64,000 nucleotides of DNA, taken from contig QZKM01000025.1 in assembly GCA_003599485.1 (NCBI GenBank), positions 2,577 to 66,576 of the forward strand, given 5' to 3'. Every line of letters begins with the position of its first letter. Position 1 is the first letter of the stretch. This DNA is from Gammaproteobacteria bacterium. GTDB taxonomy: Bacteria > Pseudomonadota > Gammaproteobacteria > SURF-13. The position numbers and the translations under genes are program-made. Positions 1 through 64,000 of this stretch are shown here, piece by piece. The notes below the pieces were generated by a model, which made no database searches, was not told where the DNA came from, and worked only from the letters and a program-made list of their open reading frames with translations.

Positions 1-307
<307 letters not shown>

Positions 308-1495
308 TCAGTCTCCCGCCGCCGCCACGGCCCAAACGCCGTTTTGTTTCACCAGCACACGGTCGCACTGCATGTCGCGCGCGCCGCCGCTTTGACCGGG
401 CAGTTCCATGACCACGCGCTCGCCCTGCGCGCGCAGTTCGGAAATCTTCGCGTGCAGCGCGGCATCCTCCAGCGTGGGAGCGTAAATCCCGCGCGCGGCG
501 GAAGGCGCCGCGGGCATGAGGCCGAGCAGGGTTTTGATATCGGTGCTGAAGCCGGTGGCGGGGCGTGCGCGTCCGAACACCTTGCCGACGTCGTCATAGC
601 GTCCGCCCTGCGCGACGGCTTGGCCATGACCGGGCACGAAGGCGGCGAACACCACGCCGGTGTGATAAGCGTAGCCGCGCAATTCGGCCAGATCGAAGTA
701 CAGCGGCACGCCGCCGAAGCGCTGTTCTGCGGCTTGTGCGATCACCTTGAGCTTGGCGAGCGCGTCACCGACCGCTTGCGGCGCGCCGCGCAGACGCTGT
801 TCCGCATCAATCAGGACTTCGGCGCCGCCGTTCAACTCCGCAAGGCACAGCAGGCGCGCATGTTGTTTTTTATCGAGCTTGAGCCGCACGAGCAATTCTT
901 CGATCTCCGGCAGCGCCTTGCGCTGCAGGGCGTCGAACAGTTCCGACTCCCGTGCGGCGTCGAGGCCGGCGTCGCTGGCCAGCGCGCGGAAGATACCCAC
1001 GTGGCCGAGGTCTACATGAAAATCCCTGATGCCGGTGAGACGCAGTGTTTCCACCATCAGCGCCAGCACCTCGGCGTCGCTCTCGATGCCAGCGTGGCCG
1101 AATAGTTCCGCGCCGGCTTGCAAAGGGTTGCGCGTGCGCGCGAATCCATCGGGCCGCGTGTGCAGCACGCCGCCGAAATAACACAAGCGCGTGGGGGTGT
1201 TGCGTTTCAGGTAATGCGCGTCTATGCGCGCCACCTGCGGCGTCATGTCGGCGCTCACCCCCATCAGACGCCCGCTGAGCGGATCGGTAAGCTTGAAGGT
1301 TTGCAGGTCGAGATCGTTGCCGGTTCCGGTGAGCAGCGCTTCCAGATATTCGATCAAGGGCGGCACGACCAACTCATAGCCCCAGCACTGGAATAAATCC
1401 AGCAGCCGACGGCGCAACTGCTCCAGACGCCGCGCCTGCGGCGGCAACACTTCTTCGATACCTTCGGGCAGCAGCCAGCGGTCGTGAGTGGGCAT
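308..1495 (-). CDS. hisZ: ATP phosphoribosyltransferase regulatory subunit
   Basis: [12 protein letters not shown] start, [25 protein letters not shown]; usual position upstream of purA. Confidence 0.95.
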
Positions 1496-1514
1496 GGAGG
1501 GAATGATAAAGCGG

Positions 1515-1700
1515 TTAGTGCACGATATAAAGCAAGGTCAGGCCCAGCAGCATGCTCACCAGACCCGCCATGCGCAGCGCCATATCATCCATTTGGTTAA
1601 TCATGAGCAACAGGCGCCGCACCCCGGCGGGATTCAGAAACGGCGCGATGCCTTCTATCACCAGCAGCAGCGCAAAGGCGCTCAGCAGTGTTTCCCACAT
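1515..1700 (-). CDS. DUF2065 (YjeT-like) small membrane protein
   Basis: 61 aa, hydrophobic, [12 protein letters not shown] motif; usual position after hflC. Confidence 0.9.
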
Positions 1701-1716
1701 ACTCAGGCGCAGCGCA

Positions 1717-2595
1717 TCACGGTTTGCCTTTTCCGTACTGGTCCTTGAAGTATTTAAAGAACTCCGAATCGGGATCTATCACCAGCACATCGCTCTTGTC
1801 GCGGAAGGTGTTTTTATACGCATTCAGGCTGCGGTACAGCGAGTAGAATTCCGCATCGCTGCCGAAGGCCTTGGCGTAAATACCCGACGCCTGCGCATCG
1901 CCTTCACCGCGGATGCGCTCCGCCTCCCGGTAAGCCTCGGCGAGGATCACCGTGCGCTGCCGGTCGGCGTCCGCCCTGATGAGTTCCGCCGCCTCGGCGC
2001 CGCGGGCGCGGAATTCGCGCGCCGCGCGCGCGCGTTCCGCGCGCATGCGGTCATACACCGAACTGCTCACCTCCTTGGGCAAGTCCACGCGGCGCAGGCG
2101 CACGTCTACCACCTCGATGCCCAATTCCTTGGCCTGCTCGGTAGCCTCTCTCTTGACGATATCTATGATTTGCGCGCGGTCGCCGGATACCACGTCCTGC
2201 AAGGTGCGCTTGGCGAACTCGCCGCGCAGGCCCTTTTTGATGATCTGGAACAGGTTCGCGCCCGCGCGCGCCGGATCGCCGCCGGTGGCCGTGTAGTAAC
2301 GCGCCACGTCCACGATACGCCACTTGACGTAGGAATCCACCAGCACGCTCTTCTTTTCCACCGTGAGATAGTCTTCCGGCTCGGCGTCCAGCGTCTGGAT
2401 GCGCGCGTCGAATTTTTTTACGTTGTAAAAAACCGGAAGCAGGGCGTACAGGCCAGGCTTGAAATCGGTGCGCACGATTTCGCCCAGGCGGAACAGAATG
2501 GCGCGCTCGCGCTGGTGCACGGTAAACAGCGAAGCATAAAGGATTAACAGTGCGCCCAACCCGATAATCAGGGCCAATGTCTTCTTGTCCGTCAT
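1717..2595 (-). CDS. hflC: FtsH protease modulator HflC
   Basis: SPFH domain, VYDRMRAER, FYSLYRSL, DSEFFKYF. Confidence 0.95.
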   Translation of the reverse strand: MTDKKTLALIIGLGALLILYASLFTVHQRERAILFRLGEIVRTDFKPGLYALLPVFYNVKKFDARIQTLDAEPEDYLTVEKKSVLVDSYVKWRIVDVARYYTATGGDPARAGANLFQIIKKGLRGEFAKRTLQDVVSGDRAQIIDIVKREATEQAKELGIEVVDVRLRRVDLPKEVSSSVYDRMRAERARAAREFRARGAEAAELIRADADRQRTVILAEAYREAERIRGEGDAQASGIYAKAFGSDAEFYSLYRSLNAYKNTFRDKSDVLVIDPDSEFFKYFKDQYGKGKP

Positions 2596-3788
2596 CAGCG
2601 TTCTCCTCTTTCACGCCCGCGCTCACGCGCATCGCCGCGCTGAGCGGCGGACGCGGCCGAGTCCTGGCCCTCCTGGGTCTGGGCGGCGGCCGGCGGCAAC
2701 AGGCGCTCCAGCGCCTTGTCGGCGGGCTGGGCCGGCGCGCCGCTCATGCGGTCAAGCGGCAGGTACAGCAGGTTGCCGCTGCCTTTAACGTCCACCATCA
2801 CCTTCCCCGCGCTGGCGAGCACGGATTCCATCGCCTCCAGATATAAGCGCTCGCGCGTCACCGCGGGCGCTTTGCGGTACTCGGCGAGCACCTGCATGAA
2901 GCGGTTCGCCTCGCCCGAGGCCTGGGAAATCACCCTGGATTTGTAGGCTTCGGCTTCCTGCAACTGGCGCGACGCCGCGCCGCGCGCCACCGGCACAATG
3001 CCGTTGGCGTAGGTCTGCGCCTCATTGATTAAGCGCTGTTCATCTTCGCGCGAACGCACCACGTCCAGAAACGCATCGCGCACCTCCACCGGGGCGGTGG
3101 CCTGCTGCATATTGACGCTGGTTATCTGTAACCCGGTGCCGTAGCGGTCCAGAATATCCTGGATCAGCTTCTCAAGCTGCGGCTCGATCTCCTTGCGGCC
3201 CTCGGCGATAATCAAATCCATGTTGTTCTTGCCGACGATCTCACGCACCGCGCTCTCCGTGACCTGGATGAGGGTAGCGTCCGGATCACGCACATTGAAC
3301 AGATAGTCGGTCGCATCCTTGATTTTATATTGCACGGCGAGCTTGAGGTCTACGATGTTTTCGTCCTTGGTCAGAATCAGCGACCCCCCGCCGGCGCCGT
3401 CAGCCGCCGCGCGCATGCCGATTTCCACGCGGCCAATCTGATCCACGTTGACCACCTCGACCCTTTCGATGGGATAAGGCCAGTGCCAATGCGGACCGGG
3501 CAAGGTAGTCACCGTGTATCTTCCGAAGCGCAGTTCCACGCCGCGTTCGGCGGGATCAATGATGTATATGCCGGAGAGCAGCCAGACAACCGCGATCACC
3601 CCGCCTATCAGCCAGGCGCCGCGCGCATTCACGGGGGCCCCGTTACCCCCGCCCTTGTCTCCGCCAAGCAGGCCGCTCAGTTTTTTCTGGAAACGGCGCA
3701 GCATTTCGTCCAGGTCGGGCGGACCGCTCTCGCCGCCGCGCCTGCCCCAAGGGTCTTTGCCGCCGCCACCCGGTTCATTCCAAGCCAT
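2595..3788 (-). CDS. hflK: FtsH protease modulator HflK
   Basis: MAWNEPG...DPWG...GPPDLDE start, APAVTRERLYLE, NLLYLPLD. Confidence 0.97.
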   Translation of the reverse strand: MAWNEPGGGGKDPWGRRGGESGPPDLDEMLRRFQKKLSGLLGGDKGGGNGAPVNARGAWLIGGVIAVVWLLSGIYIIDPAERGVELRFGRYTVTTLPGPHWHWPYPIERVEVVNVDQIGRVEIGMRAAADGAGGGSLILTKDENIVDLKLAVQYKIKDATDYLFNVRDPDATLIQVTESAVREIVGKNNMDLIIAEGRKEIEPQLEKLIQDILDRYGTGLQITSVNMQQATAPVEVRDAFLDVVRSREDEQRLINEAQTYANGIVPVARGAASRQLQEAEAYKSRVISQASGEANRFMQVLAEYRKAPAVTRERLYLEAMESVLASAGKVMVDVKGSGNLLYLPLDRMSGAPAQPADKALERLLPPAAAQTQEGQDSAASAAQRGDARERGRERGER

Positions 3789-3820
3789 GATTCACTCCTA
3801 GTTCACCCGGCACCTGCCGG

Positions 3821-4996
3821 TTATAGTGCTTCGGCCAGTCGATGATCTTCAAGCTCGACCGTCTCGCGTTCATCCCGGTTTGCGTTGCATTGTCCGGCGG
3901 CGTGTTCAGCCAGCGCCAGGCGCAGTAGATCCAGCCCCACGCCGGTTGCGGCCGAAAGCCAGATGCGCTTTACGCTTCCGTCATGATGGCGCTCCAGGCG
4001 CGGAGCACCATTTTCCAGCAGATCAATCTTGTTGTACACCTCAATCTGGGGAATATCCTGCGCGCCGATCTCCTGCAACACCTGGTTGACCTGCTCGCTG
4101 CGTTCCCGATGCCGGGGGTCGCCTGCGTCCACCACGTGCAACAGCAGACACGCCAGGCGCGTTTCCTCCAGCGTGGCGCGAAACGCCGCCACCAGATCGT
4201 GCGGCAGGTCGCGGATAAAGCCCACGGTGTCGGCGAGGATGACGGACGCGGCGCCCGGCAGCTCAACGCGGCGCAAGGTGGGGTCGAGCGTGGCAAAGAG
4301 TTGATCGGCGGCGTAAACCCTGGCGCCGGTGAGGACGTTAAACAGGGTGGATTTTCCGGCATTGGTGTAACCCACCAGCGACACCGTGGGCAGCGCGGCC
4401 TTGCTGCGCCGCTTTCTTCCCTGCGCGCGCTGTTGCTGCACCTTGTGCAGACGCTTTTGCACCTGCTTGATGCACCCGGCGATCAGGCGCCGGTCGCTTT
4501 CGAGCTGGGTTTCACCGGGACCGCCGCGCAAGCCGATACCACCCTTTTGCCGCTCCAGGTGAGTCCAGCCGCGCACCAGGCGCGTCGAGATGTGCTGTAA
4601 CTGGGCAAGCTCCACTTGCAGTTTTCCTTCGTGGGTCTGGGCGCGGCGCGCGAAGATGTCCAGTATCAATCCGGTGCGATCCAGCACGCGGCAGTTGAGC
4701 AGGCGTTGCAGGTTGCGTTCCTGTGACGGGCTGAGTTCATGGTTGAATACCGCCACCGCGGCCTGCTCGCGCGCGACCGCGTTGCGTATCTCTTCGGCCT
4801 TGCCGCTGCCGACGTAATATTGCGGATCGGGTTTCCTGCGCGTCCCGCCGACTGCGGCCACCGGGATCACGCCCGCCGAGCGCGCCAGTTCGCGCAGTTC
4901 GGCGAGTTCAGCGGCTTGGTCCTGTCCCTGCCGTTCCATCTGCACCAGCACCGCCCGTTCCGCTCCCGGCGGGCGGGTACGCGCACGGTCAAACAA
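3821..4996 (-). CDS. hflX: Ribosome-splitting GTPase HflX
   Basis: GWTHLERQKGGIG, GPGETQLESDRR, GYTNAGKS, DTVGF, NKID. Confidence 0.97.
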   Translation of the reverse strand: MFDRARTRPPGAERAVLVQMERQGQDQAAELAELRELARSAGVIPVAAVGGTRRKPDPQYYVGSGKAEEIRNAVAREQAAVAVFNHELSPSQERNLQRLLNCRVLDRTGLILDIFARRAQTHEGKLQVELAQLQHISTRLVRGWTHLERQKGGIGLRGGPGETQLESDRRLIAGCIKQVQKRLHKVQQQRAQGRKRRSKAALPTVSLVGYTNAGKSTLFNVLTGARVYAADQLFATLDPTLRRVELPGAASVILADTVGFIRDLPHDLVAAFRATLEETRLACLLLHVVDAGDPRHRERSEQVNQVLQEIGAQDIPQIEVYNKIDLLENGAPRLERHHDGSVKRIWLSAATGVGLDLLRLALAEHAAGQCNANRDERETVELEDHRLAEAL

Positions 4997-5007
4997 TCAC
5001 GCACCTC

Positions 5008-5256
5008 TCAATCACCGGCATCCGGCTTGTCCATCTCGGCAAGAGGCAGCTTGATATTGCGCGCGGGCACCACCGTGGAGATGGCGTGCTTGTAAACCAT
5101 CTGGCTTACGGTATTTTTGAGCAGCACCACAAACTGGTCGAACGATTCGATCTGGCCCTGCAGCTTGATGCCGTTGGTAAGATAAATGGAGACCGGTACG
5201 CCTTCTTTGCGCAGGGCGTTTAAAAAGGGGTCCTGCAGTGATTTGCCTTTGGTCAT
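5008..5256 (-). CDS. hfq: RNA chaperone Hfq
   Basis: [12 protein letters not shown]...NGIKLQG...SFDQFV...[12 protein letters not shown]; ATG at 5256 is well spaced from an AAGGAGG RBS. Confidence 0.98.
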
Positions 5257-5328
5257 CTTCACCCTCCTTTTGTCGTTTTCATGTCAGGGTCGCCTTGCAA
5301 CAGCCACTACACGCCCATCGCCAAACCT

Positions 5329-6279
5329 TTAGTTGGCGGCGGCGGCGCAATAGTTCAATACCTTGGCGGTAATATCTGTATCCAGGCTGTCAAACCACGT
5401 CACGCCCGGCTCCGAACGCAGCCAGGTAAGTTGGCGTTTTGCCAATTGGCGTGTCGCTATAATAGCGCGTTTTACCATCTCCTCGCAATTGAACTCCCCG
5501 TGCAGATGCCGCCAGACCTGGCGGTAGCCGACCGCGCGCAGGGCCGGTGTATCCAGGCCCAAATCCCCACGCTGTTTAAGGGTTTTCACCTCTTCGATCA
5601 GGCCGCGCCGCAACATGTCATGAAACCGTGCGCCGATGCGTTCGTGCAGCACGGCGCGCTCTGCGGGCGCGAGGGCGATTTTCTGGATGCGGTACGGCAA
5701 CGGCGCACGCGGCGCGGCGCGGTAAAGTTCGCTCATCGGCACGCCACGCAACTCGCACACCTCCAGTGCGCGCTGGATGCGTTGCGCGTCGTTAGGGTGA
5801 ATGCGTGCGGCGGATACAGGGTCAAGCTGCGCCAAACGCGCGTGCAGAGCCGCCCAGCCGTGCTGTTCCGCTTCGGCGGCGAGGCGCGCGCGCAGCGCGG
5901 GATCGGCGCCCGGCAGTTCTGAAAGACCGTGCTCCAGCGCGCGAAAGTACAGCAGGGTGCCGCCCGCCAGCAGCGGAATGCGCCCGCGCCGCGCGGTCTC
6001 CTCCATCTCGCGCAGCGCGTCAAGACTGAACTGCGCCGCCGAATACGGCTCGGCCGGATCGCGGATATCTATCAGCCGGTGCGGCGCGCGCGCCAGCACT
6101 TCGGGCGGCGGTTTCGCCGTGCCGATGTCCATGCCGCGGTACACCATGCCGGAGTCCACGCTGATGATGTCGCATGGCAACGCCTCGGCCAGACGCAACG
6201 CAAGATCGGTCTTGCCGGAGGCGGTCGGTCCCATCAGAAAAATGGCGGGAGGCAACATAACATCAAGGTGCGAATTCAT
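5329..6279 (-). CDS. miaA: tRNA dimethylallyltransferase
   Basis: [37 protein letters not shown]; start is 6279 or 6258. Confidence 0.96.
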
Positions 6280-6308
6280 TCGCAAACAGACAGCCGAATT
6301 TGCCGGCC

Positions 6309-8078
6309 CTACCGCCCCCTCATAAACAGTTTGTCCAGCGCCGTCATATCGAGCTGCACCCAGGTGGGGCGGCCGTGATTGCACTGGTTGCTGCGCGAGG
6401 TAGCCTCCATGTCGCGCAGCAGGGCGTTCATCTCCGCGAGACTGAGCTTGCGCCGCGCGCGCACCGCGGCGTGACAGGCCATGCCGCCCAGAATTTCATT
6501 CATTCTTTCATCCAGGCGCGCGCTGGTCCCGTGGGTCACAATATCCGCCAGCGCGTCTCGCACCAGCGCGGCGGCATCCACCTCGCCGAGCAGAGCGGGG
6601 ACTTGCCGGATCAGCACCGTTTCCGGCCCGGCACGGCTGATTTCAAAACCCAGCTTGTTTAAAAGTTCGCCATGCCGTTCGGCGGCCTGCGCCTCATGCT
6701 CGCTTACGCTCACGCTGACCGGCGCCAGCAGCGGCTGCGCGCGCACGCCTTCGTCTTGCAGCGCGTCTTTCATGCGTTCATAAAGTATGCGCTCGTGCGC
6801 GGCGTGCATATCCACCAGCACCAGGCCGCTCTGGTTCCCGGCCAGGATATAAACGCCCTGTAGCTGGGCCAGGGCGTAACCCAGAGGCGGCATGTCTTGC
6901 GCGGAGGCGGCTTCCGGCATGGGTGCGCCGTGCAGGGCGTGATAGGCGCCAATCTGCTCGCGCACCTGCAAAACATCGGGACGCGTTCGCAGCGGCGGAG
7001 GTGAAGATTCCGCAGCGGGCAACGGCATGGCCTGTTGCGTGTGTGCCGCCGCCGGTGGCCGGGCGGCGGAACCGGTCTGGCCCGCGCGCGTTCCGGCCAG
7101 GGCCTGCTGCACCGCGCGATACAGAAAATCATGCGCCAGACGCCCGGTGCGGAAACGCACTTCATGTTTGGCCGGGTGCACGTTCACGTCCACCTCTTCC
7201 GGCGGCAGAGTGAAGTACAGCACATAGGCCGGATGGCGTCCGTGATACAGCACATCCTGGTAAGCCTGGCGCAGCGCGTGGCTCACCAGCTTGTCGCGCA
7301 CCAGGCGCCCGTTGAGATAAAAATACTGCATATCGGCCTGGCTGCGCGAGAAGGTGGGCAGGCCTATCCAGCCGCTCACGTGCAGCGGCCCGGCCTCAAA
7401 TTCCATATTGAGCGCCTGCATCATGAAATTTTCGCCGCACAGCGCGGCCACGCGCCGCTCCTGCCCTTCATCGCCGCGCAGCGCGAACACCGTGCGCTCA
7501 TGATGGCGCAGCGTGAAACCGGCGCCGGCGCGCGACAGGGCCAGGCGCTTGACCGTCTCGTGCAGGTGATCGAACTCGGTCTGTTCGCTCCGCAGAAACT
7601 TGCGCCGCGCGGGAATGTTGTGAAACAGGTCGCGCACCTCCACCGTGGTGCCGACGGGGTGCGGCGTGGGGCGCGGCGCGCCGGACTCATCGCCCGTGAT
7701 GATCCAGCCATGGGTGTCTTCCGCGCTGCGCGAGGCGAGGCTGAGGCGCGCCACGGAACCGATGCTGGGCAGCGCCTCGCCGCGAAAACCGAGGCTCTGC
7801 ACCCGCTCCAGATCGCCCAGGTTTTGTATCTTGCTGGTGGCGTGGCGGCTCAGGGCTAGCGCGAGGTCTTCCTTGCGGATGCCGCAGCCATCATCGCGCA
7901 CCCGCATCAGGCGCACGCCGCCCTGCTCCACTTCGATTTCAATCTGGCGCGCGCCCGCGTCCAGGCTGTTTTCCACCAGTTCCTTGATGACCGAAGCGGG
8001 CCGCTCCACCACCTCACCGGCGGCGATCTGGCTGATGAGTACATCGGGCAGGCGCTGAATGCGCGGCGCTTCGGACAA
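6309..8078 (-). CDS. mutL: DNA mismatch repair protein MutL
   Basis: [18 protein letters not shown], endonuclease motif [19 protein letters not shown]; TTG start after GAGAGG. Confidence 0.97.
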
Positions 8079-8152
8079 CGGAAACCTCTCGGACAGGGTT
8101 GTTTGACCCGTATAGTATAAGGTCAAAAGCTCCAGCCCAACTCTCTGTGCAT

Positions 8153-8175
8153 GCCCCCCTTTTACAAAGAGGGGA
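8153..8175. repeat. Short REP-like hairpin (CCCCCCTTTT-AC-AAAGAGGGG) between amiB and mutL
   Basis: Imperfect C-run/G-run palindrome seen in the intergenic region. Confidence 0.35.
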
Positions 8176-8208
8176 TACGCTGAAGAGCGGAGGATTATCT
8201 TGATTTAT

Positions 8209-9423
8209 TTAGAGCCGGCGCGCCGAGGGGTTCGCCCCCTCATCCTGCGCCACGGTACGTTTACGCCGGGCTTCCTCGGCCAGCACGGTGCCGGGCGGAG
8301 CTTTGCGGGTGAAATACTCGCGCACGCCTTTCATTACCGCCTGGGCGAGTTTTTCCTGATGACGCGCGTCGCGCAGTTTTTGTTCCTCGCGCGGATTGGA
8401 GATGAACGCGGTCTCGATCAGGATGGAAGGCACATCCGGCGACTTCAGCACCATGAATCCGGCCTGTTGCACCTCCGATTTATGCAAATCGCCCACGCCG
8501 TCCAGTTCGGACAGCACGCTGGAGGCGACGTCGTGGCTCGCTTCTATGGTTGCGGTCTGCGACAGGTCGAGCAGCACCGAGGCGAGCAGGTCATCCTTGT
8601 CATTGAGGCTCACGCCGCCCACCAGGTCGGCGGCGTTCTCGCGCTCCGCCAGCCAGCGCGCGGCCTCGCTGGAGGCGCCGCGCGGCGACAGGGTGAACAC
8701 CGAGGAGCCGCGCGCTTCGGGACGTAGAAAGGCATCGGCGTGTATGGATACGAACAGGTCCGCTTTGTGCTCGCGCGCCTTGTTGATGCGTCCCCGCAGG
8801 CTCACATAGTAATCGCCGTCGCGCGTCAACACGGCCTTCATGCCGTGCTCCTTATTGATGAGCGCGGCGAGCTTGCGCGCGATGGCGAGAGTGATGGTTT
8901 TTTCATGGGTGCCGCGCTTGCCGAGCGCGCCGGGGTCTTCGCCGCCGTGACCGGCGTCTATCGCCACCACCACATCGCGCAATGGAACAGCGGGTTTGGC
9001 CTCACGCGGTTGTTCCACGGCGGCCTTGGCCGCCGCAGCGGGATACAAGTCCACTACCAGACGGTGGCCGTATTGTTCGTAAGGCTTGAGGGTAAAGCTT
9101 TTGGCCTCGACGCCGGGTTTGATTTGCAGCGTAAGGCTGGCGCCGTCCAGGGCGGGCAGGCTTTCGATTTTGCCGAGCAAGCCCTTCTTGCCGTCGTAGG
9201 CGGGCAGCGGACTCACCAGGCGCGCATCGCTGATCTGGATTTCAATCCGGCCCGCCTGCCGGGTGAGCTGATACTGCACCGGCCCGCTCAAGTCCAGCAC
9301 CAAACGGGTGTTGTCCGGGGCGGGCCAGATGCGCACGCCTTGAATATCCACTGGCGCGGCGGCAAGCGGCATCGCCATCGCCGTCAGTATCAGCATTAGC
9401 GCTGCGCCCAGGCGTCTCATCAT
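8209..9423 (-). CDS. amiB: N-acetylmuramoyl-L-alanine amidase (AMIN + amidase_3; AmiB/AmiC type)
   Basis: Signal peptide, IDAGHGGEDPGA, FVSIHAD, PSILIETAFISN; lies between tsaE and mutL. Confidence 0.9.
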   Translation of the reverse strand: MMRRLGAALMLILTAMAMPLAAAPVDIQGVRIWPAPDNTRLVLDLSGPVQYQLTRQAGRIEIQISDARLVSPLPAYDGKKGLLGKIESLPALDGASLTLQIKPGVEAKSFTLKPYEQYGHRLVVDLYPAAAAKAAVEQPREAKPAVPLRDVVVAIDAGHGGEDPGALGKRGTHEKTITLAIARKLAALINKEHGMKAVLTRDGDYYVSLRGRINKAREHKADLFVSIHADAFLRPEARGSSVFTLSPRGASSEAARWLAERENAADLVGGVSLNDKDDLLASVLLDLSQTATIEASHDVASSVLSELDGVGDLHKSEVQQAGFMVLKSPDVPSILIETAFISNPREEQKLRDARHQEKLAQAVMKGVREYFTRKAPPGTVLAEEARRKRTVAQDEGANPSARRL

Positions 9424-9450
9424 TCACTTCTCCCGCAGGGGTTTTCCATA

Positions 9451-9479
9451 AATTTACTCTATAAAAATTTATTTTGCAA
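9451..9479 (-). promoter_or_regulatory. Putative sigma70 promoter for amiB-mutL-miaA
   Basis: Minus strand TTGCAA-N17-TAAATT in an AT-rich spacer. Confidence 0.5.
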
Positions 9480-9510
9480 GTATTTTATGGAGTTACAGTT
9501 TAAACTTCGA

Positions 9511-9993
9511 CTAATTTAACGACTGTGGGCGCCAATCCGCCATCGCACGCCGTATTTCCTCGCCCCGCGCTGTTTTTGCATTCAAATTCAAGGACCTGCC
9601 ATGATTATCCGGGCTTAGCGTGAGCGCGATATCCGGTTCCGGCAGCACACCGGCTCCTCGCTCGGGCCATTCAATCAGGCAAACAGCGTGCGCGGTAAAA
9701 TAATCCTCCAGCCCCAGGCTCACTAACTCGGACGTGGAATTAATTCTATATAAATCAAAATGATATAGAGTAAGGCCGGCGAGATCATAGGGCTCGACCA
9801 AGGTAAAGGTCGGGCTCTTCACCGCGCCCTGGTGTCCCAAACCGCGCAGCACGCCGCGCACCAGGGTCGTCTTGCCTGCGCCGAGTTCGCCGCTGAGATA
9901 CATCCTGTCCCCGGCGCGCAGATGCCGCGCCAGTTCCGCGCCGAAGGCCAGCATCGCGGCCTCGTCCGGTATCGCGTAGCCTGTCTCAGGCAC
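9511..9993 (-). CDS. tsaE: tRNA t6A biosynthesis ATPase TsaE
   Basis: GELGAGKTT, VKSPTFTLVEPY, HFDLYR, IEWPE. Confidence 0.97.
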   Translation of the reverse strand: MPETGYAIPDEAAMLAFGAELARHLRAGDRMYLSGELGAGKTTLVRGVLRGLGHQGAVKSPTFTLVEPYDLAGLTLYHFDLYRINSTSELVSLGLEDYFTAHAVCLIEWPERGAGVLPEPDIALTLSPDNHGRSLNLNAKTARGEEIRRAMADWRPQSLN

Positions 9994-11464
9994 GGTTCAC
10001 CAGCGCGCGCAAAGGCGCAAACAAATCGCTTGCCAGCAGGCCGCGCTCGCCGCGCTGCGCGGCTTCATCACCTGCCTGAGCGTGCAGAGACACGCCCAGC
10101 CGCGCGGCGTCGGCCAGCGTCATGCCCTGCGCGCTCAATCCCGCCATCACACCGGTCAACACATCGCCCATGCCCGCGCTCGCCATGCCGGGGTTGCCCG
10201 CCGTGCACACGCCGACCGGCGCACTCTCGGCGGCGATCAATGTGCCCGCGCCTTTCAGCACTGCGACGCCGCCATGTTTCGCTTGCAGTTCCCGCACGGC
10301 GTGATAACGATCACGCTGAATCACGCTGCCCGCGCAATTCAGCAAACGCCCGGCCTCGCCGGGATGCGGCGTCAGTATCCAGTTAGCCCGCGCGCATGGA
10401 TGCTGCGCGAGCAGTGTCAGTGCATCGGCATCCACGATCAGCGGCAAAGAAGTCCGCAGCGCGGCATTGAACAATTCCAGCGCCCAGGGCGACTGGCCAA
10501 GTCCGGGACCGATGGCGATTACATCCGCCTTTTCCAGCAAGGGCTGCAATTGTTCCGCGTTCTCCACGCCGTAGCACAACAATTCCGGGCGCTGCGCGCT
10601 GATATATGACGCATGCGCCGCGCGCGTGGCGACATAAACCAATCCGGCCCCAACACGCGCCGCCGCCTCGGCCGCGAGACGCGCCGCACCCGCCATGCCG
10701 TGATCGCCGCCGATCACCAGCACGCGGCCATAATCGCCCTTGTGCGAATCGCGCGCGCGCAGCTTGAGCCGTGGCAGATTTTCCCGCGTAAGCCGCACGG
10801 CGGCAGGCACAGCGCGCTGAGTAATCTCCTGCGGCACGCCCAGATCATCAAACACCACCTTGCCGCTGTAGTCCAACGCCGCGCCGGTGAACACACCCTG
10901 CTTGAGGGCGAGAAAACTGATAGTGACGCTCGCGCGCACCGCCGCGCCGAGCACCGCGCCGCTGTCCGCATCCAGCCCGGAAGGAATGTCGAGCGCCAGC
11001 ACGTGTTTATGCGCATGATTGACCGCCTCTATCACGTCGCGCCACACGCCGCTCACCTCCCGGTCCAGCCCGATGCCAAACAACGCATCCACAATCAACT
11101 CAGTGTCTTTAAGCCGCGCCGCGGAAAACGGCACTACCTCCACGCCCGCCGCACGTACCGCCTCAAGCGCCGCCCGCGCATCCGCGCGTAAAGCGCCTTC
11201 CTCCCCCATCCGCAATACGCACACCTCCAGCCCGGCATGTTGCGACAACCGCGCCACCACAAATCCGTCGCCGCCGTTATTGCCCGTCCCGCACACCACC
11301 ACCACGCGCCGCGCCTGCGGCCAATGCGCACGCAGCACCTCGAACGCCGCCCGCCCCGCCCGTTCCATCAGCGTCGCGCCGGGAATGCCGCACTCCTCGA
11401 TGGCGACGCGATCGAACTCCCGCACCTGCGCGGCGCGATACAGATTGACAGGGAGGGTGGACAT
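9986..11464 (-). CDS. nnr: Bifunctional NAD(P)H-hydrate epimerase/dehydratase
   Basis: GNNGGDG, DIPSG, SHKGDYG, TPHPGEA, GMGDVLTG. Confidence 0.95.
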   Translation of the reverse strand: MSTLPVNLYRAAQVREFDRVAIEECGIPGATLMERAGRAAFEVLRAHWPQARRVVVVCGTGNNGGDGFVVARLSQHAGLEVCVLRMGEEGALRADARAALEAVRAAGVEVVPFSAARLKDTELIVDALFGIGLDREVSGVWRDVIEAVNHAHKHVLALDIPSGLDADSGAVLGAAVRASVTISFLALKQGVFTGAALDYSGKVVFDDLGVPQEITQRAVPAAVRLTRENLPRLKLRARDSHKGDYGRVLVIGGDHGMAGAARLAAEAAARVGAGLVYVATRAAHASYISAQRPELLCYGVENAEQLQPLLEKADVIAIGPGLGQSPWALELFNAALRTSLPLIVDADALTLLAQHPCARANWILTPHPGEAGRLLNCAGSVIQRDRYHAVRELQAKHGGVAVLKGAGTLIAAESAPVGVCTAGNPGMASAGMGDVLTGVMAGLSAQGMTLADAARLGVSLHAQAGDEAAQRGERGLLASDLFAPLRALVNRA

Positions 11465-11546
11465 GAAGGCTATGGTAAGGCATACGGCCTGTGCACACTA
11501 CAGGGCGCAGGACACAGCTTGATGCCGGAACAGTGAACTACACTCG

Positions 11547-12089
11547 CTAACTTTTAAGCTTTGCGCTGTACCGCTCGCGGAATTTTTTGACTTTGGGCGT
11601 GATGATTAACTGGCAATACGGTTGATTGCCGTTTCTTGCGTAGTAATCCTGATGATAGTCTTCGGCGCGGTAGAACGCATTGAACGGCGTGACTTCGGTG
11701 ACGACGGAGGCAGGCCAATCGCCTGAGGCGTTGACCTCTTTAATCACGCGCCCGGCGGTCTCTTTTTGCGCGGAGTTGTGGTAGAAAACCACCGAGCGGT
11801 ATTGGGTGCCGGCGTCATTGCCCTGGCGGTTGAGCGTGGTGGGATCGTGTATGGAGAAAAATATCTCCAGAAGCTCTTGATAGCTGATGACGCCGGGGTC
11901 AAATGTGATGTGAACCACTTCAGCGTGGCCGGTAGTCCCAGCGCAGACTTCACGGTAAGCGGGATTTTTTACCTTGCCGCCGGAGTAACCGGACTCGACT
12001 TTTGACACGCCCCTCAGGGCGGCGAACAAGGGCTCCAGGCACCAGAAACAGCCGCCGCCCAGCGTGGCAAGCTCCGCGTTCGCGGGCAT
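11547..12089 (-). CDS. msrA: Peptide methionine (S)-S-oxide reductase
   Basis: GGGCFWC, TGHAE, HDPTTLNRQGND, AEDYHQDY; ATG overlaps the folE stop (TGATG). Confidence 0.96.
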   Translation of the reverse strand: MPANAELATLGGGCFWCLEPLFAALRGVSKVESGYSGGKVKNPAYREVCAGTTGHAEVVHITFDPGVISYQELLEIFFSIHDPTTLNRQGNDAGTQYRSVVFYHNSAQKETAGRVIKEVNASGDWPASVVTEVTPFNAFYRAEDYHQDYYARNGNQPYCQLIITPKVKKFRERYSAKLKS

Positions 12090-12688
12090 CAGGGGAGCTC
12101 GCGGTGCATGCCGATCAGGGTGAACAACTCCATGCGCGAGGAGGGATTGTTGAGAAACACGCCGTGCAGTTTGCTGGTGGTGGTCCAGGAGCCTGGTTTT
12201 TTCGCGCCGCGGTAGCACATGCAGAAATGCTGGCACTGCATGATCACCGCCACGCCCTGCGGCTGCAACACTTCTTCGATGGTATCCGCGATCTGCGCGG
12301 TGAGCTTTTCCTGCACTTGCAGGCGCTTGGAATAAATATCCACCACGCGCGCGAGCTTGGACAAGCCGACGATGCGCCCGTTCGGGATATAGGCGACGTG
12401 CGCCTTGCCCACGAACGGCACCATGTGGTGCTCGCAGTGGCTGTGCAACTCGATGTCGGACACCAGCACCAGTTCATCATAGCCCACCGCCGGCTCAAAG
12501 GTCTTGAGCAGGTGTTCCTTGGGGTCCTGTTGATAGCCCTGGAAGTGTTCCTGCAATACGCCGATCACGCGCCCGGGCGTATCGCGCAATCCGTCGCGGT
12601 CCGGATTTTCGCCGATGTACTCCAGCAGCCCGCGTATGTGCGCCATGGCTTGCTGGTCTTTTTTATTGGATGATGAAGAATCAGACAT
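12089..12688 (-). CDS. folE: GTP cyclohydrolase I
   Basis: [35 protein letters not shown]. Confidence 0.96.
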
Positions 12689-12770
12689 GATTAGGCGTCC
12701 AGTGTTGCCGGATAAACGATAGGTCAGGTTGATCGTGATTGGAATACGGCGTGCGCCACACCCGCACGGC

Positions 12771-13040
<270 letters not shown>

Positions 13041-13096
13041 TCACCTGCCACTTTTCCAGCGCTGATTAAATTACTATATCCTACTAAAATAGTCAA

Positions 13097-13702
<606 letters not shown>

Positions 13703-13776
13703 TCAGCAGCGCATGTTAGCCCAATTTAACTGTAATGCACAGGGCTTGAGTCATCTTGCCGGATACTGACGTCTTC

Positions 13777-14070
13777 ATGACCCGCAAAAAACTGTTACCG
13801 CTGTTCGCTCTGCTCGCCGGGCTGAGCGCCGCTTGCGCAAGCATCCCCTCGCAGGAGATGAGCGACGCGCGCCAGGCGGTGCAGGCCGCCCAGGAAGCCG
13901 ATGCCGGTACACTCGCCCCGGAGCAGTTCAGCGAGGCGCAGAAGCTGTTGGAGGAGGCGCGCGGCGCGCTCAGCCTCGGCAATTACAGCGAGGCGCGCGC
14001 CAGCGCCCTGCGCGCCAAAGAAGCCGCCATCCGCGCGCGCGAGCAGGCGCTCGATGCACAAACCAAATAA
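13777..14070 (+). CDS. DUF4398-family lipoprotein
   Basis: Lipobox LSAAC followed by PSQEMSDARQAVQAA and an Ala-rich helix. Confidence 0.8.
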   Translation: MTRKKLLPLFALLAGLSAACASIPSQEMSDARQAVQAAQEADAGTLAPEQFSEAQKLLEEARGALSLGNYSEARASALRAKEAAIRAREQALDAQTK

Positions 14071-14106
14071 AAACACCCTCAACCCCCCGATTTTTTTATT
14101 CTCCGG

Positions 14107-15810
14107 ATGCGCACCTCGCAATTATTACTGCCCACGCTCAAGGAAACCCCCTCGGACGCCGAAGTCATCAGCCACCAGTTGATGCTGCGCGCAGGGCTCA
14201 TCCGCAAACTCGCCGCCGGCATCTATAACTGGCTGCCCCTCGGACTGCGCGTGCTGCGCAAGGTGGAAGCCGTCGTGCGCGAGGAAATGAACCGCGCCGG
14301 CGCGCAAGAGGTGCTGATGCCCGCCGTGCAGCCCGCCGAATTGTGGCAGGAGTCCGGCCGCTGGGGCATGTACGGCCCGGAGCTGCTGCGTTTGCAAGAC
14401 CGCCACCAGCGCGACTTCTGTTTCGGCCCGACGCATGAGGAAGTCATCACCGATCTGGTGCGCAATGAGATCCGCAGCTACAAGCAATTGCCCGCAATCT
14501 TTTACCAGATACAGACCAAATTCCGCGACGAGCCGCGTCCGCGCTTCGGTGTGATGCGCGCGCGCGAATTCCTGATGAAAGACGCCTATTCCTTTCACGC
14601 CGATAAAACCAGCCTGGAAAAAACCTATCAGGTGATGCACGAGGTGTACACACGCATCTTCACCCGCCTGGGATTGAAATTCCGCGCCGTGTACGCCGAC
14701 ACCGGCGCCATCGGCGGCACCGGCTCGCAGGAGTTCCACGTGCTCGCCGACTCCGGCGAAGACGCCATCGCCTTTTGCCCGGACTCGGACTACGCCGCCA
14801 ACGTGGAGCTGGCCGAGGCCGTCGCGCCCGTGGGCAAGCGCCTTGCTCCCCAACAGACGATGCAAATCGTGGACACACCCGGCCAGCACAGCATTGAAGA
14901 GGTCAGCGCGTTTCTGAAAATCGCTCCGCAACGGTGTTTAAAAACGCTGCTGGTGCAGGGTAAGGATAGCGTCGTCGCGCTGGTGTTGCGTGGAGATCAT
15001 GAGCTGAACACGGTGAAGGCCGCCAAGCTCGCGCAGGTGTTCGCTCCTCTGACCCTGGCCACACCGCAACAGGTGCAGGACGCGGCGGGCTGTGCGCCGG
15101 GCTCGGTGGGCCCCGTTGGATTGAAAATCCCCGTCATCGCCGACCGCGCCGCGATGTCTATCGCCGACTTCGTGTGCGGCGCGAACCGGGATGGCAAGCA
15201 CTTGACCGGCGTCAACTGGGGCCGTGACCTGCCTGAACCGTTGGTGGCGGACATCCGCAACGTGGTGGAAGGCGATCCTTCACCCGACAACAAAGGAAAA
15301 CTGTCCATTGCGCGCGGCATCGAGGTAGGGCACATCTTCCAGCTTGGCAGCAAGTATTCCAGCGCGATGGGCGCGAACTATCTGGATGAAAACGGCCAGT
15401 CGCAGGTGATGGAGATGGGCTGCTACGGCATCGGCGTATCGCGCGTGGTGGCTGCCGCCATCGAACAGAATCACGACGCGCGCGGCATCATCTGGCCCGC
15501 GCCCATCGCGCCGTTTCACGTCGCGCTGCTGCCCATGAACATGCACAAATCGCCTCGTACTCAAGAGGCAGCGGAGAAGCTCTATAGGGAGCTAACTGAC
15601 GCAGGCATAGAGGTGCTGTTCGACGACCGCCCCTTGCGAGCGGGCGTGATGTTCGCCGACATGGAGCTGATCGGCATCCCGCATCGCGTCGTCATCGGCG
15701 AGCGCGGCCTCGACGCCGGAACGGTGGAATATCAAGGCCGCCGCGACACGCAAAGCCAGAACGTGCCGCTGCGCGGAATCGTCAGCCTCTTAAAAACATA
15801 CAATATATAA
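14107..15810 (+). CDS. proS: Proline--tRNA ligase
   Basis: [44 protein letters not shown]. Confidence 0.98.
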
Positions 15811-16006
15811 CGAGGCCTGAGCTTCTCCCTGTTTTCCGTCTTCCAAGGGGCGGGGTTCATGCTGCCAAATCGTGCCCATGCTGAGCGCTGATCCAGTACG
15901 CGCCAGCTCCCGCTCCCGCGCCACCCTGTCAATCGCTTCATCGCCACCCGCAGGATTGGCCGCCAGTGCCTTGATCCGGCGGAAAGCGCCTGCGGCGCTC
16001 CTTCGC

Positions 16007-18052
16007 CTAGGCCACCTTGGCGGCATTAAGCGAGATCACCTTGGTCTTGGTGATGCGATGCCTGTATACCTCACGCAGGTAGCGGATTGCCTTCTTGACG
16101 TTCGTGGTGCTGAGCCGGATTTCATTGATGGAAATGAATTTGTTGTCATCCTTGATCAGTTCCCGGTATTTCTTCTCGTACATCGGCTTGATGGCATACC
16201 AGTTGGTGTCGAGGATCTTGGCCGGGTTTTCGTGCACATTGAGGTATTTATCAATGAGCGACTCATCGAAAACATCGCCCTGGATGAAGCTCAGCATCGC
16301 CTTGTCCAGGTCATCCGTGAAGCGGTACTGGTCGTTGCCGAAGCAGCGCTTGATATAGGCCGCCAGCAACGTGACGCACTCGTCGCTCAGGCACGGGCTC
16401 TTGGCGATGATGGTCGTCAGCGAAAGATTGGCGGAGGTGCCGATCACCAGGGCATAGCGCTTCAGGGTGGTGTTCGGAAACAAATTGTTGAGGTGCAGCT
16501 TGAGGCGATTCAAGTTGCTATAGGGAAGCTTGAAATCCTTTGGCATCGAGATGATGGTCACCGTCGATGAGCAGTTCTGGAAGAAATGCAGATCGTTAAG
16601 CTGATTTGCATCATATTTTCCTCCCTGATAGTCCTTTAATACCTCCCTGTACCTGTCCGAGGCAATCGGCAGAATACTGATGCCCTCAATGGTCTTGGTT
16701 TCCTTATTGAAGTGCGGCAGATCGATGGAGCGGAAGAACAGATCGTCCATGTCGATGTCAGGCTTGCTTTGCACCGCCGGCACAAGCGACTCCGCATAGG
16801 CCACTGCCGTGGGGCCAGCCAGGCTCATGAAGAGATCATTGGCATCCAGCCGGACCGTTTCGCCGATGTCGATGCCCGCGCTGTGGAAGTAATTCTCGTC
16901 ATAATCGGCGGTTACCGCCTGCGCCGTCAGGATGTTGAATATCTGCTGCGAAATATACTGGTTCGCATGCTTCTCCATGGTATTGACATCCACATTGCGG
17001 ATGCCGGATGTATCATCGCTGGTTTCATCCACATACCTCATGATGTCATTGGAAATCAGCATCATCGAATTCCAGGGGCGGATGGTGAGCGGCATGACAT
17101 CCTCGGGCTTTTCGTTCTCGCCGCTGTAGGAGAAATCCCATTCCTCCGAAAGATACTTGCAGAGCAGGCGGCCGGCGTTGATGTGCAGCGCCTCGGACAC
17201 CTCTTCCTTTTTCTTGGAGGTAATATTGGGAAGAATGCAAATGCCACAAGTGAAGATAGGCTCGAAAATAAAGGATTGGCGGGCGTTATCACCGGGGGTG
17301 TCCGTCTTGATCTGATCCAGGGTCTTGCTCATATAGGCATACTGCTGGGCCAGCCCAAACTCCGACGCCATGCCTGATCCGGTACCGCCGCCGGCGCTGA
17401 AGATATAAAAGTAAAGCCGGGACTGGTTGGCCTTGATGCCGCAGGAGTCAATCAGGTACGCGTGATTCCGTTTCCACGCCGGATCGGTAAAGGATTCGAT
17501 ATTCCTGTTCAGGATGGTCTTGGCCAGATACTGGCCGAGAATAGGGGCATTACCGGCCCCTCCCGCGTGCACCTCGGACAGATCAAGAATCACGAGCTTG
17601 GAATACTCGGAAAGGAAGCGGGTATCCTCGATGCCGGAGGAGTAGCGGATACGCCCAATTATGTCCTTGTCCAGATCGCCGACCACCACGATAGGCTCTA
17701 TGAGAAAAACCGGTGCATTTGCCTTCTCGGCCTCCGTCTTGAGGCTGTTGCGCACCCATGACATGAAGGCGTAATCATTCTTGTGCTGATCGTGTGACCT
17801 TGACTCCATCGCATCGAAGTAGGCGGTTTTGGCCCGGTACACCATGGTGACCACATCAAGGGCGATATTGGAACCACAACGTCCCAGACCGATGAGGCAG
17901 ACGGAAGGAAACTCACTGACTTTGCTTTTTTCGCCATGGGCGGTAGCGGAAAAGATACCTTTACGGAAGGCATCCAGATTATCCAGGATTTTCTCCGGAT
18001 TCTTTTCGCTATAATATTGATATTGCTTGCGAATTAAGCTCTCGTCTGCCAT
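16007..18052 (-). CDS. Divergent tubulin/FtsZ/CetZ-superfamily GTPase with a long C-terminal region (681 aa)
   Basis: Motifs in superfamily order: IGLGRCGSNI, VVGDLD, GGAGNAPILG, SAGGGTGSG, ICILP, HINAGR, LISND, RLDANDL; GGAAGGA RBS before the ATG. Confidence 0.8.
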   Translation of the reverse strand: MADESLIRKQYQYYSEKNPEKILDNLDAFRKGIFSATAHGEKSKVSEFPSVCLIGLGRCGSNIALDVVTMVYRAKTAYFDAMESRSHDQHKNDYAFMSWVRNSLKTEAEKANAPVFLIEPIVVVGDLDKDIIGRIRYSSGIEDTRFLSEYSKLVILDLSEVHAGGAGNAPILGQYLAKTILNRNIESFTDPAWKRNHAYLIDSCGIKANQSRLYFYIFSAGGGTGSGMASEFGLAQQYAYMSKTLDQIKTDTPGDNARQSFIFEPIFTCGICILPNITSKKKEEVSEALHINAGRLLCKYLSEEWDFSYSGENEKPEDVMPLTIRPWNSMMLISNDIMRYVDETSDDTSGIRNVDVNTMEKHANQYISQQIFNILTAQAVTADYDENYFHSAGIDIGETVRLDANDLFMSLAGPTAVAYAESLVPAVQSKPDIDMDDLFFRSIDLPHFNKETKTIEGISILPIASDRYREVLKDYQGGKYDANQLNDLHFFQNCSSTVTIISMPKDFKLPYSNLNRLKLHLNNLFPNTTLKRYALVIGTSANLSLTTIIAKSPCLSDECVTLLAAYIKRCFGNDQYRFTDDLDKAMLSFIQGDVFDESLIDKYLNVHENPAKILDTNWYAIKPMYEKKYRELIKDDNKFISINEIRLSTTNVKKAIRYLREVYRHRITKTKVISLNAAKVA

Positions 18053-18219
18053 GATTTCCTTCCGTTTTTAGATTTTAAGGAGGAGGCTGATCGCCATAGC
18101 ACTTGAATGGTCAAAAGCTGTGCGACAGGCATTTGTAAGACTAAACTGGCCTCTATAAACAATATTATTGCTATCTTGAAGATACTGATACTAAGGGGAA
18201 GTATGAGGAAAATGCAATC

Positions 18220-18286
18220 GGGTGACAGCCGGTGTCCGTGCGTATCGCTGTGAATCCTGCCCCTTCCGCCAAGCTCACTGTCACCC
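18220..18286 (+). other. 9-bp inverted repeat enclosing a tRNA 3'-end-like fragment
   Basis: GGGTGACAG (18220-18228) / CTGTCACCC (18278-18286) flank GAATCCTGCCCCTTCCGCCA (18252-18271). Confidence 0.5.
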
Positions 18287-18393
18287 CGCTTATTATTCTG
18301 TAACCGGCTGTTTGACCATAACACAGGAAAACAGACGGCGCCATGCTTCGCGCCCACGGCCTGCGGGCGGGTACAGCCCGGCTGCTAATGTCA

Positions 18394-18417
18394 TGCCCGG
18401 ACTCCCCTGTCCGGGCA
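18394..18417. repeat. REP-like hairpin TGCCCGGAC-N6-GTCCGGGCA
   Basis: Perfect 9-bp inverted repeat preceded by GTCA. Confidence 0.5.
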
Positions 18418-18508
18418 GACGATAATCCGGAGGTTTCTGAGCTTTTGTCTTTGCGGCCGCCTGCGGACCGGTAACGGAAATACCAAGAGCATCGTCAGCA
18501 GAAGGCTG

Positions 18509-18542
18509 TATAACCGCTTTTTTGTTATAACCGCTTTCTTGT
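18509..18542. repeat. 17-bp tandem repeat, 2 copies
   Basis: TATAACCGCTTTTTTGT / TATAACCGCTTTCTTGT, one mismatch. Confidence 0.75.
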
Positions 18543-18670
18543 TGGTTGTTAGCCTGCTCCCTCCCCGCGGAAGTGCGTAGCATAACCTCGGCCTTAAGAC
18601 TAGGAGGGGGGGCTTAGGTTGTCAAGGGTCTTCGAGTGATATTATCTATTTGATTGATTTTAAAAATATT

Positions 18671-19318
18671 TTATAACCCGCTCTTGTTCCAGTCGGCCAG
18701 AAATTGCTCCAGACCGAGGGTGGTGAGGGGATGTTTGTACATCTGTTCCAACACCTTGAACGGCATAGTGGCGACGTGGGCGCCGATGTGGGCGGCTTCG
18801 ATCACATGCGTAACATGACGGATGGAGGCCACCAGCACCTGCGTCTTCCATTCGTAATTGCGGTAAATGTCCACGATTTCCCGGATGAGGCCCATGCCGT
18901 GCTCGCCGACGTCATCCATTCTGCCCACAAAAGGTGACACAAACGTCGCGCCCGCCTTGGCGGCGAGGATGGCTTGCGCGGCGGAGAAGCACAAGGTGGC
19001 GTTGACCATCACGCCCTCCTTGCTCAACACGCCGCAGGCGCGAATGCCATCGGGCGTAAGCGGCAGTTTGACCGTGACATTGGGCGCAATTTTGGCCAGC
19101 TCCCGGCCTTGCTTTAACATGCCCTCGTAATCCGTCGCCACCACTTCGGCGCTGACCGGGCCCTTGACCATCTCGCAGATCAGCGCAATCTGCTTGTGGA
19201 AGCTGATGCCGGTTTCCTTGGCCAGCAACGAAGGATTAGTGGTCACGCCGTCGGCCATGCCCAGCTCCACGGCTTTGCGTATATCTTCAAGATGTCCTGT
19301 GTCTATAAAAAATTTCAT
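18671..19318 (-). CDS. Transaldolase / fructose-6-phosphate aldolase (short type)
   Basis: [39 protein letters not shown]. Confidence 0.93.
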
Positions 19319-19411
19319 CACCGCCTCCTGACCTCAACGAAGCCAGCCAATTCCCATGCCGGACGCCAAATGATGCTAGAATTTCAAGTCTGTCAGCGCC
19401 ACGGAGCATGC

Positions 19412-20665
19412 ATGTATAACAAAATCGTCGTGCCGGGGGACGGCCAGCCGATACGCGTCAACCAAGACAATTCGCTCAACGTCCCTGCCCGCCCCATCAT
19501 TCCCTTCATCGAAGGCGACGGCATAGGTATAGATATTACGCCGGTGATGCGGCGCGTGGTAGATGCGGCGCTGGTCAAGGCGTATGGTGATAAAAAGTCC
19601 ATCGCCTGGATGGAGGTGTACGCCGGAGAAAAGGCCGTGAAGATTTACGGCGGCGACACCTGGCTGCCGGATGAAACGATGCAGGCGCTGCGCGACTATG
19701 TAGTTTCGATCAAGGGCCCGCTTACCACGCCGGTCGGCGGCGGCATGCGCTCGCTCAACGTCACGCTGCGCCAGGAGCTGGATTTATACGTGTGCCTGCG
19801 CCCGGTGCGTTATTTCACCGGCACGCCGAGTCCGCTCAAAAACCCGGAAAAGACCGACATGGTGATTTTCCGCGAGAACTCCGAGGATATCTACGCCGGC
19901 ATCGAGTGGGCCGCGGGCACGCCGGAAGTGAAAAAGGTAATTGATTTCCTGCAACGCGAGATGGGCGTAAAAAAGATCCGTTTCCCGGAAACCTCCAGCA
20001 TCGGCATCAAGCCCGTGTCGCGCGAGGGCACGGAGCGCCTGGTGCGCAAGGCGATACGCTACGCCATCGCCAATAACCGTGACTCCGTCACCCTGGTGCA
20101 CAAGGGCAACATCATGAAATTCACCGAGGGTGGATTCCGCAACTGGGGCTATGAACTGGCCGGGCGCGAATTCGGCGCGACTGAAATAGATAAAGGTCCG
20201 TGGCGCCGCATGAGAAATCCAAAAACCGGCGCGGAGATCGTCATCAAGGATGTGATCGCGGACGCCTTCTTGCAGGAAATTCTGTTGAAGCCGGAGGAGT
20301 TCAGCGTGATCGCCACGCTCAATCTCAACGGCGACTATATTTCCGACGCGCTCGCCGCGCAGGTGGGTGGCATCGGCATGGCGCCGGGGGCGAACCTGTC
20401 CGACACGGTGGCGATGTTCGAGGCCACGCACGGCACTGCGCCGAAATACGCCGGCAAAAACGAACTCAACCCCGCCTCGATCATTTTGTCCGCGGAAATG
20501 ATGCTGCGCCACCTGGGCTGGTGCGAGGCCGCCGATTTAATTACAAAGGGTATCTGCGGCGCCATTTCCGCCAAGACCGTAACCAGTGATCTTGCGCGTC
20601 TCCTGCCCGGCGCGACGCAGGTAAGCACCAGCGGCTTTGGCGAGGCTGTAATCGCACATATGTGA
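19412..20665 (+). CDS. icd: NADP-dependent isocitrate dehydrogenase
   Basis: [52 protein letters not shown]. Confidence 0.97.
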
Positions 20666-20689
20666 CACAAAATCCTTTTCGCTTCCCGC

Positions 20690-21409
20690 ATGACCCTGTC
20701 ACACCACCGCTATCTTCTTGCGCTCGCCATTCTGTTTTTTGCCGAATGGACGCTGCTCGCCATCTCGCCCTTTGACCGCAAGGATTGGGCGCTGGAGAAC
20801 GCGCTGGTGGCCGTGGCTGTTCTGATTTTGGCGTTCAGTTATCAGCGTTTTCTGCTCTCGCGTGTGTCCTATACGCTGATTTTTCTGTTCCTGTCGCTGC
20901 ACGCCGTCGGCGCCCACTATACCTATGCTCAAGTACCTTATGATGCCTGGCTGCGCGACCTCACCGGCGGCACGTTGAACGATGTCATGGGCTGGGAACG
21001 CAACCATTTTGACCGCCTGGTGCATTTTTCCTACGGCCTGCTGCTCGCCTATCCCATCCGCGAGGTGTTTCTGCGCATCGCCAACGTGCGCGGATTCTGG
21101 GGTTATTTCCTGCCGCTCGATCTCACCATGTCCACGTCCATGATTTTCGAACTGTTCGAATGGGGCGCGGCGGAGTTTTTCGGCGGAGATCTGGGCATCG
21201 CCTATCTCGGCACCCAGGGCGACGTATGGGACGCGCACAAGGACATGGCGCTGGCGAGCATGGGGGCGCTCACCGCCATCGGCTTCACCGGACTCCTGAA
21301 CAGCTATTTGCAGCGCGACTTTGCCCGGGAATGGGCCGACAGCCTGAGAATCAAGCACCCAAGGCCGCTGGGCGAGAACGAAATCGCCCGCTTGTGGCGC
21401 GAGAGATAA
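20690..21409 (+). CDS. DUF2238 (YjdF-like) membrane protein
   Basis: DWALEN, GAHYTYAQVP, RNHFDRLVHF, GTQGDVWDAHKDM. Confidence 0.88.
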   Translation: MTLSHHRYLLALAILFFAEWTLLAISPFDRKDWALENALVAVAVLILAFSYQRFLLSRVSYTLIFLFLSLHAVGAHYTYAQVPYDAWLRDLTGGTLNDVMGWERNHFDRLVHFSYGLLLAYPIREVFLRIANVRGFWGYFLPLDLTMSTSMIFELFEWGAAEFFGGDLGIAYLGTQGDVWDAHKDMALASMGALTAIGFTGLLNSYLQRDFAREWADSLRIKHPRPLGENEIARLWRER

Positions 21410-21413
21410 CCCG

Positions 21414-21752
21414 TTACACGCTCAGCAGCGCGCCGATTTTGGCCGCGCAGATAAAATCGTTTTCCGACAGGCCCTTGATGGCGTGCGTGGTGTAGCGTAC
21501 GCGGCATTTGTTATAGCTCACTTCCAGATCGGGGTGGTGGTCTTCCTGGTGCGCGATCCAGGCCAGGGCGTTTACGAAGGCCATGGTTTGATAGTAGTTC
21601 TTGAACTGGAAGGTGCGGCTGATTTCGGTGGCGGTTTCATTCAGTGACCAGCCGGTGACTTGGTTCAACAAGTCGCGGGCCTGCGCAGTGTTGAGCGGTT
21701 GGGCACCGCCTTCGCAGACTTTGCAGTGTTTGCCGGTTAAATCGGTCGTCAT
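21414..21752 (-). CDS. phhB: Pterin-4-alpha-carbinolamine dehydratase
   Basis: EDHHPD, TTHAIKGLSENDFICAAK. Confidence 0.93.
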   Translation of the reverse strand: MTTDLTGKHCKVCEGGAQPLNTAQARDLLNQVTGWSLNETATEISRTFQFKNYYQTMAFVNALAWIAHQEDHHPDLEVSYNKCRVRYTTHAIKGLSENDFICAAKIGALLSV

Positions 21753-21770
21753 GGCTTTTACCCTCCTCTA

Positions 21771-21807
21771 CCCTCTCCCCAACCCTCTCCCTGCAAGGGA
21801 GAGGGGG
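21771..21807. repeat. REP-like element CCCTCTCCCCAACCCTCTCCC-TGCAA-GGGAGAGGG
   Basis: Hairpin CCCTCTCCC/GGGAGAGGG with a duplicated left arm; a common proteobacterial intergenic repeat type. Confidence 0.7.
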
Positions 21808-21810
21808 AGC

Positions 21811-22092
21811 TTATTTGAATTTGTAAAACGTCTGGTTGAGCCAGGCGGTCACGTCCTCGATCTGCTCGTCCGACCATTTCAGGCGCGCATTGGTTTCGCA
21901 GAAGCGCACGCGCTTTTTCAACGCATCCAGCGAATGGATGATGCTGTTGGGGCGCGTGTGCACCGACGTATCGTGGCAGCGCGTGCAGTTGGCCTGATAC
22001 AGCGCCTCGCCGCGCTTGGCGTCGGCGGCCTGCGTCAGGCCGCAGAGCATGAACGCGGCGCTCAGTATGATTAAAGCCGCGGATTTCTTCAT
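21811..22092 (-). CDS. Small periplasmic monoheme cytochrome c
   Basis: Signal peptide plus a single CTRCH motif. Confidence 0.85.
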   Translation of the reverse strand: MKKSAALIILSAAFMLCGLTQAADAKRGEALYQANCTRCHDTSVHTRPNSIIHSLDALKKRVRFCETNARLKWSDEQIEDVTAWLNQTFYKFK

Positions 22093-22108
22093 TACACACC
22101 TCCGTAAT

Positions 22109-23356
22109 TCATGTTGCAACCTTGGACAACAGATGGCTCACCCTCGCCGATGCGGGCGGGTGCGAGTCGTGGAACGCGGAATACACCGGATCGGGGGTGA
22201 GCGTGTTGGCGTTTTCCTTATACAGCTTGACCAGCGCCTCGGCCAGGGCGCGCGCGTCGCTCTGTTCGGCGGCGAAGTCGTCCGCCTCGAATTCATCCTT
22301 GCGCGAAAGCCAGGCGAACACCGGTTGCAGGAACAGGCTGAACACGGGCGCGACCAGCAGGAACAACATCAGCGCGGTGTAGAGCGACGGCTGTTGCACG
22401 CCGAGGCCGGTGTAAAACCAGTGCTGATTGATCAGCCAGCCGAGCAGCGCCAGGCCGAGCAGACTGAATACCAGGCCCTGGAGCAAGCGTTTTTGCACGT
22501 GCCTGCGCTTGAAGTGCCCCAGTTCATGCGCCAGCACCGCTTCGATCTCGGCGGGCTGCAGTTGACTCATCAGGGTGTCGAAAAACACAATGCGTTTATT
22601 GGCGCCCAGGCCGGTGAAGTAGGCGTTGCCGTGTCCGCTGCGGCGCGAGCCGTCCATGACGAAGACGCCGTTGCTGGTGAAACCGCATTTTTCCAGCAGA
22701 GACTGGATGCGCTGGTTTAGGGCCTCGTCGGTCAAGGGACTGAATTTGTTGAACAACGGCGCGATGAAGGCGGGATAGGCCCACATCATGAGCAGGCCGA
22801 AACCCGACCATGCCAGCCAGACATAAAGCCACCATAGCCCGCCCGATGTTTGCATCAGCCACAGCACCAGCGCGCTGAGCGGCGCACCCAGGGCGAGCAA
22901 CAGCAGTGCCTGCTTGAACAGATCGGCAACAAACAGGCGCGGCGTGGTGCGGTTGAAGCCGAAGCGCTGCTCGATGACAAAGGTGCGATACAGCGAGAAC
23001 GGCAAATCCAGCAGCGCCATGATGGCCACGGTGCTGAGGATAAAGGCGACGCCGGTCGCGAGCGGCCCCCAGGCGAGCGAGCGCCAGAACTGGTCGAGCA
23101 TGTTAAGCCCGCCGCCCAGCGTCCACAAGCCGAGCCACAGCGCCCCCGCCGCCAATTCAATCTGGCCCAGGCTCAGCTTGGCGGCGGTATAGTCGGCGGC
23201 CTTGTGGTGCGTCTCCAGCGGAATCTGCGCGCAGAAGGCGGGCGGCACTTCGGTCCGGTGCGCCATGACATGAACACGCTGGCGCCGGATCAACCAAAGC
23301 TCCACAACCAGTCCCGCCGCCAGTGCTGCAATAAAAATCCAGGTAAAGCTGTTCAT
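22109..23356 (-). CDS. M48 (Ste24-like) membrane zinc metallopeptidase
   Basis: MDGSRRSGHGNAYFTG, HELGH, EFEAD, SHP. Confidence 0.93.
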   Translation of the reverse strand: MNSFTWIFIAALAAGLVVELWLIRRQRVHVMAHRTEVPPAFCAQIPLETHHKAADYTAAKLSLGQIELAAGALWLGLWTLGGGLNMLDQFWRSLAWGPLATGVAFILSTVAIMALLDLPFSLYRTFVIEQRFGFNRTTPRLFVADLFKQALLLLALGAPLSALVLWLMQTSGGLWWLYVWLAWSGFGLLMMWAYPAFIAPLFNKFSPLTDEALNQRIQSLLEKCGFTSNGVFVMDGSRRSGHGNAYFTGLGANKRIVFFDTLMSQLQPAEIEAVLAHELGHFKRRHVQKRLLQGLVFSLLGLALLGWLINQHWFYTGLGVQQPSLYTALMLFLLVAPVFSLFLQPVFAWLSRKDEFEADDFAAEQSDARALAEALVKLYKENANTLTPDPVYSAFHDSHPPASARVSHLLSKVAT

Positions 23357-23434
23357 CCGCGCACCTTAAATCCAGGTGAGTCAGCATAGCGTCTGGTACA
23401 ATGCGCGGCAAGTCCTCTTACAATTAGGAACAAC

Positions 23435-23995
23435 ATGGCGCAAAACCCCAATAACCTGATCTGGATAGACCTGGAGATGACCGGACTGAACACCGACACC
23501 GACCGGATCATTGAAATCGCCACCGTCGTCACCGACGGCGAGTTGAATATCCTTGAAGAAGGGCCTGTGTTCGCCATTCATCAAAGCGAGGAGATACTCG
23601 CCGGCATGGACGACTGGAATACGCAGCAACATAACCAGTCCGGACTGGTGGAGCGCGTGCGCGCCAGCCGGGTCAATGAAATCGAGGCTGAACAAAAGAC
23701 CCTGGAATTCCTGCAAAAACACGTGCCGCGCAACAAGTCGCCCATGTGCGGCAACAGCATCTGCCAGGACCGGCGCTTTTTATACCGCGCCATGCCAGAC
23801 CTGGAAAAATACTTCCACTACCGTAATCTGGACGTGAGCACGGTCAAGGAATTGGTCAAGCGCTGGGCGCCTGCGCTTGCCGACGGCTTTGTGAAAACTC
23901 CCGCGCACCTCGCCCTTGAAGACGTGCACGATTCGATACGCGAGCTTAAATATTACCGCGACCTGTTCTTCAAGCTCCCCGGAGCGCAGCAATAA
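23435..23995 (+). CDS. orn: Oligoribonuclease
   Basis: [32 protein letters not shown]. Confidence 0.97.
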
Positions 23996-24013
23996 ATCCG
24001 CCTTCCTCATGAC

Positions 24014-25018
24014 GTGAGCCGGCAAACAGATCAGCCCCTGCGTGTCATGTTTGGCGGCGATGTCATGCTGGGACGCATCGTGGCGCAATACATCGGCACT
24101 CACGGCGCGGACTATCCTCTCGGCGGAATCGCCGCGCTGATGCGCGCGGCGGACGTGACCGTGGTCAATCTGGAGTGCGCCATCACGTCGTCCACACAGC
24201 CATGGCGCGGCGCGCCCAAGGCGTTTTATTTCGGCGCCCCGCCCGAGGCCGCGCAGTCCCTTGAAAATGCTGGGGTGGACCTTGTGAGCCTCGCCAATAA
24301 CCACACCCTGGATTTCAACACCGAGGGTCTGCATGACACACTGCGCCATCTGGACGCGCACGGCATTGCCCACGCCGGGGCCGGGGCAGATAAACACGCG
24401 GCGCAGGCGCCGGCCTGCGTTGAGCGCGGGGGCGTCAAGTTCGGCATGGTGGCCTACTGTGACCATCAGGAAGACTTCGCCGCCGGAGACAATCAGCCGG
24501 GCATCGCCTATCTGGACCTGACGGATGAACAGCGCACGCTGGCGGAGATAGGCAAGGCGTGCAGCGCGCTGCGCGATAACGGCGTGCACTGGCCCATCCT
24601 GTCGCTGCACTGGGGATCGAACTGGGCGGAGCGCCCTTCAAGATATTTCGTAAAGCTGGCGCGCGCTGCGATAGACATGGGCTATGGCGTTGTCTTCGGC
24701 CATAGCGCTCATCTATTTCAGGGCATCGAGATTTACCGCGGCCGTCCGATCCTTTACGCCGCGGGTGATCTGGTGGACGATTATTATGTTGACCCCGGCT
24801 TTCGCAACGACCACCAACTGCTGTTCGAATTAGAACTCACGCGCGCCTCGCTCCTGCGCATCAACCTTTATCCGGTCTTTATCGGCCAGTGCCGAACCGA
24901 GCACGCCGCGGGAGAGCAGTTTGACTACATCGCGCGGCGCATCATGCGCCTGTGCGCGGAGTTCGGCACGGAAGTGCAGCGCACGGAGCACAAACTTTGG
25001 ATACACTGCGCCGCATGA
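24014..25018 (+). CDS. CapA/PgsA-family metallophosphoesterase, no obvious signal peptide
   Basis: GDVMLGR, NLECAI, LANNHTLDF, HWG, GHSAH. Confidence 0.88.
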   Translation: MSRQTDQPLRVMFGGDVMLGRIVAQYIGTHGADYPLGGIAALMRAADVTVVNLECAITSSTQPWRGAPKAFYFGAPPEAAQSLENAGVDLVSLANNHTLDFNTEGLHDTLRHLDAHGIAHAGAGADKHAAQAPACVERGGVKFGMVAYCDHQEDFAAGDNQPGIAYLDLTDEQRTLAEIGKACSALRDNGVHWPILSLHWGSNWAERPSRYFVKLARAAIDMGYGVVFGHSAHLFQGIEIYRGRPILYAAGDLVDDYYVDPGFRNDHQLLFELELTRASLLRINLYPVFIGQCRTEHAAGEQFDYIARRIMRLCAEFGTEVQRTEHKLWIHCAA

Positions 25019-25044
25019 ATCCAGCCGGCGCCTGACGGCGGGCG

Positions 25045-25593
25045 TCAGCCGGCAAGGTGGTGCTTGCCGACGGTCACCAATTTCGCTTGCGGCCCTTCCT
25101 CGCCCTGTTCTTCGATATACAACACCTCGGCGCCGATCTTCAGGTGGTCGAACGGCGGATGCACCGCGCTGTTGCGATGAAAATAAATCTGCTCGCCGTC
25201 CAGCGTTTCGATAAAACCGTAGCCCTCCTCCGGGAACAGTTTGATAACGCGCCCGTGGTGATGCTCCTCATGCGTCTTCACGTCGCTGCGCTGCTGGCGC
25301 GCGTAATCCTCCAATTGGCGGCCGGCGGCGTTAAACGCATCGCGCAGCGCCACGTACACATCCTCATCCGGCTGGCGGTTCACCGCGATCTCGCCGCCCG
25401 GCACGGTAATGTCAATGCGTACATTGTAGAGCTTGCCTTGATGATGATGTTTCTGGGGGATATCCACCACCACCCGGCAGCCCATGATGCGGTCATAAAA
25501 CGATTCCAGTTTTTGCACCTTTTGCCGGATACGCGCCTCCACGGCCGGTGAAGGGGGCATGTCGCGAAAGGTAATTTGCAGCGGAATCTGCAT
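25045..25593 (-). CDS. HPF/RaiA ribosome hibernation domain fused to a cold-shock domain
   Basis: MQIPLQITFR...YVALRDAFNAAGRQL (S30AE/HPF) followed by GYGFI...IYFH (CSD RNP1/RNP2). Confidence 0.88.
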   Translation of the reverse strand: MQIPLQITFRDMPPSPAVEARIRQKVQKLESFYDRIMGCRVVVDIPQKHHHQGKLYNVRIDITVPGGEIAVNRQPDEDVYVALRDAFNAAGRQLEDYARQQRSDVKTHEEHHHGRVIKLFPEEGYGFIETLDGEQIYFHRNSAVHPPFDHLKIGAEVLYIEEQGEEGPQAKLVTVGKHHLAG

Positions 25594-25650
25594 GGCGTCA
25601 CTCCTTGTTCTTGACGCGTTCACTTTAAGACGAAAAGACCTCGCCAATCT

Positions 25651-25664
25651 TTGATCTAGCGCAA
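25651..25664. promoter_or_regulatory. FNR-type box between hpf-csd and rtcA (divergent promoters)
   Basis: TTGATCTAGCGCAA; -10 TAAAGT (25627-25622, minus) and TAAAAT (25686-25691, plus) at class II spacing. Confidence 0.7.
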
Positions 25665-25696
25665 GGTTTGCATTTGGGTATTTTTTAAAATCCACT

Positions 25697-26728
25697 ATGC
25701 ATGAGATTGACGGTTCTTACGGGGAAGGCGGGGGACAGTTGGTCCGCACGGCGGTGGCGCTCTCCGCCATGACCGGCAAGGCGATTGCGCTGCATAATAT
25801 CCGCGCGCGGCGTCCCAGGCCCGGGCTCGCCGCCCAGCACCTCACCGCGGTGCGCGCGGTGGCGGCCTTGTGCCGCGCGGAAATCACCGGCCTGGAATTG
25901 GGCGCGCGCGAGTTCACCTTCCGCCCCGGCGGACTGCAGGGGGGGCATTTCGACTTCAACGTGGGTACGGCGGGGAGCGTAATCCTGGTTTTACAAGCGG
26001 CGCTGCCGGCCGCCTTTGCCTGCGGCGCGCCGATACACCTGCGCCTTACCGGCGGCACCGACGTCAAGGCCGCTCCACCCCTGGATTATTTCCGTTACGT
26101 GCTGTTGCCGCTGCTGGCGAAGATGGGGCTGTCCGTGAACGTCACCGTGCTGCGCCGCGGCTACTATCCGCGGGGCGGCGGCGAAATCGAGGTGTCACTG
26201 CCGCCGGTGAAAGAGTTGCGCCCGCTGTGTATGGACACGGCGGGCGCCGCGTATGAAATCGAGGGCATTATTCATACCGCCAATCTGCCCGGGCATATCG
26301 CCGAACGCATGCGGCAAGCGGCGCTACGCAAGCTGCAGGATTTTGGGAATACCCACATTGACTGCCAACGGCTGGGCCGCAACGAGGCCATGGGACAAGG
26401 CGGCGCCATTGTCCTCTGGGCGCGCACGCCTTGGGTGCTGCTGGGCGCGGCTGCCACCGCCGAGCGTGGCGTGCCCGCGGAACGCATCGGGGAGGAAGCC
26501 GCTCAGGCCCTGAGTGATGAAATCAGCGCCGGCGCGACGCTGGATATTCACGCCTCCGACCAGTTACTGATCTATCTCGCCCTGGCGCAGGGGGCGTCGC
26601 GCCTGCTGCTGCGCAACTTCACCCCGCACGCGCAAACCACGCTGTGGCTGCTGCGGCAATTTCTGCCGCTGCGCTTTCAAACCACGCAAAGAGGAGAGCT
26701 TACATGCCTGGACCTCATTCCGCGCTGA
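25697..26728 (+). CDS. rtcA: RNA 3'-terminal phosphate cyclase
   Basis: IDGSYGEGGGQLVRTA, RPRPGLAAQHL, GGTD, RGYYPRGGG, DIHASDQL. Confidence 0.96.
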   Translation: MHEIDGSYGEGGGQLVRTAVALSAMTGKAIALHNIRARRPRPGLAAQHLTAVRAVAALCRAEITGLELGAREFTFRPGGLQGGHFDFNVGTAGSVILVLQAALPAAFACGAPIHLRLTGGTDVKAAPPLDYFRYVLLPLLAKMGLSVNVTVLRRGYYPRGGGEIEVSLPPVKELRPLCMDTAGAAYEIEGIIHTANLPGHIAERMRQAALRKLQDFGNTHIDCQRLGRNEAMGQGGAIVLWARTPWVLLGAAATAERGVPAERIGEEAAQALSDEISAGATLDIHASDQLLIYLALAQGASRLLLRNFTPHAQTTLWLLRQFLPLRFQTTQRGELTCLDLIPR

Positions 26729-26871
26729 TTGCCATCATTACGCGGCCGCACTACAATACAATCATCTGCGCCGCATGTGAGGTTAATGTCATGTCTGGTT
26801 TAGCGCGGCTCCCCGTTCAGGACAAATTTGTTCCTTGCCCTCTGTACAAAGTCTTGGAGATTTAAGAGAGG

Positions 26872-28176
26872 ATGGCCATGAAAAAAACCAAAGCCACGGC
26901 ATTTCATATTCCCAGTGTGACGCATGGTATTCCGGCTTACGAACCCGCCGGCCAGGACTCTCCTCCCACCACGCCGGAACGCTGGCTTGCGCGTAAATTA
27001 TTGGTGCTCGCCGGCAGCCCGCCACTGCGCTTGGTGCTGTGGAATGGCGAGGAAATAACCGCATCCAGCGCGCGCATCCTTGCCACCATGCGCATCCGTC
27101 ACCGCACGGCGCTTTACAAGCTGTTCATCAATCCCAATCTCCATTTCGGCGACCTCTACACGGCTGGCAGCATCGAGGTGGAAGGCGATTTCGTTGAGTT
27201 CCTGGAGGCCGTCTATCGCGCGTCGGCCTCGAAATTCCCCCTGCTCAGGAAAATTCAGACATCTTTGTTCAATCGCCCGCGCTCCAACACGCTGTCCGGT
27301 TCCTCCACCAACATTCATCATCACTACGACCTGAGCAATGAGTTTTACCAACTGTGGCTGGACAAGGAGATGCAGTACACCTGCGCCTACTTTCCCTCTC
27401 CCGCCATGACGCTGGAACAGGCCCAATTCGCCAAGATGGATCACGTGTGCCGCAAGCTGCGCCTGCGGCCCGGCGAGCGTGTGGTTGAGGCCGGCTGCGG
27501 CTGGGGCGGATTGGCGCGCCACATGGCGCGCCATTATGGGGTGACGGTGCGCTCCTATAACATTTCCAGGGAGCAAATCCGCTACGCGCGCGAGCGCGCC
27601 AGGGCCGAGGGCTTGAGCGGGGTCGAGTACATCGAGGACGATTACCGCAATATCTCCGGCAAGTACGATGCGTTCGTGTCAGTGGGCATGCTGGAACACG
27701 TCGGCTTGAATCATTACCGCGGGCTGGGAGGCGTCATTCACCGCTCGCTTACGGATCACGGGCGTGGCCTGATTCACTCCATCGGACGCAACCACCCGGA
27801 ATTGATGAACGCCTGGATTGAAAAACGCATCTTCCCAGGCGCCTATCCGCCCACGCTTGGTGAAATGATGGATATTTTCGAGCCGCACGACTTTTCCGTG
27901 CTCGACGTGGAAAACCTGCGTTTACATTACGCCAAGACGCTTGAGCATTGGCTGTTGCGTTTCGAACAGCACACTGCGACCGTGGAAAACATGTTCGACA
28001 GGCATTTCGTGCGTGCCTGGCGGCTTTATCTCGCCGGCTCGCTGGCCGCCTTCAGCACCGGCTGCCTGCAGCTTTTTCAGGTGGTCTTTACGCGCGGCGC
28101 CGACAACCAAATTCCCTGGTCGCGCGCCCATCTTTATGAAACCAACCCTCCCAGCCAGTCCGTCAAGGCAGCTTGA
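26872..28176 (+). CDS. Cyclopropane-fatty-acyl-phospholipid synthase family methyltransferase
   Basis: NIHHHYDLSNEFY, YTCAYF, EAGCGWG, SVGMLEHVG, IFPG, HYAKTL. Confidence 0.92.
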   Translation: MAMKKTKATAFHIPSVTHGIPAYEPAGQDSPPTTPERWLARKLLVLAGSPPLRLVLWNGEEITASSARILATMRIRHRTALYKLFINPNLHFGDLYTAGSIEVEGDFVEFLEAVYRASASKFPLLRKIQTSLFNRPRSNTLSGSSTNIHHHYDLSNEFYQLWLDKEMQYTCAYFPSPAMTLEQAQFAKMDHVCRKLRLRPGERVVEAGCGWGGLARHMARHYGVTVRSYNISREQIRYARERARAEGLSGVEYIEDDYRNISGKYDAFVSVGMLEHVGLNHYRGLGGVIHRSLTDHGRGLIHSIGRNHPELMNAWIEKRIFPGAYPPTLGEMMDIFEPHDFSVLDVENLRLHYAKTLEHWLLRFEQHTATVENMFDRHFVRAWRLYLAGSLAAFSTGCLQLFQVVFTRGADNQIPWSRAHLYETNPPSQSVKAA

Positions 28177-28181
28177 GCCCC

Positions 28182-29300
28182 ATGCGATGTCATGATGCAG
28201 TCATCCTGGGCGGCGGTCCGGGCGGCTCCACCGCGGCCTGGAAGCTCAAGCGCGCCGGCCTGGACGTAGTGGTGCTGGATAAAAAAACCTTCCCGCGCGA
28301 CAAGGTGTGCGCAGGCTGGATCACGCCCAAGGTGGTGGATGCGCTGGAACTTGATCTGGATGATTATCGCACGGGCCGCGTACTGCAATCCTTCACCGGT
28401 TTCCGCACCAGTTGCCTGGATCAGGACGAGGTAGAAACAGTCTATGGCGAACCGGTGAGCTACGGCATACGCCGCTGCGAGTTCGACCACTACCTGCTGC
28501 AACGTTCCGGCGCGCAACTCAAACTCGGCGAACCGTTGCAATCACTGCGGCGCGAAAACGGCGAATGGGTTATCAATGAATCGCTGCGCGCGCCTCTCCT
28601 GATCGGCGCGGGCGGGCACTTCTGTCCGGTGGCGCGCCACCTGGGCGCCAGGCTGGGCAGCGCTGAATCCGTAGTCGCCGCGCAGGAAATCGAGTTCGCC
28701 ATGAACGAGCGCCAGATGCAGCAGTGCCGCGTGGCGCAGGAAACGCCGGAGTTATTTTTCTGCGCCGACCTCAAGGGTTACGGGTGGGCGGTGCGCAAGG
28801 GAAACTATCTCAATATAGGCCTGGGGCGCGAAGACAACCACAAGCTATCCACGCATGTGGAGGCGTTCTGCGCATTCCTTAAACAGCAGGGCAAGATTCC
28901 GCACGATATCCCGGATCATTTCAACGGTCACGCCTATCTGCTGTACGCCCACACGCCAAGAAAAATCGTCGCGGACGGCGCGCTGCTCATCGGTGACGCC
29001 GCCGGGCTTGCCTATCCGCAGAGCGGCGAAGGCATACTGCCCGCGATCGAGTCCGCCCTGCTGGCTGCGGATGTTATCCTCGCTGCCCACGGCGACTACC
29101 GGCTCGACAGGCTGGCGCCCTATGAAACAAGGCTCACGGCGCGTTTCGGCGAGCGTAAAGATCAAGCCACGCCCGGCGCCGTCATTGAAAAACTGAAACA
29201 GGCGATTGGGCGCAGGCTCCTCACCACACGGTGGTTTGCGCGCCACGTGGTGCTGGATCGCTGGTTCCTGCACAGCAGCCTGCCTCCTCTATATCCCTGA
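28182..29300 (+). CDS. Geranylgeranyl-reductase-like FAD-dependent oxidoreductase
   Basis: GGGPGG, FPRDKVCAG, RCEFD, GYGW, GDAAG, GEGI. Confidence 0.85.
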   Translation: MRCHDAVILGGGPGGSTAAWKLKRAGLDVVVLDKKTFPRDKVCAGWITPKVVDALELDLDDYRTGRVLQSFTGFRTSCLDQDEVETVYGEPVSYGIRRCEFDHYLLQRSGAQLKLGEPLQSLRRENGEWVINESLRAPLLIGAGGHFCPVARHLGARLGSAESVVAAQEIEFAMNERQMQQCRVAQETPELFFCADLKGYGWAVRKGNYLNIGLGREDNHKLSTHVEAFCAFLKQQGKIPHDIPDHFNGHAYLLYAHTPRKIVADGALLIGDAAGLAYPQSGEGILPAIESALLAADVILAAHGDYRLDRLAPYETRLTARFGERKDQATPGAVIEKLKQAIGRRLLTTRWFARHVVLDRWFLHSSLPPLYP

Positions 29301-29305
29301 CAGAT

Positions 29306-29965
29306 TCAGGCCGTAGCGAACAGCGCCGCATCGCCTTGCAGGCTGTTTTTGTTATTACGCGCGCGCAGCATGGTCCAGTAATCGAAGAGATTGACCGGCG
29401 TTTGCTCAACAACATCGAGGCCGGTCTGATCCAGAAAATTTTCCAGGGAAAAATCCGGGCGGAAGCCCAGCAACCTGGACAGCGGCGCGATCAGCCGCTC
29501 CACGCCCCCTACCACGGGGTTGCTGTGCTGGAAGTGATTCACGATATACAGTTCGCCCTCCGGCCTGCATACGCGGCGCATTTCATCCACCAGGCGCGCG
29601 GGATGGGGCACCACGGAAGCCACATACATCGCCACCACCTTGTCGAAACTGTCATCGGCAAAACGCATCTGTTCCGCGTTCATCTTGTGCAATGCCGTGA
29701 CATGATGCAAACCCTCTCCTTCGACACGCGCCCTGGCGCGCGCCAGCATCTCGTCAGAAACGTCTATGCCGGTGACATGCACATCGCGCGGGTAAAGCGG
29801 CAGGGACAGCCCCGTTCCGACGCCCACTTCCAGGATGCGCTCTCCGGGCCGGCAGTTCATCTGCTCGATGACTGCGCGCCGCCCCGGCTCGAACAACGCG
29901 CCGAAATAAAAATCGTAACGCTGTGCGTAGCGCCGGTACACCTTCTCGACGGACTGTATATCCAT
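29306..29965 (-). CDS. Class I SAM methyltransferase, phospholipid N-methyltransferase (PmtA)-like
   Basis: YRRYAQRYD, LEVGVGTG, AMYVASVVP, IVNHF. Confidence 0.8.
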   Translation of the reverse strand: MDIQSVEKVYRRYAQRYDFYFGALFEPGRRAVIEQMNCRPGERILEVGVGTGLSLPLYPRDVHVTGIDVSDEMLARARARVEGEGLHHVTALHKMNAEQMRFADDSFDKVVAMYVASVVPHPARLVDEMRRVCRPEGELYIVNHFQHSNPVVGGVERLIAPLSRLLGFRPDFSLENFLDQTGLDVVEQTPVNLFDYWTMLRARNNKNSLQGDAALFATA

Positions 29966-30041
29966 GCAGGATACCTCACGGTTGCAGCTTCAAATACATT
30001 TTGCGCAAAAGCCGTTGCGCAGGCAAGCACATATTCATGCT

Positions 30042-30731
30042 TTAACGCACGGCACATTCGCCCACGTCGTTTTTTAACATTCCGCACAGGCGGCGCAGAT
30101 AGTCTTCCTCATACGTGGTGCGGTCAAGAAAGGAAGCGTCGAGCACTTTGTCCGGTAGAAACTTTTGCAGCACGTAACGCCGGGCCCCTTTTATCAGTTT
30201 TCCTATCGCCAGAATGTCCTGTTCGTCGAGTTGTGATTTAACCACGGTGGTCCTGAATTCACAGGGTACGCCGGAACCCATGATTAATGCAATGCTGGCG
30301 GCGATTCTGCGCGTATCAATGTTTATATTGATGACGTCCCGGTATTTTTCAAGCGGGGCCTTTATGTCCATGGCGATATAGTCCACCCGCTTCCGGTCAA
30401 TTATTTCCTTCAGCATCTCCGGATTGACGCCGTTGGTATCAAGCTTCACCAGGAAACCGAGTTCCTTCACCTTGCGGATGAACCCCGGCAGATCGGCTTG
30501 CCAGGTCGGCTCGCCTCCAGTGATGGTGACGGCGTCCAGCCTGCCGCGGCGTCCGCGCAAAAAGGCGAGAACCTCCTGCTCCGGAATCAGTTCCGCATAA
30601 CGCTCAGGCAGCACGAGCTCCGCATTGTAGCAATAGCCGCAGCGGAAATCACACCCGCGCGTAAATATTACGGCGCAGATTTCGCCGGGGTAATCTATCA
30701 AGGAAACTTTCTGCAATCCCCCGATGTTCAT
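30042..30731 (-). CDS. nrdG: Anaerobic RNR activating radical-SAM protein
   Basis: SLIDYPG, CDFRCGYCYN, GGEP, KLDTNG, EFRTT; directly after nrdD. Confidence 0.9.
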   Translation of the reverse strand: MNIGGLQKVSLIDYPGEICAVIFTRGCDFRCGYCYNAELVLPERYAELIPEQEVLAFLRGRRGRLDAVTITGGEPTWQADLPGFIRKVKELGFLVKLDTNGVNPEMLKEIIDRKRVDYIAMDIKAPLEKYRDVININIDTRRIAASIALIMGSGVPCEFRTTVVKSQLDEQDILAIGKLIKGARRYVLQKFLPDKVLDASFLDRTTYEEDYLRRLCGMLKNDVGECAVR

Positions 30732-30733
30732 CG

Positions 30734-32821
30734 TTATATCTTGTACGTCTTTCTGCGCGCGAATTCCTCTTGTTTGCCCTTGTTCCATTGATCGGTCGGG
30801 CGCAAATAGCCCACGATACGCGAATATACCTCGCAGCGGGCGCCGCATTGCGGGCAATGAGTGAATTGTCCCGCGACATAACCATGCGCGGGACAGACAC
30901 TGAAAGTGGGAGTAAAGGTGAAATAAGGCAGACGATAGCGCTCGCAAATCCTGCGCACAAGTTTTTTTATCACCTGCGGCGATTCAATCTTCTCCCCCGC
31001 GAAGATATGCAGCACGGTGCCTCCCGTGTATTTCGTCTGCAACTCGTCCTGCAAATCCAGGGCCTCAAAAAAGTCATCGGTGTAATGCACCGGCAGGTGC
31101 GTGGAATTGGTATAAAACGGCTGCGCGCCCTTCCTGTAATGTTCCTCGTTGGCGCAAATAATATCCGGAAATTTCTTTTTGTCCTTTTGCGCCAGACGAT
31201 AGGCCGTGGACTCCGCCGGCGTGGCCTCAAGGTTGTAGTTGTTACCCGTTTCCCGCTGAAACTCGATGAGTGTGGCGCGCATGAAGTCGAGCATCCTGAC
31301 CGCGAAGGCGTGTCCGGCCGGGCTCGCGATAGTCTCGCCCAGCAGATTCAGACAGGCCTCGTTCATGCCTACCAGGCCGATGGTGGAAAAGTGATTCTTC
31401 CAGTAGGCGCCGAAGCGTTGCTTGATGTCGCGCAAATAGTATTTGACGTACGGATAAAGCGATTTCTCCGTAAGCCGCTCCAGGGTCTTGCGTTTGACCT
31501 CCAGGCTGTCCCTGGCGAATCGCATCAGCCTGAGCAGGCGTTGCCTGAAATCCTCTTCATCAGCGGCGAGATAGCCGAGGCGCGGCATGTTGATGGTGAC
31601 CACGCCGATCGAACCGGTGAGCGGGTTGGCGCCGAAGAAGCCCCCGCCTCTGCGCTCCAGCTGGCGCGTGTCAATTCTCAGCCGGCAGCACATCGAACGC
31701 GCGTCTTCCGGCTTCATGTCGGAATTGATAAAGTTGGAAAAGTAGGGCACGCCGTATTTTGCCGTCATGCGCCACAGGCCCTCCAAGTCCGGGTTGTCCC
31801 AATCGAAATCCCCGGTGATATTGTAGGTGGGTATCGGGAAGGTGAATACGCGCCCTGCGGCATCGCCTTCCTGCATGACTTCGCAAAACGCCCGGTTGAA
31901 CAAATTCATCTCATTCTGGAAATCCTTGTACGGCTTATCCTGCGCCACCCCGCCGATGATGACGCCTTGTCCGGCAAGATAGCCGGGGGGGCGCAAGTCC
32001 AGCGTGACATTGGTGAACGGGGTCTGAAATCCGACGCGGGTTGGCACGTTGATATTGAAGATGAATTCCTGCATCGCCTGCTTCACTTCCGCGTAGTCCA
32101 GGCTGTCATAGCGGATGAACGGGGCAAGCAAGGTGTCGAAATTGGAAAAGGCCTGCGCCCCCGCCGCCTCGCCCTGCAGGGTATAAAAGAAATTCACCAC
32201 CTGCCCCAGCGCGCTGCGGAAATGCCTGGCGGGACGGCTTTCTATTTTTCCCTGCACGCCTTTGAAGCCCTGCGTCAGCAGGTCGGTGAGGTCCCATCCC
32301 ACGCAGTAAACCGAGATGGCGTTGAGGTTATGGATGTGAAAGTCTCCGTCCACATAGGCCTGCCTGATCTCCGGACTGTAGACTTTATTGAGCCAATAGA
32401 CCTTGCTGACTTCAGATGAAATATAGTTGTTGAGTCCCTGCAGGGAATAGGTCATGTTGCTGTTTTCGCTCACCTGCCAATCGAGCTGCTGCAGATAATG
32501 GTCCACCAGCTCAACGTCAGCCTTGGCGATGATTTCGCGCAGCGCCGCGTGTTGCGCGCGATAGAGGATGTAGGCCTTGGCGGTGGCGTGATAGGGCGAG
32601 GACAACAGCACCTCTTCCACTGCATCCTGGATTTCCTCCACGCTCGGCGTCCCGGCGCCCAGCTTCCGGCGTGCGGCATCCACTACCTCGGTGGTCAACG
32701 CCTCGGCGACGTCCGGACCGAATTCTCCCGTGGCCGTTCCCGCGCGCGCGATGGCGTGAGTAATTCTGGCGGAGTCAAAGGCCGTTACCGTCCCATCGCG
32801 CTTGATGACGGCTTCAAACAT
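30734..32821 (-). CDS. nrdD: Class III (anaerobic) ribonucleoside-triphosphate reductase with ATP cone
   Basis: VIKRDG ATP cone, SMCCRL, EATPAE, YTGGT, CPAHG...CPQC, glycyl-radical loop SRIVGYLRP. Confidence 0.95.
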   Translation of the reverse strand: MFEAVIKRDGTVTAFDSARITHAIARAGTATGEFGPDVAEALTTEVVDAARRKLGAGTPSVEEIQDAVEEVLLSSPYHATAKAYILYRAQHAALREIIAKADVELVDHYLQQLDWQVSENSNMTYSLQGLNNYISSEVSKVYWLNKVYSPEIRQAYVDGDFHIHNLNAISVYCVGWDLTDLLTQGFKGVQGKIESRPARHFRSALGQVVNFFYTLQGEAAGAQAFSNFDTLLAPFIRYDSLDYAEVKQAMQEFIFNINVPTRVGFQTPFTNVTLDLRPPGYLAGQGVIIGGVAQDKPYKDFQNEMNLFNRAFCEVMQEGDAAGRVFTFPIPTYNITGDFDWDNPDLEGLWRMTAKYGVPYFSNFINSDMKPEDARSMCCRLRIDTRQLERRGGGFFGANPLTGSIGVVTINMPRLGYLAADEEDFRQRLLRLMRFARDSLEVKRKTLERLTEKSLYPYVKYYLRDIKQRFGAYWKNHFSTIGLVGMNEACLNLLGETIASPAGHAFAVRMLDFMRATLIEFQRETGNNYNLEATPAESTAYRLAQKDKKKFPDIICANEEHYRKGAQPFYTNSTHLPVHYTDDFFEALDLQDELQTKYTGGTVLHIFAGEKIESPQVIKKLVRRICERYRLPYFTFTPTFSVCPAHGYVAGQFTHCPQCGARCEVYSRIVGYLRPTDQWNKGKQEEFARRKTYKI

Positions 32822-32861
32822 CGCTCCAGTTCACTCCTTGCGGCAACACGGCATTAACCGC

Positions 32862-33257
32862 TCACAGGCGCGGCGTCGCCTCGTGCGCGTAGGTCTTTTC
32901 ACGCTGGCTTTGACAGGTGAAGCAGCGTTTGGCGGTGGGATAGACGCTGAGCCGTTCGTAGCCGATGTCGCCGCCGCAATCAATACAGGCGCCGTAGCTC
33001 AAGTCGGCCAGGCGAAGCCATGCCGCCTCAATATCGCGTATTTCCTGTATCTGCCGGTCGAAAAGGGCGGCATCCATGTCCGCCAGCATGTCCGCGACGG
33101 ATTCATCGCCGATATCCAATACGCCGGAAACCAGATCGGCATAGTGTTTCTCTCCGGAGCGAATCAATTCCGCGCGTACTTCGTCACGCAGTTTGGTGAA
33201 ATTGTTGTTCAACAGTTGGCGCAGATTCTTCAACTGTGCGTTGGTCAAATTTGCCAT
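32862..33257 (-). CDS. DksA/TraR-family C4 zinc-finger protein
   Basis: Coiled coil with a DIGD tip, YGACIDCG...ERL...CFTCQ. Confidence 0.9.
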   Translation of the reverse strand: MANLTNAQLKNLRQLLNNNFTKLRDEVRAELIRSGEKHYADLVSGVLDIGDESVADMLADMDAALFDRQIQEIRDIEAAWLRLADLSYGACIDCGGDIGYERLSVYPTAKRCFTCQSQREKTYAHEATPRL

Positions 33258-33316
33258 GGCTCAATATCTCCTGGTATAGACGCAGTTAAGATACCTCAAG
33301 CGCGCACAGAGCAGGT

Positions 33317-33330
33317 TTGATGTAGATCAA
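33317..33330. promoter_or_regulatory. Perfect FNR box between dksA-like/nrdDG and dodecin (divergent promoters)
   Basis: TTGATGTAGATCAA; -10 TACACT (33353-33358, plus) and TATCTT (33293-33288, minus). Confidence 0.85.
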
Positions 33331-33394
33331 CTTCCCTCCTGCAAATGTTTTATACACTGTCTTGGTCTTGTCCCAAGCGCAAAAGGAGGCCGTC

Positions 33395-33598
33395 ATGCCG
33401 CATATACTGAAAGTGATAGAAGTGCTCGCCGAGTCGGATAAGAGCTGGGAGGACGCCGCCGCACAGGCCGTCACCCGCGCGGCCAAAACCCTGCACGGCA
33501 TCAAATCCATCTACATCAAGAATTTCGAGGCCAAGGTGGAAGGCGGCAAGATCATCGGCTACCGCATCAACGCGAATATTTCATTCGTGCTGGATTAG
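33395..33598 (+). CDS. Dodecin (flavin-binding)
   Basis: KVIEVLAESDKSWEDAA...YRINANISF; AAGGAGG RBS. Confidence 0.9.
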   Translation: MPHILKVIEVLAESDKSWEDAAAQAVTRAAKTLHGIKSIYIKNFEAKVEGGKIIGYRINANISFVLD

Positions 33599-33621
33599 CG
33601 CGAATATCCCACCGTGACCGG

Positions 33622-34260
33622 TCAGCGGCCTTGCTTGCCCTCGCGCAGAATGGCGACCACCTCCTCGTCCTCCACCTGGGGAAAGTCGAGATAAAACTGC
33701 CCCACCGCCTGGAAATACTCCGGCGTGTGCAGGCAGATCACCTCGTCGGCGTAGCCGGCAACCCTGCGCAACGTACCGGGCGGCGCCACCGGCACGGCGG
33801 CGATCAATTTCTTCGGCTTCCTGGCGCGCAGCGCGTGCAGGGCTGAAATCATCGTCGCGCCCGTAGCCAGCCCGTCGTCCACCACGATTACGATACGGCC
33901 GTGCGGGTCCGCGGGGGGATGCACCGGGGTATATTGGGCACGGCGTTTGCGCATGGTCGCAAGCTGCGCCTGCTTCTCGCGTTCGATATATTCAGGAGTG
34001 GCGCCCGCGCTTTCGGCGTAGTCCGCGATATAGGTCCAGCCGCTTTCATCCACCGATCCGATGGCGAATTCGGGACTGCCCGGCGCACTGATTTTCCTGA
34101 CCAGCACCACGTCCATCTCGCCGCCCAACTCATCGGCGATCAGTTTCGCCATAGGCCCCGCGCCGCGCGGGATGGCGAGTATTAAAGGGTTCATGCCCCG
34201 GTAATGAGCGAGTTTCTCGGCAAGAAGCCGCGCGGCTTCACTGCGGTTTTTAAATATCAT
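33622..34260 (-). CDS. Type I phosphoribosyltransferase (Rv0571c/Rv2030c-like)
   Basis: FKNRSEA, AIPRG, VVDDGLATGAT, AVGQFY.DFPQV. Confidence 0.88.
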   Translation of the reverse strand: MIFKNRSEAARLLAEKLAHYRGMNPLILAIPRGAGPMAKLIADELGGEMDVVLVRKISAPGSPEFAIGSVDESGWTYIADYAESAGATPEYIEREKQAQLATMRKRRAQYTPVHPPADPHGRIVIVVDDGLATGATMISALHALRARKPKKLIAAVPVAPPGTLRRVAGYADEVICLHTPEYFQAVGQFYLDFPQVEDEEVVAILREGKQGR

Positions 34261-34295
34261 GTTATCCTCCTGTCAGGCTGACAAGGCGCACATCG

Positions 34296-35150
34296 TTACA
34301 GCACGCTGGCAAGCTGGCGGGTGATGCTGACCACACGCACCGCGCGTGGAACCGGAGTATCGAGTGTGTCGCTCACCAAAATCCCGTCTATCGGGGCCTT
34401 GGCCAGAATGGCGCGGCTCGGTGCAGAGAAGATCGCGTGCGTCGCGGCCACCGTAATAGACTTGGCGCCCTGTCGTTTCAACAGCGCCGCGGCGGAGGCG
34501 ATGGTGCGTCCGGTGTCTATCATGTCATCCACCATCAGCACCCTTTTCCCCGCTACCGGATAGCACGCCTCGCCGCGCGCGACGATATCGTGCCCAGGTC
34601 TCCGCTTGGGGATGGTGATGACGGGCAGGCCTTGCGCCACACTCTCCGCGCGCCGCCGCGCACCTTCATCGGGCGCGGCAACGATATCCGCTTTTTGCGC
34701 AACGCCGCGCCGCACCATGTCCGGCAGGCAAGTCAGCTCCGCATGGGGAGCCAGCACGGCGCGCAGCGCGGCGCTGTGCAGGTCCACAAACACCCTGCGC
34801 CGCGCGGGAATGCGGTTGACGATCCCAGCCATCATGCGCGCCAGCACCGCCTCGCCTTTTTCCGATTGACGATCCTGGCGGCTGTAGCCGAGATAGGGAA
34901 TGCACAGCGTGGCGATGGCGATACCGCTGTCCTGCAGGGCCTGCGCCAGCGCCAGCAGCTCAAACAACGAGTAAGGCGCGGGCGTGATGTTGCCCAGCAA
35001 TATGACCGGGGCGGGTTTTTTTGAAAATTCAAGCCGGAAATAATATTCACCGTCGGCGAATTGCCTGACTTCATAGTTCAACAGCCGGCAACGCTTATGG
35101 CGCGCGATTTTACGCGCCAGGCGCAGGCAATTTTTTGCCGCCAGTATCAC
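34296..35150 (-). CDS. Divergent ribose-phosphate pyrophosphokinase-like protein
   Basis: FADGE, PYLGYSRQDR, VDLH, APDEGA, VDDMIDTGRT, ATHAIF. Confidence 0.8.
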   Translation of the reverse strand: MILAAKNCLRLARKIARHKRCRLLNYEVRQFADGEYYFRLEFSKKPAPVILLGNITPAPYSLFELLALAQALQDSGIAIATLCIPYLGYSRQDRQSEKGEAVLARMMAGIVNRIPARRRVFVDLHSAALRAVLAPHAELTCLPDMVRRGVAQKADIVAAPDEGARRRAESVAQGLPVITIPKRRPGHDIVARGEACYPVAGKRVLMVDDMIDTGRTIASAAALLKRQGAKSITVAATHAIFSAPSRAILAKAPIDGILVSDTLDTPVPRAVRVVSITRQLASVL

Positions 35151-35162
35151 CGTTTGAACGCC

Positions 35163-36596
35163 TCAGCCTTTGACGCACGCCCTAGGGCGCAGGAAAGCGA
35201 CGCGCCGGGCGAGACCGGCCTTTTCCGTCGCCTCGGCCACCAGGTCCACGTCCTTATACGCGCCCGGCGCCTCTTCCGCCGCGCCGCGCATGGAACGGGT
35301 GCGGATCAGGATGCCGCGCTCTGCCAGCTCGTCAATCAGCTCGCGTCCGCGCCAATGACGCAGCGCCTGATGGCGGCTCATGGAACGCCCCGCCCCGTGG
35401 CTGGCGGAAGAGTAGGCCTTGATCTCGCTCTCCGCCGTGCCCGCCAGCACGTAGGAGCCGGTGCCCATGCTGCCGCCGATGATGACCGGCTGCCCTGTGT
35501 TGCGATAGCGTTCGGGAATGGCGGGGTGCCCGGGGCCGAAGGCGCGCGTCGCGCCCTTGCGGTGCACGTGCAGCATGCGCTGCCTGCCGTTCACTTTATG
35601 CTGCTCCACCTTGCAGGTGTTGTGCGATATATCAAACAGCGTTTCCAGCATGGCATCGGGCAGCACGCGCGCGAATACCTCGCGCGTGAGGTGCGTAAGG
35701 ATTTGGCGGTTGGCGAGCGCGCAATTGATGGCGGCGTTCATGGCGCCGATGTACTCTTGCCCTTCGGGCGACAGGATCGGCGCGCAGGCCAGTTCGCGAT
35801 CCGGCAGGGAAATTCCCAGACGCGCGGCGGCCTTGGCGAGCGAAACCAGATATTCGGTGCCGATCTGATGCCCCAGTCCGCGCGAGCCGCAGTGGATGGA
35901 CACCACGATCTGGCCTTCGCGCAGACCAAAAGCCTGCGCGGCCGGCTGGTCGTAAACACGTTCCACCACCTGCACCTCCAGATAGTGGTTGCCCGACCCC
36001 AGCGTGCCCATCTCGCCGCGCTGGCGCTTCTTGGCGTGATCCGAGACATTCTCCGCCACGGCGCCCGCCACGCAGCCGTTTTCTTCCACATAGTCCAGGT
36101 CTTCCGGCACGCCATAGCCCTGATTGACCGCCCATTGCGCGCCGCCTTGCAACACTTTATCCAGCTGCGCCGGGGCGAGCTTGAGCCGCCCTTCTTCGCC
36201 CACGCCCGCCGGGATAGTGTGATACAGGGCGTCGGCCAGGTCCTTTAACCTGGGCGTGACCGCGGGCAGATCGAGATTGGTGCGCAGACAACGGATGCCG
36301 CAGGAAATGTCGAAACCCACGCCGCCCGCGGAGATGATGCCGCCCTGCTCGGCGTCAAACGCCGCCACGCCGCCGATGGGGAAGCCATAACCCCAGTGCG
36401 CGTCCGGCATGGTCATCGCGGCGCCCACCAGACCGGGCAGCTTGGCGACGTTGGTGATCTGCTCCAGCACCTTATCGTCCATGCTGGCCAGCAGCGGCTC
36501 GCTGCCATACAGACATACCGGCGCGCGCTGCTCGCCGGCGGCGAGCGGCACGCTCCAGCGGTAGTCGTCTATTTTCTCCAAGCGCCGTATATCCAT
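35163..36596 (-). CDS. rtcB: RtcB RNA ligase (long, archaeal-like type)
   Basis: MPDAHWGYGFPIG, GFDISCG, GSGNHYLE, HCGSRG, SHN, HRKGAT, SHGAGR, EEAPGAYK. Confidence 0.96.
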   Translation of the reverse strand: MDIRRLEKIDDYRWSVPLAAGEQRAPVCLYGSEPLLASMDDKVLEQITNVAKLPGLVGAAMTMPDAHWGYGFPIGGVAAFDAEQGGIISAGGVGFDISCGIRCLRTNLDLPAVTPRLKDLADALYHTIPAGVGEEGRLKLAPAQLDKVLQGGAQWAVNQGYGVPEDLDYVEENGCVAGAVAENVSDHAKKRQRGEMGTLGSGNHYLEVQVVERVYDQPAAQAFGLREGQIVVSIHCGSRGLGHQIGTEYLVSLAKAAARLGISLPDRELACAPILSPEGQEYIGAMNAAINCALANRQILTHLTREVFARVLPDAMLETLFDISHNTCKVEQHKVNGRQRMLHVHRKGATRAFGPGHPAIPERYRNTGQPVIIGGSMGTGSYVLAGTAESEIKAYSSASHGAGRSMSRHQALRHWRGRELIDELAERGILIRTRSMRGAAEEAPGAYKDVDLVAEATEKAGLARRVAFLRPRACVKG

Positions 36597-36605
36597 ATGC
36601 GTTTT

Positions 36606-37013
36606 TCAAACATCCACCACGCAGCGCGCCTCCCAGCGTCCGTTGTTGCGCGTAACCGAGAGCATGGTGAGCGTCGCTCCTTTTACCTCCACGCCCCGCT
36701 CCAAATCCTCGCGCCACGGCTCGCCCCAGGCCTGCGCCTGCCATTGCTCGCCCTGCTTGTGCAATTCAAAACGCCCCAATGCCAGACCCTGAGTCTGCGC
36801 CTCAGTGAGCAGGCGATTCAGCCAGGTGACCAACGCCAGCTCGGTGTCGGACTCGGTGAAGCTGAATTCGATGCGCTGCGCATCGCGTACCAAGGCGGTG
36901 TCCGCCATGACGGCAAACATCGCTTGCGCGGCCGCGACAAAGGCTTCTTCCACCGTTTCCCCGTAACCGGTAATGCCGATATCGGCCTCGTGGTCAAAAT
37001 AGGCGTAATTCAT
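36606..37013 (-). CDS. Archease (RtcB activator)
   Basis: YFDHEADIG...EVKGAT...CVVDV; directly upstream of rtcB. Confidence 0.93.
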   Translation of the reverse strand: MNYAYFDHEADIGITGYGETVEEAFVAAAQAMFAVMADTALVRDAQRIEFSFTESDTELALVTWLNRLLTEAQTQGLALGRFELHKQGEQWQAQAWGEPWREDLERGVEVKGATLTMLSVTRNNGRWEARCVVDV

Positions 37014-37052
37014 TCCAAGATTAACCCTAGCACAGCCACGCCCGGTATTTGT

Positions 37053-37066
37053 TTGATCTAGCGCAA
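37053..37066. promoter_or_regulatory. FNR-type box between archease-rtcB and hypC (divergent genes)
   Basis: TTGATCTAGCGCAA, identical to the box at 25651; -10 TAGGGT (37029-37024, minus). Confidence 0.7.
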
Positions 37067-37141
37067 AGCAGGGCAACAATGACTGGCGAGACAGACAAAC
37101 GCGCTATAGAATTGAAAGCACGCGCCCTACTGGAGAGCCGC

Positions 37142-37387
37142 ATGTGCCTGGCGATTCCCATGCAGATCATGGACATTCACGCGCACACCGCGCGTTGCAA
37201 CGCCAACGGCGTGGAGCGTTCAGTGAACCTTTTTCTGATGCAGGAAACACCGCTCGCGGCGGGCGATTTCGTGATGGTGCACGTGGGCTACGCCATCCAG
37301 AAAATCACTCCGCATGAGGCGCGCTCGGCGTGGCAGCTTTACGATGAGATGCAGTCCGCGGAGCGGGAGGGCGGTTCTCATGCATGA
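37142..37387 (+). CDS. hypC: Hydrogenase assembly chaperone
   Basis: MCLAIP start, VMVHVGYAI. Confidence 0.95.
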   Translation: MCLAIPMQIMDIHAHTARCNANGVERSVNLFLMQETPLAAGDFVMVHVGYAIQKITPHEARSAWQLYDEMQSAEREGGSHA

Positions 37388-37766
37388 ACTGTCCATCTGC
37401 CAATCACTCATCAGGCAAGTCGAGACGCTGGCGAAACAGCACCGGGCGCGGGCGATTGCGCGCGTCACCGTGCAAATCGGCCCGCTCTCAGGCGTGGCGC
37501 CTGAACTGCTGGAACAGGCCTTTTACGCGGCGCGCGCGGGCACGCTGGCTGAAGCGGCGCGCCTGACAACGCTGCACGCGCCGGTCCGCGTGCGCTGCGA
37601 GCAGTGCGGCGCGGAAAGCGCGGCGGCGATCCAGCATCTCACCTGCGCCCGGTGCGGCGGCTGGCGCACACAACTCATCAGCGGTAACGAAATGCAATTG
37701 GTGAGCGTGGAACTCGTGGGCGGCGATCACGCCCCCTCAAAACAGGAGGAAACGGCTTATGTGTAA
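37380..37766 (+). CDS. hypA: Hydrogenase nickel metallochaperone
   Basis: MHELS, CEQC, CARC. Confidence 0.94.
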   Translation: MHELSICQSLIRQVETLAKQHRARAIARVTVQIGPLSGVAPELLEQAFYAARAGTLAEAARLTTLHAPVRVRCEQCGAESAAAIQHLTCARCGGWRTQLISGNEMQLVSVELVGGDHAPSKQEETAYV

Positions 37767-38538
37767 TACCTGCGGATGCGCCGTCACGCCAGCCGGTCGA
37801 GGCCTCATCTATCGGCCCATCGAGACGGAGACTCATGTCCTTTCCACACTCAATCATCTGCTCGCGGAGAACAACACGCAAGCCGCGCACAACCGCGCGC
37901 ATTTCGGCGCTCACGGCGTGCTGGCCGTGAATCTGATGTCCTCACCCGGCGCGGGCAAGACGGCGCTGCTGGAAGCGACCATCGAAGCGCTGCGCGATCA
38001 AATGCGGCTTGCCGTGATCGAGGGCGACCTGGAAACGGAAAACGACGCCGAACGCATCCGCGCTCGGGGCGTACCGGCGGTGCAGATCACCACCGGCGCC
38101 GCTTGTCACCTGGACGCGCACATGGTGCATCGCGCACTGCATCAAATTGATCTGGCCGGGATTGACATCGTATTCATCGAAAACGTCGGCAACCTGGTGT
38201 GCCCGGCGGGCTTTGATCTGGGCCAGCACCGCAACGTGGTGTTGCTCTCGGTCACCGAGGGAGACGACAAACCGGCCAAGTATCCGGTGATGTTCCGCGC
38301 CGCGGACCTGGTGCTGCTGACCAAAACCGATCTGCTGCCGCATCTGGATGATTTCGACCCGGCGCAGGCGGAGCGGCGCCTGCGCCAGCTCGCCAATCCC
38401 GCGCCGCTGTGGCCGCTCTCCTCCAAAAAAATGACCGGCCTCGAACCCTGGCTTGATTGGCTGCGCGGACATGCGCGCAAAGCGTCCGCTCCGGCTCATT
38501 CCGGCGTTGAGTTTTCCGCCGCGCTCAACCACGCATGA
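37759..38538 (+). CDS. hypB: Hydrogenase nickel incorporation GTPase
   Basis: MCNTCGC, SSPGAGKT, CHLDA, ENVGNLVCP, EGDDKP.KYP. Confidence 0.96.
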   Translation: MCNTCGCAVTPAGRGLIYRPIETETHVLSTLNHLLAENNTQAAHNRAHFGAHGVLAVNLMSSPGAGKTALLEATIEALRDQMRLAVIEGDLETENDAERIRARGVPAVQITTGAACHLDAHMVHRALHQIDLAGIDIVFIENVGNLVCPAGFDLGQHRNVVLLSVTEGDDKPAKYPVMFRAADLVLLTKTDLLPHLDDFDPAQAERRLRQLANPAPLWPLSSKKMTGLEPWLDWLRGHARKASAPAHSGVEFSAALNHA

Positions 38539-39641
38539 CCCCCCTCTCCGCCCAGGCCTGGCTGGAAAAAATCCGCGCACTGCCGCTGCACCGTAAGGTG
38601 CGCATCATGAACGTATGCGGCGGACATGAGCGCACCATCACGCTGAGCGGATTGCGTCACGCGCTTCCCTCCGACATCGAACTTATCCCTGGCCCGGGTT
38701 GCCCGGTGTGCGTATGTCCCGAGGAAGACGTGTACGAGGCCATCCAGCTTGCGCGCAAGAAAAATGTCATCGTGTGCGCCTTCGGCGACATGCTGCGCGT
38801 GCCGGTAAACGCGCCCAAGGGAGACATCCGTTCCCTGGAACAGGCCAGGGCCGCGGGCGCCGACGTCCGCCCCGTTGCCTCGCCCGCCGAGGTGGTGCAA
38901 ATCGCCTGTGACAATCCACGGCGCGCGGTCGTGTTCTTCGCCGCTGGATTCGAGACCACCATGGCGCCGGTGGCCGCGATGCTGGCGCAGGGCACGCCGG
39001 ACAATCTGTTCCTGTTGCTCTCCGGACGGCTGACCTGGCCCGCGGTGGCGATGCTGCTTGCCGGAGGCAGACCCGGCTTCGACGCGCTCATCGCGCCCGG
39101 CCACGTATCCACCATCATGGGGCCTGAGGAATGGCGCTTCGTGGCGGATAAACATCGTATCCCCGCCGCGATTGGCGGCTTCACGCCCGAAACGCTGCTC
39201 GCCGCGATTTATTCCACGCTGCGCCAGATCGGCGAGGGTGAATGTTTTCTCGACAATTGTTATCCCGAAGTGGTGTTGCCGGGCGGCAACAGCGGCGCGC
39301 AAAGATATATTGCCGAAACCATGCACGTGACTGACGCCATGTGGCGCGGAATCGACATGATTCCCGCATCGGGATTTGCGCTTAAAGAGCACCTTCTGGA
39401 AAAAGACGCGCGCCGGCGTTTTTCCTCCCGTTCCGACACCACCCGCAAACGCATGGGTGAAATGCCGCCCGGCTGCGACTGCGCCAAGGTGGTGCTGGGC
39501 AGGATTTATCCGAACGCGTGCAAACTCTACGGCCGCGCCTGCACGCCGCGCACCCCCGTCGGCCCGTGCATGGTCTCCGACGAAGGGGCCTGCCGCATCT
39601 GGTGGGCGGGCGGCGCGCGCACTGAAACCGAAACGGTGTAA
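38535..39641 (+). CDS. hypD: Hydrogenase maturation protein HypD
   Basis: CGGH, GPGCPVC, GFETT, PGHVS, GPCMVSDEGAC. Confidence 0.96.
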   Translation: MTPLSAQAWLEKIRALPLHRKVRIMNVCGGHERTITLSGLRHALPSDIELIPGPGCPVCVCPEEDVYEAIQLARKKNVIVCAFGDMLRVPVNAPKGDIRSLEQARAAGADVRPVASPAEVVQIACDNPRRAVVFFAAGFETTMAPVAAMLAQGTPDNLFLLLSGRLTWPAVAMLLAGGRPGFDALIAPGHVSTIMGPEEWRFVADKHRIPAAIGGFTPETLLAAIYSTLRQIGEGECFLDNCYPEVVLPGGNSGAQRYIAETMHVTDAMWRGIDMIPASGFALKEHLLEKDARRRFSSRSDTTRKRMGEMPPGCDCAKVVLGRIYPNACKLYGRACTPRTPVGPCMVSDEGACRIWWAGGARTETETV

Positions 39642-39645
39642 GGGC

Positions 39646-40695
39646 ATGCGCCCGATTTTTCATCCGCAACTGGTGAATGATCCATTCGGCGACCCTGGTC
39701 TGTACGTGGAATTCTTGTTTGAAAAGCACGCGCTGCTGTTTGATCTGGGCGACCTGCGTGCGCTTGCGCCACGCAAGATTCTGCGCCTGAGCCATGTGTT
39801 TGTTTCACACACCCATATGGATCACTTCATGGGTTTCGACCAATTGTTGCGCATTTGCCTGGGCAGGGACAAAAAACTCAGCCTGTACGGACCGCCCGGA
39901 TTCATCGAGCAGGTCCATCACAAGCTCGCCGCCTATACCTGGAATCTGGTGCAGAATTATCCCGCTGATTTTACACTGGAGGTTTTTGAAGCCCACCCCG
40001 GTGGGCGGCTCGATGCCATTGAATTTCACTGCCGACACGGTTTCCAGCGTGAGCGAACACGCTCGTCCGCCATCGCCGGCAATGTGCTGGTTGATGATCC
40101 CGCTTTTCGCGTGCTTGTGGCGTTTTTGGATCACAAGACCGCGTGTCTCGCCTTTGCCCTGGAGGAAAAGCAGCACGTCAACGTGTGGAAAAACCGCTTG
40201 CAGGCGCAGGGGCTGGCCGTCGGGCCGTGGCTCAAGGATTTAAAGCATGCGGTGCTGAGCGGCGCGGCGGACGATACGCCGCTCGCCGTGCAGTGGCGCG
40301 GGGCGGACGGCAAACGGGAAAAATACCTGCCGCTCGGCCTGCTCAAAACCAACATTCTGCGCATCGTGCCGGGACAGAAAGTGGCTTACGTCACCGATGT
40401 CATCTATCATCCGGAAAACGCAAGGCGCATCGTGGAGCTGGCGCGAGACGCCGACCTGCTGTTCATCGAATGCGCCTTTCTGGAGGAAGACGCCGCGCAC
40501 GCGATGGAAAAATATCACCTCACCGCGCGTCAGGCGGGCGCATTGGCGCGCGCGGCCAATGCGAAGAGGGTCATCCCGTTTCATTTTTCGCCGAAATACG
40601 CAGATCAGCCGGAGCGGCTCATGCAGGAGCTGGAACAGGCGTTTTCCCCGGCGCGAGTGGAAACACCCGCGCGCAGCGCGCTACCGCTCTTCTGA
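39646..40695 (+). CDS. Ribonuclease Z-like metallo-beta-lactamase
   Basis: LVNDPFGDPG, SHTHMDH, exosite-like insert (GLAVGPW), YVTD, IECAF, HLTARQAG, PFHFSPKY. Confidence 0.8.
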   Translation: MRPIFHPQLVNDPFGDPGLYVEFLFEKHALLFDLGDLRALAPRKILRLSHVFVSHTHMDHFMGFDQLLRICLGRDKKLSLYGPPGFIEQVHHKLAAYTWNLVQNYPADFTLEVFEAHPGGRLDAIEFHCRHGFQRERTRSSAIAGNVLVDDPAFRVLVAFLDHKTACLAFALEEKQHVNVWKNRLQAQGLAVGPWLKDLKHAVLSGAADDTPLAVQWRGADGKREKYLPLGLLKTNILRIVPGQKVAYVTDVIYHPENARRIVELARDADLLFIECAFLEEDAAHAMEKYHLTARQAGALARAANAKRVIPFHFSPKYADQPERLMQELEQAFSPARVETPARSALPLF

Positions 40696-41094
40696 TTTCG
40701 CATGATTCCACAAGGCATCCATCTCCTCCAGCGTGGACTCGTGCGGTTTGCGGCCGCGCCCGGCGAGCAGCGCCTCGATGCGCCGGAAGCGGCGCTCGAA
40801 TTTGGCGTTGGCCCGTTGCAGCGCGGCTTCCGGGTCAACATCGAGATGCCGCGCCAGATTCACGCACACGAACAGCAGGTCGCCGATCTCGTCCTCCAGC
40901 CGGTCATGGCCGGCGCGTTGCGCGATTTCATGGCGGATCTCGCGCAATTCTTCCTCGATCTTGCCCAGCACCTGTTCCACCTGCGGCCAATCGAAACCCA
41001 CTCGCGCCACGCGCCTTTGAAACTCCAGCGCGTGGGCCAGGGCCGTCAAGGAGGACTGGATGTTATCGAGCACGCTCTCAGGTTTGATCTTCAT
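40681..41094 (-). CDS. Stand-alone MazG C-terminal nucleotide pyrophosphohydrolase domain
   Basis: VGFDW, KIEEELRE, DEIGDLLF...NLARH...DPEAAL...NAKFERRF; only the second domain of two-domain MazG. Confidence 0.8.
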   Translation of the reverse strand: MKIKPESVLDNIQSSLTALAHALEFQRRVARVGFDWPQVEQVLGKIEEELREIRHEIAQRAGHDRLEDEIGDLLFVCVNLARHLDVDPEAALQRANAKFERRFRRIEALLAGRGRKPHESTLEEMDALWNHAKSEER

Positions 41095-41139
41095 GATCCG
41101 GTTTATGTGAGTTTTCGGACACCCTGCCGCGCATCATAA

Positions 41140-43437
41140 ATGCACACACCCCTCATGTCATCCCCGCCGCCGTTTGCGCCCTCGCGTCAGTCTAGGCGCT
41201 GGCTGCTCGGCGGACGCGTGCAAGGCGTGGGCTTCCGCCCTTTTGTGTACCGCCTTGCACAGCGTTATAACCTATCCGGCTGGGTAAGAAATCTCTCCGG
41301 CCGGGTGGAGATTGTAGCAGAGGGCCATAGCGCCGGATTAGAGCGCTTCGCTCACGCACTGCTGAGTGAAGCGCCGCCCCTCGCCAAAGCTGAAATCCTC
41401 TCTTGTGAACATCTCGCTCTGACACAGGATTCTGCGACCTTCCGCATTCTGCCCAGCCTTACCGGCGCAGCCGATTCCATCCATCTGCCGCCGGATTATT
41501 TTCTGTGCGCGGATTGCCTGGCCGAATTGCAAGACCCCGCCGACCGGCGCTATCGCTATCCCTTCATCAATTGTACGCAGTGCGGACCGCGTTATACGGT
41601 GATCCACGCGCTGCCCTACGACCGCGTCAATACCACGCTCGCGGCCTTTACATTATGCGCGGAGTGCAGGAAAGAATACGACAACCCCCGCGACCGGCGT
41701 TTTCACGCCGAGCCGCTGGCCTGCCCCGCGTGCGGGCCACAACTATCTTTCCATGCGCCCAGTGAAACACCGGTTGATGAAACGCCAGCCGCGCTGGCTG
41801 CATGCGTGGCCGCATTGCGTGAGGGCAGGATTGTGGCCGTCAAAGGCATCGGCGGCTACCATCTGATGTGCGATGCGCGCAGCGACTCCGCCGTGCAGCG
41901 GCTGCGCGCCAGCAAGCCGCGGCCGCATAAGCCGCTCGCGGTGATGTTTCCGCTGGGGGGCGAAGACGGATTGGACGGCGTGCGCAACCACGCGCGCATC
42001 GGCGCCGCCGAATCACAAGCCTTGCTTGACCAGGCGCGCCCCATCGTGCTGGTAAAAAAACATTCACAGTCCGGATTGTCCCGGTACATCGCGCCGGGGC
42101 TGAATGAAACCGGCGCGCTGCTGCCGTACAGTCCGCTGCATCACATCCTTCTGGAGGATTTCGGCGCGCCGCTGGTGGCCACGTCGGCCAATGTCAGCGG
42201 CGAGCCGGTGCTCACGGATAACGGCGAAGCGCAGGCGCGTCTCGCGCACGTGGCTGATACGTTCCTGCACCACAACCGCCCCATCGCCCGCCCCGCCGAT
42301 GATGCCGTAGTGCGCGTCATCGCCGGCAAACCACGTGTGCTGCGCCCTGGCAGAGGGCTGGCCCCGCTGGAACTCCCCTTGCCCTTTACCCTGCCCCACC
42401 CCATCCTGGCCTGCGGCGCGCATATCAAAAACACCGTCGCGCTGGCGTGGAATGATCGCGTGGTGATCTCGCCTCACATCGGCGATCTCGGCAGTGCCCG
42501 CAGCCTGGACGTATTTGAACAGGTCATCGCCGATCTGCAAGCGCTTTACGGCATACGCGCAGAAATATTGATCTGCGACGCGCACCCCGGTTATGCCAAC
42601 ACGCGCTGGGCGAAGCGCACGAACCTGCCCGTCATCCCGGTATGGCATCATCACGCGCACGCCTCCGTGCTGGCAGGTGAATTCCCCGAGGTCGAAAACT
42701 GGCTGCTGTTCACCTGGGATGGCGCAGGATTGGGTGAAGACGGGACCCTGTGGGGCGGCGAGGCCCTGCTGGGGGCGCCTGGAAACTGGCGGCGCGCGGC
42801 GACCCTGCGTCCGTTTCATTTGCCGGGCGGAGACAAGGCCGCGCGCGAACCGTGGCGCAGCGCGTTGGCGTTGTGCTGGGAAACAGGCTACACCTGGCGC
42901 GCTTGCCCTGAAGACACAGCGCTGCTACAACACGCCTGGCAGCGGCGGATCAACAGCCCGCAAACCAGCGCGGCAGGACGATTGTTTGACGGAGCGGCGG
43001 CCCTGCTCGGCTTGGCTATCGAGACCAGCTTTGAAGGACAAGGACCGATGTATCTGGAGGCCATCAGCGGTGAAATCGCGCAACCCGTCACGCTGCCGTT
43101 GCAGCGTAATGCGCGCGGAATTTGGCAAACCGACTGGGCGCCGCTGATGCCTTATCTGCTTGATGATACGCTCAGCGCCAGTCAACGCAGCGCGATTTTT
43201 CACGCCAGTCTCGCCCAGACCCTGTTACAGCAGGCGCGCGTGTTGCGTGGCGAGCATGATATCAATCACGTAGGTTTAAGCGGCGGCGTGTTTCAAAACC
43301 GCATGCTTACGGAGCAGGCGATGGCGCTACTCCAAAATGACGGCTTTGAGGTTCATCTTCCACAACGCGTGCCGTGCAATGACGGTAGCATCAGCTACGG
43401 CCAGATTATCGAAGCATGCGCCCGATTGAACAACTGA
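41140..43437 (+). CDS. hypF: Carbamoyltransferase HypF
   Basis: GRVQGVGFRPFV, CxxC zinc fingers, KGIGGYHL, HHHAH, SGGVFQN. Confidence 0.97.
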   Translation: MHTPLMSSPPPFAPSRQSRRWLLGGRVQGVGFRPFVYRLAQRYNLSGWVRNLSGRVEIVAEGHSAGLERFAHALLSEAPPLAKAEILSCEHLALTQDSATFRILPSLTGAADSIHLPPDYFLCADCLAELQDPADRRYRYPFINCTQCGPRYTVIHALPYDRVNTTLAAFTLCAECRKEYDNPRDRRFHAEPLACPACGPQLSFHAPSETPVDETPAALAACVAALREGRIVAVKGIGGYHLMCDARSDSAVQRLRASKPRPHKPLAVMFPLGGEDGLDGVRNHARIGAAESQALLDQARPIVLVKKHSQSGLSRYIAPGLNETGALLPYSPLHHILLEDFGAPLVATSANVSGEPVLTDNGEAQARLAHVADTFLHHNRPIARPADDAVVRVIAGKPRVLRPGRGLAPLELPLPFTLPHPILACGAHIKNTVALAWNDRVVISPHIGDLGSARSLDVFEQVIADLQALYGIRAEILICDAHPGYANTRWAKRTNLPVIPVWHHHAHASVLAGEFPEVENWLLFTWDGAGLGEDGTLWGGEALLGAPGNWRRAATLRPFHLPGGDKAAREPWRSALALCWETGYTWRACPEDTALLQHAWQRRINSPQTSAAGRLFDGAAALLGLAIETSFEGQGPMYLEAISGEIAQPVTLPLQRNARGIWQTDWAPLMPYLLDDTLSASQRSAIFHASLAQTLLQQARVLRGEHDINHVGLSGGVFQNRMLTEQAMALLQNDGFEVHLPQRVPCNDGSISYGQIIEACARLNN

Positions 43438-44441
43438 TGCAAGACACCCACATCAGCCTCGCCCACGGCAACGGCGGGCGCTACATGCGCGAGATCATCG
43501 AACACCTGTTCGCGCATCACCTGGCCAATCCGCTGCTCGACATTGACGCCGATGCCGTGCCGATGCCGATGCCGGAGGGCGAGATCATGCTCACCACGGA
43601 CGGTTTCACCGTGCAGCCGCTGGAATTTCCAGGCGGCGACATCGGGGCGCTCGCCGTGCACGGTACGGTGAACGACCTGGCGGTGGCTGGCGCAACGCCG
43701 CTCTATCTCACCCTCAACGCGCTGATTGAAGAAGGCATGGAAGTTGCGCAACTCCAGCGCATTATCGCCAGCCTCGCGCGCAGCGCGCGGGAAACCGGGG
43801 TGCGCGTGGTGGCGGGCGACACCAAGGTCGTGCCGCGCGGCGCGGGCGGCGGCCTGTATCTTTCCACCAGCGGCGTGGGCGTGCGCGCGCCGGGCGTGCG
43901 GCTGGGCATGAAGCAGATCAGTGAGGGTGATGCGATACTGGTCAGCGGCCCGGTGGGCGATCACGCCGTGGCCGTGCTGCTCGCGCGTGAACAGTTCGGG
44001 CTGCGCGGCAATATCCAGTCCGACATGGCCTGCGTGCTCCCCCTCACCCGCGCCCTGCTCGCCTTTTCAGGGTTACGCTTCATGCGCGACCCCACGCGCG
44101 GCGGACTCGCCACCGTGCTGCATGACATTCGCCGCGCAACCCACCTGGGCATCCAGCTTGAAGAAGCCGCCATCCCCGTCAATCCCGCCGTGCGTTCGGT
44201 GTGCGACATGCTCGGCTACGACCCGCTCTATCTCGCCTGCGAAGGCCGCGTGGTGGCAGTCATCGCCCCCGATCAGGCACAAGCGGCGCTCGCTGCCTGG
44301 CGCGCCCTGCCGTTAGGCAAGCAGGCAACCATCATCGGACGCGTAACCGGCAACCCGCCACGTGTAACCCTGGAAACCGCCATCAGCGGCAGACGCACCC
44401 TGGAAGAACTGGAAGACGACCCCCTGCCGCGCATTTGCTGA
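43437..44441 (+). CDS. hypE: Hydrogenase maturation protein HypE
   Basis: AHGNGG, GTVNDLA, GDTKVV, RDPTRGG, C-terminal LPRIC. Confidence 0.97.
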   Translation: MQDTHISLAHGNGGRYMREIIEHLFAHHLANPLLDIDADAVPMPMPEGEIMLTTDGFTVQPLEFPGGDIGALAVHGTVNDLAVAGATPLYLTLNALIEEGMEVAQLQRIIASLARSARETGVRVVAGDTKVVPRGAGGGLYLSTSGVGVRAPGVRLGMKQISEGDAILVSGPVGDHAVAVLLAREQFGLRGNIQSDMACVLPLTRALLAFSGLRFMRDPTRGGLATVLHDIRRATHLGIQLEEAAIPVNPAVRSVCDMLGYDPLYLACEGRVVAVIAPDQAQAALAAWRALPLGKQATIIGRVTGNPPRVTLETAISGRRTLEELEDDPLPRIC

Positions 44442-44507
44442 AAACCTTACATTCAAGGCCCCTATCAATATCCCACTCGATTATTCTTCGCGCTTTAGGC
44501 ATCCCGC

Positions 44508-45281
44508 ATGTTCTTGAGTTTAAAATCGTGGCGGCGTCGCCGTATTTTGCAGCGCCGCTCGTTGCCGGATGGAATATGGCGGCGCGTGCTGGAGCGGTTT
44601 GTCTTTCTGCAAGACTTGACTCAAGACGAGCTTGGCCGGTTGCGCGCCTGGGTTGTGCTGTTTTTGCATGATAAGAAATTCAGTACGGCGGGCGAACTGG
44701 CGCTCACCGATGAAATGCGCGTGATGATCGCTGCGCAGGCCTGCATCCTTATTCTGAATCTCGATCTTGACTATTACGACGACTGGGTGGAAATCATCGT
44801 TTACCCGGATGAATTTGTTCCCGACCATGAATACGAGGACGAGACGGGCGTTGTACATCGTGTGCACGATCCGCTCAGTGGTGAATCGTGGCCTCATGGG
44901 CCGGTCATTCTGTCGTGGGCGGACGCCGCCGGCCGCGAGACGGCGCCGGGCTACAGCGTGGTGATTCACGAATTCGCCCACAAGCTCGATATGCGCAACG
45001 GCGAGGCCAATGGCTTTCCGCAGTTGCATGCGGAGATGAGCCGGCCGGCCTGGAGCGCTGCATTCGGCGCGGCTTACGCCGATTTTTGCATGCGGCTGGA
45101 TGCAGGCGACGAGACGGAGATTGACTCCTACGCCGCGGAAAGTCCGGCGGAGTTCTTCGCAGTCGTGAGTGAAGCGTTCTTCACCATGCCGCACAAAGTG
45201 CAGCAGATGTATCCGGCGGTTTACCGGCAATTGGCGCTCTTTTACCGCCAAGATACTCTGGCGAGGCGCGGCAAACAATAA
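44508..45281 (+). CDS. MtfA (M90) zinc peptidase family protein
   Basis: IAAQAC, GESW, HEFAHKLD, YAAESPAEFFAV.SEAFF. Confidence 0.9.
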   Translation: MFLSLKSWRRRRILQRRSLPDGIWRRVLERFVFLQDLTQDELGRLRAWVVLFLHDKKFSTAGELALTDEMRVMIAAQACILILNLDLDYYDDWVEIIVYPDEFVPDHEYEDETGVVHRVHDPLSGESWPHGPVILSWADAAGRETAPGYSVVIHEFAHKLDMRNGEANGFPQLHAEMSRPAWSAAFGAAYADFCMRLDAGDETEIDSYAAESPAEFFAVVSEAFFTMPHKVQQMYPAVYRQLALFYRQDTLARRGKQ

Positions 45282-45304
45282 GCGAATGAGGCCAATCAGC
45301 CGCA

Positions 45305-46348
45305 CTACTCTTCGCGCGCACCGACCATACGGCGCACCGCCAAGGTCACGGCGTCAGCGTCGGGGATGGAAGCGGCTTCGAGATCGCCGTTATAGGGTGT
45401 GGGCACGTCCGCACCCGCGACGCGCGCGATGGGCGCGTCGAGCTCGTAAAACGCCGCTTCTTGCAGCGCCGCCACGATTTCCGCGCCTGCGCCGGCGAAT
45501 TTGCAGTCTTCTTCCACCACGATGGCGCGGTGGGTTTTTTTGAGGGAGGCGGTGAGCAGCGGCAAGTCTATGGGCTTCAGGCTTCTCAAATCTATCACCT
45601 CGGCGGCGATGTCGTCTTCGCTGGCGAGCTTGTCGGCGGCTTGCAGGCACACGTCCACCATGCGGTGCCAGGCGATGAGGGTGACGTGCGCGCCCGCTCG
45701 GCGCACGGCGGCGCCGTGCATGGGCGGAGCCTCGGCGTGAATATCAAACGGCCCCTTTTTGAAATAGAGCAGCTCATGCTCCAGCACGATGATGGGGTCG
45801 TCGTCGCGCACGGCTTGAGTCAGTTGCCAGTAGGAGTCCTGCGCCGTGCCGGGCGCGACGATGCGCAGGCCGGGCACGTTCATCAGGGTGTGCTCCAGGC
45901 GTTGCGAGTGCTGTGCGGCGAGCTGTCTGGCGACGCCGCCCGGCATGCGCACCACCAGCGGCACGCGCAGTTTCCCGCCGGACATGTAGCGCAGCTTGGC
46001 CGCCATGTTGATGATGGCGTCCAGGGCGAGCAGCGCGAAGTTGACGGTCATGATTTCGATGACCGGGCGGCCGCCTACCAATGCCGCGCCCACGCCGAGG
46101 CCGGTAAAACTGTTTTCTGAAATCGGCGTATCGCGCACGCGCCATTCGCCGTACTTGGCGTACAGACCTTGCGTGACGCGATAGCTGCCGCCGTACAGCC
46201 CTACGTCTTCGCCCATGATGAACACCGCGTCGTCCGCGGCCAAGGCCTGATCGAGCGCGATATTGAGCGCCTCCCACACCATGAGTTCGGAGCGCGCCTT
46301 GGCGGGGGCGATAAGACCGGCGTTTTCCTGCGGCGCGGCGCGTTTCAC
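45305..46348 (-). CDS. pdhB: Pyruvate/2-oxoacid dehydrogenase E1 beta subunit
   Basis: GEDVG, DTPISE, AAQHSQ, IDLRSL. Confidence 0.85.
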   Translation of the reverse strand: MKRAAPQENAGLIAPAKARSELMVWEALNIALDQALAADDAVFIMGEDVGLYGGSYRVTQGLYAKYGEWRVRDTPISENSFTGLGVGAALVGGRPVIEIMTVNFALLALDAIINMAAKLRYMSGGKLRVPLVVRMPGGVARQLAAQHSQRLEHTLMNVPGLRIVAPGTAQDSYWQLTQAVRDDDPIIVLEHELLYFKKGPFDIHAEAPPMHGAAVRRAGAHVTLIAWHRMVDVCLQAADKLASEDDIAAEVIDLRSLKPIDLPLLTASLKKTHRAIVVEEDCKFAGAGAEIVAALQEAAFYELDAPIARVAGADVPTPYNGDLEAASIPDADAVTLAVRRMVGAREE

Positions 46349-47322
46349 GGGCGGCCCGCGTAGAGATCGAGCGGCCGCCGGTAAACGCCCTGGTAGAGAT
46401 CATCCGGCGCGGGGCTTTGCCCGGCGAAGCGTATCGCCTCCTCGACTACGCCGTGCGCCTTCTGATGCAGGGCTTCGATGTCCTCTTCGTTCAACCAGCC
46501 GTTTTCCAGCGCCCGGTTGCGCAGATTGAGCAGCGGGTCGCGCGCCTTGAGTTCGGCGACTTCCAGCGCTGAACGGTAGGCGCCGCCGTCGGCCATGGAA
46601 TGGCCGCGGAAGCGGTAGGTGTCGCACTCCAGAAGAAACGGGCCGTTGCCGCCGCGCACCTGTTCCAGGGCGTCGCGCGCGGCTTGATGCACCGCGAGCA
46701 CGTCCATCCCGTCCACGCGCCTGCCGGGCACGCCGTTGCCGCAACCGCGCTTGTATACCTCCACCACTGCGGCCTGGCGGTGCACCTCGGTGCCGATCTG
46801 ATAGTGATTGTTTTCGCAGATGAACAGCACCGGCAATTTCCACAGCGCCGCCATGTTGAGCGACTCGTGAAACGTGCCCTGGTTGGCCGCGCCCTCGCCG
46901 AAAAAGCACAGCACCACATCCGGAGAGCGGTTCATCGCCAGCCAGTAGCCGGCGCCGATGGCCACCGGAAACGTCTCGCCCACAATGGCGTAGCCGCCGA
47001 GGAAGCGATGCTCGGCGCTGAATAGATGCATGGAGCCTCCGTAACCGCCGGAACAACCGGTGGCGCGCCCGAACATCTCCGCCATGACGGCGCCGGGTGG
47101 AACGTCGCGCATCAAGGCATGCACGTGCTCGCGGTAGGTGCTGACCACGTAGTCGCCCGGTTCAGCGGCGCGCAGGCTGCCCACCGCCACCGCCTCTTCG
47201 CCGGGATAGAGGTGCAGGAAGCCGGCGACCTTGCCCTGGGTATACTGCTCCGCCGCGGCCTCCTCGAAGCGGCGCGCCAGAAGCATGTCGTAGAGAAGCT
47301 GCTTGACCAGATCCCTCTGCAT
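46345..47322 (-). CDS. pdhA: Pyruvate/2-oxoacid dehydrogenase E1 alpha subunit
   Basis: GFLHLY, YREH, GGSMH, TPP motif GEGA...ENN, YRFRGHSMAD. Confidence 0.87.
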   Translation of the reverse strand: MQRDLVKQLLYDMLLARRFEEAAAEQYTQGKVAGFLHLYPGEEAVAVGSLRAAEPGDYVVSTYREHVHALMRDVPPGAVMAEMFGRATGCSGGYGGSMHLFSAEHRFLGGYAIVGETFPVAIGAGYWLAMNRSPDVVLCFFGEGAANQGTFHESLNMAALWKLPVLFICENNHYQIGTEVHRQAAVVEVYKRGCGNGVPGRRVDGMDVLAVHQAARDALEQVRGGNGPFLLECDTYRFRGHSMADGGAYRSALEVAELKARDPLLNLRNRALENGWLNEEDIEALHQKAHGVVEEAIRFAGQSPAPDDLYQGVYRRPLDLYAGRP

Positions 47323-47348
47323 GGCGCCCGCCCTGTTTTATCCGAAAC

Positions 47349-47379
47349 AGGAGGAGCGCGCTGATTCCGCGCTCCTCCT
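47349..47379 (-). terminator. Stem-loop after hsp20 (weak intrinsic terminator or stabiliser)
   Basis: AGGAGGAGCGCG/CGCGCTCCTCCT 12-bp stem followed only by GTTT. Confidence 0.45.
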
Positions 47380-47397
47380 CATTTCGCCCAAGTTCAA

Positions 47398-47895
47398 TTA
47401 CTGTATCGTGATGCTGTGGCGCTTGGCCTTTTCCCGTTTGGGGATGGTCAACTCCAGCAATCCGTCCTTGAATACCGCCTTGGCCCTGGCGTCGTCCACT
47501 TCCGCCGGCAAGGCTATCGTGCGCGTAAACGCCCCGTGCATAATCTCGCAGCGGCAATACTCGCCCTTTTCCTCTTTTTCCTCGCGCCGGGCGCTGCCCT
47601 TGATGGTGACGCTGTTTTCCGTCATGGACACATCCAGGTCCTTCTTATCCACGCCGGGAAGCTCGGCGCGCACCAGGATTTCATCATCCCGATCCACGAC
47701 GTCCACGCGCGGCATGAACTCGCCCGTCAAATCGCCCCACAGCGGCCGCGCCCAGCTTAAGGGACGCATCCAGCCGCGCGGAAACATTCTTTCAAATATC
47801 TGCTCCATTTCCTCGAACGGGCTCATGATATGCATGGGGGCGGCCTTTTGAACCTCCTGCCCCTTGGCGGCAACTTGTTTCGTTTCGTTAGCCAT
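47398..47895 (-). CDS. Hsp20/alpha-crystallin small heat-shock protein
   Basis: PRVDV, AELPGV, FTRTIALP, A.FKDGLLELTIPK. Confidence 0.95.
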   Translation of the reverse strand: MANETKQVAAKGQEVQKAAPMHIMSPFEEMEQIFERMFPRGWMRPLSWARPLWGDLTGEFMPRVDVVDRDDEILVRAELPGVDKKDLDVSMTENSVTIKGSARREEKEEKGEYCRCEIMHGAFTRTIALPAEVDDARAKAVFKDGLLELTIPKREKAKRHSITIQ

Positions 47896-47954
47896 GGTCT
47901 GTTCCTCCTTCATTTAGCGGGAAAATACCCGGTTACAACGCAACCTAACAGGGT

Positions 47955-47985
47955 GTTGATAAAGTCCGTCCAGGACTTTATCAAC
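47955..47985. repeat. Perfect 13-bp inverted repeat in the hsp20 leader
   Basis: GTTGATAAAGTCC-N5-GGACTTTATCAAC. Confidence 0.75.
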
Positions 47986-48115
47986 CACGCAAGGCAAAAA
48001 ATGTGATTTTTGCTTTGCTTCATTTTTCAAATATTTCGTATTTGAAAAATGGCGGTACATCCATCTACCACGCGCAGCTTTATATAAAGTATTAAAAGGC
48101 TGCGTCTTTCGCGCC

Positions 48116-48129
48116 TTGATATAGATCAA
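48116..48129 (-). promoter_or_regulatory. Perfect FNR box upstream of hsp20-pdhAB
   Basis: TTGATATAGATCAA; AT-rich -10 candidates at about 48094-48086. Confidence 0.8.
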
Positions 48130-48162
48130 TTTTCAGCGTCTCCGCCCCGCCGGCAAGAACCA

Positions 48163-48663
48163 TTAGTCATTCCATATGGCCGCCGTCTCCAGTGCAGCGC
48201 TGCGCGGACGGGGGTCGCGTAACCATGCTGTTATCTTGGCGCAGGCGGCTTCGGTCCATTGGGGAAGATAGCGCTCCACCATGAAGGTGGTATCCTCCGG
48301 CCGGATAGGGCCGATCTCCAGGCCCAGCAGACACAAACGCTCCGGCATGGCGTCGAGCGACCGCGCCAGCGCCACGCATTCCGCCACGCCCAGGTTGTGG
48401 CTCGACAAGGCGGCGTCCGCCAGGCGCGCGATCCCGTCTCCTTCCAGGTAATAGAGGCTGCCCTCCTCGCCCGCGCCGCGCACGGCGTCGAGCAGCAACA
48501 CGCTGTCCTCCTTGCGCCAGTGTTCGAGCAGCGCCGGGCCGGGGCGGTCCAGCACGCTCACCTCGACGAGTTGATCATCAAACAAGCCGCGCAAGGCCCG
48601 CGCCACCAGCCAGCCTGTCTGATCGTCACCCCACGGTGAACCGAGACCGATGACGCGGATCAT
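48163..48663 (-). CDS. Hydrogenase maturation endopeptidase
   Basis: VIGLGSPWGDD, LLDAV, SSH; ATG overlaps the large-subunit stop. Confidence 0.88.
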   Translation of the reverse strand: MIRVIGLGSPWGDDQTGWLVARALRGLFDDQLVEVSVLDRPGPALLEHWRKEDSVLLLDAVRGAGEEGSLYYLEGDGIARLADAALSSHNLGVAECVALARSLDAMPERLCLLGLEIGPIRPEDTTFMVERYLPQWTEAACAKITAWLRDPRPRSAALETAAIWND

Positions 48664-49949
48664 GTGCGCTTCAGTGTGAGATTTAAAAAGTGTGTGGAAC
48701 AGGAAATACACGGGTCATAATTGCGTATCCCTGCTTCCAGCCGCGCGCGCAGTTCATCATCATGCAAACACAGGTTTTCCTCGACGGAGGCGCGCAAATC
48801 GGCCTCCATCTGCGCCTGATTCTGGCTGGTGGGAGGCACGATGCGTGATTTTTTCACCAGCCCCCCATCATCCATCTCATAGCGCTGCCATAAAATTCCG
48901 CGCGGCGCCTCGGTGCACCACGCGCCCACACCCGCGCGCGGGATGATCTCCACAAACGGTTTATCGGGCGGCGTGTACTGTTCCAGAATGGCAACGGCTT
49001 CGTGCAGGGCGAAATGAATTTCCAGCGCACGCGCCACGATGCTGTGATAGGGATTGGTGCTCGGCCAGTGGATGCCTGTACCCTCGGCCAGCCGCAAGGT
49101 GCGCGGCGGCAGATGATCCAGATTATTGTTGACGCGCGCCAGCGGCCCCACCCAATACGGTTTGCCGTTGATCAGCGCGTGCAACGCGGTGGAGTGCGGC
49201 ACCTGGTGCTCCACCATATGCGCATCAAATTCCGCCGCGGAAATATTCAATCCCTCGCTGGAAACGATGGCGCCCTCGTTCATGGGGTAGTCCGATTCGT
49301 GGCGCAGCGACACGAAAGGCGCCTGACGCGCAACGGCCGGCAGCTTGAGATCCGCCGTCCAGCGCACCAGATCTTCCGCATCCTGCGCCGCCGCCCGCAG
49401 GCGCGCCAGCAGGGCCGCCGCCTCGGCTTGATCCGGCGCGCGGTAAAAGCCGCCCACGCGCGCGCCGACCGGATGCACCGAGCGTCCGCCCATCATGCCG
49501 AGGATGGCGTTGCCCAGGCCTTGCAGTCGCAGCCCGCGGCGCACGATGCCGGGCTGATCCTGCGCCAGCGCCATGGCGTCGGAATAGCCTAAAAAATCCG
49601 GCGCGGCCAGAAGATGGATATGCAGGCTGTGGCTCTCCATCCATTCGCCGCAATAATACAGGCGCCGCAGGCGGCGAATGGCCGGCGTAATCCGGGCGCC
49701 GAAGGCCGTCTCGATGGCGTGCACCGCGCTCATCTGATAGGCCACTGGACAGATGCCGCAGATGCGCGCCACCATGTCCGGGATTTCCTTCCAGCTCCGG
49801 CCCTCCAGGAATTTTTCGAAGAAACGCGGCGGTTCGAAGATATTCAGCCGCAAATCCGCCACGCGCGTTCCGTCAATGTGCACGTGGAGCGCGCCTTCGC
49901 CTTCCACGCGCGTCAATACCGGAACTTCAATGCGGCGTTCACTACTCAT
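48660..49949 (-). CDS. Group 3b [NiFe]-hydrogenase large (alpha) subunit
   Basis: RVEGEG, EPPRFFE, L1 [11 protein letters not shown]2 [10 protein letters not shown]. Confidence 0.93.
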
Positions 49950-49964
49950 ATAAGGACTGACGGC

Positions 49965-52448
49965 TTACCCTCCCTCATTTTCCTCATCGTCGTCTTCTCC
50001 ATTTTTCTGCTTCCCGCCCTTCGCACCTTCGCCGAACTCCTGACGCAGCAGCGCAAGTTCATATAATTTCACCGCGACCAGATAATTGACGGTGCCCGGC
50101 GGCAGCTTGCCCTCCTTGTCAGGCGCGCCGGCGGCCACACCCGTCAGCATCTCTATCGCCTGATCTATGGTCTCGACCGGATAAATATGGAACTGCCCCG
50201 CCGCCGCAGCCTGCACCACGTCCTCGCGCAGCATCAGGTTTTTCACATTCGAGACGGGTATCAGCACCCCTTGGCTGCCGGCCAGGCCGCGCGCCTTGCA
50301 GACATCGAAAAATCCCTCGATCTTGTCGTTCACCGCGCCTATCGCCTGCACCTGGCCGAATTGATTCACCGAGCCGGTCACGGCCAGGGACTGCTTGACC
50401 GGAATCCCGGCCAGGCTGGACAGCAGCGCGCACAGTTCGGCGAGTGAAGCGCTGTCGCCCTCGACCATGCCGTACGATTGCTCAAACACCAGGCTCGCAG
50501 TGAGCGACAGCGGCCTGTCCTTGGAGTAACGCGCGGCCAGGAACGACGACAGGATCAACACGCCCTTGGAATGGATGGCGCCGGAGAGCTTCACCTCGCG
50601 TTCGATGTTGATGAACTCGCCCTCGCCCAGGCGGGTCGTGGCGGTGATGCGCGTCGGCTGGGCGAAGCTGTGCGCGCCAAGCTCCAGCACGGAAAGCCCG
50701 TTGACCTGTCCGACTGACGTTCCCTGGGTGTCAATCAGCAGCGTGCCGCGCAGGATTTCTTCCTGCACTTCGGCCTTCAAGCGCCCGCCGCGGTGGCGCT
50801 CCGCCTCGATGGCCCGCTGCACATCCGCCACCGCGACGTTTTCGCGCCCCGCCTCGCGCGCCCAGTAATCCGCTTCACGCATCACGTCCGCGACCCGCTG
50901 CATGTGGGTGGACAGCTTTTCCGCGTCCTCGACGACGCGCGCGCTGTGCTCGATGACCCGCGCCACCGCGCCGCGCTCAAACGGCAGCATATTTTCCTTG
51001 CGCGCCAGGGTGGCGATCATCCTGGCGTAGAGCAGATGATTTTCCGCGCTGCGCTCCAGCGTCTCCTCGAAATCCGCCGCGACCTTGAACAGCTCGCTGA
51101 ATTCCGGATCATATTCATACAGCAGATAGTAAAACAGCCTGTCGCCGAACAGGACGATCTTTACCTCCAGCGGAATGGGTTCCGGCTCCAGTGACACCGT
51201 GCTGATCAGGCTGTACATCTGCCCCAGTGATTCGATGCGGATTTCGCGCGCATAGAGAGCGCGCTTGAGCGATTCCCATACGAAGGGCTGGGATAACACC
51301 TTGTGTATGTCGAGCAATAGATAGCCGCCGTTGGCGCGGTGCAGCGAGCCGGGCTTGATCAGGGTAAACTCCGTCACCAGCGCGCCGAATTGCGCGCTGT
51401 GCTCGATGCGCCCGATCAGGTTGTTATAGGCGGGATTGTCATCGCTGACCACGGGCGCGCCCTGGGTGGCGCTGTGATCCACCAGCACATTCACCTGGTA
51501 ACGATGCAGGGAGGGCCGCTCCGTGACGGTCAAGCCCAGCAGCGTGACGGGCGGCTCCTCGCGGCGGCGGAAATCCTCCACGTTCTCGATCACATCCTGT
51601 TCCACGGCGGAAAAATATTCCTGCAGCGCGGGCAGCTGCGTGTATTTCTCGCGCAGCTCGTCTATCAGGTGACCCACGGCGTGCATGGTGACTTCCCGGT
51701 CCAGGGCCTTGATTTTCTCGCGCCGCTCCCTGCGCCACTGCGTGACCTGGCGGATCACGCCCTGCAAGCGCTCCTGAAAGACGCTCACCAGCTTTTCCAC
51801 GCGCTCCTTTTCCCGGTCCGGAAGTTTGTCGTATTCCTCCGGGCCGATCACCTCGTTATCGCGCACCGGCGCGAAGGCAAAGCCGCCCGGTGTGCGCAGC
51901 AGCGCTATGCCCTGCTGCATCGCCTCATTGCCCAGCCCGTCGAGCGCCTGCTCCTGGCGTTCATTGAACGCCTTTTTTATTTCCTCGACCTTGCGGCGGT
52001 ATTCCTCGCTGTCAAACGCGGCGGGTATGGCGCTGCGCAGTTCCTCCACCAGCTGCATCATGTCCTGGCGCAGCTTGACGGCCTGCCCCGCGGGCAGACG
52101 CAGCGCGCGTGGTTTGTGGGGCTGCTCGAAGTTGTTTACGTAACACCAGTCGGAAGGCGGCGCCTCCTGCCTGGCGCGCGCCTCCAGATGGCCGCGCACA
52201 AAGGTGTGTTTGCCCATGCCCGGTGAACCGAGCACGAAAATATTGTAGCCGCTGCGGCGCATGCCGGCGCCGAAACGCACCGCGCCCAGCGCACGCGCCT
52301 GGCCGATGATTTCCGCCAAATCCTCAAGTTCGACGGTGGTCTGGAAGGCGAGTTGATCCAGGGCGCAGGGATGGTAAAGCGCCGCGGAGTCGAGGGACTT
52401 TATACTGTTCGCCGTCATATCCATACGCGTTGATTTCCTTTCGTTCAT
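49965..52448 (-). CDS. Lon-like (LonB/LonC-type) AAA protease, S16 family
   Basis: IGQ.RA, GSPGMGK, GSLHRANGGYL, HSKG, Ser motif EGDSAS, Lys motif VNDKIEGFF; ATGA overlap with the delta-subunit stop. Confidence 0.9.
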   Translation of the reverse strand: MNERKSTRMDMTANSIKSLDSAALYHPCALDQLAFQTTVELEDLAEIIGQARALGAVRFGAGMRRSGYNIFVLGSPGMGKHTFVRGHLEARARQEAPPSDWCYVNNFEQPHKPRALRLPAGQAVKLRQDMMQLVEELRSAIPAAFDSEEYRRKVEEIKKAFNERQEQALDGLGNEAMQQGIALLRTPGGFAFAPVRDNEVIGPEEYDKLPDREKERVEKLVSVFQERLQGVIRQVTQWRRERREKIKALDREVTMHAVGHLIDELREKYTQLPALQEYFSAVEQDVIENVEDFRRREEPPVTLLGLTVTERPSLHRYQVNVLVDHSATQGAPVVSDDNPAYNNLIGRIEHSAQFGALVTEFTLIKPGSLHRANGGYLLLDIHKVLSQPFVWESLKRALYAREIRIESLGQMYSLISTVSLEPEPIPLEVKIVLFGDRLFYYLLYEYDPEFSELFKVAADFEETLERSAENHLLYARMIATLARKENMLPFERGAVARVIEHSARVVEDAEKLSTHMQRVADVMREADYWAREAGRENVAVADVQRAIEAERHRGGRLKAEVQEEILRGTLLIDTQGTSVGQVNGLSVLELGAHSFAQPTRITATTRLGEGEFINIEREVKLSGAIHSKGVLILSSFLAARYSKDRPLSLTASLVFEQSYGMVEGDSASLAELCALLSSLAGIPVKQSLAVTGSVNQFGQVQAIGAVNDKIEGFFDVCKARGLAGSQGVLIPVSNVKNLMLREDVVQAAAAGQFHIYPVETIDQAIEMLTGVAAGAPDKEGKLPPGTVNYLVAVKLYELALLRQEFGEGAKGGKQKNGEDDDEENEGG

Positions 52449-53218
52449 TTTTCCCAAGCCTGCGCGCCCGCGCGGAAGGCGGGCGCCCATCCGTTGATGA
52501 ACCGCAACCGGCGCACGACGTCTTCATCGGAAAGGCCCAGCTCACGGAAGCGCCGCCCCAGCGCCAGCGTGTTGCCATCTTCCTGCGGCCCGAAGCAGCC
52601 GTAACAATCTCGCTCATAGCGCGGACACAGCGCGCCGCAACCGGTGCGCGTCACCGGCCCCAGGCACGGTTCGCCCTTGGCCACCAGCACGCACACGTGG
52701 CCCGCGCGTTTGCACTCCAGGCACACCGATTCGCCGGGTATGCGCGGAGCCACGCGCGCCAGCAAGTCACTGAGCACGCGCTTTAATTGCCGCTGATCTA
52801 TGGGGCAACCCCACAGTTCCGCGTCTACCTTGACGTGTTCCGAGACGGGCGTGGAGCGCGCGAGGCTGTCTATATACTCGGGCCGGGCGTAAATCGCGCG
52901 CACAAATTCGTCATGATCTTTCCAATTGCGCAACGCCTGCAAACCGCCCGCGGTGGCGCACGCGCCGATGGTGATGAGCAGCCGGCTTGCGGCGCGTATC
53001 TCACGGATGCGCTGCAAATCGGCAGACGTTGAGATCGAGCCTTCCACGAAAGATACATCATAAGGGCCCGGCTGCGTCACACTGGAAGCCTCGGTGAAAT
53101 GCGCGATCTCCGCCCGGCTTGCCAGGGTGAGTAAATCCTGCTCCAGATTCAAAAACTGAATCTGGCAGCCATCGCAGGAGGCGAACTTGTGCACCGCGAT
53201 GCGCAGTCTCCCGGTCAT
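52445..53218 (-). CDS. Group 3b hydrogenase small (delta) subunit
   Basis: KFASCDGCQ, EGS, GACA, GCP, C-terminal Cys cluster. Confidence 0.92.
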   Translation of the reverse strand: MTGRLRIAVHKFASCDGCQIQFLNLEQDLLTLASRAEIAHFTEASSVTQPGPYDVSFVEGSISTSADLQRIREIRAASRLLITIGACATAGGLQALRNWKDHDEFVRAIYARPEYIDSLARSTPVSEHVKVDAELWGCPIDQRQLKRVLSDLLARVAPRIPGESVCLECKRAGHVCVLVAKGEPCLGPVTRTGCGALCPRYERDCYGCFGPQEDGNTLALGRRFRELGLSDEDVVRRLRFINGWAPAFRAGAQAWEK

Positions 53219-53219
53219 G

Positions 53220-54071
53220 TTAAAGCCCCTTTACCGCCAGCAGCGCACTCACTTCTGTGTAGGAAAATACCGGGCCGTCCTTGCAGATGAATTTTCCGCC
53301 GAACATGCAATGGCCGCAATGCCCCACGGCGCACTGCATGTTGCGCTCCAGGGACAGATAAATATCCGCCGGCGCCATGCCCCGGCGCAGCAGATTTTCC
53401 GCCACCGCGCGCATCATCGGCTCCGGCCCGCACATCATGGCGACGCCCTTAAACATCTCCGGGGCTATGTCCTCCAGCGTCTGCGTCACCTGGCCCACGC
53501 GTCCGCGCCACTCCGGCGTGCCCTTGTCGGCGGTCAGCAGCACCTGGGTGTCCGGCGCGGCGCACCAGCTCTGGATGCGCTCGCCGTAAATGAGGTCGCC
53601 GGGGTGCTTCACGCCGTGGCACAGCGTGAGCGCGCCGTACGACTCGCGGCGCTGCAACGCGTAATGAATCATGGAAGTGGTGGGCGCGCAGCCCAGGCCG
53701 CCGGTGATCAACAGCAGGCTGCGCCCGCGCGCCGCCTCCACCGGCCAGCCGCGTCCGAACGGGCCGCGCAGCCCCAGTGCATCGCCCGCCTTGAGCCGCT
53801 GTAACCCTTGAGTGACGCGCCCGACGGCGCGGATGGTATGGTCTATCAGTCCGGGATCGTCGGGGTCGGAAACGATCGAGATCGCCACCTCGCCCACGCC
53901 GTACAGATACAGCATGTTGAACTGGCCGGGCTGAAAACGGTACGCTGCGCGCGCGCCAGCATCACTCAGACGCAGGCGCAAGGTGAAAATATCACGCCCC
54001 TCCTCCACCCGCTCGACCACCTGCGCCGCATGCGGCAAATAAGGATTGCGGGACCATGCAACGGCGTTCAT
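53220..54071 (-). CDS. Group 3b hydrogenase gamma subunit (FAD/NAD(P)-binding, 2Fe-2S)
   Basis: PGQFNML, RGPFG, GGLG, CGPE, ERNMQCAVGHCGHC...CKDGPVF. Confidence 0.92.
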   Translation of the reverse strand: MNAVAWSRNPYLPHAAQVVERVEEGRDIFTLRLRLSDAGARAAYRFQPGQFNMLYLYGVGEVAISIVSDPDDPGLIDHTIRAVGRVTQGLQRLKAGDALGLRGPFGRGWPVEAARGRSLLLITGGLGCAPTTSMIHYALQRRESYGALTLCHGVKHPGDLIYGERIQSWCAAPDTQVLLTADKGTPEWRGRVGQVTQTLEDIAPEMFKGVAMMCGPEPMMRAVAENLLRRGMAPADIYLSLERNMQCAVGHCGHCMFGGKFICKDGPVFSYTEVSALLAVKGL

Positions 54072-55213
54072 GTCTTTGCCTCGGGTTGGGCGCCGTGCCT
54101 GCGCCGTAGCGCGGCGGGCAGGCGGATGGCGTTCACTTCCTCGATCAAATCTATGCCGGTGGGACACCAGGTAATGCAGCGCCCGCAACCCACACAGCCG
54201 CTGACGCCGAACTGCTCGATCCATGCGGCGAGCTTGTGCGTGAGCCATTGACGGTAGCGGTGGCGAATCTGCGGGCGGATCTGCGCGCCATGCAGATAGC
54301 CGTGTTCCAGGGTGAAACACGAATCCCACTGACGCTGATGCCCGCTCTCCTTCCCGTCCAGCGAGGCGACATCCGTCTCCCGGTGACAAAAACAGGTGGG
54401 ACACACCAGGGTGCAGTTGCCGCACGACAGGCAGCGCTCCGCCACATCATCCCAGCGCGGATGCTCAAGATTATTAAACAGCAGCGCCTGGATATTTTCA
54501 GTATCCAGGCGGCGCGTTTGGCTGCGCGCGGCGGCATCTATCGCCTGCGCCGCCTGCGTGATCTCTCCCTCATGCGCGGGCTGCAAGGGCAGATCGGCCA
54601 GCACCGCCTCGCCCGCCGCGCTGCCTGCCCCCACTAAAAAGGCGTCTTCCAGTTCCGTAAGCGCGATGTCATAACCTTCGCGCGCGCGCGGGCCGGTATT
54701 CATCGAGGCGCAAAAACAGGTGGCCGCGGAGCGCGTGCAGTGCACCGCGACGATAAACAGATTTTCACGCCGCGTGGCGTAATAGGGATCGCTGAAATCG
54801 TTGTACCGGCCTTTGAGGAAGGTGCGGTCCTGCACCGACACTCCGGCAAGATCGCAGGCGCGCGCGCCGATCACGGCGAGAGGCCTTATCTCCGGCAGCG
54901 TCTCTTTAAAACGCACTTCGCCGTTTTGCTCCACCGTCCACAGGGTTTCCTGCGGGGCGAACAGAAAACGCTTCAGCGACTCCGGGCCGTGCACGTAATC
55001 GAACAGGCGTCCGTTCCCGGAATCTTCCAGCCGGTAACGGCCCGGCTCCTGCACGCTGACCAGTCCCACGGGCAACTCGTCGGCGCGGCTGACTTCATCA
55101 TAAACAATGGCCCCGCTCTTCGCGCGCGGGCCCACCACGCGGTAACCGCGCGCGCGCAGTGTTTGGATCAAGACATCAAGCTGGTCCCGCTTCAGCAGCC
55201 CCGCCACGGACAT
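54068..55213 (-). CDS. Group 3b hydrogenase beta subunit (4Fe-4S)
   Basis: RACD, CLSCGNCTLVCPTCFC, CVGCGRCITWCP; ATG at 55213 after GAAGGGAG. Confidence 0.92.
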   Translation of the reverse strand: MSVAGLLKRDQLDVLIQTLRARGYRVVGPRAKSGAIVYDEVSRADELPVGLVSVQEPGRYRLEDSGNGRLFDYVHGPESLKRFLFAPQETLWTVEQNGEVRFKETLPEIRPLAVIGARACDLAGVSVQDRTFLKGRYNDFSDPYYATRRENLFIVAVHCTRSAATCFCASMNTGPRAREGYDIALTELEDAFLVGAGSAAGEAVLADLPLQPAHEGEITQAAQAIDAAARSQTRRLDTENIQALLFNNLEHPRWDDVAERCLSCGNCTLVCPTCFCHRETDVASLDGKESGHQRQWDSCFTLEHGYLHGAQIRPQIRHRYRQWLTHKLAAWIEQFGVSGCVGCGRCITWCPTGIDLIEEVNAIRLPAALRRRHGAQPEAKT

Positions 55214-55265
55214 GACCGGTTCTCCCTTCGCCGTGCCCAGCATAGCCGACTCCGCGCGGCCTGTC

Positions 55266-55279
55266 CTGATCTATATCAA
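55266..55279 (-). promoter_or_regulatory. FNR-type box upstream of the hydrogenase structural operon
   Basis: Minus strand TTGATATAGATCAG; -10 TATGCT at 55244-55239. Confidence 0.8.
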
Positions 55280-55298
55280 ATAGTTTCGTCTAAAACAA

Positions 55299-57587
55299 TT
55301 ATGATTCGCCAACGCCCGCGGCCATGCCGGCCGGCGCCTGCGCGCGTGTGGCGGCAAGCTCTGTAAGAAAGCCGGCGGCCCAGCGGTAGATGTTATGCTC
55401 CTCGACAGTCCGGCGCATCCGGCGCATGCGCGCGCGTCTCTGCGCCGTGTCCATTTCCATGCCGTAACGGATGGCATCGGCGAACTGTTCCGTATCATAC
55501 GGGTTGATGATGATCGCATCGGCGAGCTCGCGCGCCGCGCCCGCGAATTCCGACAAGATCAGCACGCCCTCGGATTCCTGGGCGGCGACATACTCCTTGG
55601 CCACCAAGTTCATGCCGTCGTGCAGGGAGCTGACGATGCACATCGAGGCCATGCGCAGGAATGCATGGACTGTCCTGGCGTCATGGTGGGATGCCAGAAA
55701 GTGTATGGGTTTCCAGCCGTTGGTCTGATACTTCCAATTGATTTCGTCCGCGAGTGCCTCCAGTTGTGCAATGTGGTCACGATAGCGGCGGAGGTGCGTG
55801 CGGCTCGGTGCGCCCAGTTCCACGAACGTGAAGCGCCCGCGATACTGCGGATATTTTTCCAGGAACCGGCCCACGGCGCGGAAGCGCTCCGGCAGACCCT
55901 TGGTATAGTCAATGCGGTCCACGCCTACCGCGACGTAAGCGCCATCAAGCTTGTGCTGCGCCTTGAGCGCCGCGATCTGACGCGCCAGTTCCTCGCCGGC
56001 CGGAACCTTGCGCTCGGCCCAATCCTGCACGCTGATAGGGAACGGGCGCACCTGTGATACGCGCCCCTTGAACTCGACCGCGAAGTGGTCCCAGTCGAGA
56101 CGCGACTCGAGCACGCGATCCACCGTGTCCAGGAAGTTGTTGCAGTACTGCTGCAGATGAAACCCCACCAGGTCGGCGCCGAGCATACCGGTGAGAATGT
56201 CCGCGCCCCACGGACAGATGCGGAACGCCTCGGGGTTCGGCCAGGGGATGTGCCAGAACAGCCCCACCCGCAAATCCGGGCGCACTGCTTTAAGCATTTG
56301 CGGCACCAGGGCAAGCTGATAATCCTGCACCAGCACCACGGCCTTGCCGTCGCCGATCTCCTCAATCACGGCGTCGGCGAAGCGCTGGTTTGCCTGGCGG
56401 TAATAGTCCCAATCCGCGGCGCGGAACACCGGGCGCTCGTGCGCCAGGTGGCACAACGGCCACAGTCCCTCGTTGGAGAAGCCGTAGTAGTAGCCCTGCT
56501 CCTCCTCGCGCGTGAGCCACACGCGCCGGAGCGTATAGCGCGCGTCATCCGGCGGCACCGTGAGCCGTCCCGATGCGTCCGCGGTCTCGCGGTCGGCATC
56601 GCCTCCGCCGTGCGCGATCCATACGCCGCCGCAGGCCTGCAACACCGGATCAAGCGCAGTAACCAGGCCGCCCGCGGGCATAATCATGCGCGGCTCGCCG
56701 TCGCGTAACTGGTGCATGTAGGGCTCGCGGTTGCTCACCACGATAAGCTGGCGGTCTTCGCCCAGTGCGGTGATCGCATGGGTGCGCAGCCGGTCACGGG
56801 TCCAGACCTGCTCAGCGTGCATCGCCGCCTGCGACAGCCTGCGCCCGGTTGAGCGCGCGGCGCGGAAGGAGGCGGCGAGCCGGTCGGTCTCGCTGTGCAG
56901 CAGCGCCGACGGCAGACCGCGCGGCGGCGCTTCGGAAACGTTCTCGGTACGCAGGCGCCGCATCCAGTCCGCCAGCTTGTGCAGCGGGCGCTCGTAGGCA
57001 AACCAGGTCATGCCGACCACGAGCATCACCGCAAGCAACGTCACGATCAGTATCCAGAATCCGTAGCGCACCAGCCGGCCGGTGGCGCGTTCGTCTATGT
57101 ACGAAACATCGTGCGCCACCACCAGCACGCCTTGCCCGGAACCGGCCGCGTCCTTGAGCGGAATTGCGAAGACGTGGATCGGCGCGCCCTGGAAGCGCGT
57201 GGTATCGAATGCGTCTGTTCCGGTCTGCGCCGCCAGTATGGCCGTGGGCTGGAGCCGGTCCGCGAATTCCGTCACCGCCTTGCCGGACGCCACCAGTTGG
57301 CCGTCCGGCCGGAACACGGCGTAGCCGATCAGGCGGCTATAGCCATCGAGCCGCGCCCGCAAAGCTTCGCGCGCCTGGGCATCGGGCAGCGTCAGAGCCC
57401 TTCCCACCGTTCCGGAAAGTTGCTGCGCCAGCACGTGGGCGCGGCGGTTCACATCCTCAAGATCAATCCGGCGTTCATCGCTCACCTGCCGCCAGGCGAA
57501 CAGGCCGGTGGCGACTCCAATGGTTGCGGCAATCAAAAGCCCCAGGCGCAGGGAGCGTGCAAGTTGCGGTCGTGCTGTCGTTGTCAT
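55299..57587 (-). CDS. Trehalose-6-phosphate synthase (GT20) with an N-terminal TM-periplasmic-TM-HAMP-like module
   Basis: Two TM helices around about 150 aa, then VVSNREPY, AGGL, LWPLCH, QDYQL, FWHIPWP, DRIDYTKG, DGMNLVAKEY. Confidence 0.88.
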   Translation of the reverse strand: MTTTARPQLARSLRLGLLIAATIGVATGLFAWRQVSDERRIDLEDVNRRAHVLAQQLSGTVGRALTLPDAQAREALRARLDGYSRLIGYAVFRPDGQLVASGKAVTEFADRLQPTAILAAQTGTDAFDTTRFQGAPIHVFAIPLKDAAGSGQGVLVVAHDVSYIDERATGRLVRYGFWILIVTLLAVMLVVGMTWFAYERPLHKLADWMRRLRTENVSEAPPRGLPSALLHSETDRLAASFRAARSTGRRLSQAAMHAEQVWTRDRLRTHAITALGEDRQLIVVSNREPYMHQLRDGEPRMIMPAGGLVTALDPVLQACGGVWIAHGGGDADRETADASGRLTVPPDDARYTLRRVWLTREEEQGYYYGFSNEGLWPLCHLAHERPVFRAADWDYYRQANQRFADAVIEEIGDGKAVVLVQDYQLALVPQMLKAVRPDLRVGLFWHIPWPNPEAFRICPWGADILTGMLGADLVGFHLQQYCNNFLDTVDRVLESRLDWDHFAVEFKGRVSQVRPFPISVQDWAERKVPAGEELARQIAALKAQHKLDGAYVAVGVDRIDYTKGLPERFRAVGRFLEKYPQYRGRFTFVELGAPSRTHLRRYRDHIAQLEALADEINWKYQTNGWKPIHFLASHHDARTVHAFLRMASMCIVSSLHDGMNLVAKEYVAAQESEGVLILSEFAGAARELADAIIINPYDTEQFADAIRYGMEMDTAQRRARMRRMRRTVEEHNIYRWAAGFLTELAATRAQAPAGMAAGVGES

Positions 57588-57631
57588 GAAGCCTCCTTCT
57601 CTCTGCCTTATCCGGCGCGGACGGGAGCGCG

Positions 57632-59416
57632 TCAGAAAACCTCTTCCCAGCTTTTGCTCAACCGCATGGCGGAATTGATAAGCCCCACCATGCTGTAGGT
57701 CTGGGGAAAGTTCCCCCACAGCCTGCGGCTGGCGGGGTCAATGTCTTCCGAGAGCAAGCCCAGCGGATTGCGGCAGGCGAGCAGCGTATCGAACAGCGCG
57801 CGCGCCTCCTCGCGGCGGCCCAGGGCCGCAAGGGCGTCAATGTACCAGAACGTGCAGACCACGAACGCCGTCTGCGGCTCGCCGAAGTCGTCCTTATGCG
57901 TGTAGCGGAAGATGAAATCACCCCGCTTGAGGCGCCGCTCGACCGCCGCTACCGTGCCGGCGAAGCGCGGATCGTCCGCGGCCAGAAACCCGATCTCATG
58001 CAACAGCAGCAGGCTCGCGTCGAGCTCTTTGCCGCCGAAACTCTCCACGAAACTCTGCTGCTTCGCATCCCAGGCATTCTCGCACACCGTGCGGTGGATA
58101 ACGTCCGCATGCCCGCGCCAATAGTGGGCACGGTCGTTGAGGCCGAGGCGCGTGGCGATGCGCGCCAGGCGGTCGCAGGCGACCCAGCACATGACGCTGG
58201 AGAAAGTGTGAATGCGCGTGGCGTTGCGCAGTTCCCAAACGCCCGCGTCAGGCTGGCGGTACACCGCGCGCGCCATCTCCCCCAGCGCCTCGAGACGCCG
58301 GAACAGGCCTTCGTTGCCGGGGCGGTCAAGACGCTCGTCGAAGAACATGTGGGTTGCGGACAGAATCACCGAGCCGTACACGTCGTTCTGCACCTGCCGG
58401 TACGCGGCATTGCCGGTGCGCACCGGCCCCATGCCCAGATAGCCGGGAAGGCTGGCTATGACGGATTCATCGAGATCAACGTGGCCGCTGACGCCGTACA
58501 CCGGCTGCAGGCGTCCGCCCCTCATGTTCGCGGCGATGTTCACGATGTAGTGCAGGTAACGCTCCATGGTGCGCGTCACACTCAGGCGATTCAGCGCGGC
58601 GACCACAAAATAGCTGTCACGCAGCCAGCAATAGCGGTAATCCCAATTGCGCCCGCTGTCCGGCGCCTCCGGCAGCGAGGTCGTCATGGCGGCGACCATG
58701 GCCCCGGTGTCATCGAAGGCGGCGAGCTTGATCGTGATCGCCGCGCGAATCACCGCCTCCTGCCACTCAAACGGGATGCCGAGGAATCGCACCCAATCCT
58801 GCCAGTAGTTGCGCGTCTCCCCGAAAAACCGCTGGCCGATTTCCCCCGGGGCTTCCGGGACGGTCTCGTCCGGCCCGATCATCAGGGTGGCGTCACGCTC
58901 GAGCACAAACGGCGTCTGCTCCAGCACCGCCGTGATCGAAACGTCGGTGGTAAGACGCAGCACCAGCTGGGGTGAAACATAGCGGATGTGATTGCTGCCA
59001 AAAGTCAGTATCGGAACCCCCGCCCCGTAGTCGTGGACAGGCTCCAGGCGAATGCGGATCACCGGGCTGCCGGAGAGGGGCCGCACGCGCCGCACGATCA
59101 TCATGGGACAGAACGTGCGTCCGAACTGGCTGAAGCGCGGGGCGAAATCGGTAATCTCCACCGCTCCACCCGTCTGATCGTAGAGTGTCGTCACCAGAAT
59201 GGCGGTATTCCGCAGATAATGCTGCTCAGCGCGCGCAAAATCCTGGATCTCAATGGCGAACGCGCCGCGGCCATCCTGCTGGGTGTTTCGAAGCAGGGCG
59301 CAAAACACGGGGTCGCCATCGAAGCGCGGCATACAGGACCACACAATCCGCGCCTGCGGATCAACCAGGGCGCTGATGCTGCAATTGCCAATCAGCCCAA
59401 GCTCCAGATTGTCCAT
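57632..59416 (-). CDS. Glycoside hydrolase family 15 (trehalase/glucoamylase-like)
   Basis: AAMTTSLPE, RNWDYRYCWLRD, WELR, GLLSED, GNFPQTYS. Confidence 0.92.
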   Translation of the reverse strand: MDNLELGLIGNCSISALVDPQARIVWSCMPRFDGDPVFCALLRNTQQDGRGAFAIEIQDFARAEQHYLRNTAILVTTLYDQTGGAVEITDFAPRFSQFGRTFCPMMIVRRVRPLSGSPVIRIRLEPVHDYGAGVPILTFGSNHIRYVSPQLVLRLTTDVSITAVLEQTPFVLERDATLMIGPDETVPEAPGEIGQRFFGETRNYWQDWVRFLGIPFEWQEAVIRAAITIKLAAFDDTGAMVAAMTTSLPEAPDSGRNWDYRYCWLRDSYFVVAALNRLSVTRTMERYLHYIVNIAANMRGGRLQPVYGVSGHVDLDESVIASLPGYLGMGPVRTGNAAYRQVQNDVYGSVILSATHMFFDERLDRPGNEGLFRRLEALGEMARAVYRQPDAGVWELRNATRIHTFSSVMCWVACDRLARIATRLGLNDRAHYWRGHADVIHRTVCENAWDAKQQSFVESFGGKELDASLLLLHEIGFLAADDPRFAGTVAAVERRLKRGDFIFRYTHKDDFGEPQTAFVVCTFWYIDALAALGRREEARALFDTLLACRNPLGLLSEDIDPASRRLWGNFPQTYSMVGLINSAMRLSKSWEEVF

Positions 59417-59431
59417 GGTCCAGTCCTCGTG

Positions 59432-60181
59432 TCACTGCGTTGCAAACCGCTGTACGTAACAGTCAAGCCAGGTCAGCACCTGTATGGCATCGGCGAGCCG
59501 CCAGCGCGCCGCCGTCGGCCCCGCGCCGACCTTGATCGAATGGCCACCCATACGGTTGACGACGGCGAAGCCGTCCTCGTCGGTGATGTCGTCGCCCGCA
59601 AAAACCGGTACGCGCCCGGCGAATGGCGGCTCGCGCATGAATTCGGCGATTGCCCGCCCCTTGTCCCAGCCGCGCGGCCGGATCTCGAAAACCATGTTGC
59701 CCGATCCCAGCACAAAGCCGTCGCCGAGTTTCCGCAACGCCTCGCGCGATGCCCGTCCGGCCTCGGCTTTCAGGTGCGGCGCGGCGCGATAGTGCAGCGC
59801 CAGGGTCAGTCCCTTGTCCTCCAGCAATATCCCGTGGTGATTGCGCGCCCACGCCAGAAGATACGAGCGCGCCTGACCGATCGCTGCCTCGGTGACCACG
59901 GCGCGGTGCACCTGTCCGTCAGCGGCGCGGCGCTCGGCGCCGTGCTGACCGGCCGCCGGCAGTTTGAGCGGCGCGAACAGCCGGTCCAGCGCCGCAATCG
60001 GCCGTCCGCTGATCAGCGCCACAGGCGCCGTTCGCTGCAACGCGGCCAGCGTACCGGTCAGTCCCGACCTGAGTTTGACGTCATCGGGGTGCTCGGCGAT
60101 GTCGAGCAGCGTACCGTCAACATCGAGAAAGAAGGCCTCATTCCGATCCAGTACCGGTAGACGGTCCAGCAATGTTTCCAC
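59432..60181 (-). CDS. otsB: Trehalose-6-phosphate phosphatase
   Basis: FLDVDGTL, ISGR, GQHGAE, ALHYR, GDDITDEDGF; start approximate (GTG 60181 or TTG 60172). Confidence 0.92.
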   Translation of the reverse strand: METLLDRLPVLDRNEAFFLDVDGTLLDIAEHPDDVKLRSGLTGTLAALQRTAPVALISGRPIAALDRLFAPLKLPAAGQHGAERRAADGQVHRAVVTEAAIGQARSYLLAWARNHHGILLEDKGLTLALHYRAAPHLKAEAGRASREALRKLGDGFVLGSGNMVFEIRPRGWDKGRAIAEFMREPPFAGRVPVFAGDDITDEDGFAVVNRMGGHSIKVGAGPTAARWRLADAIQVLTWLDCYVQRFATQ

Positions 60182-60202
60182 ACCTTCAGAAGTGATTTTG
60201 AA

Positions 60203-60289
60203 TGGTACCGAGGGTCGGAATCGAACCGACACGGTGTCGCCACCACCGGATTTTGAGTCCGGCGCGTCTACCAGTTCCGCCACCCCGGC
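60203..60289 (-). tRNA. tRNA-Leu(CAA)
   Basis: GCCGGGGTGGCGGAACTGGTAGACGCG-CCGGA-CTCAAAA-TCCGG, long variable arm, GTTCGATTC, ends ACCA. Confidence 0.97.
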
Positions 60290-60298
60290 TTTTTTGGC

Positions 60299-60307
60299 AT
60301 TATAACA
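60299..60307 (-). promoter_or_regulatory. Extended -10 promoter for tRNA-Leu
   Basis: Minus strand TGTTATAAT, 9 nt upstream of the tRNA 5' end. Confidence 0.6.
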
Positions 60308-60356
60308 TGTTGTCCTTTCTCACGGCCACGCCGCCCGTTGATGCAGAAGCCCTTCC

Positions 60357-62577
<2,221 letters not shown>

Positions 62578-62615
62578 TTGACTCACCGTTTACAAACAAC
62601 AATTCAGGTACCCCC

Positions 62616-62945
62616 ATGAGCTTTTTCATTTCCGACGCCTACGCGCAAGCCGCCCCCGCCGGCGGCGAAACCGGGATGCTGACCTTTTTGCCCATCATCA
62701 TCCTGTTTGTGATTTTTTATTTCCTGCTGATGCGCCCGCAGATGAAGCGCGCCAAGGAGCACAAGTCCATGCTCGCCTCGCTCGCCAAGGGCGATGAAGT
62801 GGTGACCAGCGGCGGCCTGCTGGGGCGCATCACCGAAATGGGCGAGGATTTTGTCAGCATCGAAATCGCGCCCGGCGTCATTACCAAGCTGCAAAAACAC
62901 GCCGTCGCCGCGGTCATGCCCAAGGGTACGCTGAAGGACGTCTGA
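62616..62945 (+). CDS. yajC: Preprotein translocase subunit YajC
   Basis: FYFLLMRPQ, GDEVVT.GG, PKGTLK. Confidence 0.96.
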   Translation: MSFFISDAYAQAAPAGGETGMLTFLPIIILFVIFYFLLMRPQMKRAKEHKSMLASLAKGDEVVTSGGLLGRITEMGEDFVSIEIAPGVITKLQKHAVAAVMPKGTLKDV

Positions 62946-62964
62946 ACGGCGCAATCCCCCGGCC

Positions 62965-64000
62965 ATGAATCAGTATCCCCTGTGGAAGTACGTGCTGATC
63001 TTCGCCGTGGTGACGGTGGGCGTGCTGTACAGCCTGCCCAACCTGTACGGTGAAGACCCGGCGCTGCAAATCTCCGCCACGCGCGGCGTCAAGGTGGACG
63101 CCGCCGTCCAAGGCAGGGTTGAAGAAACGCTCAAGCAGGCCGGTCTGCCGTTCAAATCGGCCGGCGTCGAAACAGCCACGCTGATGGTGCGCTTTGCCGA
63201 CACCGACACCCAGCTTAAGGCGCAGGATGCGGTGAAAACCGGCCTCGGCGAAGATTACGTGGTGGCATTGAATCTCGCCCCGCGCACCCCGCGCTGGCTG
63301 TTCAAACTCAACGCCCGGCCCATGTACCTTGGCCTCGATCTGCGCGGCGGCGTCCACTTTCTCATGGAGGTGGACATGGATGCAGCGCTGACCCAGGTAC
63401 AGGAGCGTTACGTGAGCGACATCCGCGCCCTGCTGCGCGACAAAAAGCTGCGCTACGTCACCATATCGCGCGGTGGCCAGGGCGTGGAAATGAAATTCCG
63501 CAGCGCTGAAGAACGCGATCAGGCGCGCGACGCGGTGCGCGACGGCTTCCGCAGCCTGCTGCTCGATGAGCGGGACAGCGCGGACAGCTTTTACCTCATC
63601 GCCAACCTGAGCGAGGCGGAAATGCGCGACGAGCGCAAGTTCGCGTTGCAGCAAAACATCACCACGCTGCGCAACCGCATCAATGAGCTCGGCGTGGCCG
63701 AGCCCGTCATCCAGCAGCAGGGCGACAGCCGCATCGTGGTGCAACTGCCGGGCGTGCAGGACACGGCGCGCGCCAAGGAAATCATCGGCGCCACCGCCAC
63801 CCTGGAGTTCCGCCTGGTGGATGAAACCCACAGCGTGGCGGAAGCCCTGGCGGGCCAGGCGCCGGCCGGCTCGAAGCTTTACAAGGTGCGCAGCGGCGGC
63901 GATACGCTGCTGAAGACTCAGGTGATGCTCACCGGCGACTCGATCATAGACGCCGCCTCCGGCATAGACCAGCAGGGCGGCGGGCCGGCGGTGTTCATCA
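62965..64000 (+). CDS. secD: Protein translocase subunit SecD, N-terminal part (runs off the window edge)
   Basis: Manual translation: MNQYPLWKY...LPNLYGEDPA...LGLDLRGGVHFLMEVD...RINELGVAEP. Confidence 0.96.
   Translation, partial: MNQYPLWKYVLIFAVVTVGVLYSLPNLYGEDPALQISATRGVKVDAAVQGRVEETLKQAGLPFKSAGVETATLMVRFADTDTQLKAQDAVKTGLGEDYVVALNLAPRTPRWLFKLNARPMYLGLDLRGGVHFLMEVDMDAALTQVQERYVSDIRALLRDKKLRYVTISRGGQGVEMKFRSAEERDQARDAVRDGFRSLLLDERDSADSFYLIANLSEAEMRDERKFALQQNITTLRNRINELGVAEPVIQQQGDSRIVVQLPGVQDTARAKEIIGATATLEFRLVDETHSVAEALAGQAPAGSKLYKVRSGGDTLLKTQVMLTGDSIIDAASGIDQQGGGPAVFI

Follow-up and report, generated by a model that had tools for sequence, protein, structure and literature searches.

Predicted FNR sites in a 35-kb gene block of an uncultured betaproteobacterium, a variant of known low-oxygen survival loci

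Described low-oxygen survival loci and the content of the block

The concept of a low-oxygen survival locus is already published. The lxa locus of Burkholderia cenocepacia J2315 (Sass et al. 2013; PMC3721108) is induced by low O2, carries an Anr/Fnr-like motif, and is required for anoxic survival; it supports survival rather than growth, and its authors drew an explicit comparison with the DosR regulon. That regulon includes, in the available sections of PMC5309233, Rv2631 (RtcB), Rv0571c (PRT), Rv0570 (a B12-dependent RNR), and Rv0079 (a ribosome factor), and the Balon paper mentions the hypoxia-response factor Hrp1. In Mycobacterium smegmatis, the group 3b hydrogenase Hyh is induced by DosR, and the most induced proteins include Hyh and a flavin-sequestering protein (bioRxiv 10.1101/2023.09.11.557286, available sections). 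The HPFcold class was described in Coxiella burnetii (CBU_0020), where the solved structure shows the CSD bound to the 3′ end of 16S rRNA, at the anti-Shine-Dalgarno sequence; the available sections of that preprint describe no regulation of HPFcold (bioRxiv 10.1101/2025.11.08.686982).

The window analyzed here, a stretch of 64,000 nucleotides, derives from the 1.69-Mb genome (95.9% complete) of an uncultured and apparently aerobic betaproteobacterium with a streamlined, small genome. From in silico evidence on sites, spacing, regulator, conservation, and co-occurrence, we consider it likely that five boxes in the block at 25045-60181 are sites of the sole FNR/Anr-type oxygen sensor of this host, which would activate eight transcription units as an anoxia-survival programme. 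The block, with genes behind predicted FNR sites, would be a variant of the loci known from Burkholderia and mycobacteria, and its novelty lies in what it contains, namely HPFcold, RtcA/RtcB-archease, and a group 3b hydrogenase in whose operon a Lon-like protease is embedded. Gene identities proposed in an earlier, sequence-only reading agree with Pfam and NCBIfam. Features are listed by position (-10 distances are from the box center):

25045..25593, minus: HPFcold, ribosome hibernation factor (Pfam Ribosomal_S30AE, C-terminal CSD)
25651..25664: FNR box 1, TTGATCTAGCGCAA; candidate divergent promoters HPFcold/rtcA; PWM rank 20; -10 TAAAGT at 30.5 nt (HPF side), TAAAAT at 28.5 nt (rtcA side)
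25697..26728, plus: rtcA, RNA 3′-phosphate cyclase (Pfam RTC, RTC_insert)
26878-28176, plus: cyclopropane-fatty-acid synthase-like gene (CFAS); no FNR box
28182-29300, plus: geranylgeranyl (GG)-reductase-family flavoprotein; no FNR box
29306..29965, minus: SAM-dependent methyltransferase (Pfam Methyltransf_11/25), co-directional with and downstream of nrdG
30042-30947 (ORF), minus: nrdG, nrdD activase (Pfam Radical_SAM, Fer4_12); real start probably close to the nrdD stop
30734-32821, minus: nrdD, class III anaerobic ribonucleotide reductase (Pfam NRDD, ATP-cone)
32862..33257, minus: DksA/TraR-type zinc-finger protein (Pfam zf-dskA_traR), leading the dksA-nrdD-nrdG unit
33317..33330: FNR box 2, perfect TTGATGTAGATCAA; candidate divergent promoters dksA-nrdDG/dodecin; PWM rank 11; -10 TATCTT at 30.5 nt (dksA side), TACACT at 29.5 nt (dodecin side)
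33395..33598, plus: dodecin, flavin-binding storage protein (Pfam Dodecin)
33622-34260, minus: PRT-domain protein (Pfam Pribosyltran)
34296-35150, minus: prs (Pfam Pribosyltran_N/Pribosyl_synth; reaches ribP_PPkin cut-off)
35163-36596, minus: rtcB (Pfam RtcB)
36606-37013, minus: archease (Pfam Archease), in operon archease-rtcB-prs-PRT (33622..37013)
37053..37066: FNR box 3, TTGATCTAGCGCAA, between archease and hypC; PWM rank 30; -10 TAGGGT at 30.5 nt (archease side)
37142-37387, plus: hypC (Pfam HupF_HypC)
37380-37766, plus: hypA (Pfam HypA)
37759-38538, plus: hypB (Pfam cobW)
38535-39641, plus: hypD (Pfam HypD)
39676-40695, plus: RNase Z (NCBIfam NF002558 ribonuclease Z, 467 bits versus cut-off 315)
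40681..41094, minus: MazG-like nucleotide pyrophosphohydrolase (Pfam MazG); no FNR box; sigma-70-like match at 41161-41133
41140 or 41218 to 43437, plus: hypF; no FNR box
43416-44441, plus: hypE; no FNR box
44508 or 44586 to 45281, plus: M90 peptidase; no FNR box
45305-46348, minus: PDH-type E1 beta (Pfam Transket_pyr/Transketolase_C)
46345-47322, minus: PDH-type E1 alpha (Pfam E1_dh)
47398-47895, minus: hsp20 (Pfam HSP20; ATG 47895 preceded by RBS GAAGGAGG), in unit hsp20-E1ab (45305..47895)
47950..48071: 122-nt copy of a dispersed intergenic repeat, within the hsp20 leader
48116..48129: FNR box 4, perfect TTGATATAGATCAA; candidate promoter of hsp20-E1ab; PWM rank 3; -10 TACTTT at 31.5 nt
48163-48711, minus: HycI-like endopeptidase (Pfam), hydrogenase operon
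48660-49949, minus: hyhL (Pfam), hydrogenase operon
49965-52424, minus: Lon-like protease (AAA_32, LonB_AAA-LID, LonC_helical, Lon_C), inside hydrogenase operon
52445-53218, minus: hyhS (Pfam), hydrogenase operon
53220-54425 (ORF), minus: hyhG (Pfam), hydrogenase operon
54068-55213, minus: hyhB (Pfam), in group 3b [NiFe] hydrogenase operon (48163..55213)
55266..55279: FNR box 5, CTGATCTATATCAA; candidate promoter of the hydrogenase operon; PWM rank 14; -10 TATGCT at 28.5 nt (hyhB side)
55299-57536, minus: otsA-like, with ~260-aa N-terminal extension (Pfam, NCBIfam); no FNR box
57632-59416, minus: GH15 trehalase-like (Pfam, NCBIfam); no FNR box
59432-60181, minus: otsB (Pfam, NCBIfam); no FNR box
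60203..60289, minus: tRNA-Leu(CAA) (ARAGORN, Rfam tRNA), right edge of block

NCBIfam models TIGR03182 and NF006667 score above cut-off for the PDH-type E1 genes, DksA-like models score below cut-off for the DksA/TraR-type protein, and HyhL finds its best matches of known structure in sulfhydrogenase I alpha and cytosolic NiFe hydrogenase alpha (E about 1e-65). Ribosome-binding sites precede the HPFcold ATG at 25593 (AAGGAG) and the dodecin ATG at 33395 (GGAGG), and the archease ATG lies 46.5 nt from the center of box 3; the rtcA ATG lies 39.5 nt from the center of box 1 and lacks a Shine-Dalgarno sequence, and its predicted mRNA is therefore leaderless or nearly so. The Lon-like protease within the hydrogenase operon, the MazG-like gene, the SAM methyltransferase, hypFE, the M90 peptidase, and tRNA-Leu were absent from the sequence-only reading. 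Its description of a ~35-kb FNR-boxed cluster holds for the five boxes but not for 7 of the 34 genes (mazG, hypF, hypE, M90, otsB, GH15, and otsA), nor for CFAS and the GG-reductase, which probably form a separate unit with its own promoter (a sigma-70-like match lies 5′ of CFAS at 26729-26757); scanning found no box upstream of the trehalose genes, as that reading had said.

Like the block, lxa belongs to a betaproteobacterium, comprises multiple genes, and carries an Anr/Fnr-like inverted repeat in many of its intergenic regions, with further sites elsewhere in the genome; Hsp20, acetate kinase, a protease, a metal-dependent RNase, and an RNR that works without O2 occur in both systems (PMC3721108, available sections). 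In the same sections, universal stress proteins (USPs), PHA synthesis, alcohol dehydrogenases, and transporters predominate in lxa, which has its own Anr-like regulators and a class II RNR, and sits in an 8-Mb genome, whereas here the RNR is class III, the genome is 1.7 Mb, and neither block nor regulon contains a boxed USP (the one tandem USP gene, on contig C23, is not among the boxed promoters). The available sections of PMC3721108 name none of HPFcold, RtcA, RtcB-archease, Prs/PRT, dodecin, and the group 3b hydrogenase and its maturation genes.

Likeness to the DosR regulon, at the level of families or functions and as far as the available sections of its sources go, extends to Hsp20, an HPF-family factor (Rv0079), RtcB, PRT, an O2-independent RNR, and the group 3b hydrogenase. 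Dodecin would be a functional analogue of the M. smegmatis flavin-sequestering protein, and a second FNR island of this genome encodes a CBS-pair protein, Hrp1 being a CBS-domain protein. The sensors differ, with a [4Fe-4S] FNR at single palindromes here and a NarL-type response regulator, heme kinases, and tandem Dev boxes in DosR, as do the RNR classes; the trehalose genes, though next to the boxed units, have no box of their own, and the block shows neither USPs nor nitroreductases nor a triacylglycerol synthase. The DosR parallel drawn earlier is borne out for Rv2631, Rv0571c, Rv0570, Rv0079 (PMC5309233), and Hyh, but the names otsB1 and nrdZ occur nowhere in the available sections of PMC5309233, and neither Rv2030c nor the identity of Rv2630 as archease is confirmed in the available sections of the sources.

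With the FNR/Anr systems of Escherichia coli and Pseudomonas aeruginosa, the block shares the TTGAT-N4-ATCAA site, class II geometry, and a cysteine-ligated cluster sensor; nrdDG is a target of classical FNR/Anr regulons. Anr also controls USPs and survival genes (cited in PMC3721108, available sections). In contrast to those regulons, among the genome-wide matches listed, no box with -10 geometry lies at terminal-oxidase or anaerobic-respiration genes (respiration genes being surveyed in part) or at biosynthetic operons, and the predicted regulon is nearly all maintenance and repair. The E. coli rtcBA operon is under RtcR/sigma-54, and RtcA and RtcB form an inducible RNA-repair pair; here, the pair is split into units ~9 kb apart, each behind an FNR box, with rtcB joined to archease, prs, and the PRT gene. 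HPFcold has the two-domain architecture of the Coxiella protein and matches PDB 9t0z chain 9 (“Ribosome hibernation promoting factor”) over its full length (E 5.6e-56), but here it is encoded in a predicted hypoxia block, where its gene and rtcA diverge from an FNR box.

A predicted anoxia programme beyond the block

Falling O2 would allow [4Fe-4S]-FNR to dimerize and bind each box, centered near -41.5, activating eight transcription units, seven through class II contact and hypCABD-RNase Z probably through a class I site at about -61. The physiological roles that we infer are protective: HPFcold would park ribosomes and shield the 16S 3′ end; RtcA, RtcB-archease, and RNase Z would heal broken RNAs; Prs, PRT, and NrdDG would supply PRPP and nucleotides without O2; two Hsp20s, the Lon-like protease, and Cpn60 would hold or clear proteins; and dodecin would store flavin. 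Phosphoketolase and acetate kinase would ferment storage glucan to yield ATP, and the group 3b hydrogenase, matured by co-regulated Hyp proteins, would vent surplus reductant as H2.

The earlier view that the survival genes cluster in one locus does not stand: contig C8 carries another FNR island, which with further single sites accounts for at least as many boxed promoters as the block. Its boxed promoters serve beta-CASP RNase|hydrolase; ABC1 kinase|DUF1451-DJ-1-CBS-PolX; glucan phosphorylase-acetate kinase|phosphoketolase; Cpn60; and DUF302. The genome has two glucan phosphorylases, storage glucan is the sole carbon source wired to FNR boxes, and the glucan-to-acetate route is complete behind such boxes. 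Block and island together would constitute the anoxia-survival programme of a streamlined, apparently aerobic bacterium.

The same regulon might instead serve fermentative growth of a facultative anaerobe that replicates in anoxia, with NrdDG providing dNTPs, phosphoketolase and acetate kinase ATP, the hydrogenase redox balance, and chaperones, HPF, and RNA repair general stress cover. We regard this as unlikely, even though the class III RNR and its activase share a boxed operon, the glucan-to-acetate route is FNR-boxed throughout, and PDH-type E1 genes follow the hsp20 box: a storage compound is the only FNR-wired carbon source, HPFcold and two Hsp20s point toward translational shutdown, no listed box with -10 geometry serves respiratory or biosynthetic operons, and the block is dispensable, having been deleted in one congener (G003; scars left, CFAS and GG-reductase retained, rtcA gone), with marker genes not found in two further relatives. 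These points leave slow growth compatible, and NrdDG would imply anoxic DNA synthesis, as expected of growing and of persisting cells alike; the label “dormancy” used earlier was too strong.

Within the family, FNR, RtcB, HyhL, NrdD, and HPF are present together or jointly missing, in keeping with the co-occurrence that the sequence-only reading proposed to check across proteobacteria. Among nine family genomes at least 90% complete, RtcB and HyhL occur in all seven with FNR (G000, G001, G007, G009, G010, G013, and G014), and RtcB, HyhL, NrdD, and phosphoketolase are lacking in both without it (G004 and G016), counts that overstate the support because related genomes are not independent.

The regulator and promoter geometry

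An HTH_Crp_2 profile search of the 95.9%-complete genome returned one Crp/Fnr protein, encoded on contig C4 and thus outside the block, as the earlier reading had supposed; a second hsp20 gene adjoins it. The 244-aa protein carries C19-x2-C22-x5-C28 plus a central Cys and the recognition helix ETVSR (E--SR), and its nearest solved structures are 5e44/5cvr (FNR; E 6e-60), with cluster cysteines and ETVSR residues aligned. By these sequence features, this lone regulator is a canonical FNR.

Hexamers of the form TAnnnT start 28.5 to 31.5 nt from the box center on seven of eight promoter sides, including both sides at 25651 and 33317, which reproduces the earlier count. With a per-side chance of 0.037 (random intergenic centers) or 0.052 (centers 40 to 75 nt upstream of starts), the probability of at least seven such sides is 7e-10 to 8e-9, about 1e-8. 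Genome-wide, boxes at ≤2 mismatches are found at 78 promoter sides, and 23 of these have TAnnnT in this range, versus 1, 5, 5, 8, and 0 in five control offset windows. The spacing fits class II FNR promoters on the seven sides. The hypC side of box 3 has no TAnnnT at 28.5 to 31.5 nt; its -10 lies at 47.5 in the genomes of genus g1 and at 58.5 in those of g2.

Dependence on O2 and activation rather than repression are likewise what we infer. An FNR-type protein could bind the boxes in response to another signal (e.g., NO or redox) or repress at some sites, which we consider improbable. Crp/Fnr relatives with the identical TTGAT-N4-ATCAA site do sense other signals, FixK2 is among the PDB matches of the regulator, and a site that overlaps two divergent promoters can cause repression of one of them, but the genome's single family member has all four cluster cysteines, and -41.5-type spacing to the -10, with no -35 in evidence, is how activating class II promoters are laid out.

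Box statistics and conservation

All five boxes of the proposed FNR regulon are present at the exact positions first reported and are intergenic once four starts are corrected (HPF ATG 25593, archease ATG 37013, hypC ATG 37142, and hyhB ATG 55213 rather than 55243). The window holds 34 matches to TTGATNNNNATCAA at ≤2 mismatches, versus 13.4 ± 3.9 after shuffling (34 reached in 0 of 100 shuffles); the refined pattern of the earlier reading gives 8 matches versus 0.32 expected, a circular test, since the pattern was derived from the same sites. Of the genome's 13 perfect TTGAT-N4-ATCAA sites, nine fall between genes, against 14.8% intergenic DNA (P 1.4e-5), counts that are approximate because the gene calls are heuristic. 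A PWM trained on nine sites, all outside the window, ranks the block boxes 3, 11, 14, 20, and 30 genome-wide, so that 2.08% of the genome supplies five of the 30 best-ranked sites (0.62 expected; P 3.6e-4), and the enrichment sought by the earlier reading is thereby found. Boxes 1 and 3, with a weak right half (GCGCAA), rank only 20 and 30.

The boxes at dksA/dodecin, archease/hypC, and hsp20 are kept across genera of the family, and those at HPF/rtcA and the hydrogenase within the genus only, so that the conservation anticipated earlier applies to three of them. In family relatives, a box precedes dksA in 5/5, dodecin in 5/5, archease in 8/9, and hsp20 in 5/5 (the hsp20 boxes all perfect and with a -10), compared with 0/4, 0/8, and 0/3 at the control promoters CFAS, PRT, and M90. 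Box 2 and the dksA -10 are preserved while the spacer diverges in G001, G002, G007, and G013, and with one mismatch in G009; the order archease-rtcB-prs-PRT is kept in G001, G002, G007, G009, and others. Box 1 recurs at HPF in 2/5 and rtcA in 2/3 relatives, only in the congeners G001 and G002, and box 5 in 1/7 (G002), not being found in six others, with a scar in G003; in congeners carrying boxes 1 or 5, the intergenic DNA is broadly similar overall. That the boxes are chance palindromes of AT-rich intergenic DNA without a regulatory role is highly improbable: two boxes deviate from the consensus at two positions, and such sites are common (697 genome-wide), but the -10 spacing, the independent PWM ranks, conservation across genera amid diverging flanks, and the presence of an FNR regulator all argue against it.

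The 122-nt repeat in the hsp20 leader is absent from the aligned leaders of G001 and G002 and has many relatives, at 78 to 84% identity, on ~20 other contigs of the genome.

FNR boxes and gene content of the block

The block (window positions 25045-60181, 34 genes) belongs to a genome of 1.69 Mb in 50 contigs, rated 95.9% complete and with ~62% G+C, in which the window corresponds to C5:2577-66576. A sequence search of the window recovered, at the same coordinates, all five FNR-type boxes of the sequence-only reading, and all five are intergenic once start codons are refined (by a simple score for coding potential, ribosome-binding site, and start codon, plus reading of the sequence): two match TTGAT-N4-ATCAA perfectly, one has a single mismatch, and two have two. 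Matches to the canonical FNR consensus, TTGATNNNNATCAA, with ≤2 mismatches number 34 in the window versus 13.4 ± 3.9 in shuffled sequence, a count reached in 0 of 100 shuffles. The gene names proposed earlier are confirmed by Pfam and NCBIfam, which also reveal several genes that had been missed (labeled "added").

Features of the block, with the evidence for each in parentheses:
25651, box 1: on one side HPF with a cold-shock domain (CSD; Pfam PF02482 + PF00313), refined start 25593; on the other rtcA, start 25697
29306-29965, minus: SAM methyltransferase (MT), added
33317, box 2: a DksA/TraR protein gene followed by nrdD-nrdG; on the other side dodecin (Pfam)
37053, box 3: archease-rtcB-prs-PRT (Pfam/NCBIfam), archease start 37013; on the other side hypCABD, hypC start 37142 (MCLAIP...), then RNase Z at 39676-40695, plus (NF002558, 467 bits versus a cut-off of 315)
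40681-41094, minus: MazG-like gene, added
Also added: hypF, hypE, and an M90 peptidase gene; CFA-synthase-like (CFAS) and geranylgeranyl-reductase-family genes
48116, box 4: hsp20, then PDH-type E1 alpha and beta (Pfam/NCBIfam)
49965-52424, minus: Lon-like protease of 819 aa (LonB-type AAA, LonC helical, Lon_C), added
55266, box 5: hydrogenase operon, with hyhB starting at 55213 and not 55243
No box: otsA, GH15, otsB (Pfam/NCBIfam)
60203-60289, minus: tRNA-Leu(CAA), the right bound of the block

Roughly 24 to 27 of the 34 genes sit in box-headed co-directional units, and a position weight matrix (PWM) scan of the block found no box at mazG, hypF, hypE, M90, or otsB-GH15-otsA. The HPF protein matches PDB 9t0z chain 9 over its full length (residues 1 to 174, E 5.6e-56) and belongs to the HPFcold class. 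The four hydrogenase subunits carry Fer4_22, FAD_binding_6/NAD_binding_1/DHODB_Fe-S_bind, Oxidored_q6, and NiFeSe_Hases domains (Pfam), and the top PDB matches of the large subunit are sulfhydrogenase 1 alpha and cytosolic NiFe hydrogenase alpha; this subunit makeup and large-subunit similarity point to hydrogenase group 3b.

Several candidates were set aside. Weaker boxes upstream of CFAS, MT, mazG/hypF, M90, LonC, and otsB score ≤5.4 by PWM, versus 15.6 to 25.0 for the five boxes; a site at 33506 (PWM score of 16.3) and a motif match at 31422 lie within the dodecin gene and nrdD, respectively, and are treated as nonfunctional. Three plus-strand open reading frames lack a Pfam match, their places being taken by the minus-strand methyltransferase and MazG-like genes (at 29231-30241 and 40702-41139) and by the plus-strand RNase Z (at 40143-41087). 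Generic scans of the first half returned 7 promoters and 23 terminators, versus 6.0 and 20.4 expected from shuffles, and give only weak hints of separate CFAS and mazG promoters. Rfam models run over the whole window identified the tRNA only; a SAM-III match in the hsp20 leader, from a permissive scan, was subthreshold (E 0.23) and was rejected. The same leader contains a hairpin-rich insertion of 122 nt (window 47950-48071) that is not in congeners G001 and G002 and is a member of a ~115-nt dispersed repeat with many copies (78 to 84% identity) on ~20 other contigs, one of them near the FNR boxes of a second hsp20 (contig C4).

The spacing of promoter elements is as the sequence-only reading described it: a TAnnnT hexamer lies 28.5 to 31.5 nt from the box center on seven of the eight promoter sides (HPF, rtcA, dksA, dodecin, archease, hsp20, and hyhB, with hypC as the one exception). 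The background rate of such hexamers is 3.7% for random intergenic center/side pairs and 5.2% for centers 40 to 75 nt upstream of starts, giving a chance probability of at least seven in eight of 7e-10 to 8e-9. Here, the −10 position serves as a proxy for the distance from box to start, the class II expectation being a box center ~41.5 bp upstream of the start. A search for sequencing runs that contain this sequence turned up 14 holders of the DNA type and none of RNA. Genome-wide, 23 of 78 boxed promoter sides (≤2 mismatches) have the hexamer in that window, versus 1, 5, 5, 8, and 0 sides in five control offset windows, indicating that the spacing is a trait of this organism's FNR-type promoters generally and extends beyond the block. 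On the hypC side (window 37053-37142; loci L083, L085, L089, L091, and L095), the −10 element (TAGAAT or TAAAAT) is 47.5 nt from the box center in the three genomes of this genus, and it is at 58.5 nt (TAATAT) in three genomes of another. The 11-bp shift amounts to one helical turn and leaves the box on the same helix face, as expected for FNR class I activation near −61 and −71.

Regulator, predicted genome-wide regulon, and proposed mechanism

As anticipated, an FNR-family regulator is encoded outside the window. The only HTH_Crp_2 match in this 95.9%-complete genome, on contig C4, is a protein of 244 aa with cysteines in the arrangement C19-x2-C22-x5-C28, a central Cys in "STVCEVPF," and the recognition helix ETVSR; its closest solved relatives are the FNR entries 5e44/5cvr (E 6e-60), to which the Cys and helix residues all align.

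Perfect boxes occur 13 times in the genome, nine of them intergenic by refined gene calls, where intergenic DNA makes up 14.8% of the sequence (P 1.4e-5; the counts depend on our own heuristic gene calls). To rank sites, we used a PWM trained on nine sites, all outside the window, in place of the refined motif proposed earlier, a test with which would be circular. The block boxes rank 3, 11, 14, 20, and 30 genome-wide, such that five of the top 30 fall in 2.08% of the genome versus 0.62 expected (P 3.6e-4), bearing out the enrichment. The idea that survival genes are clustered in one locus stands only in part: five boxes and eight units do lie within 30 kb, but there are a further island and single sites elsewhere. 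This second island has five boxes within 30 kb of contig C8, at 24.9 to 54.9 kb (L097 and L098).

Boxed genes outside the block:
Second island: beta-CASP RNase / hydrolase
Second island: ABC1 kinase / DUF1451-DJ-1/PfpI-CBS-PolX-DUF72-Memo
Second island: alpha-glucan phosphorylase-acetate kinase / phosphoketolase
Second island: Cpn60
Second island: DUF302 protein
C4: second hsp20, adjoining fnr
C6: mtnA / OmpA-family gene
C21: response-regulator-PAS-GGDEF-EAL gene
C25: glycogen phosphorylase (less certain)

The cbb3-like oxidase, complex I, and the one tandem-USP gene are all absent from the genome-wide list of boxes with −10 spacing, from which the predicted regulon appears to consist almost entirely of maintenance, repair, and storage-glucan fermentation. 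Pfam finds no Usp domain in the block, and the tandem-USP gene, located on C23, does not figure among the boxed promoters. Hints of an obligate aerobe in the genome are partial: a distant cbb3-like oxidase, NuoG, and, among the three molybdopterin proteins, no match to NarG or NapA above the cut-off. The only full-length heme-copper oxidase found (C17:17817-20204, L115) falls well short of the NCBIfam cut-offs for cbb3 (CcoN, 237 versus 583 bits; CcoO, 70 versus 201), may be a divergent C-family oxidase, and has two short CcoN-like fragments nearby.

Most likely, holo-FNR dimers occupy the boxes when O2 is low and bring in RNA polymerase there; that O2 is the signal, that transcription is activated, and what each product does in the cell are all inferences. 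HPFcold would keep ribosomes idle and protect the 3′ end of their 16S rRNA: the preprint on this newly described hibernation factor reports a structure in which the CSD binds the anti-Shine-Dalgarno (anti-SD) sequence (bioRxiv 10.1101/2025.11.08.686982). RtcA, RtcB-archease, and RNase Z would heal cleaved RNAs, RtcB being described as a ribosome-repair neighbor of hibernation genes in a published account (PMC10901736). Prs, PRT, and NrdDG would sustain the supply of PRPP and dNTPs, Hsp20 and the Lon-like protease would hold or remove damaged proteins, dodecin would store flavin, and Hyh, with its Hyp maturation proteins, would dispose of reductant as H2; the second island would give ATP from storage glucan.

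Conservation and loss within the family

The whole gene order is kept in two congeners (G001 and G002), and parts of it are kept in seven more genomes of the family. Conservation of the boxes themselves was scored as a site with ≤2 mismatches within 330 nt, among those relatives for which the orthologous promoter was available.

Relatives with a box in the orthologous promoter:
dksA: 5/5
dodecin: 5/5
archease: 8/9
hsp20: 5/5, all perfect and all with a −10 element
HPF: 2/5
rtcA: 2/3
hyhB: 1/7 (≤1 mismatch), plus one 2-mismatch site without a −10 element
CFAS (control): 0/4
PRT (control): 0/8
M90 (control): 0/3

The expectation that boxes recur in orthologous promoters thus holds across genera for three of the five, which are old; the other two are genus-specific or quickly evolving. 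In the dksA/dodecin region, the box and the dksA −10 element (TATCTT) are conserved and the spacer diverges.

Co-occurrence of the gene set across the family, surveyed in 20 genomes including this one (nine of them ≥90% complete), agrees with the earlier proposal: all seven near-complete genomes that bear FNR also have RtcB and HyhL, although these kin are not independent, and NrdD is at least partly present in six of the seven. In the two genomes that are ≥90% complete and without FNR (G004 and G016), RtcB, HyhL, NrdD, and phosphoketolase were all not found. One genus is mixed, which shows that a gain or loss has happened separately at least once.

A third congener, G003 (82% complete), has FNR and phosphoketolase with the block deleted. 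The gene order at the locus is M48–RNase T–HPF–CFAS–GG reductase–MT–hyhB remnant–tRNA–queA–tgt, with scars left behind (L123, G003:C4:12001-32000): HPF is reduced to its first 92 codons, with no CSD, and the hyhB remnant, of 56 codons, still has its box, CTGATCTATATCAA, adjoining tRNA-queA-tgt. Given this deletion with scars, the gene set behaves as a dispensable accessory package; and given sister genomes that have both package and regulator or neither, along with FNR but no block in G003, it is marked as an ecological accessory trait.

HPF is also shortened, to ~111 to 114 codons and without a CSD, in G004 (100% complete, FNR not found) and in G013; in both, a perfect TTGAT-N4-ATCAA box follows the short gene (L125, G004:C25, 2784-3189; L090, 2911-3315). 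In our genome, tRNA-Leu(CAA) lies exactly between otsB, the last block gene, and queA-tgt. In G007, the cluster is joined straight to queA-tgt by its HPF-PGA_cap end, which indicates that the block has been rearranged around the tRNA point.

Known systems and distribution beyond the family

Among published systems, the lxa locus of Burkholderia cenocepacia comes closest; it has the same logic and different content, the regulon here being unusually pure in its maintenance functions and set in a reduced genome. As described in the accessible part of its report, lxa comprises 50 low-O2-induced genes and has 17 intergenic sites bearing an Anr/Fnr-like motif, is needed for anoxic survival, and was likened to DosR by its authors (PMC3721108). 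Judged against that part of the report, the two systems share adjacent units with a common Anr/Fnr-like motif (here, five boxes and eight units in 30 kb) plus sites elsewhere, as well as Hsp20 and an O2-independent ribonucleotide reductase (RNR), both behind boxes here; the RNR is class III in this genome and class II in lxa. They differ in that multiple universal stress proteins form the lxa core, whereas the present block has none.

In comparison with the mycobacterial DosR regulon, the sites here are FNR palindromes, and the block is an analogue of that regulon, not a member. To the extent that the cited texts were accessible, common ground exists at the family level only, covering Hsp20, HPF-family proteins, RtcB, PRT, an alternative RNR, and a group 3b hydrogenase. 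Of the likeness to DosR drawn in the sequence-only reading, RtcB (Rv2631), PRT (Rv0571c), RNR (Rv0570), and Rv0079 (PMC5309233) are found in those portions, as is the Mycobacterium smegmatis Hyh (bioRxiv 10.1101/2023.09.11.557286, which adds a flavin-sequestering protein to the comparison); otsB1, nrdZ by name, Rv2030c, and Rv2630 as an archease do not appear in them. Judging from these partial sources, the logic (lxa and DosR) is known already, and what is new is the content and the near-pure maintenance regulon in a reduced genome.

The case is that of an uncultured bacterium with a 1.7-Mb genome and a compact, near-pure maintenance-type predicted FNR regulon, in which one testable promoter set would tie HPFcold, RtcA/RtcB-archease repair, and H2-evolving group 3b hydrogenases to O2 sensing, and it supports viewing a "DosR-like" gene set as a broadly applicable solution that different regulators have come to control. 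Literature searches outside subscription journals and supplements found no link of FNR or Anr with RtcB or archease; to our knowledge, FNR control of RtcB is undescribed, and the anoxia survival of nonfermenting, streamlined environmental bacteria is, as far as we know, little understood beyond mycobacteria, Pseudomonas, and Burkholderia.

The closest named relatives of the RtcB protein (76 to 79% identity) are from Gallionellaceae, Sulfurimicrobium, Nitrosomonadaceae, and other Burkholderiales-type MAGs. In a wider survey of 80 RtcB loci from many phyla, the archease-rtcB pairing is almost universal, and the neighbors within 10 kb include PRT (15 loci), HPFcold (13), Hsp20 (8), and Lon-like proteins (4), among them loci of Nitrosospira/Nitrosovibrio isolates and of a Thermoleophilia (actinobacterial) MAG with Hsp20 and PRT. 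The upstream region was long enough for scoring at 72 archease promoters, of which 10 have an FNR-like box (≤1 mismatch, ≤250 nt), versus ~1.6 expected (P 5e-6). A broader reading, which we consider unlikely, is that the block exemplifies a portable, cross-phylum RNA/ribosome preservation module, consisting of archease-RtcB plus PRT (with or without Prs), an HPF-family factor, Hsp20, and a Lon-like protease, that has been wired independently to the O2/redox sensor of each host (FNR here, DosR in mycobacteria), with leaderless repair mRNAs in this lineage. If true, reversible RNA cleavage and religation would be a core need for outlasting anoxia. The makeup of the RtcB neighborhoods and the excess of boxed archease promoters speak in favor of this reading.

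According to this broader reading, rtcA and archease-rtcB would come from leaderless mRNAs, translatable when the 16S anti-SD is cut or masked by HPFcold. At four FNR-type promoters (rtcA, archease, beta-CASP RNase, and Cpn60), the predicted transcription starts and the ATG are only 0 to 5 nt apart, and a Shine-Dalgarno sequence is lacking: the distance from box center to ATG is 39.5 nt for rtcA (25697), 46.5 nt for archease (37013), and 44.5 and 42.5 nt for beta-CASP RNase and Cpn60 (C8:24915 and C8:42738). The archease spacing is 44 to 46 nt in five relatives from two genera; however, the distance from box to ATG is 51 to 200 nt in three further relatives and in the distant loci. Leaderless mRNAs for RNA-repair genes, beside a hibernation factor whose CSD masks the anti-SD, are possible.

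Two proteins of the block have further peculiarities. The OtsA-like protein (55299-57536, minus) has an N-terminal extension of ~260 aa without a Pfam or NCBIfam match, its GT20 domain beginning at residue 263 of 745. The Lon-like gene is situated between the hydrogenase small- and large-subunit genes, as it is in G002, G007, G013, and G014 (L107, L108, L110, and L111) but not in G009 and G010, and homologues neighbor RtcB/HPFcold in loci of Nitrosovibrio and elsewhere (L011, L012, L031, and L052). G007 and G014, which belong to another genus, carry a separate FNR box with one mismatch for the Lon-like gene, placed between hyhS and lon.
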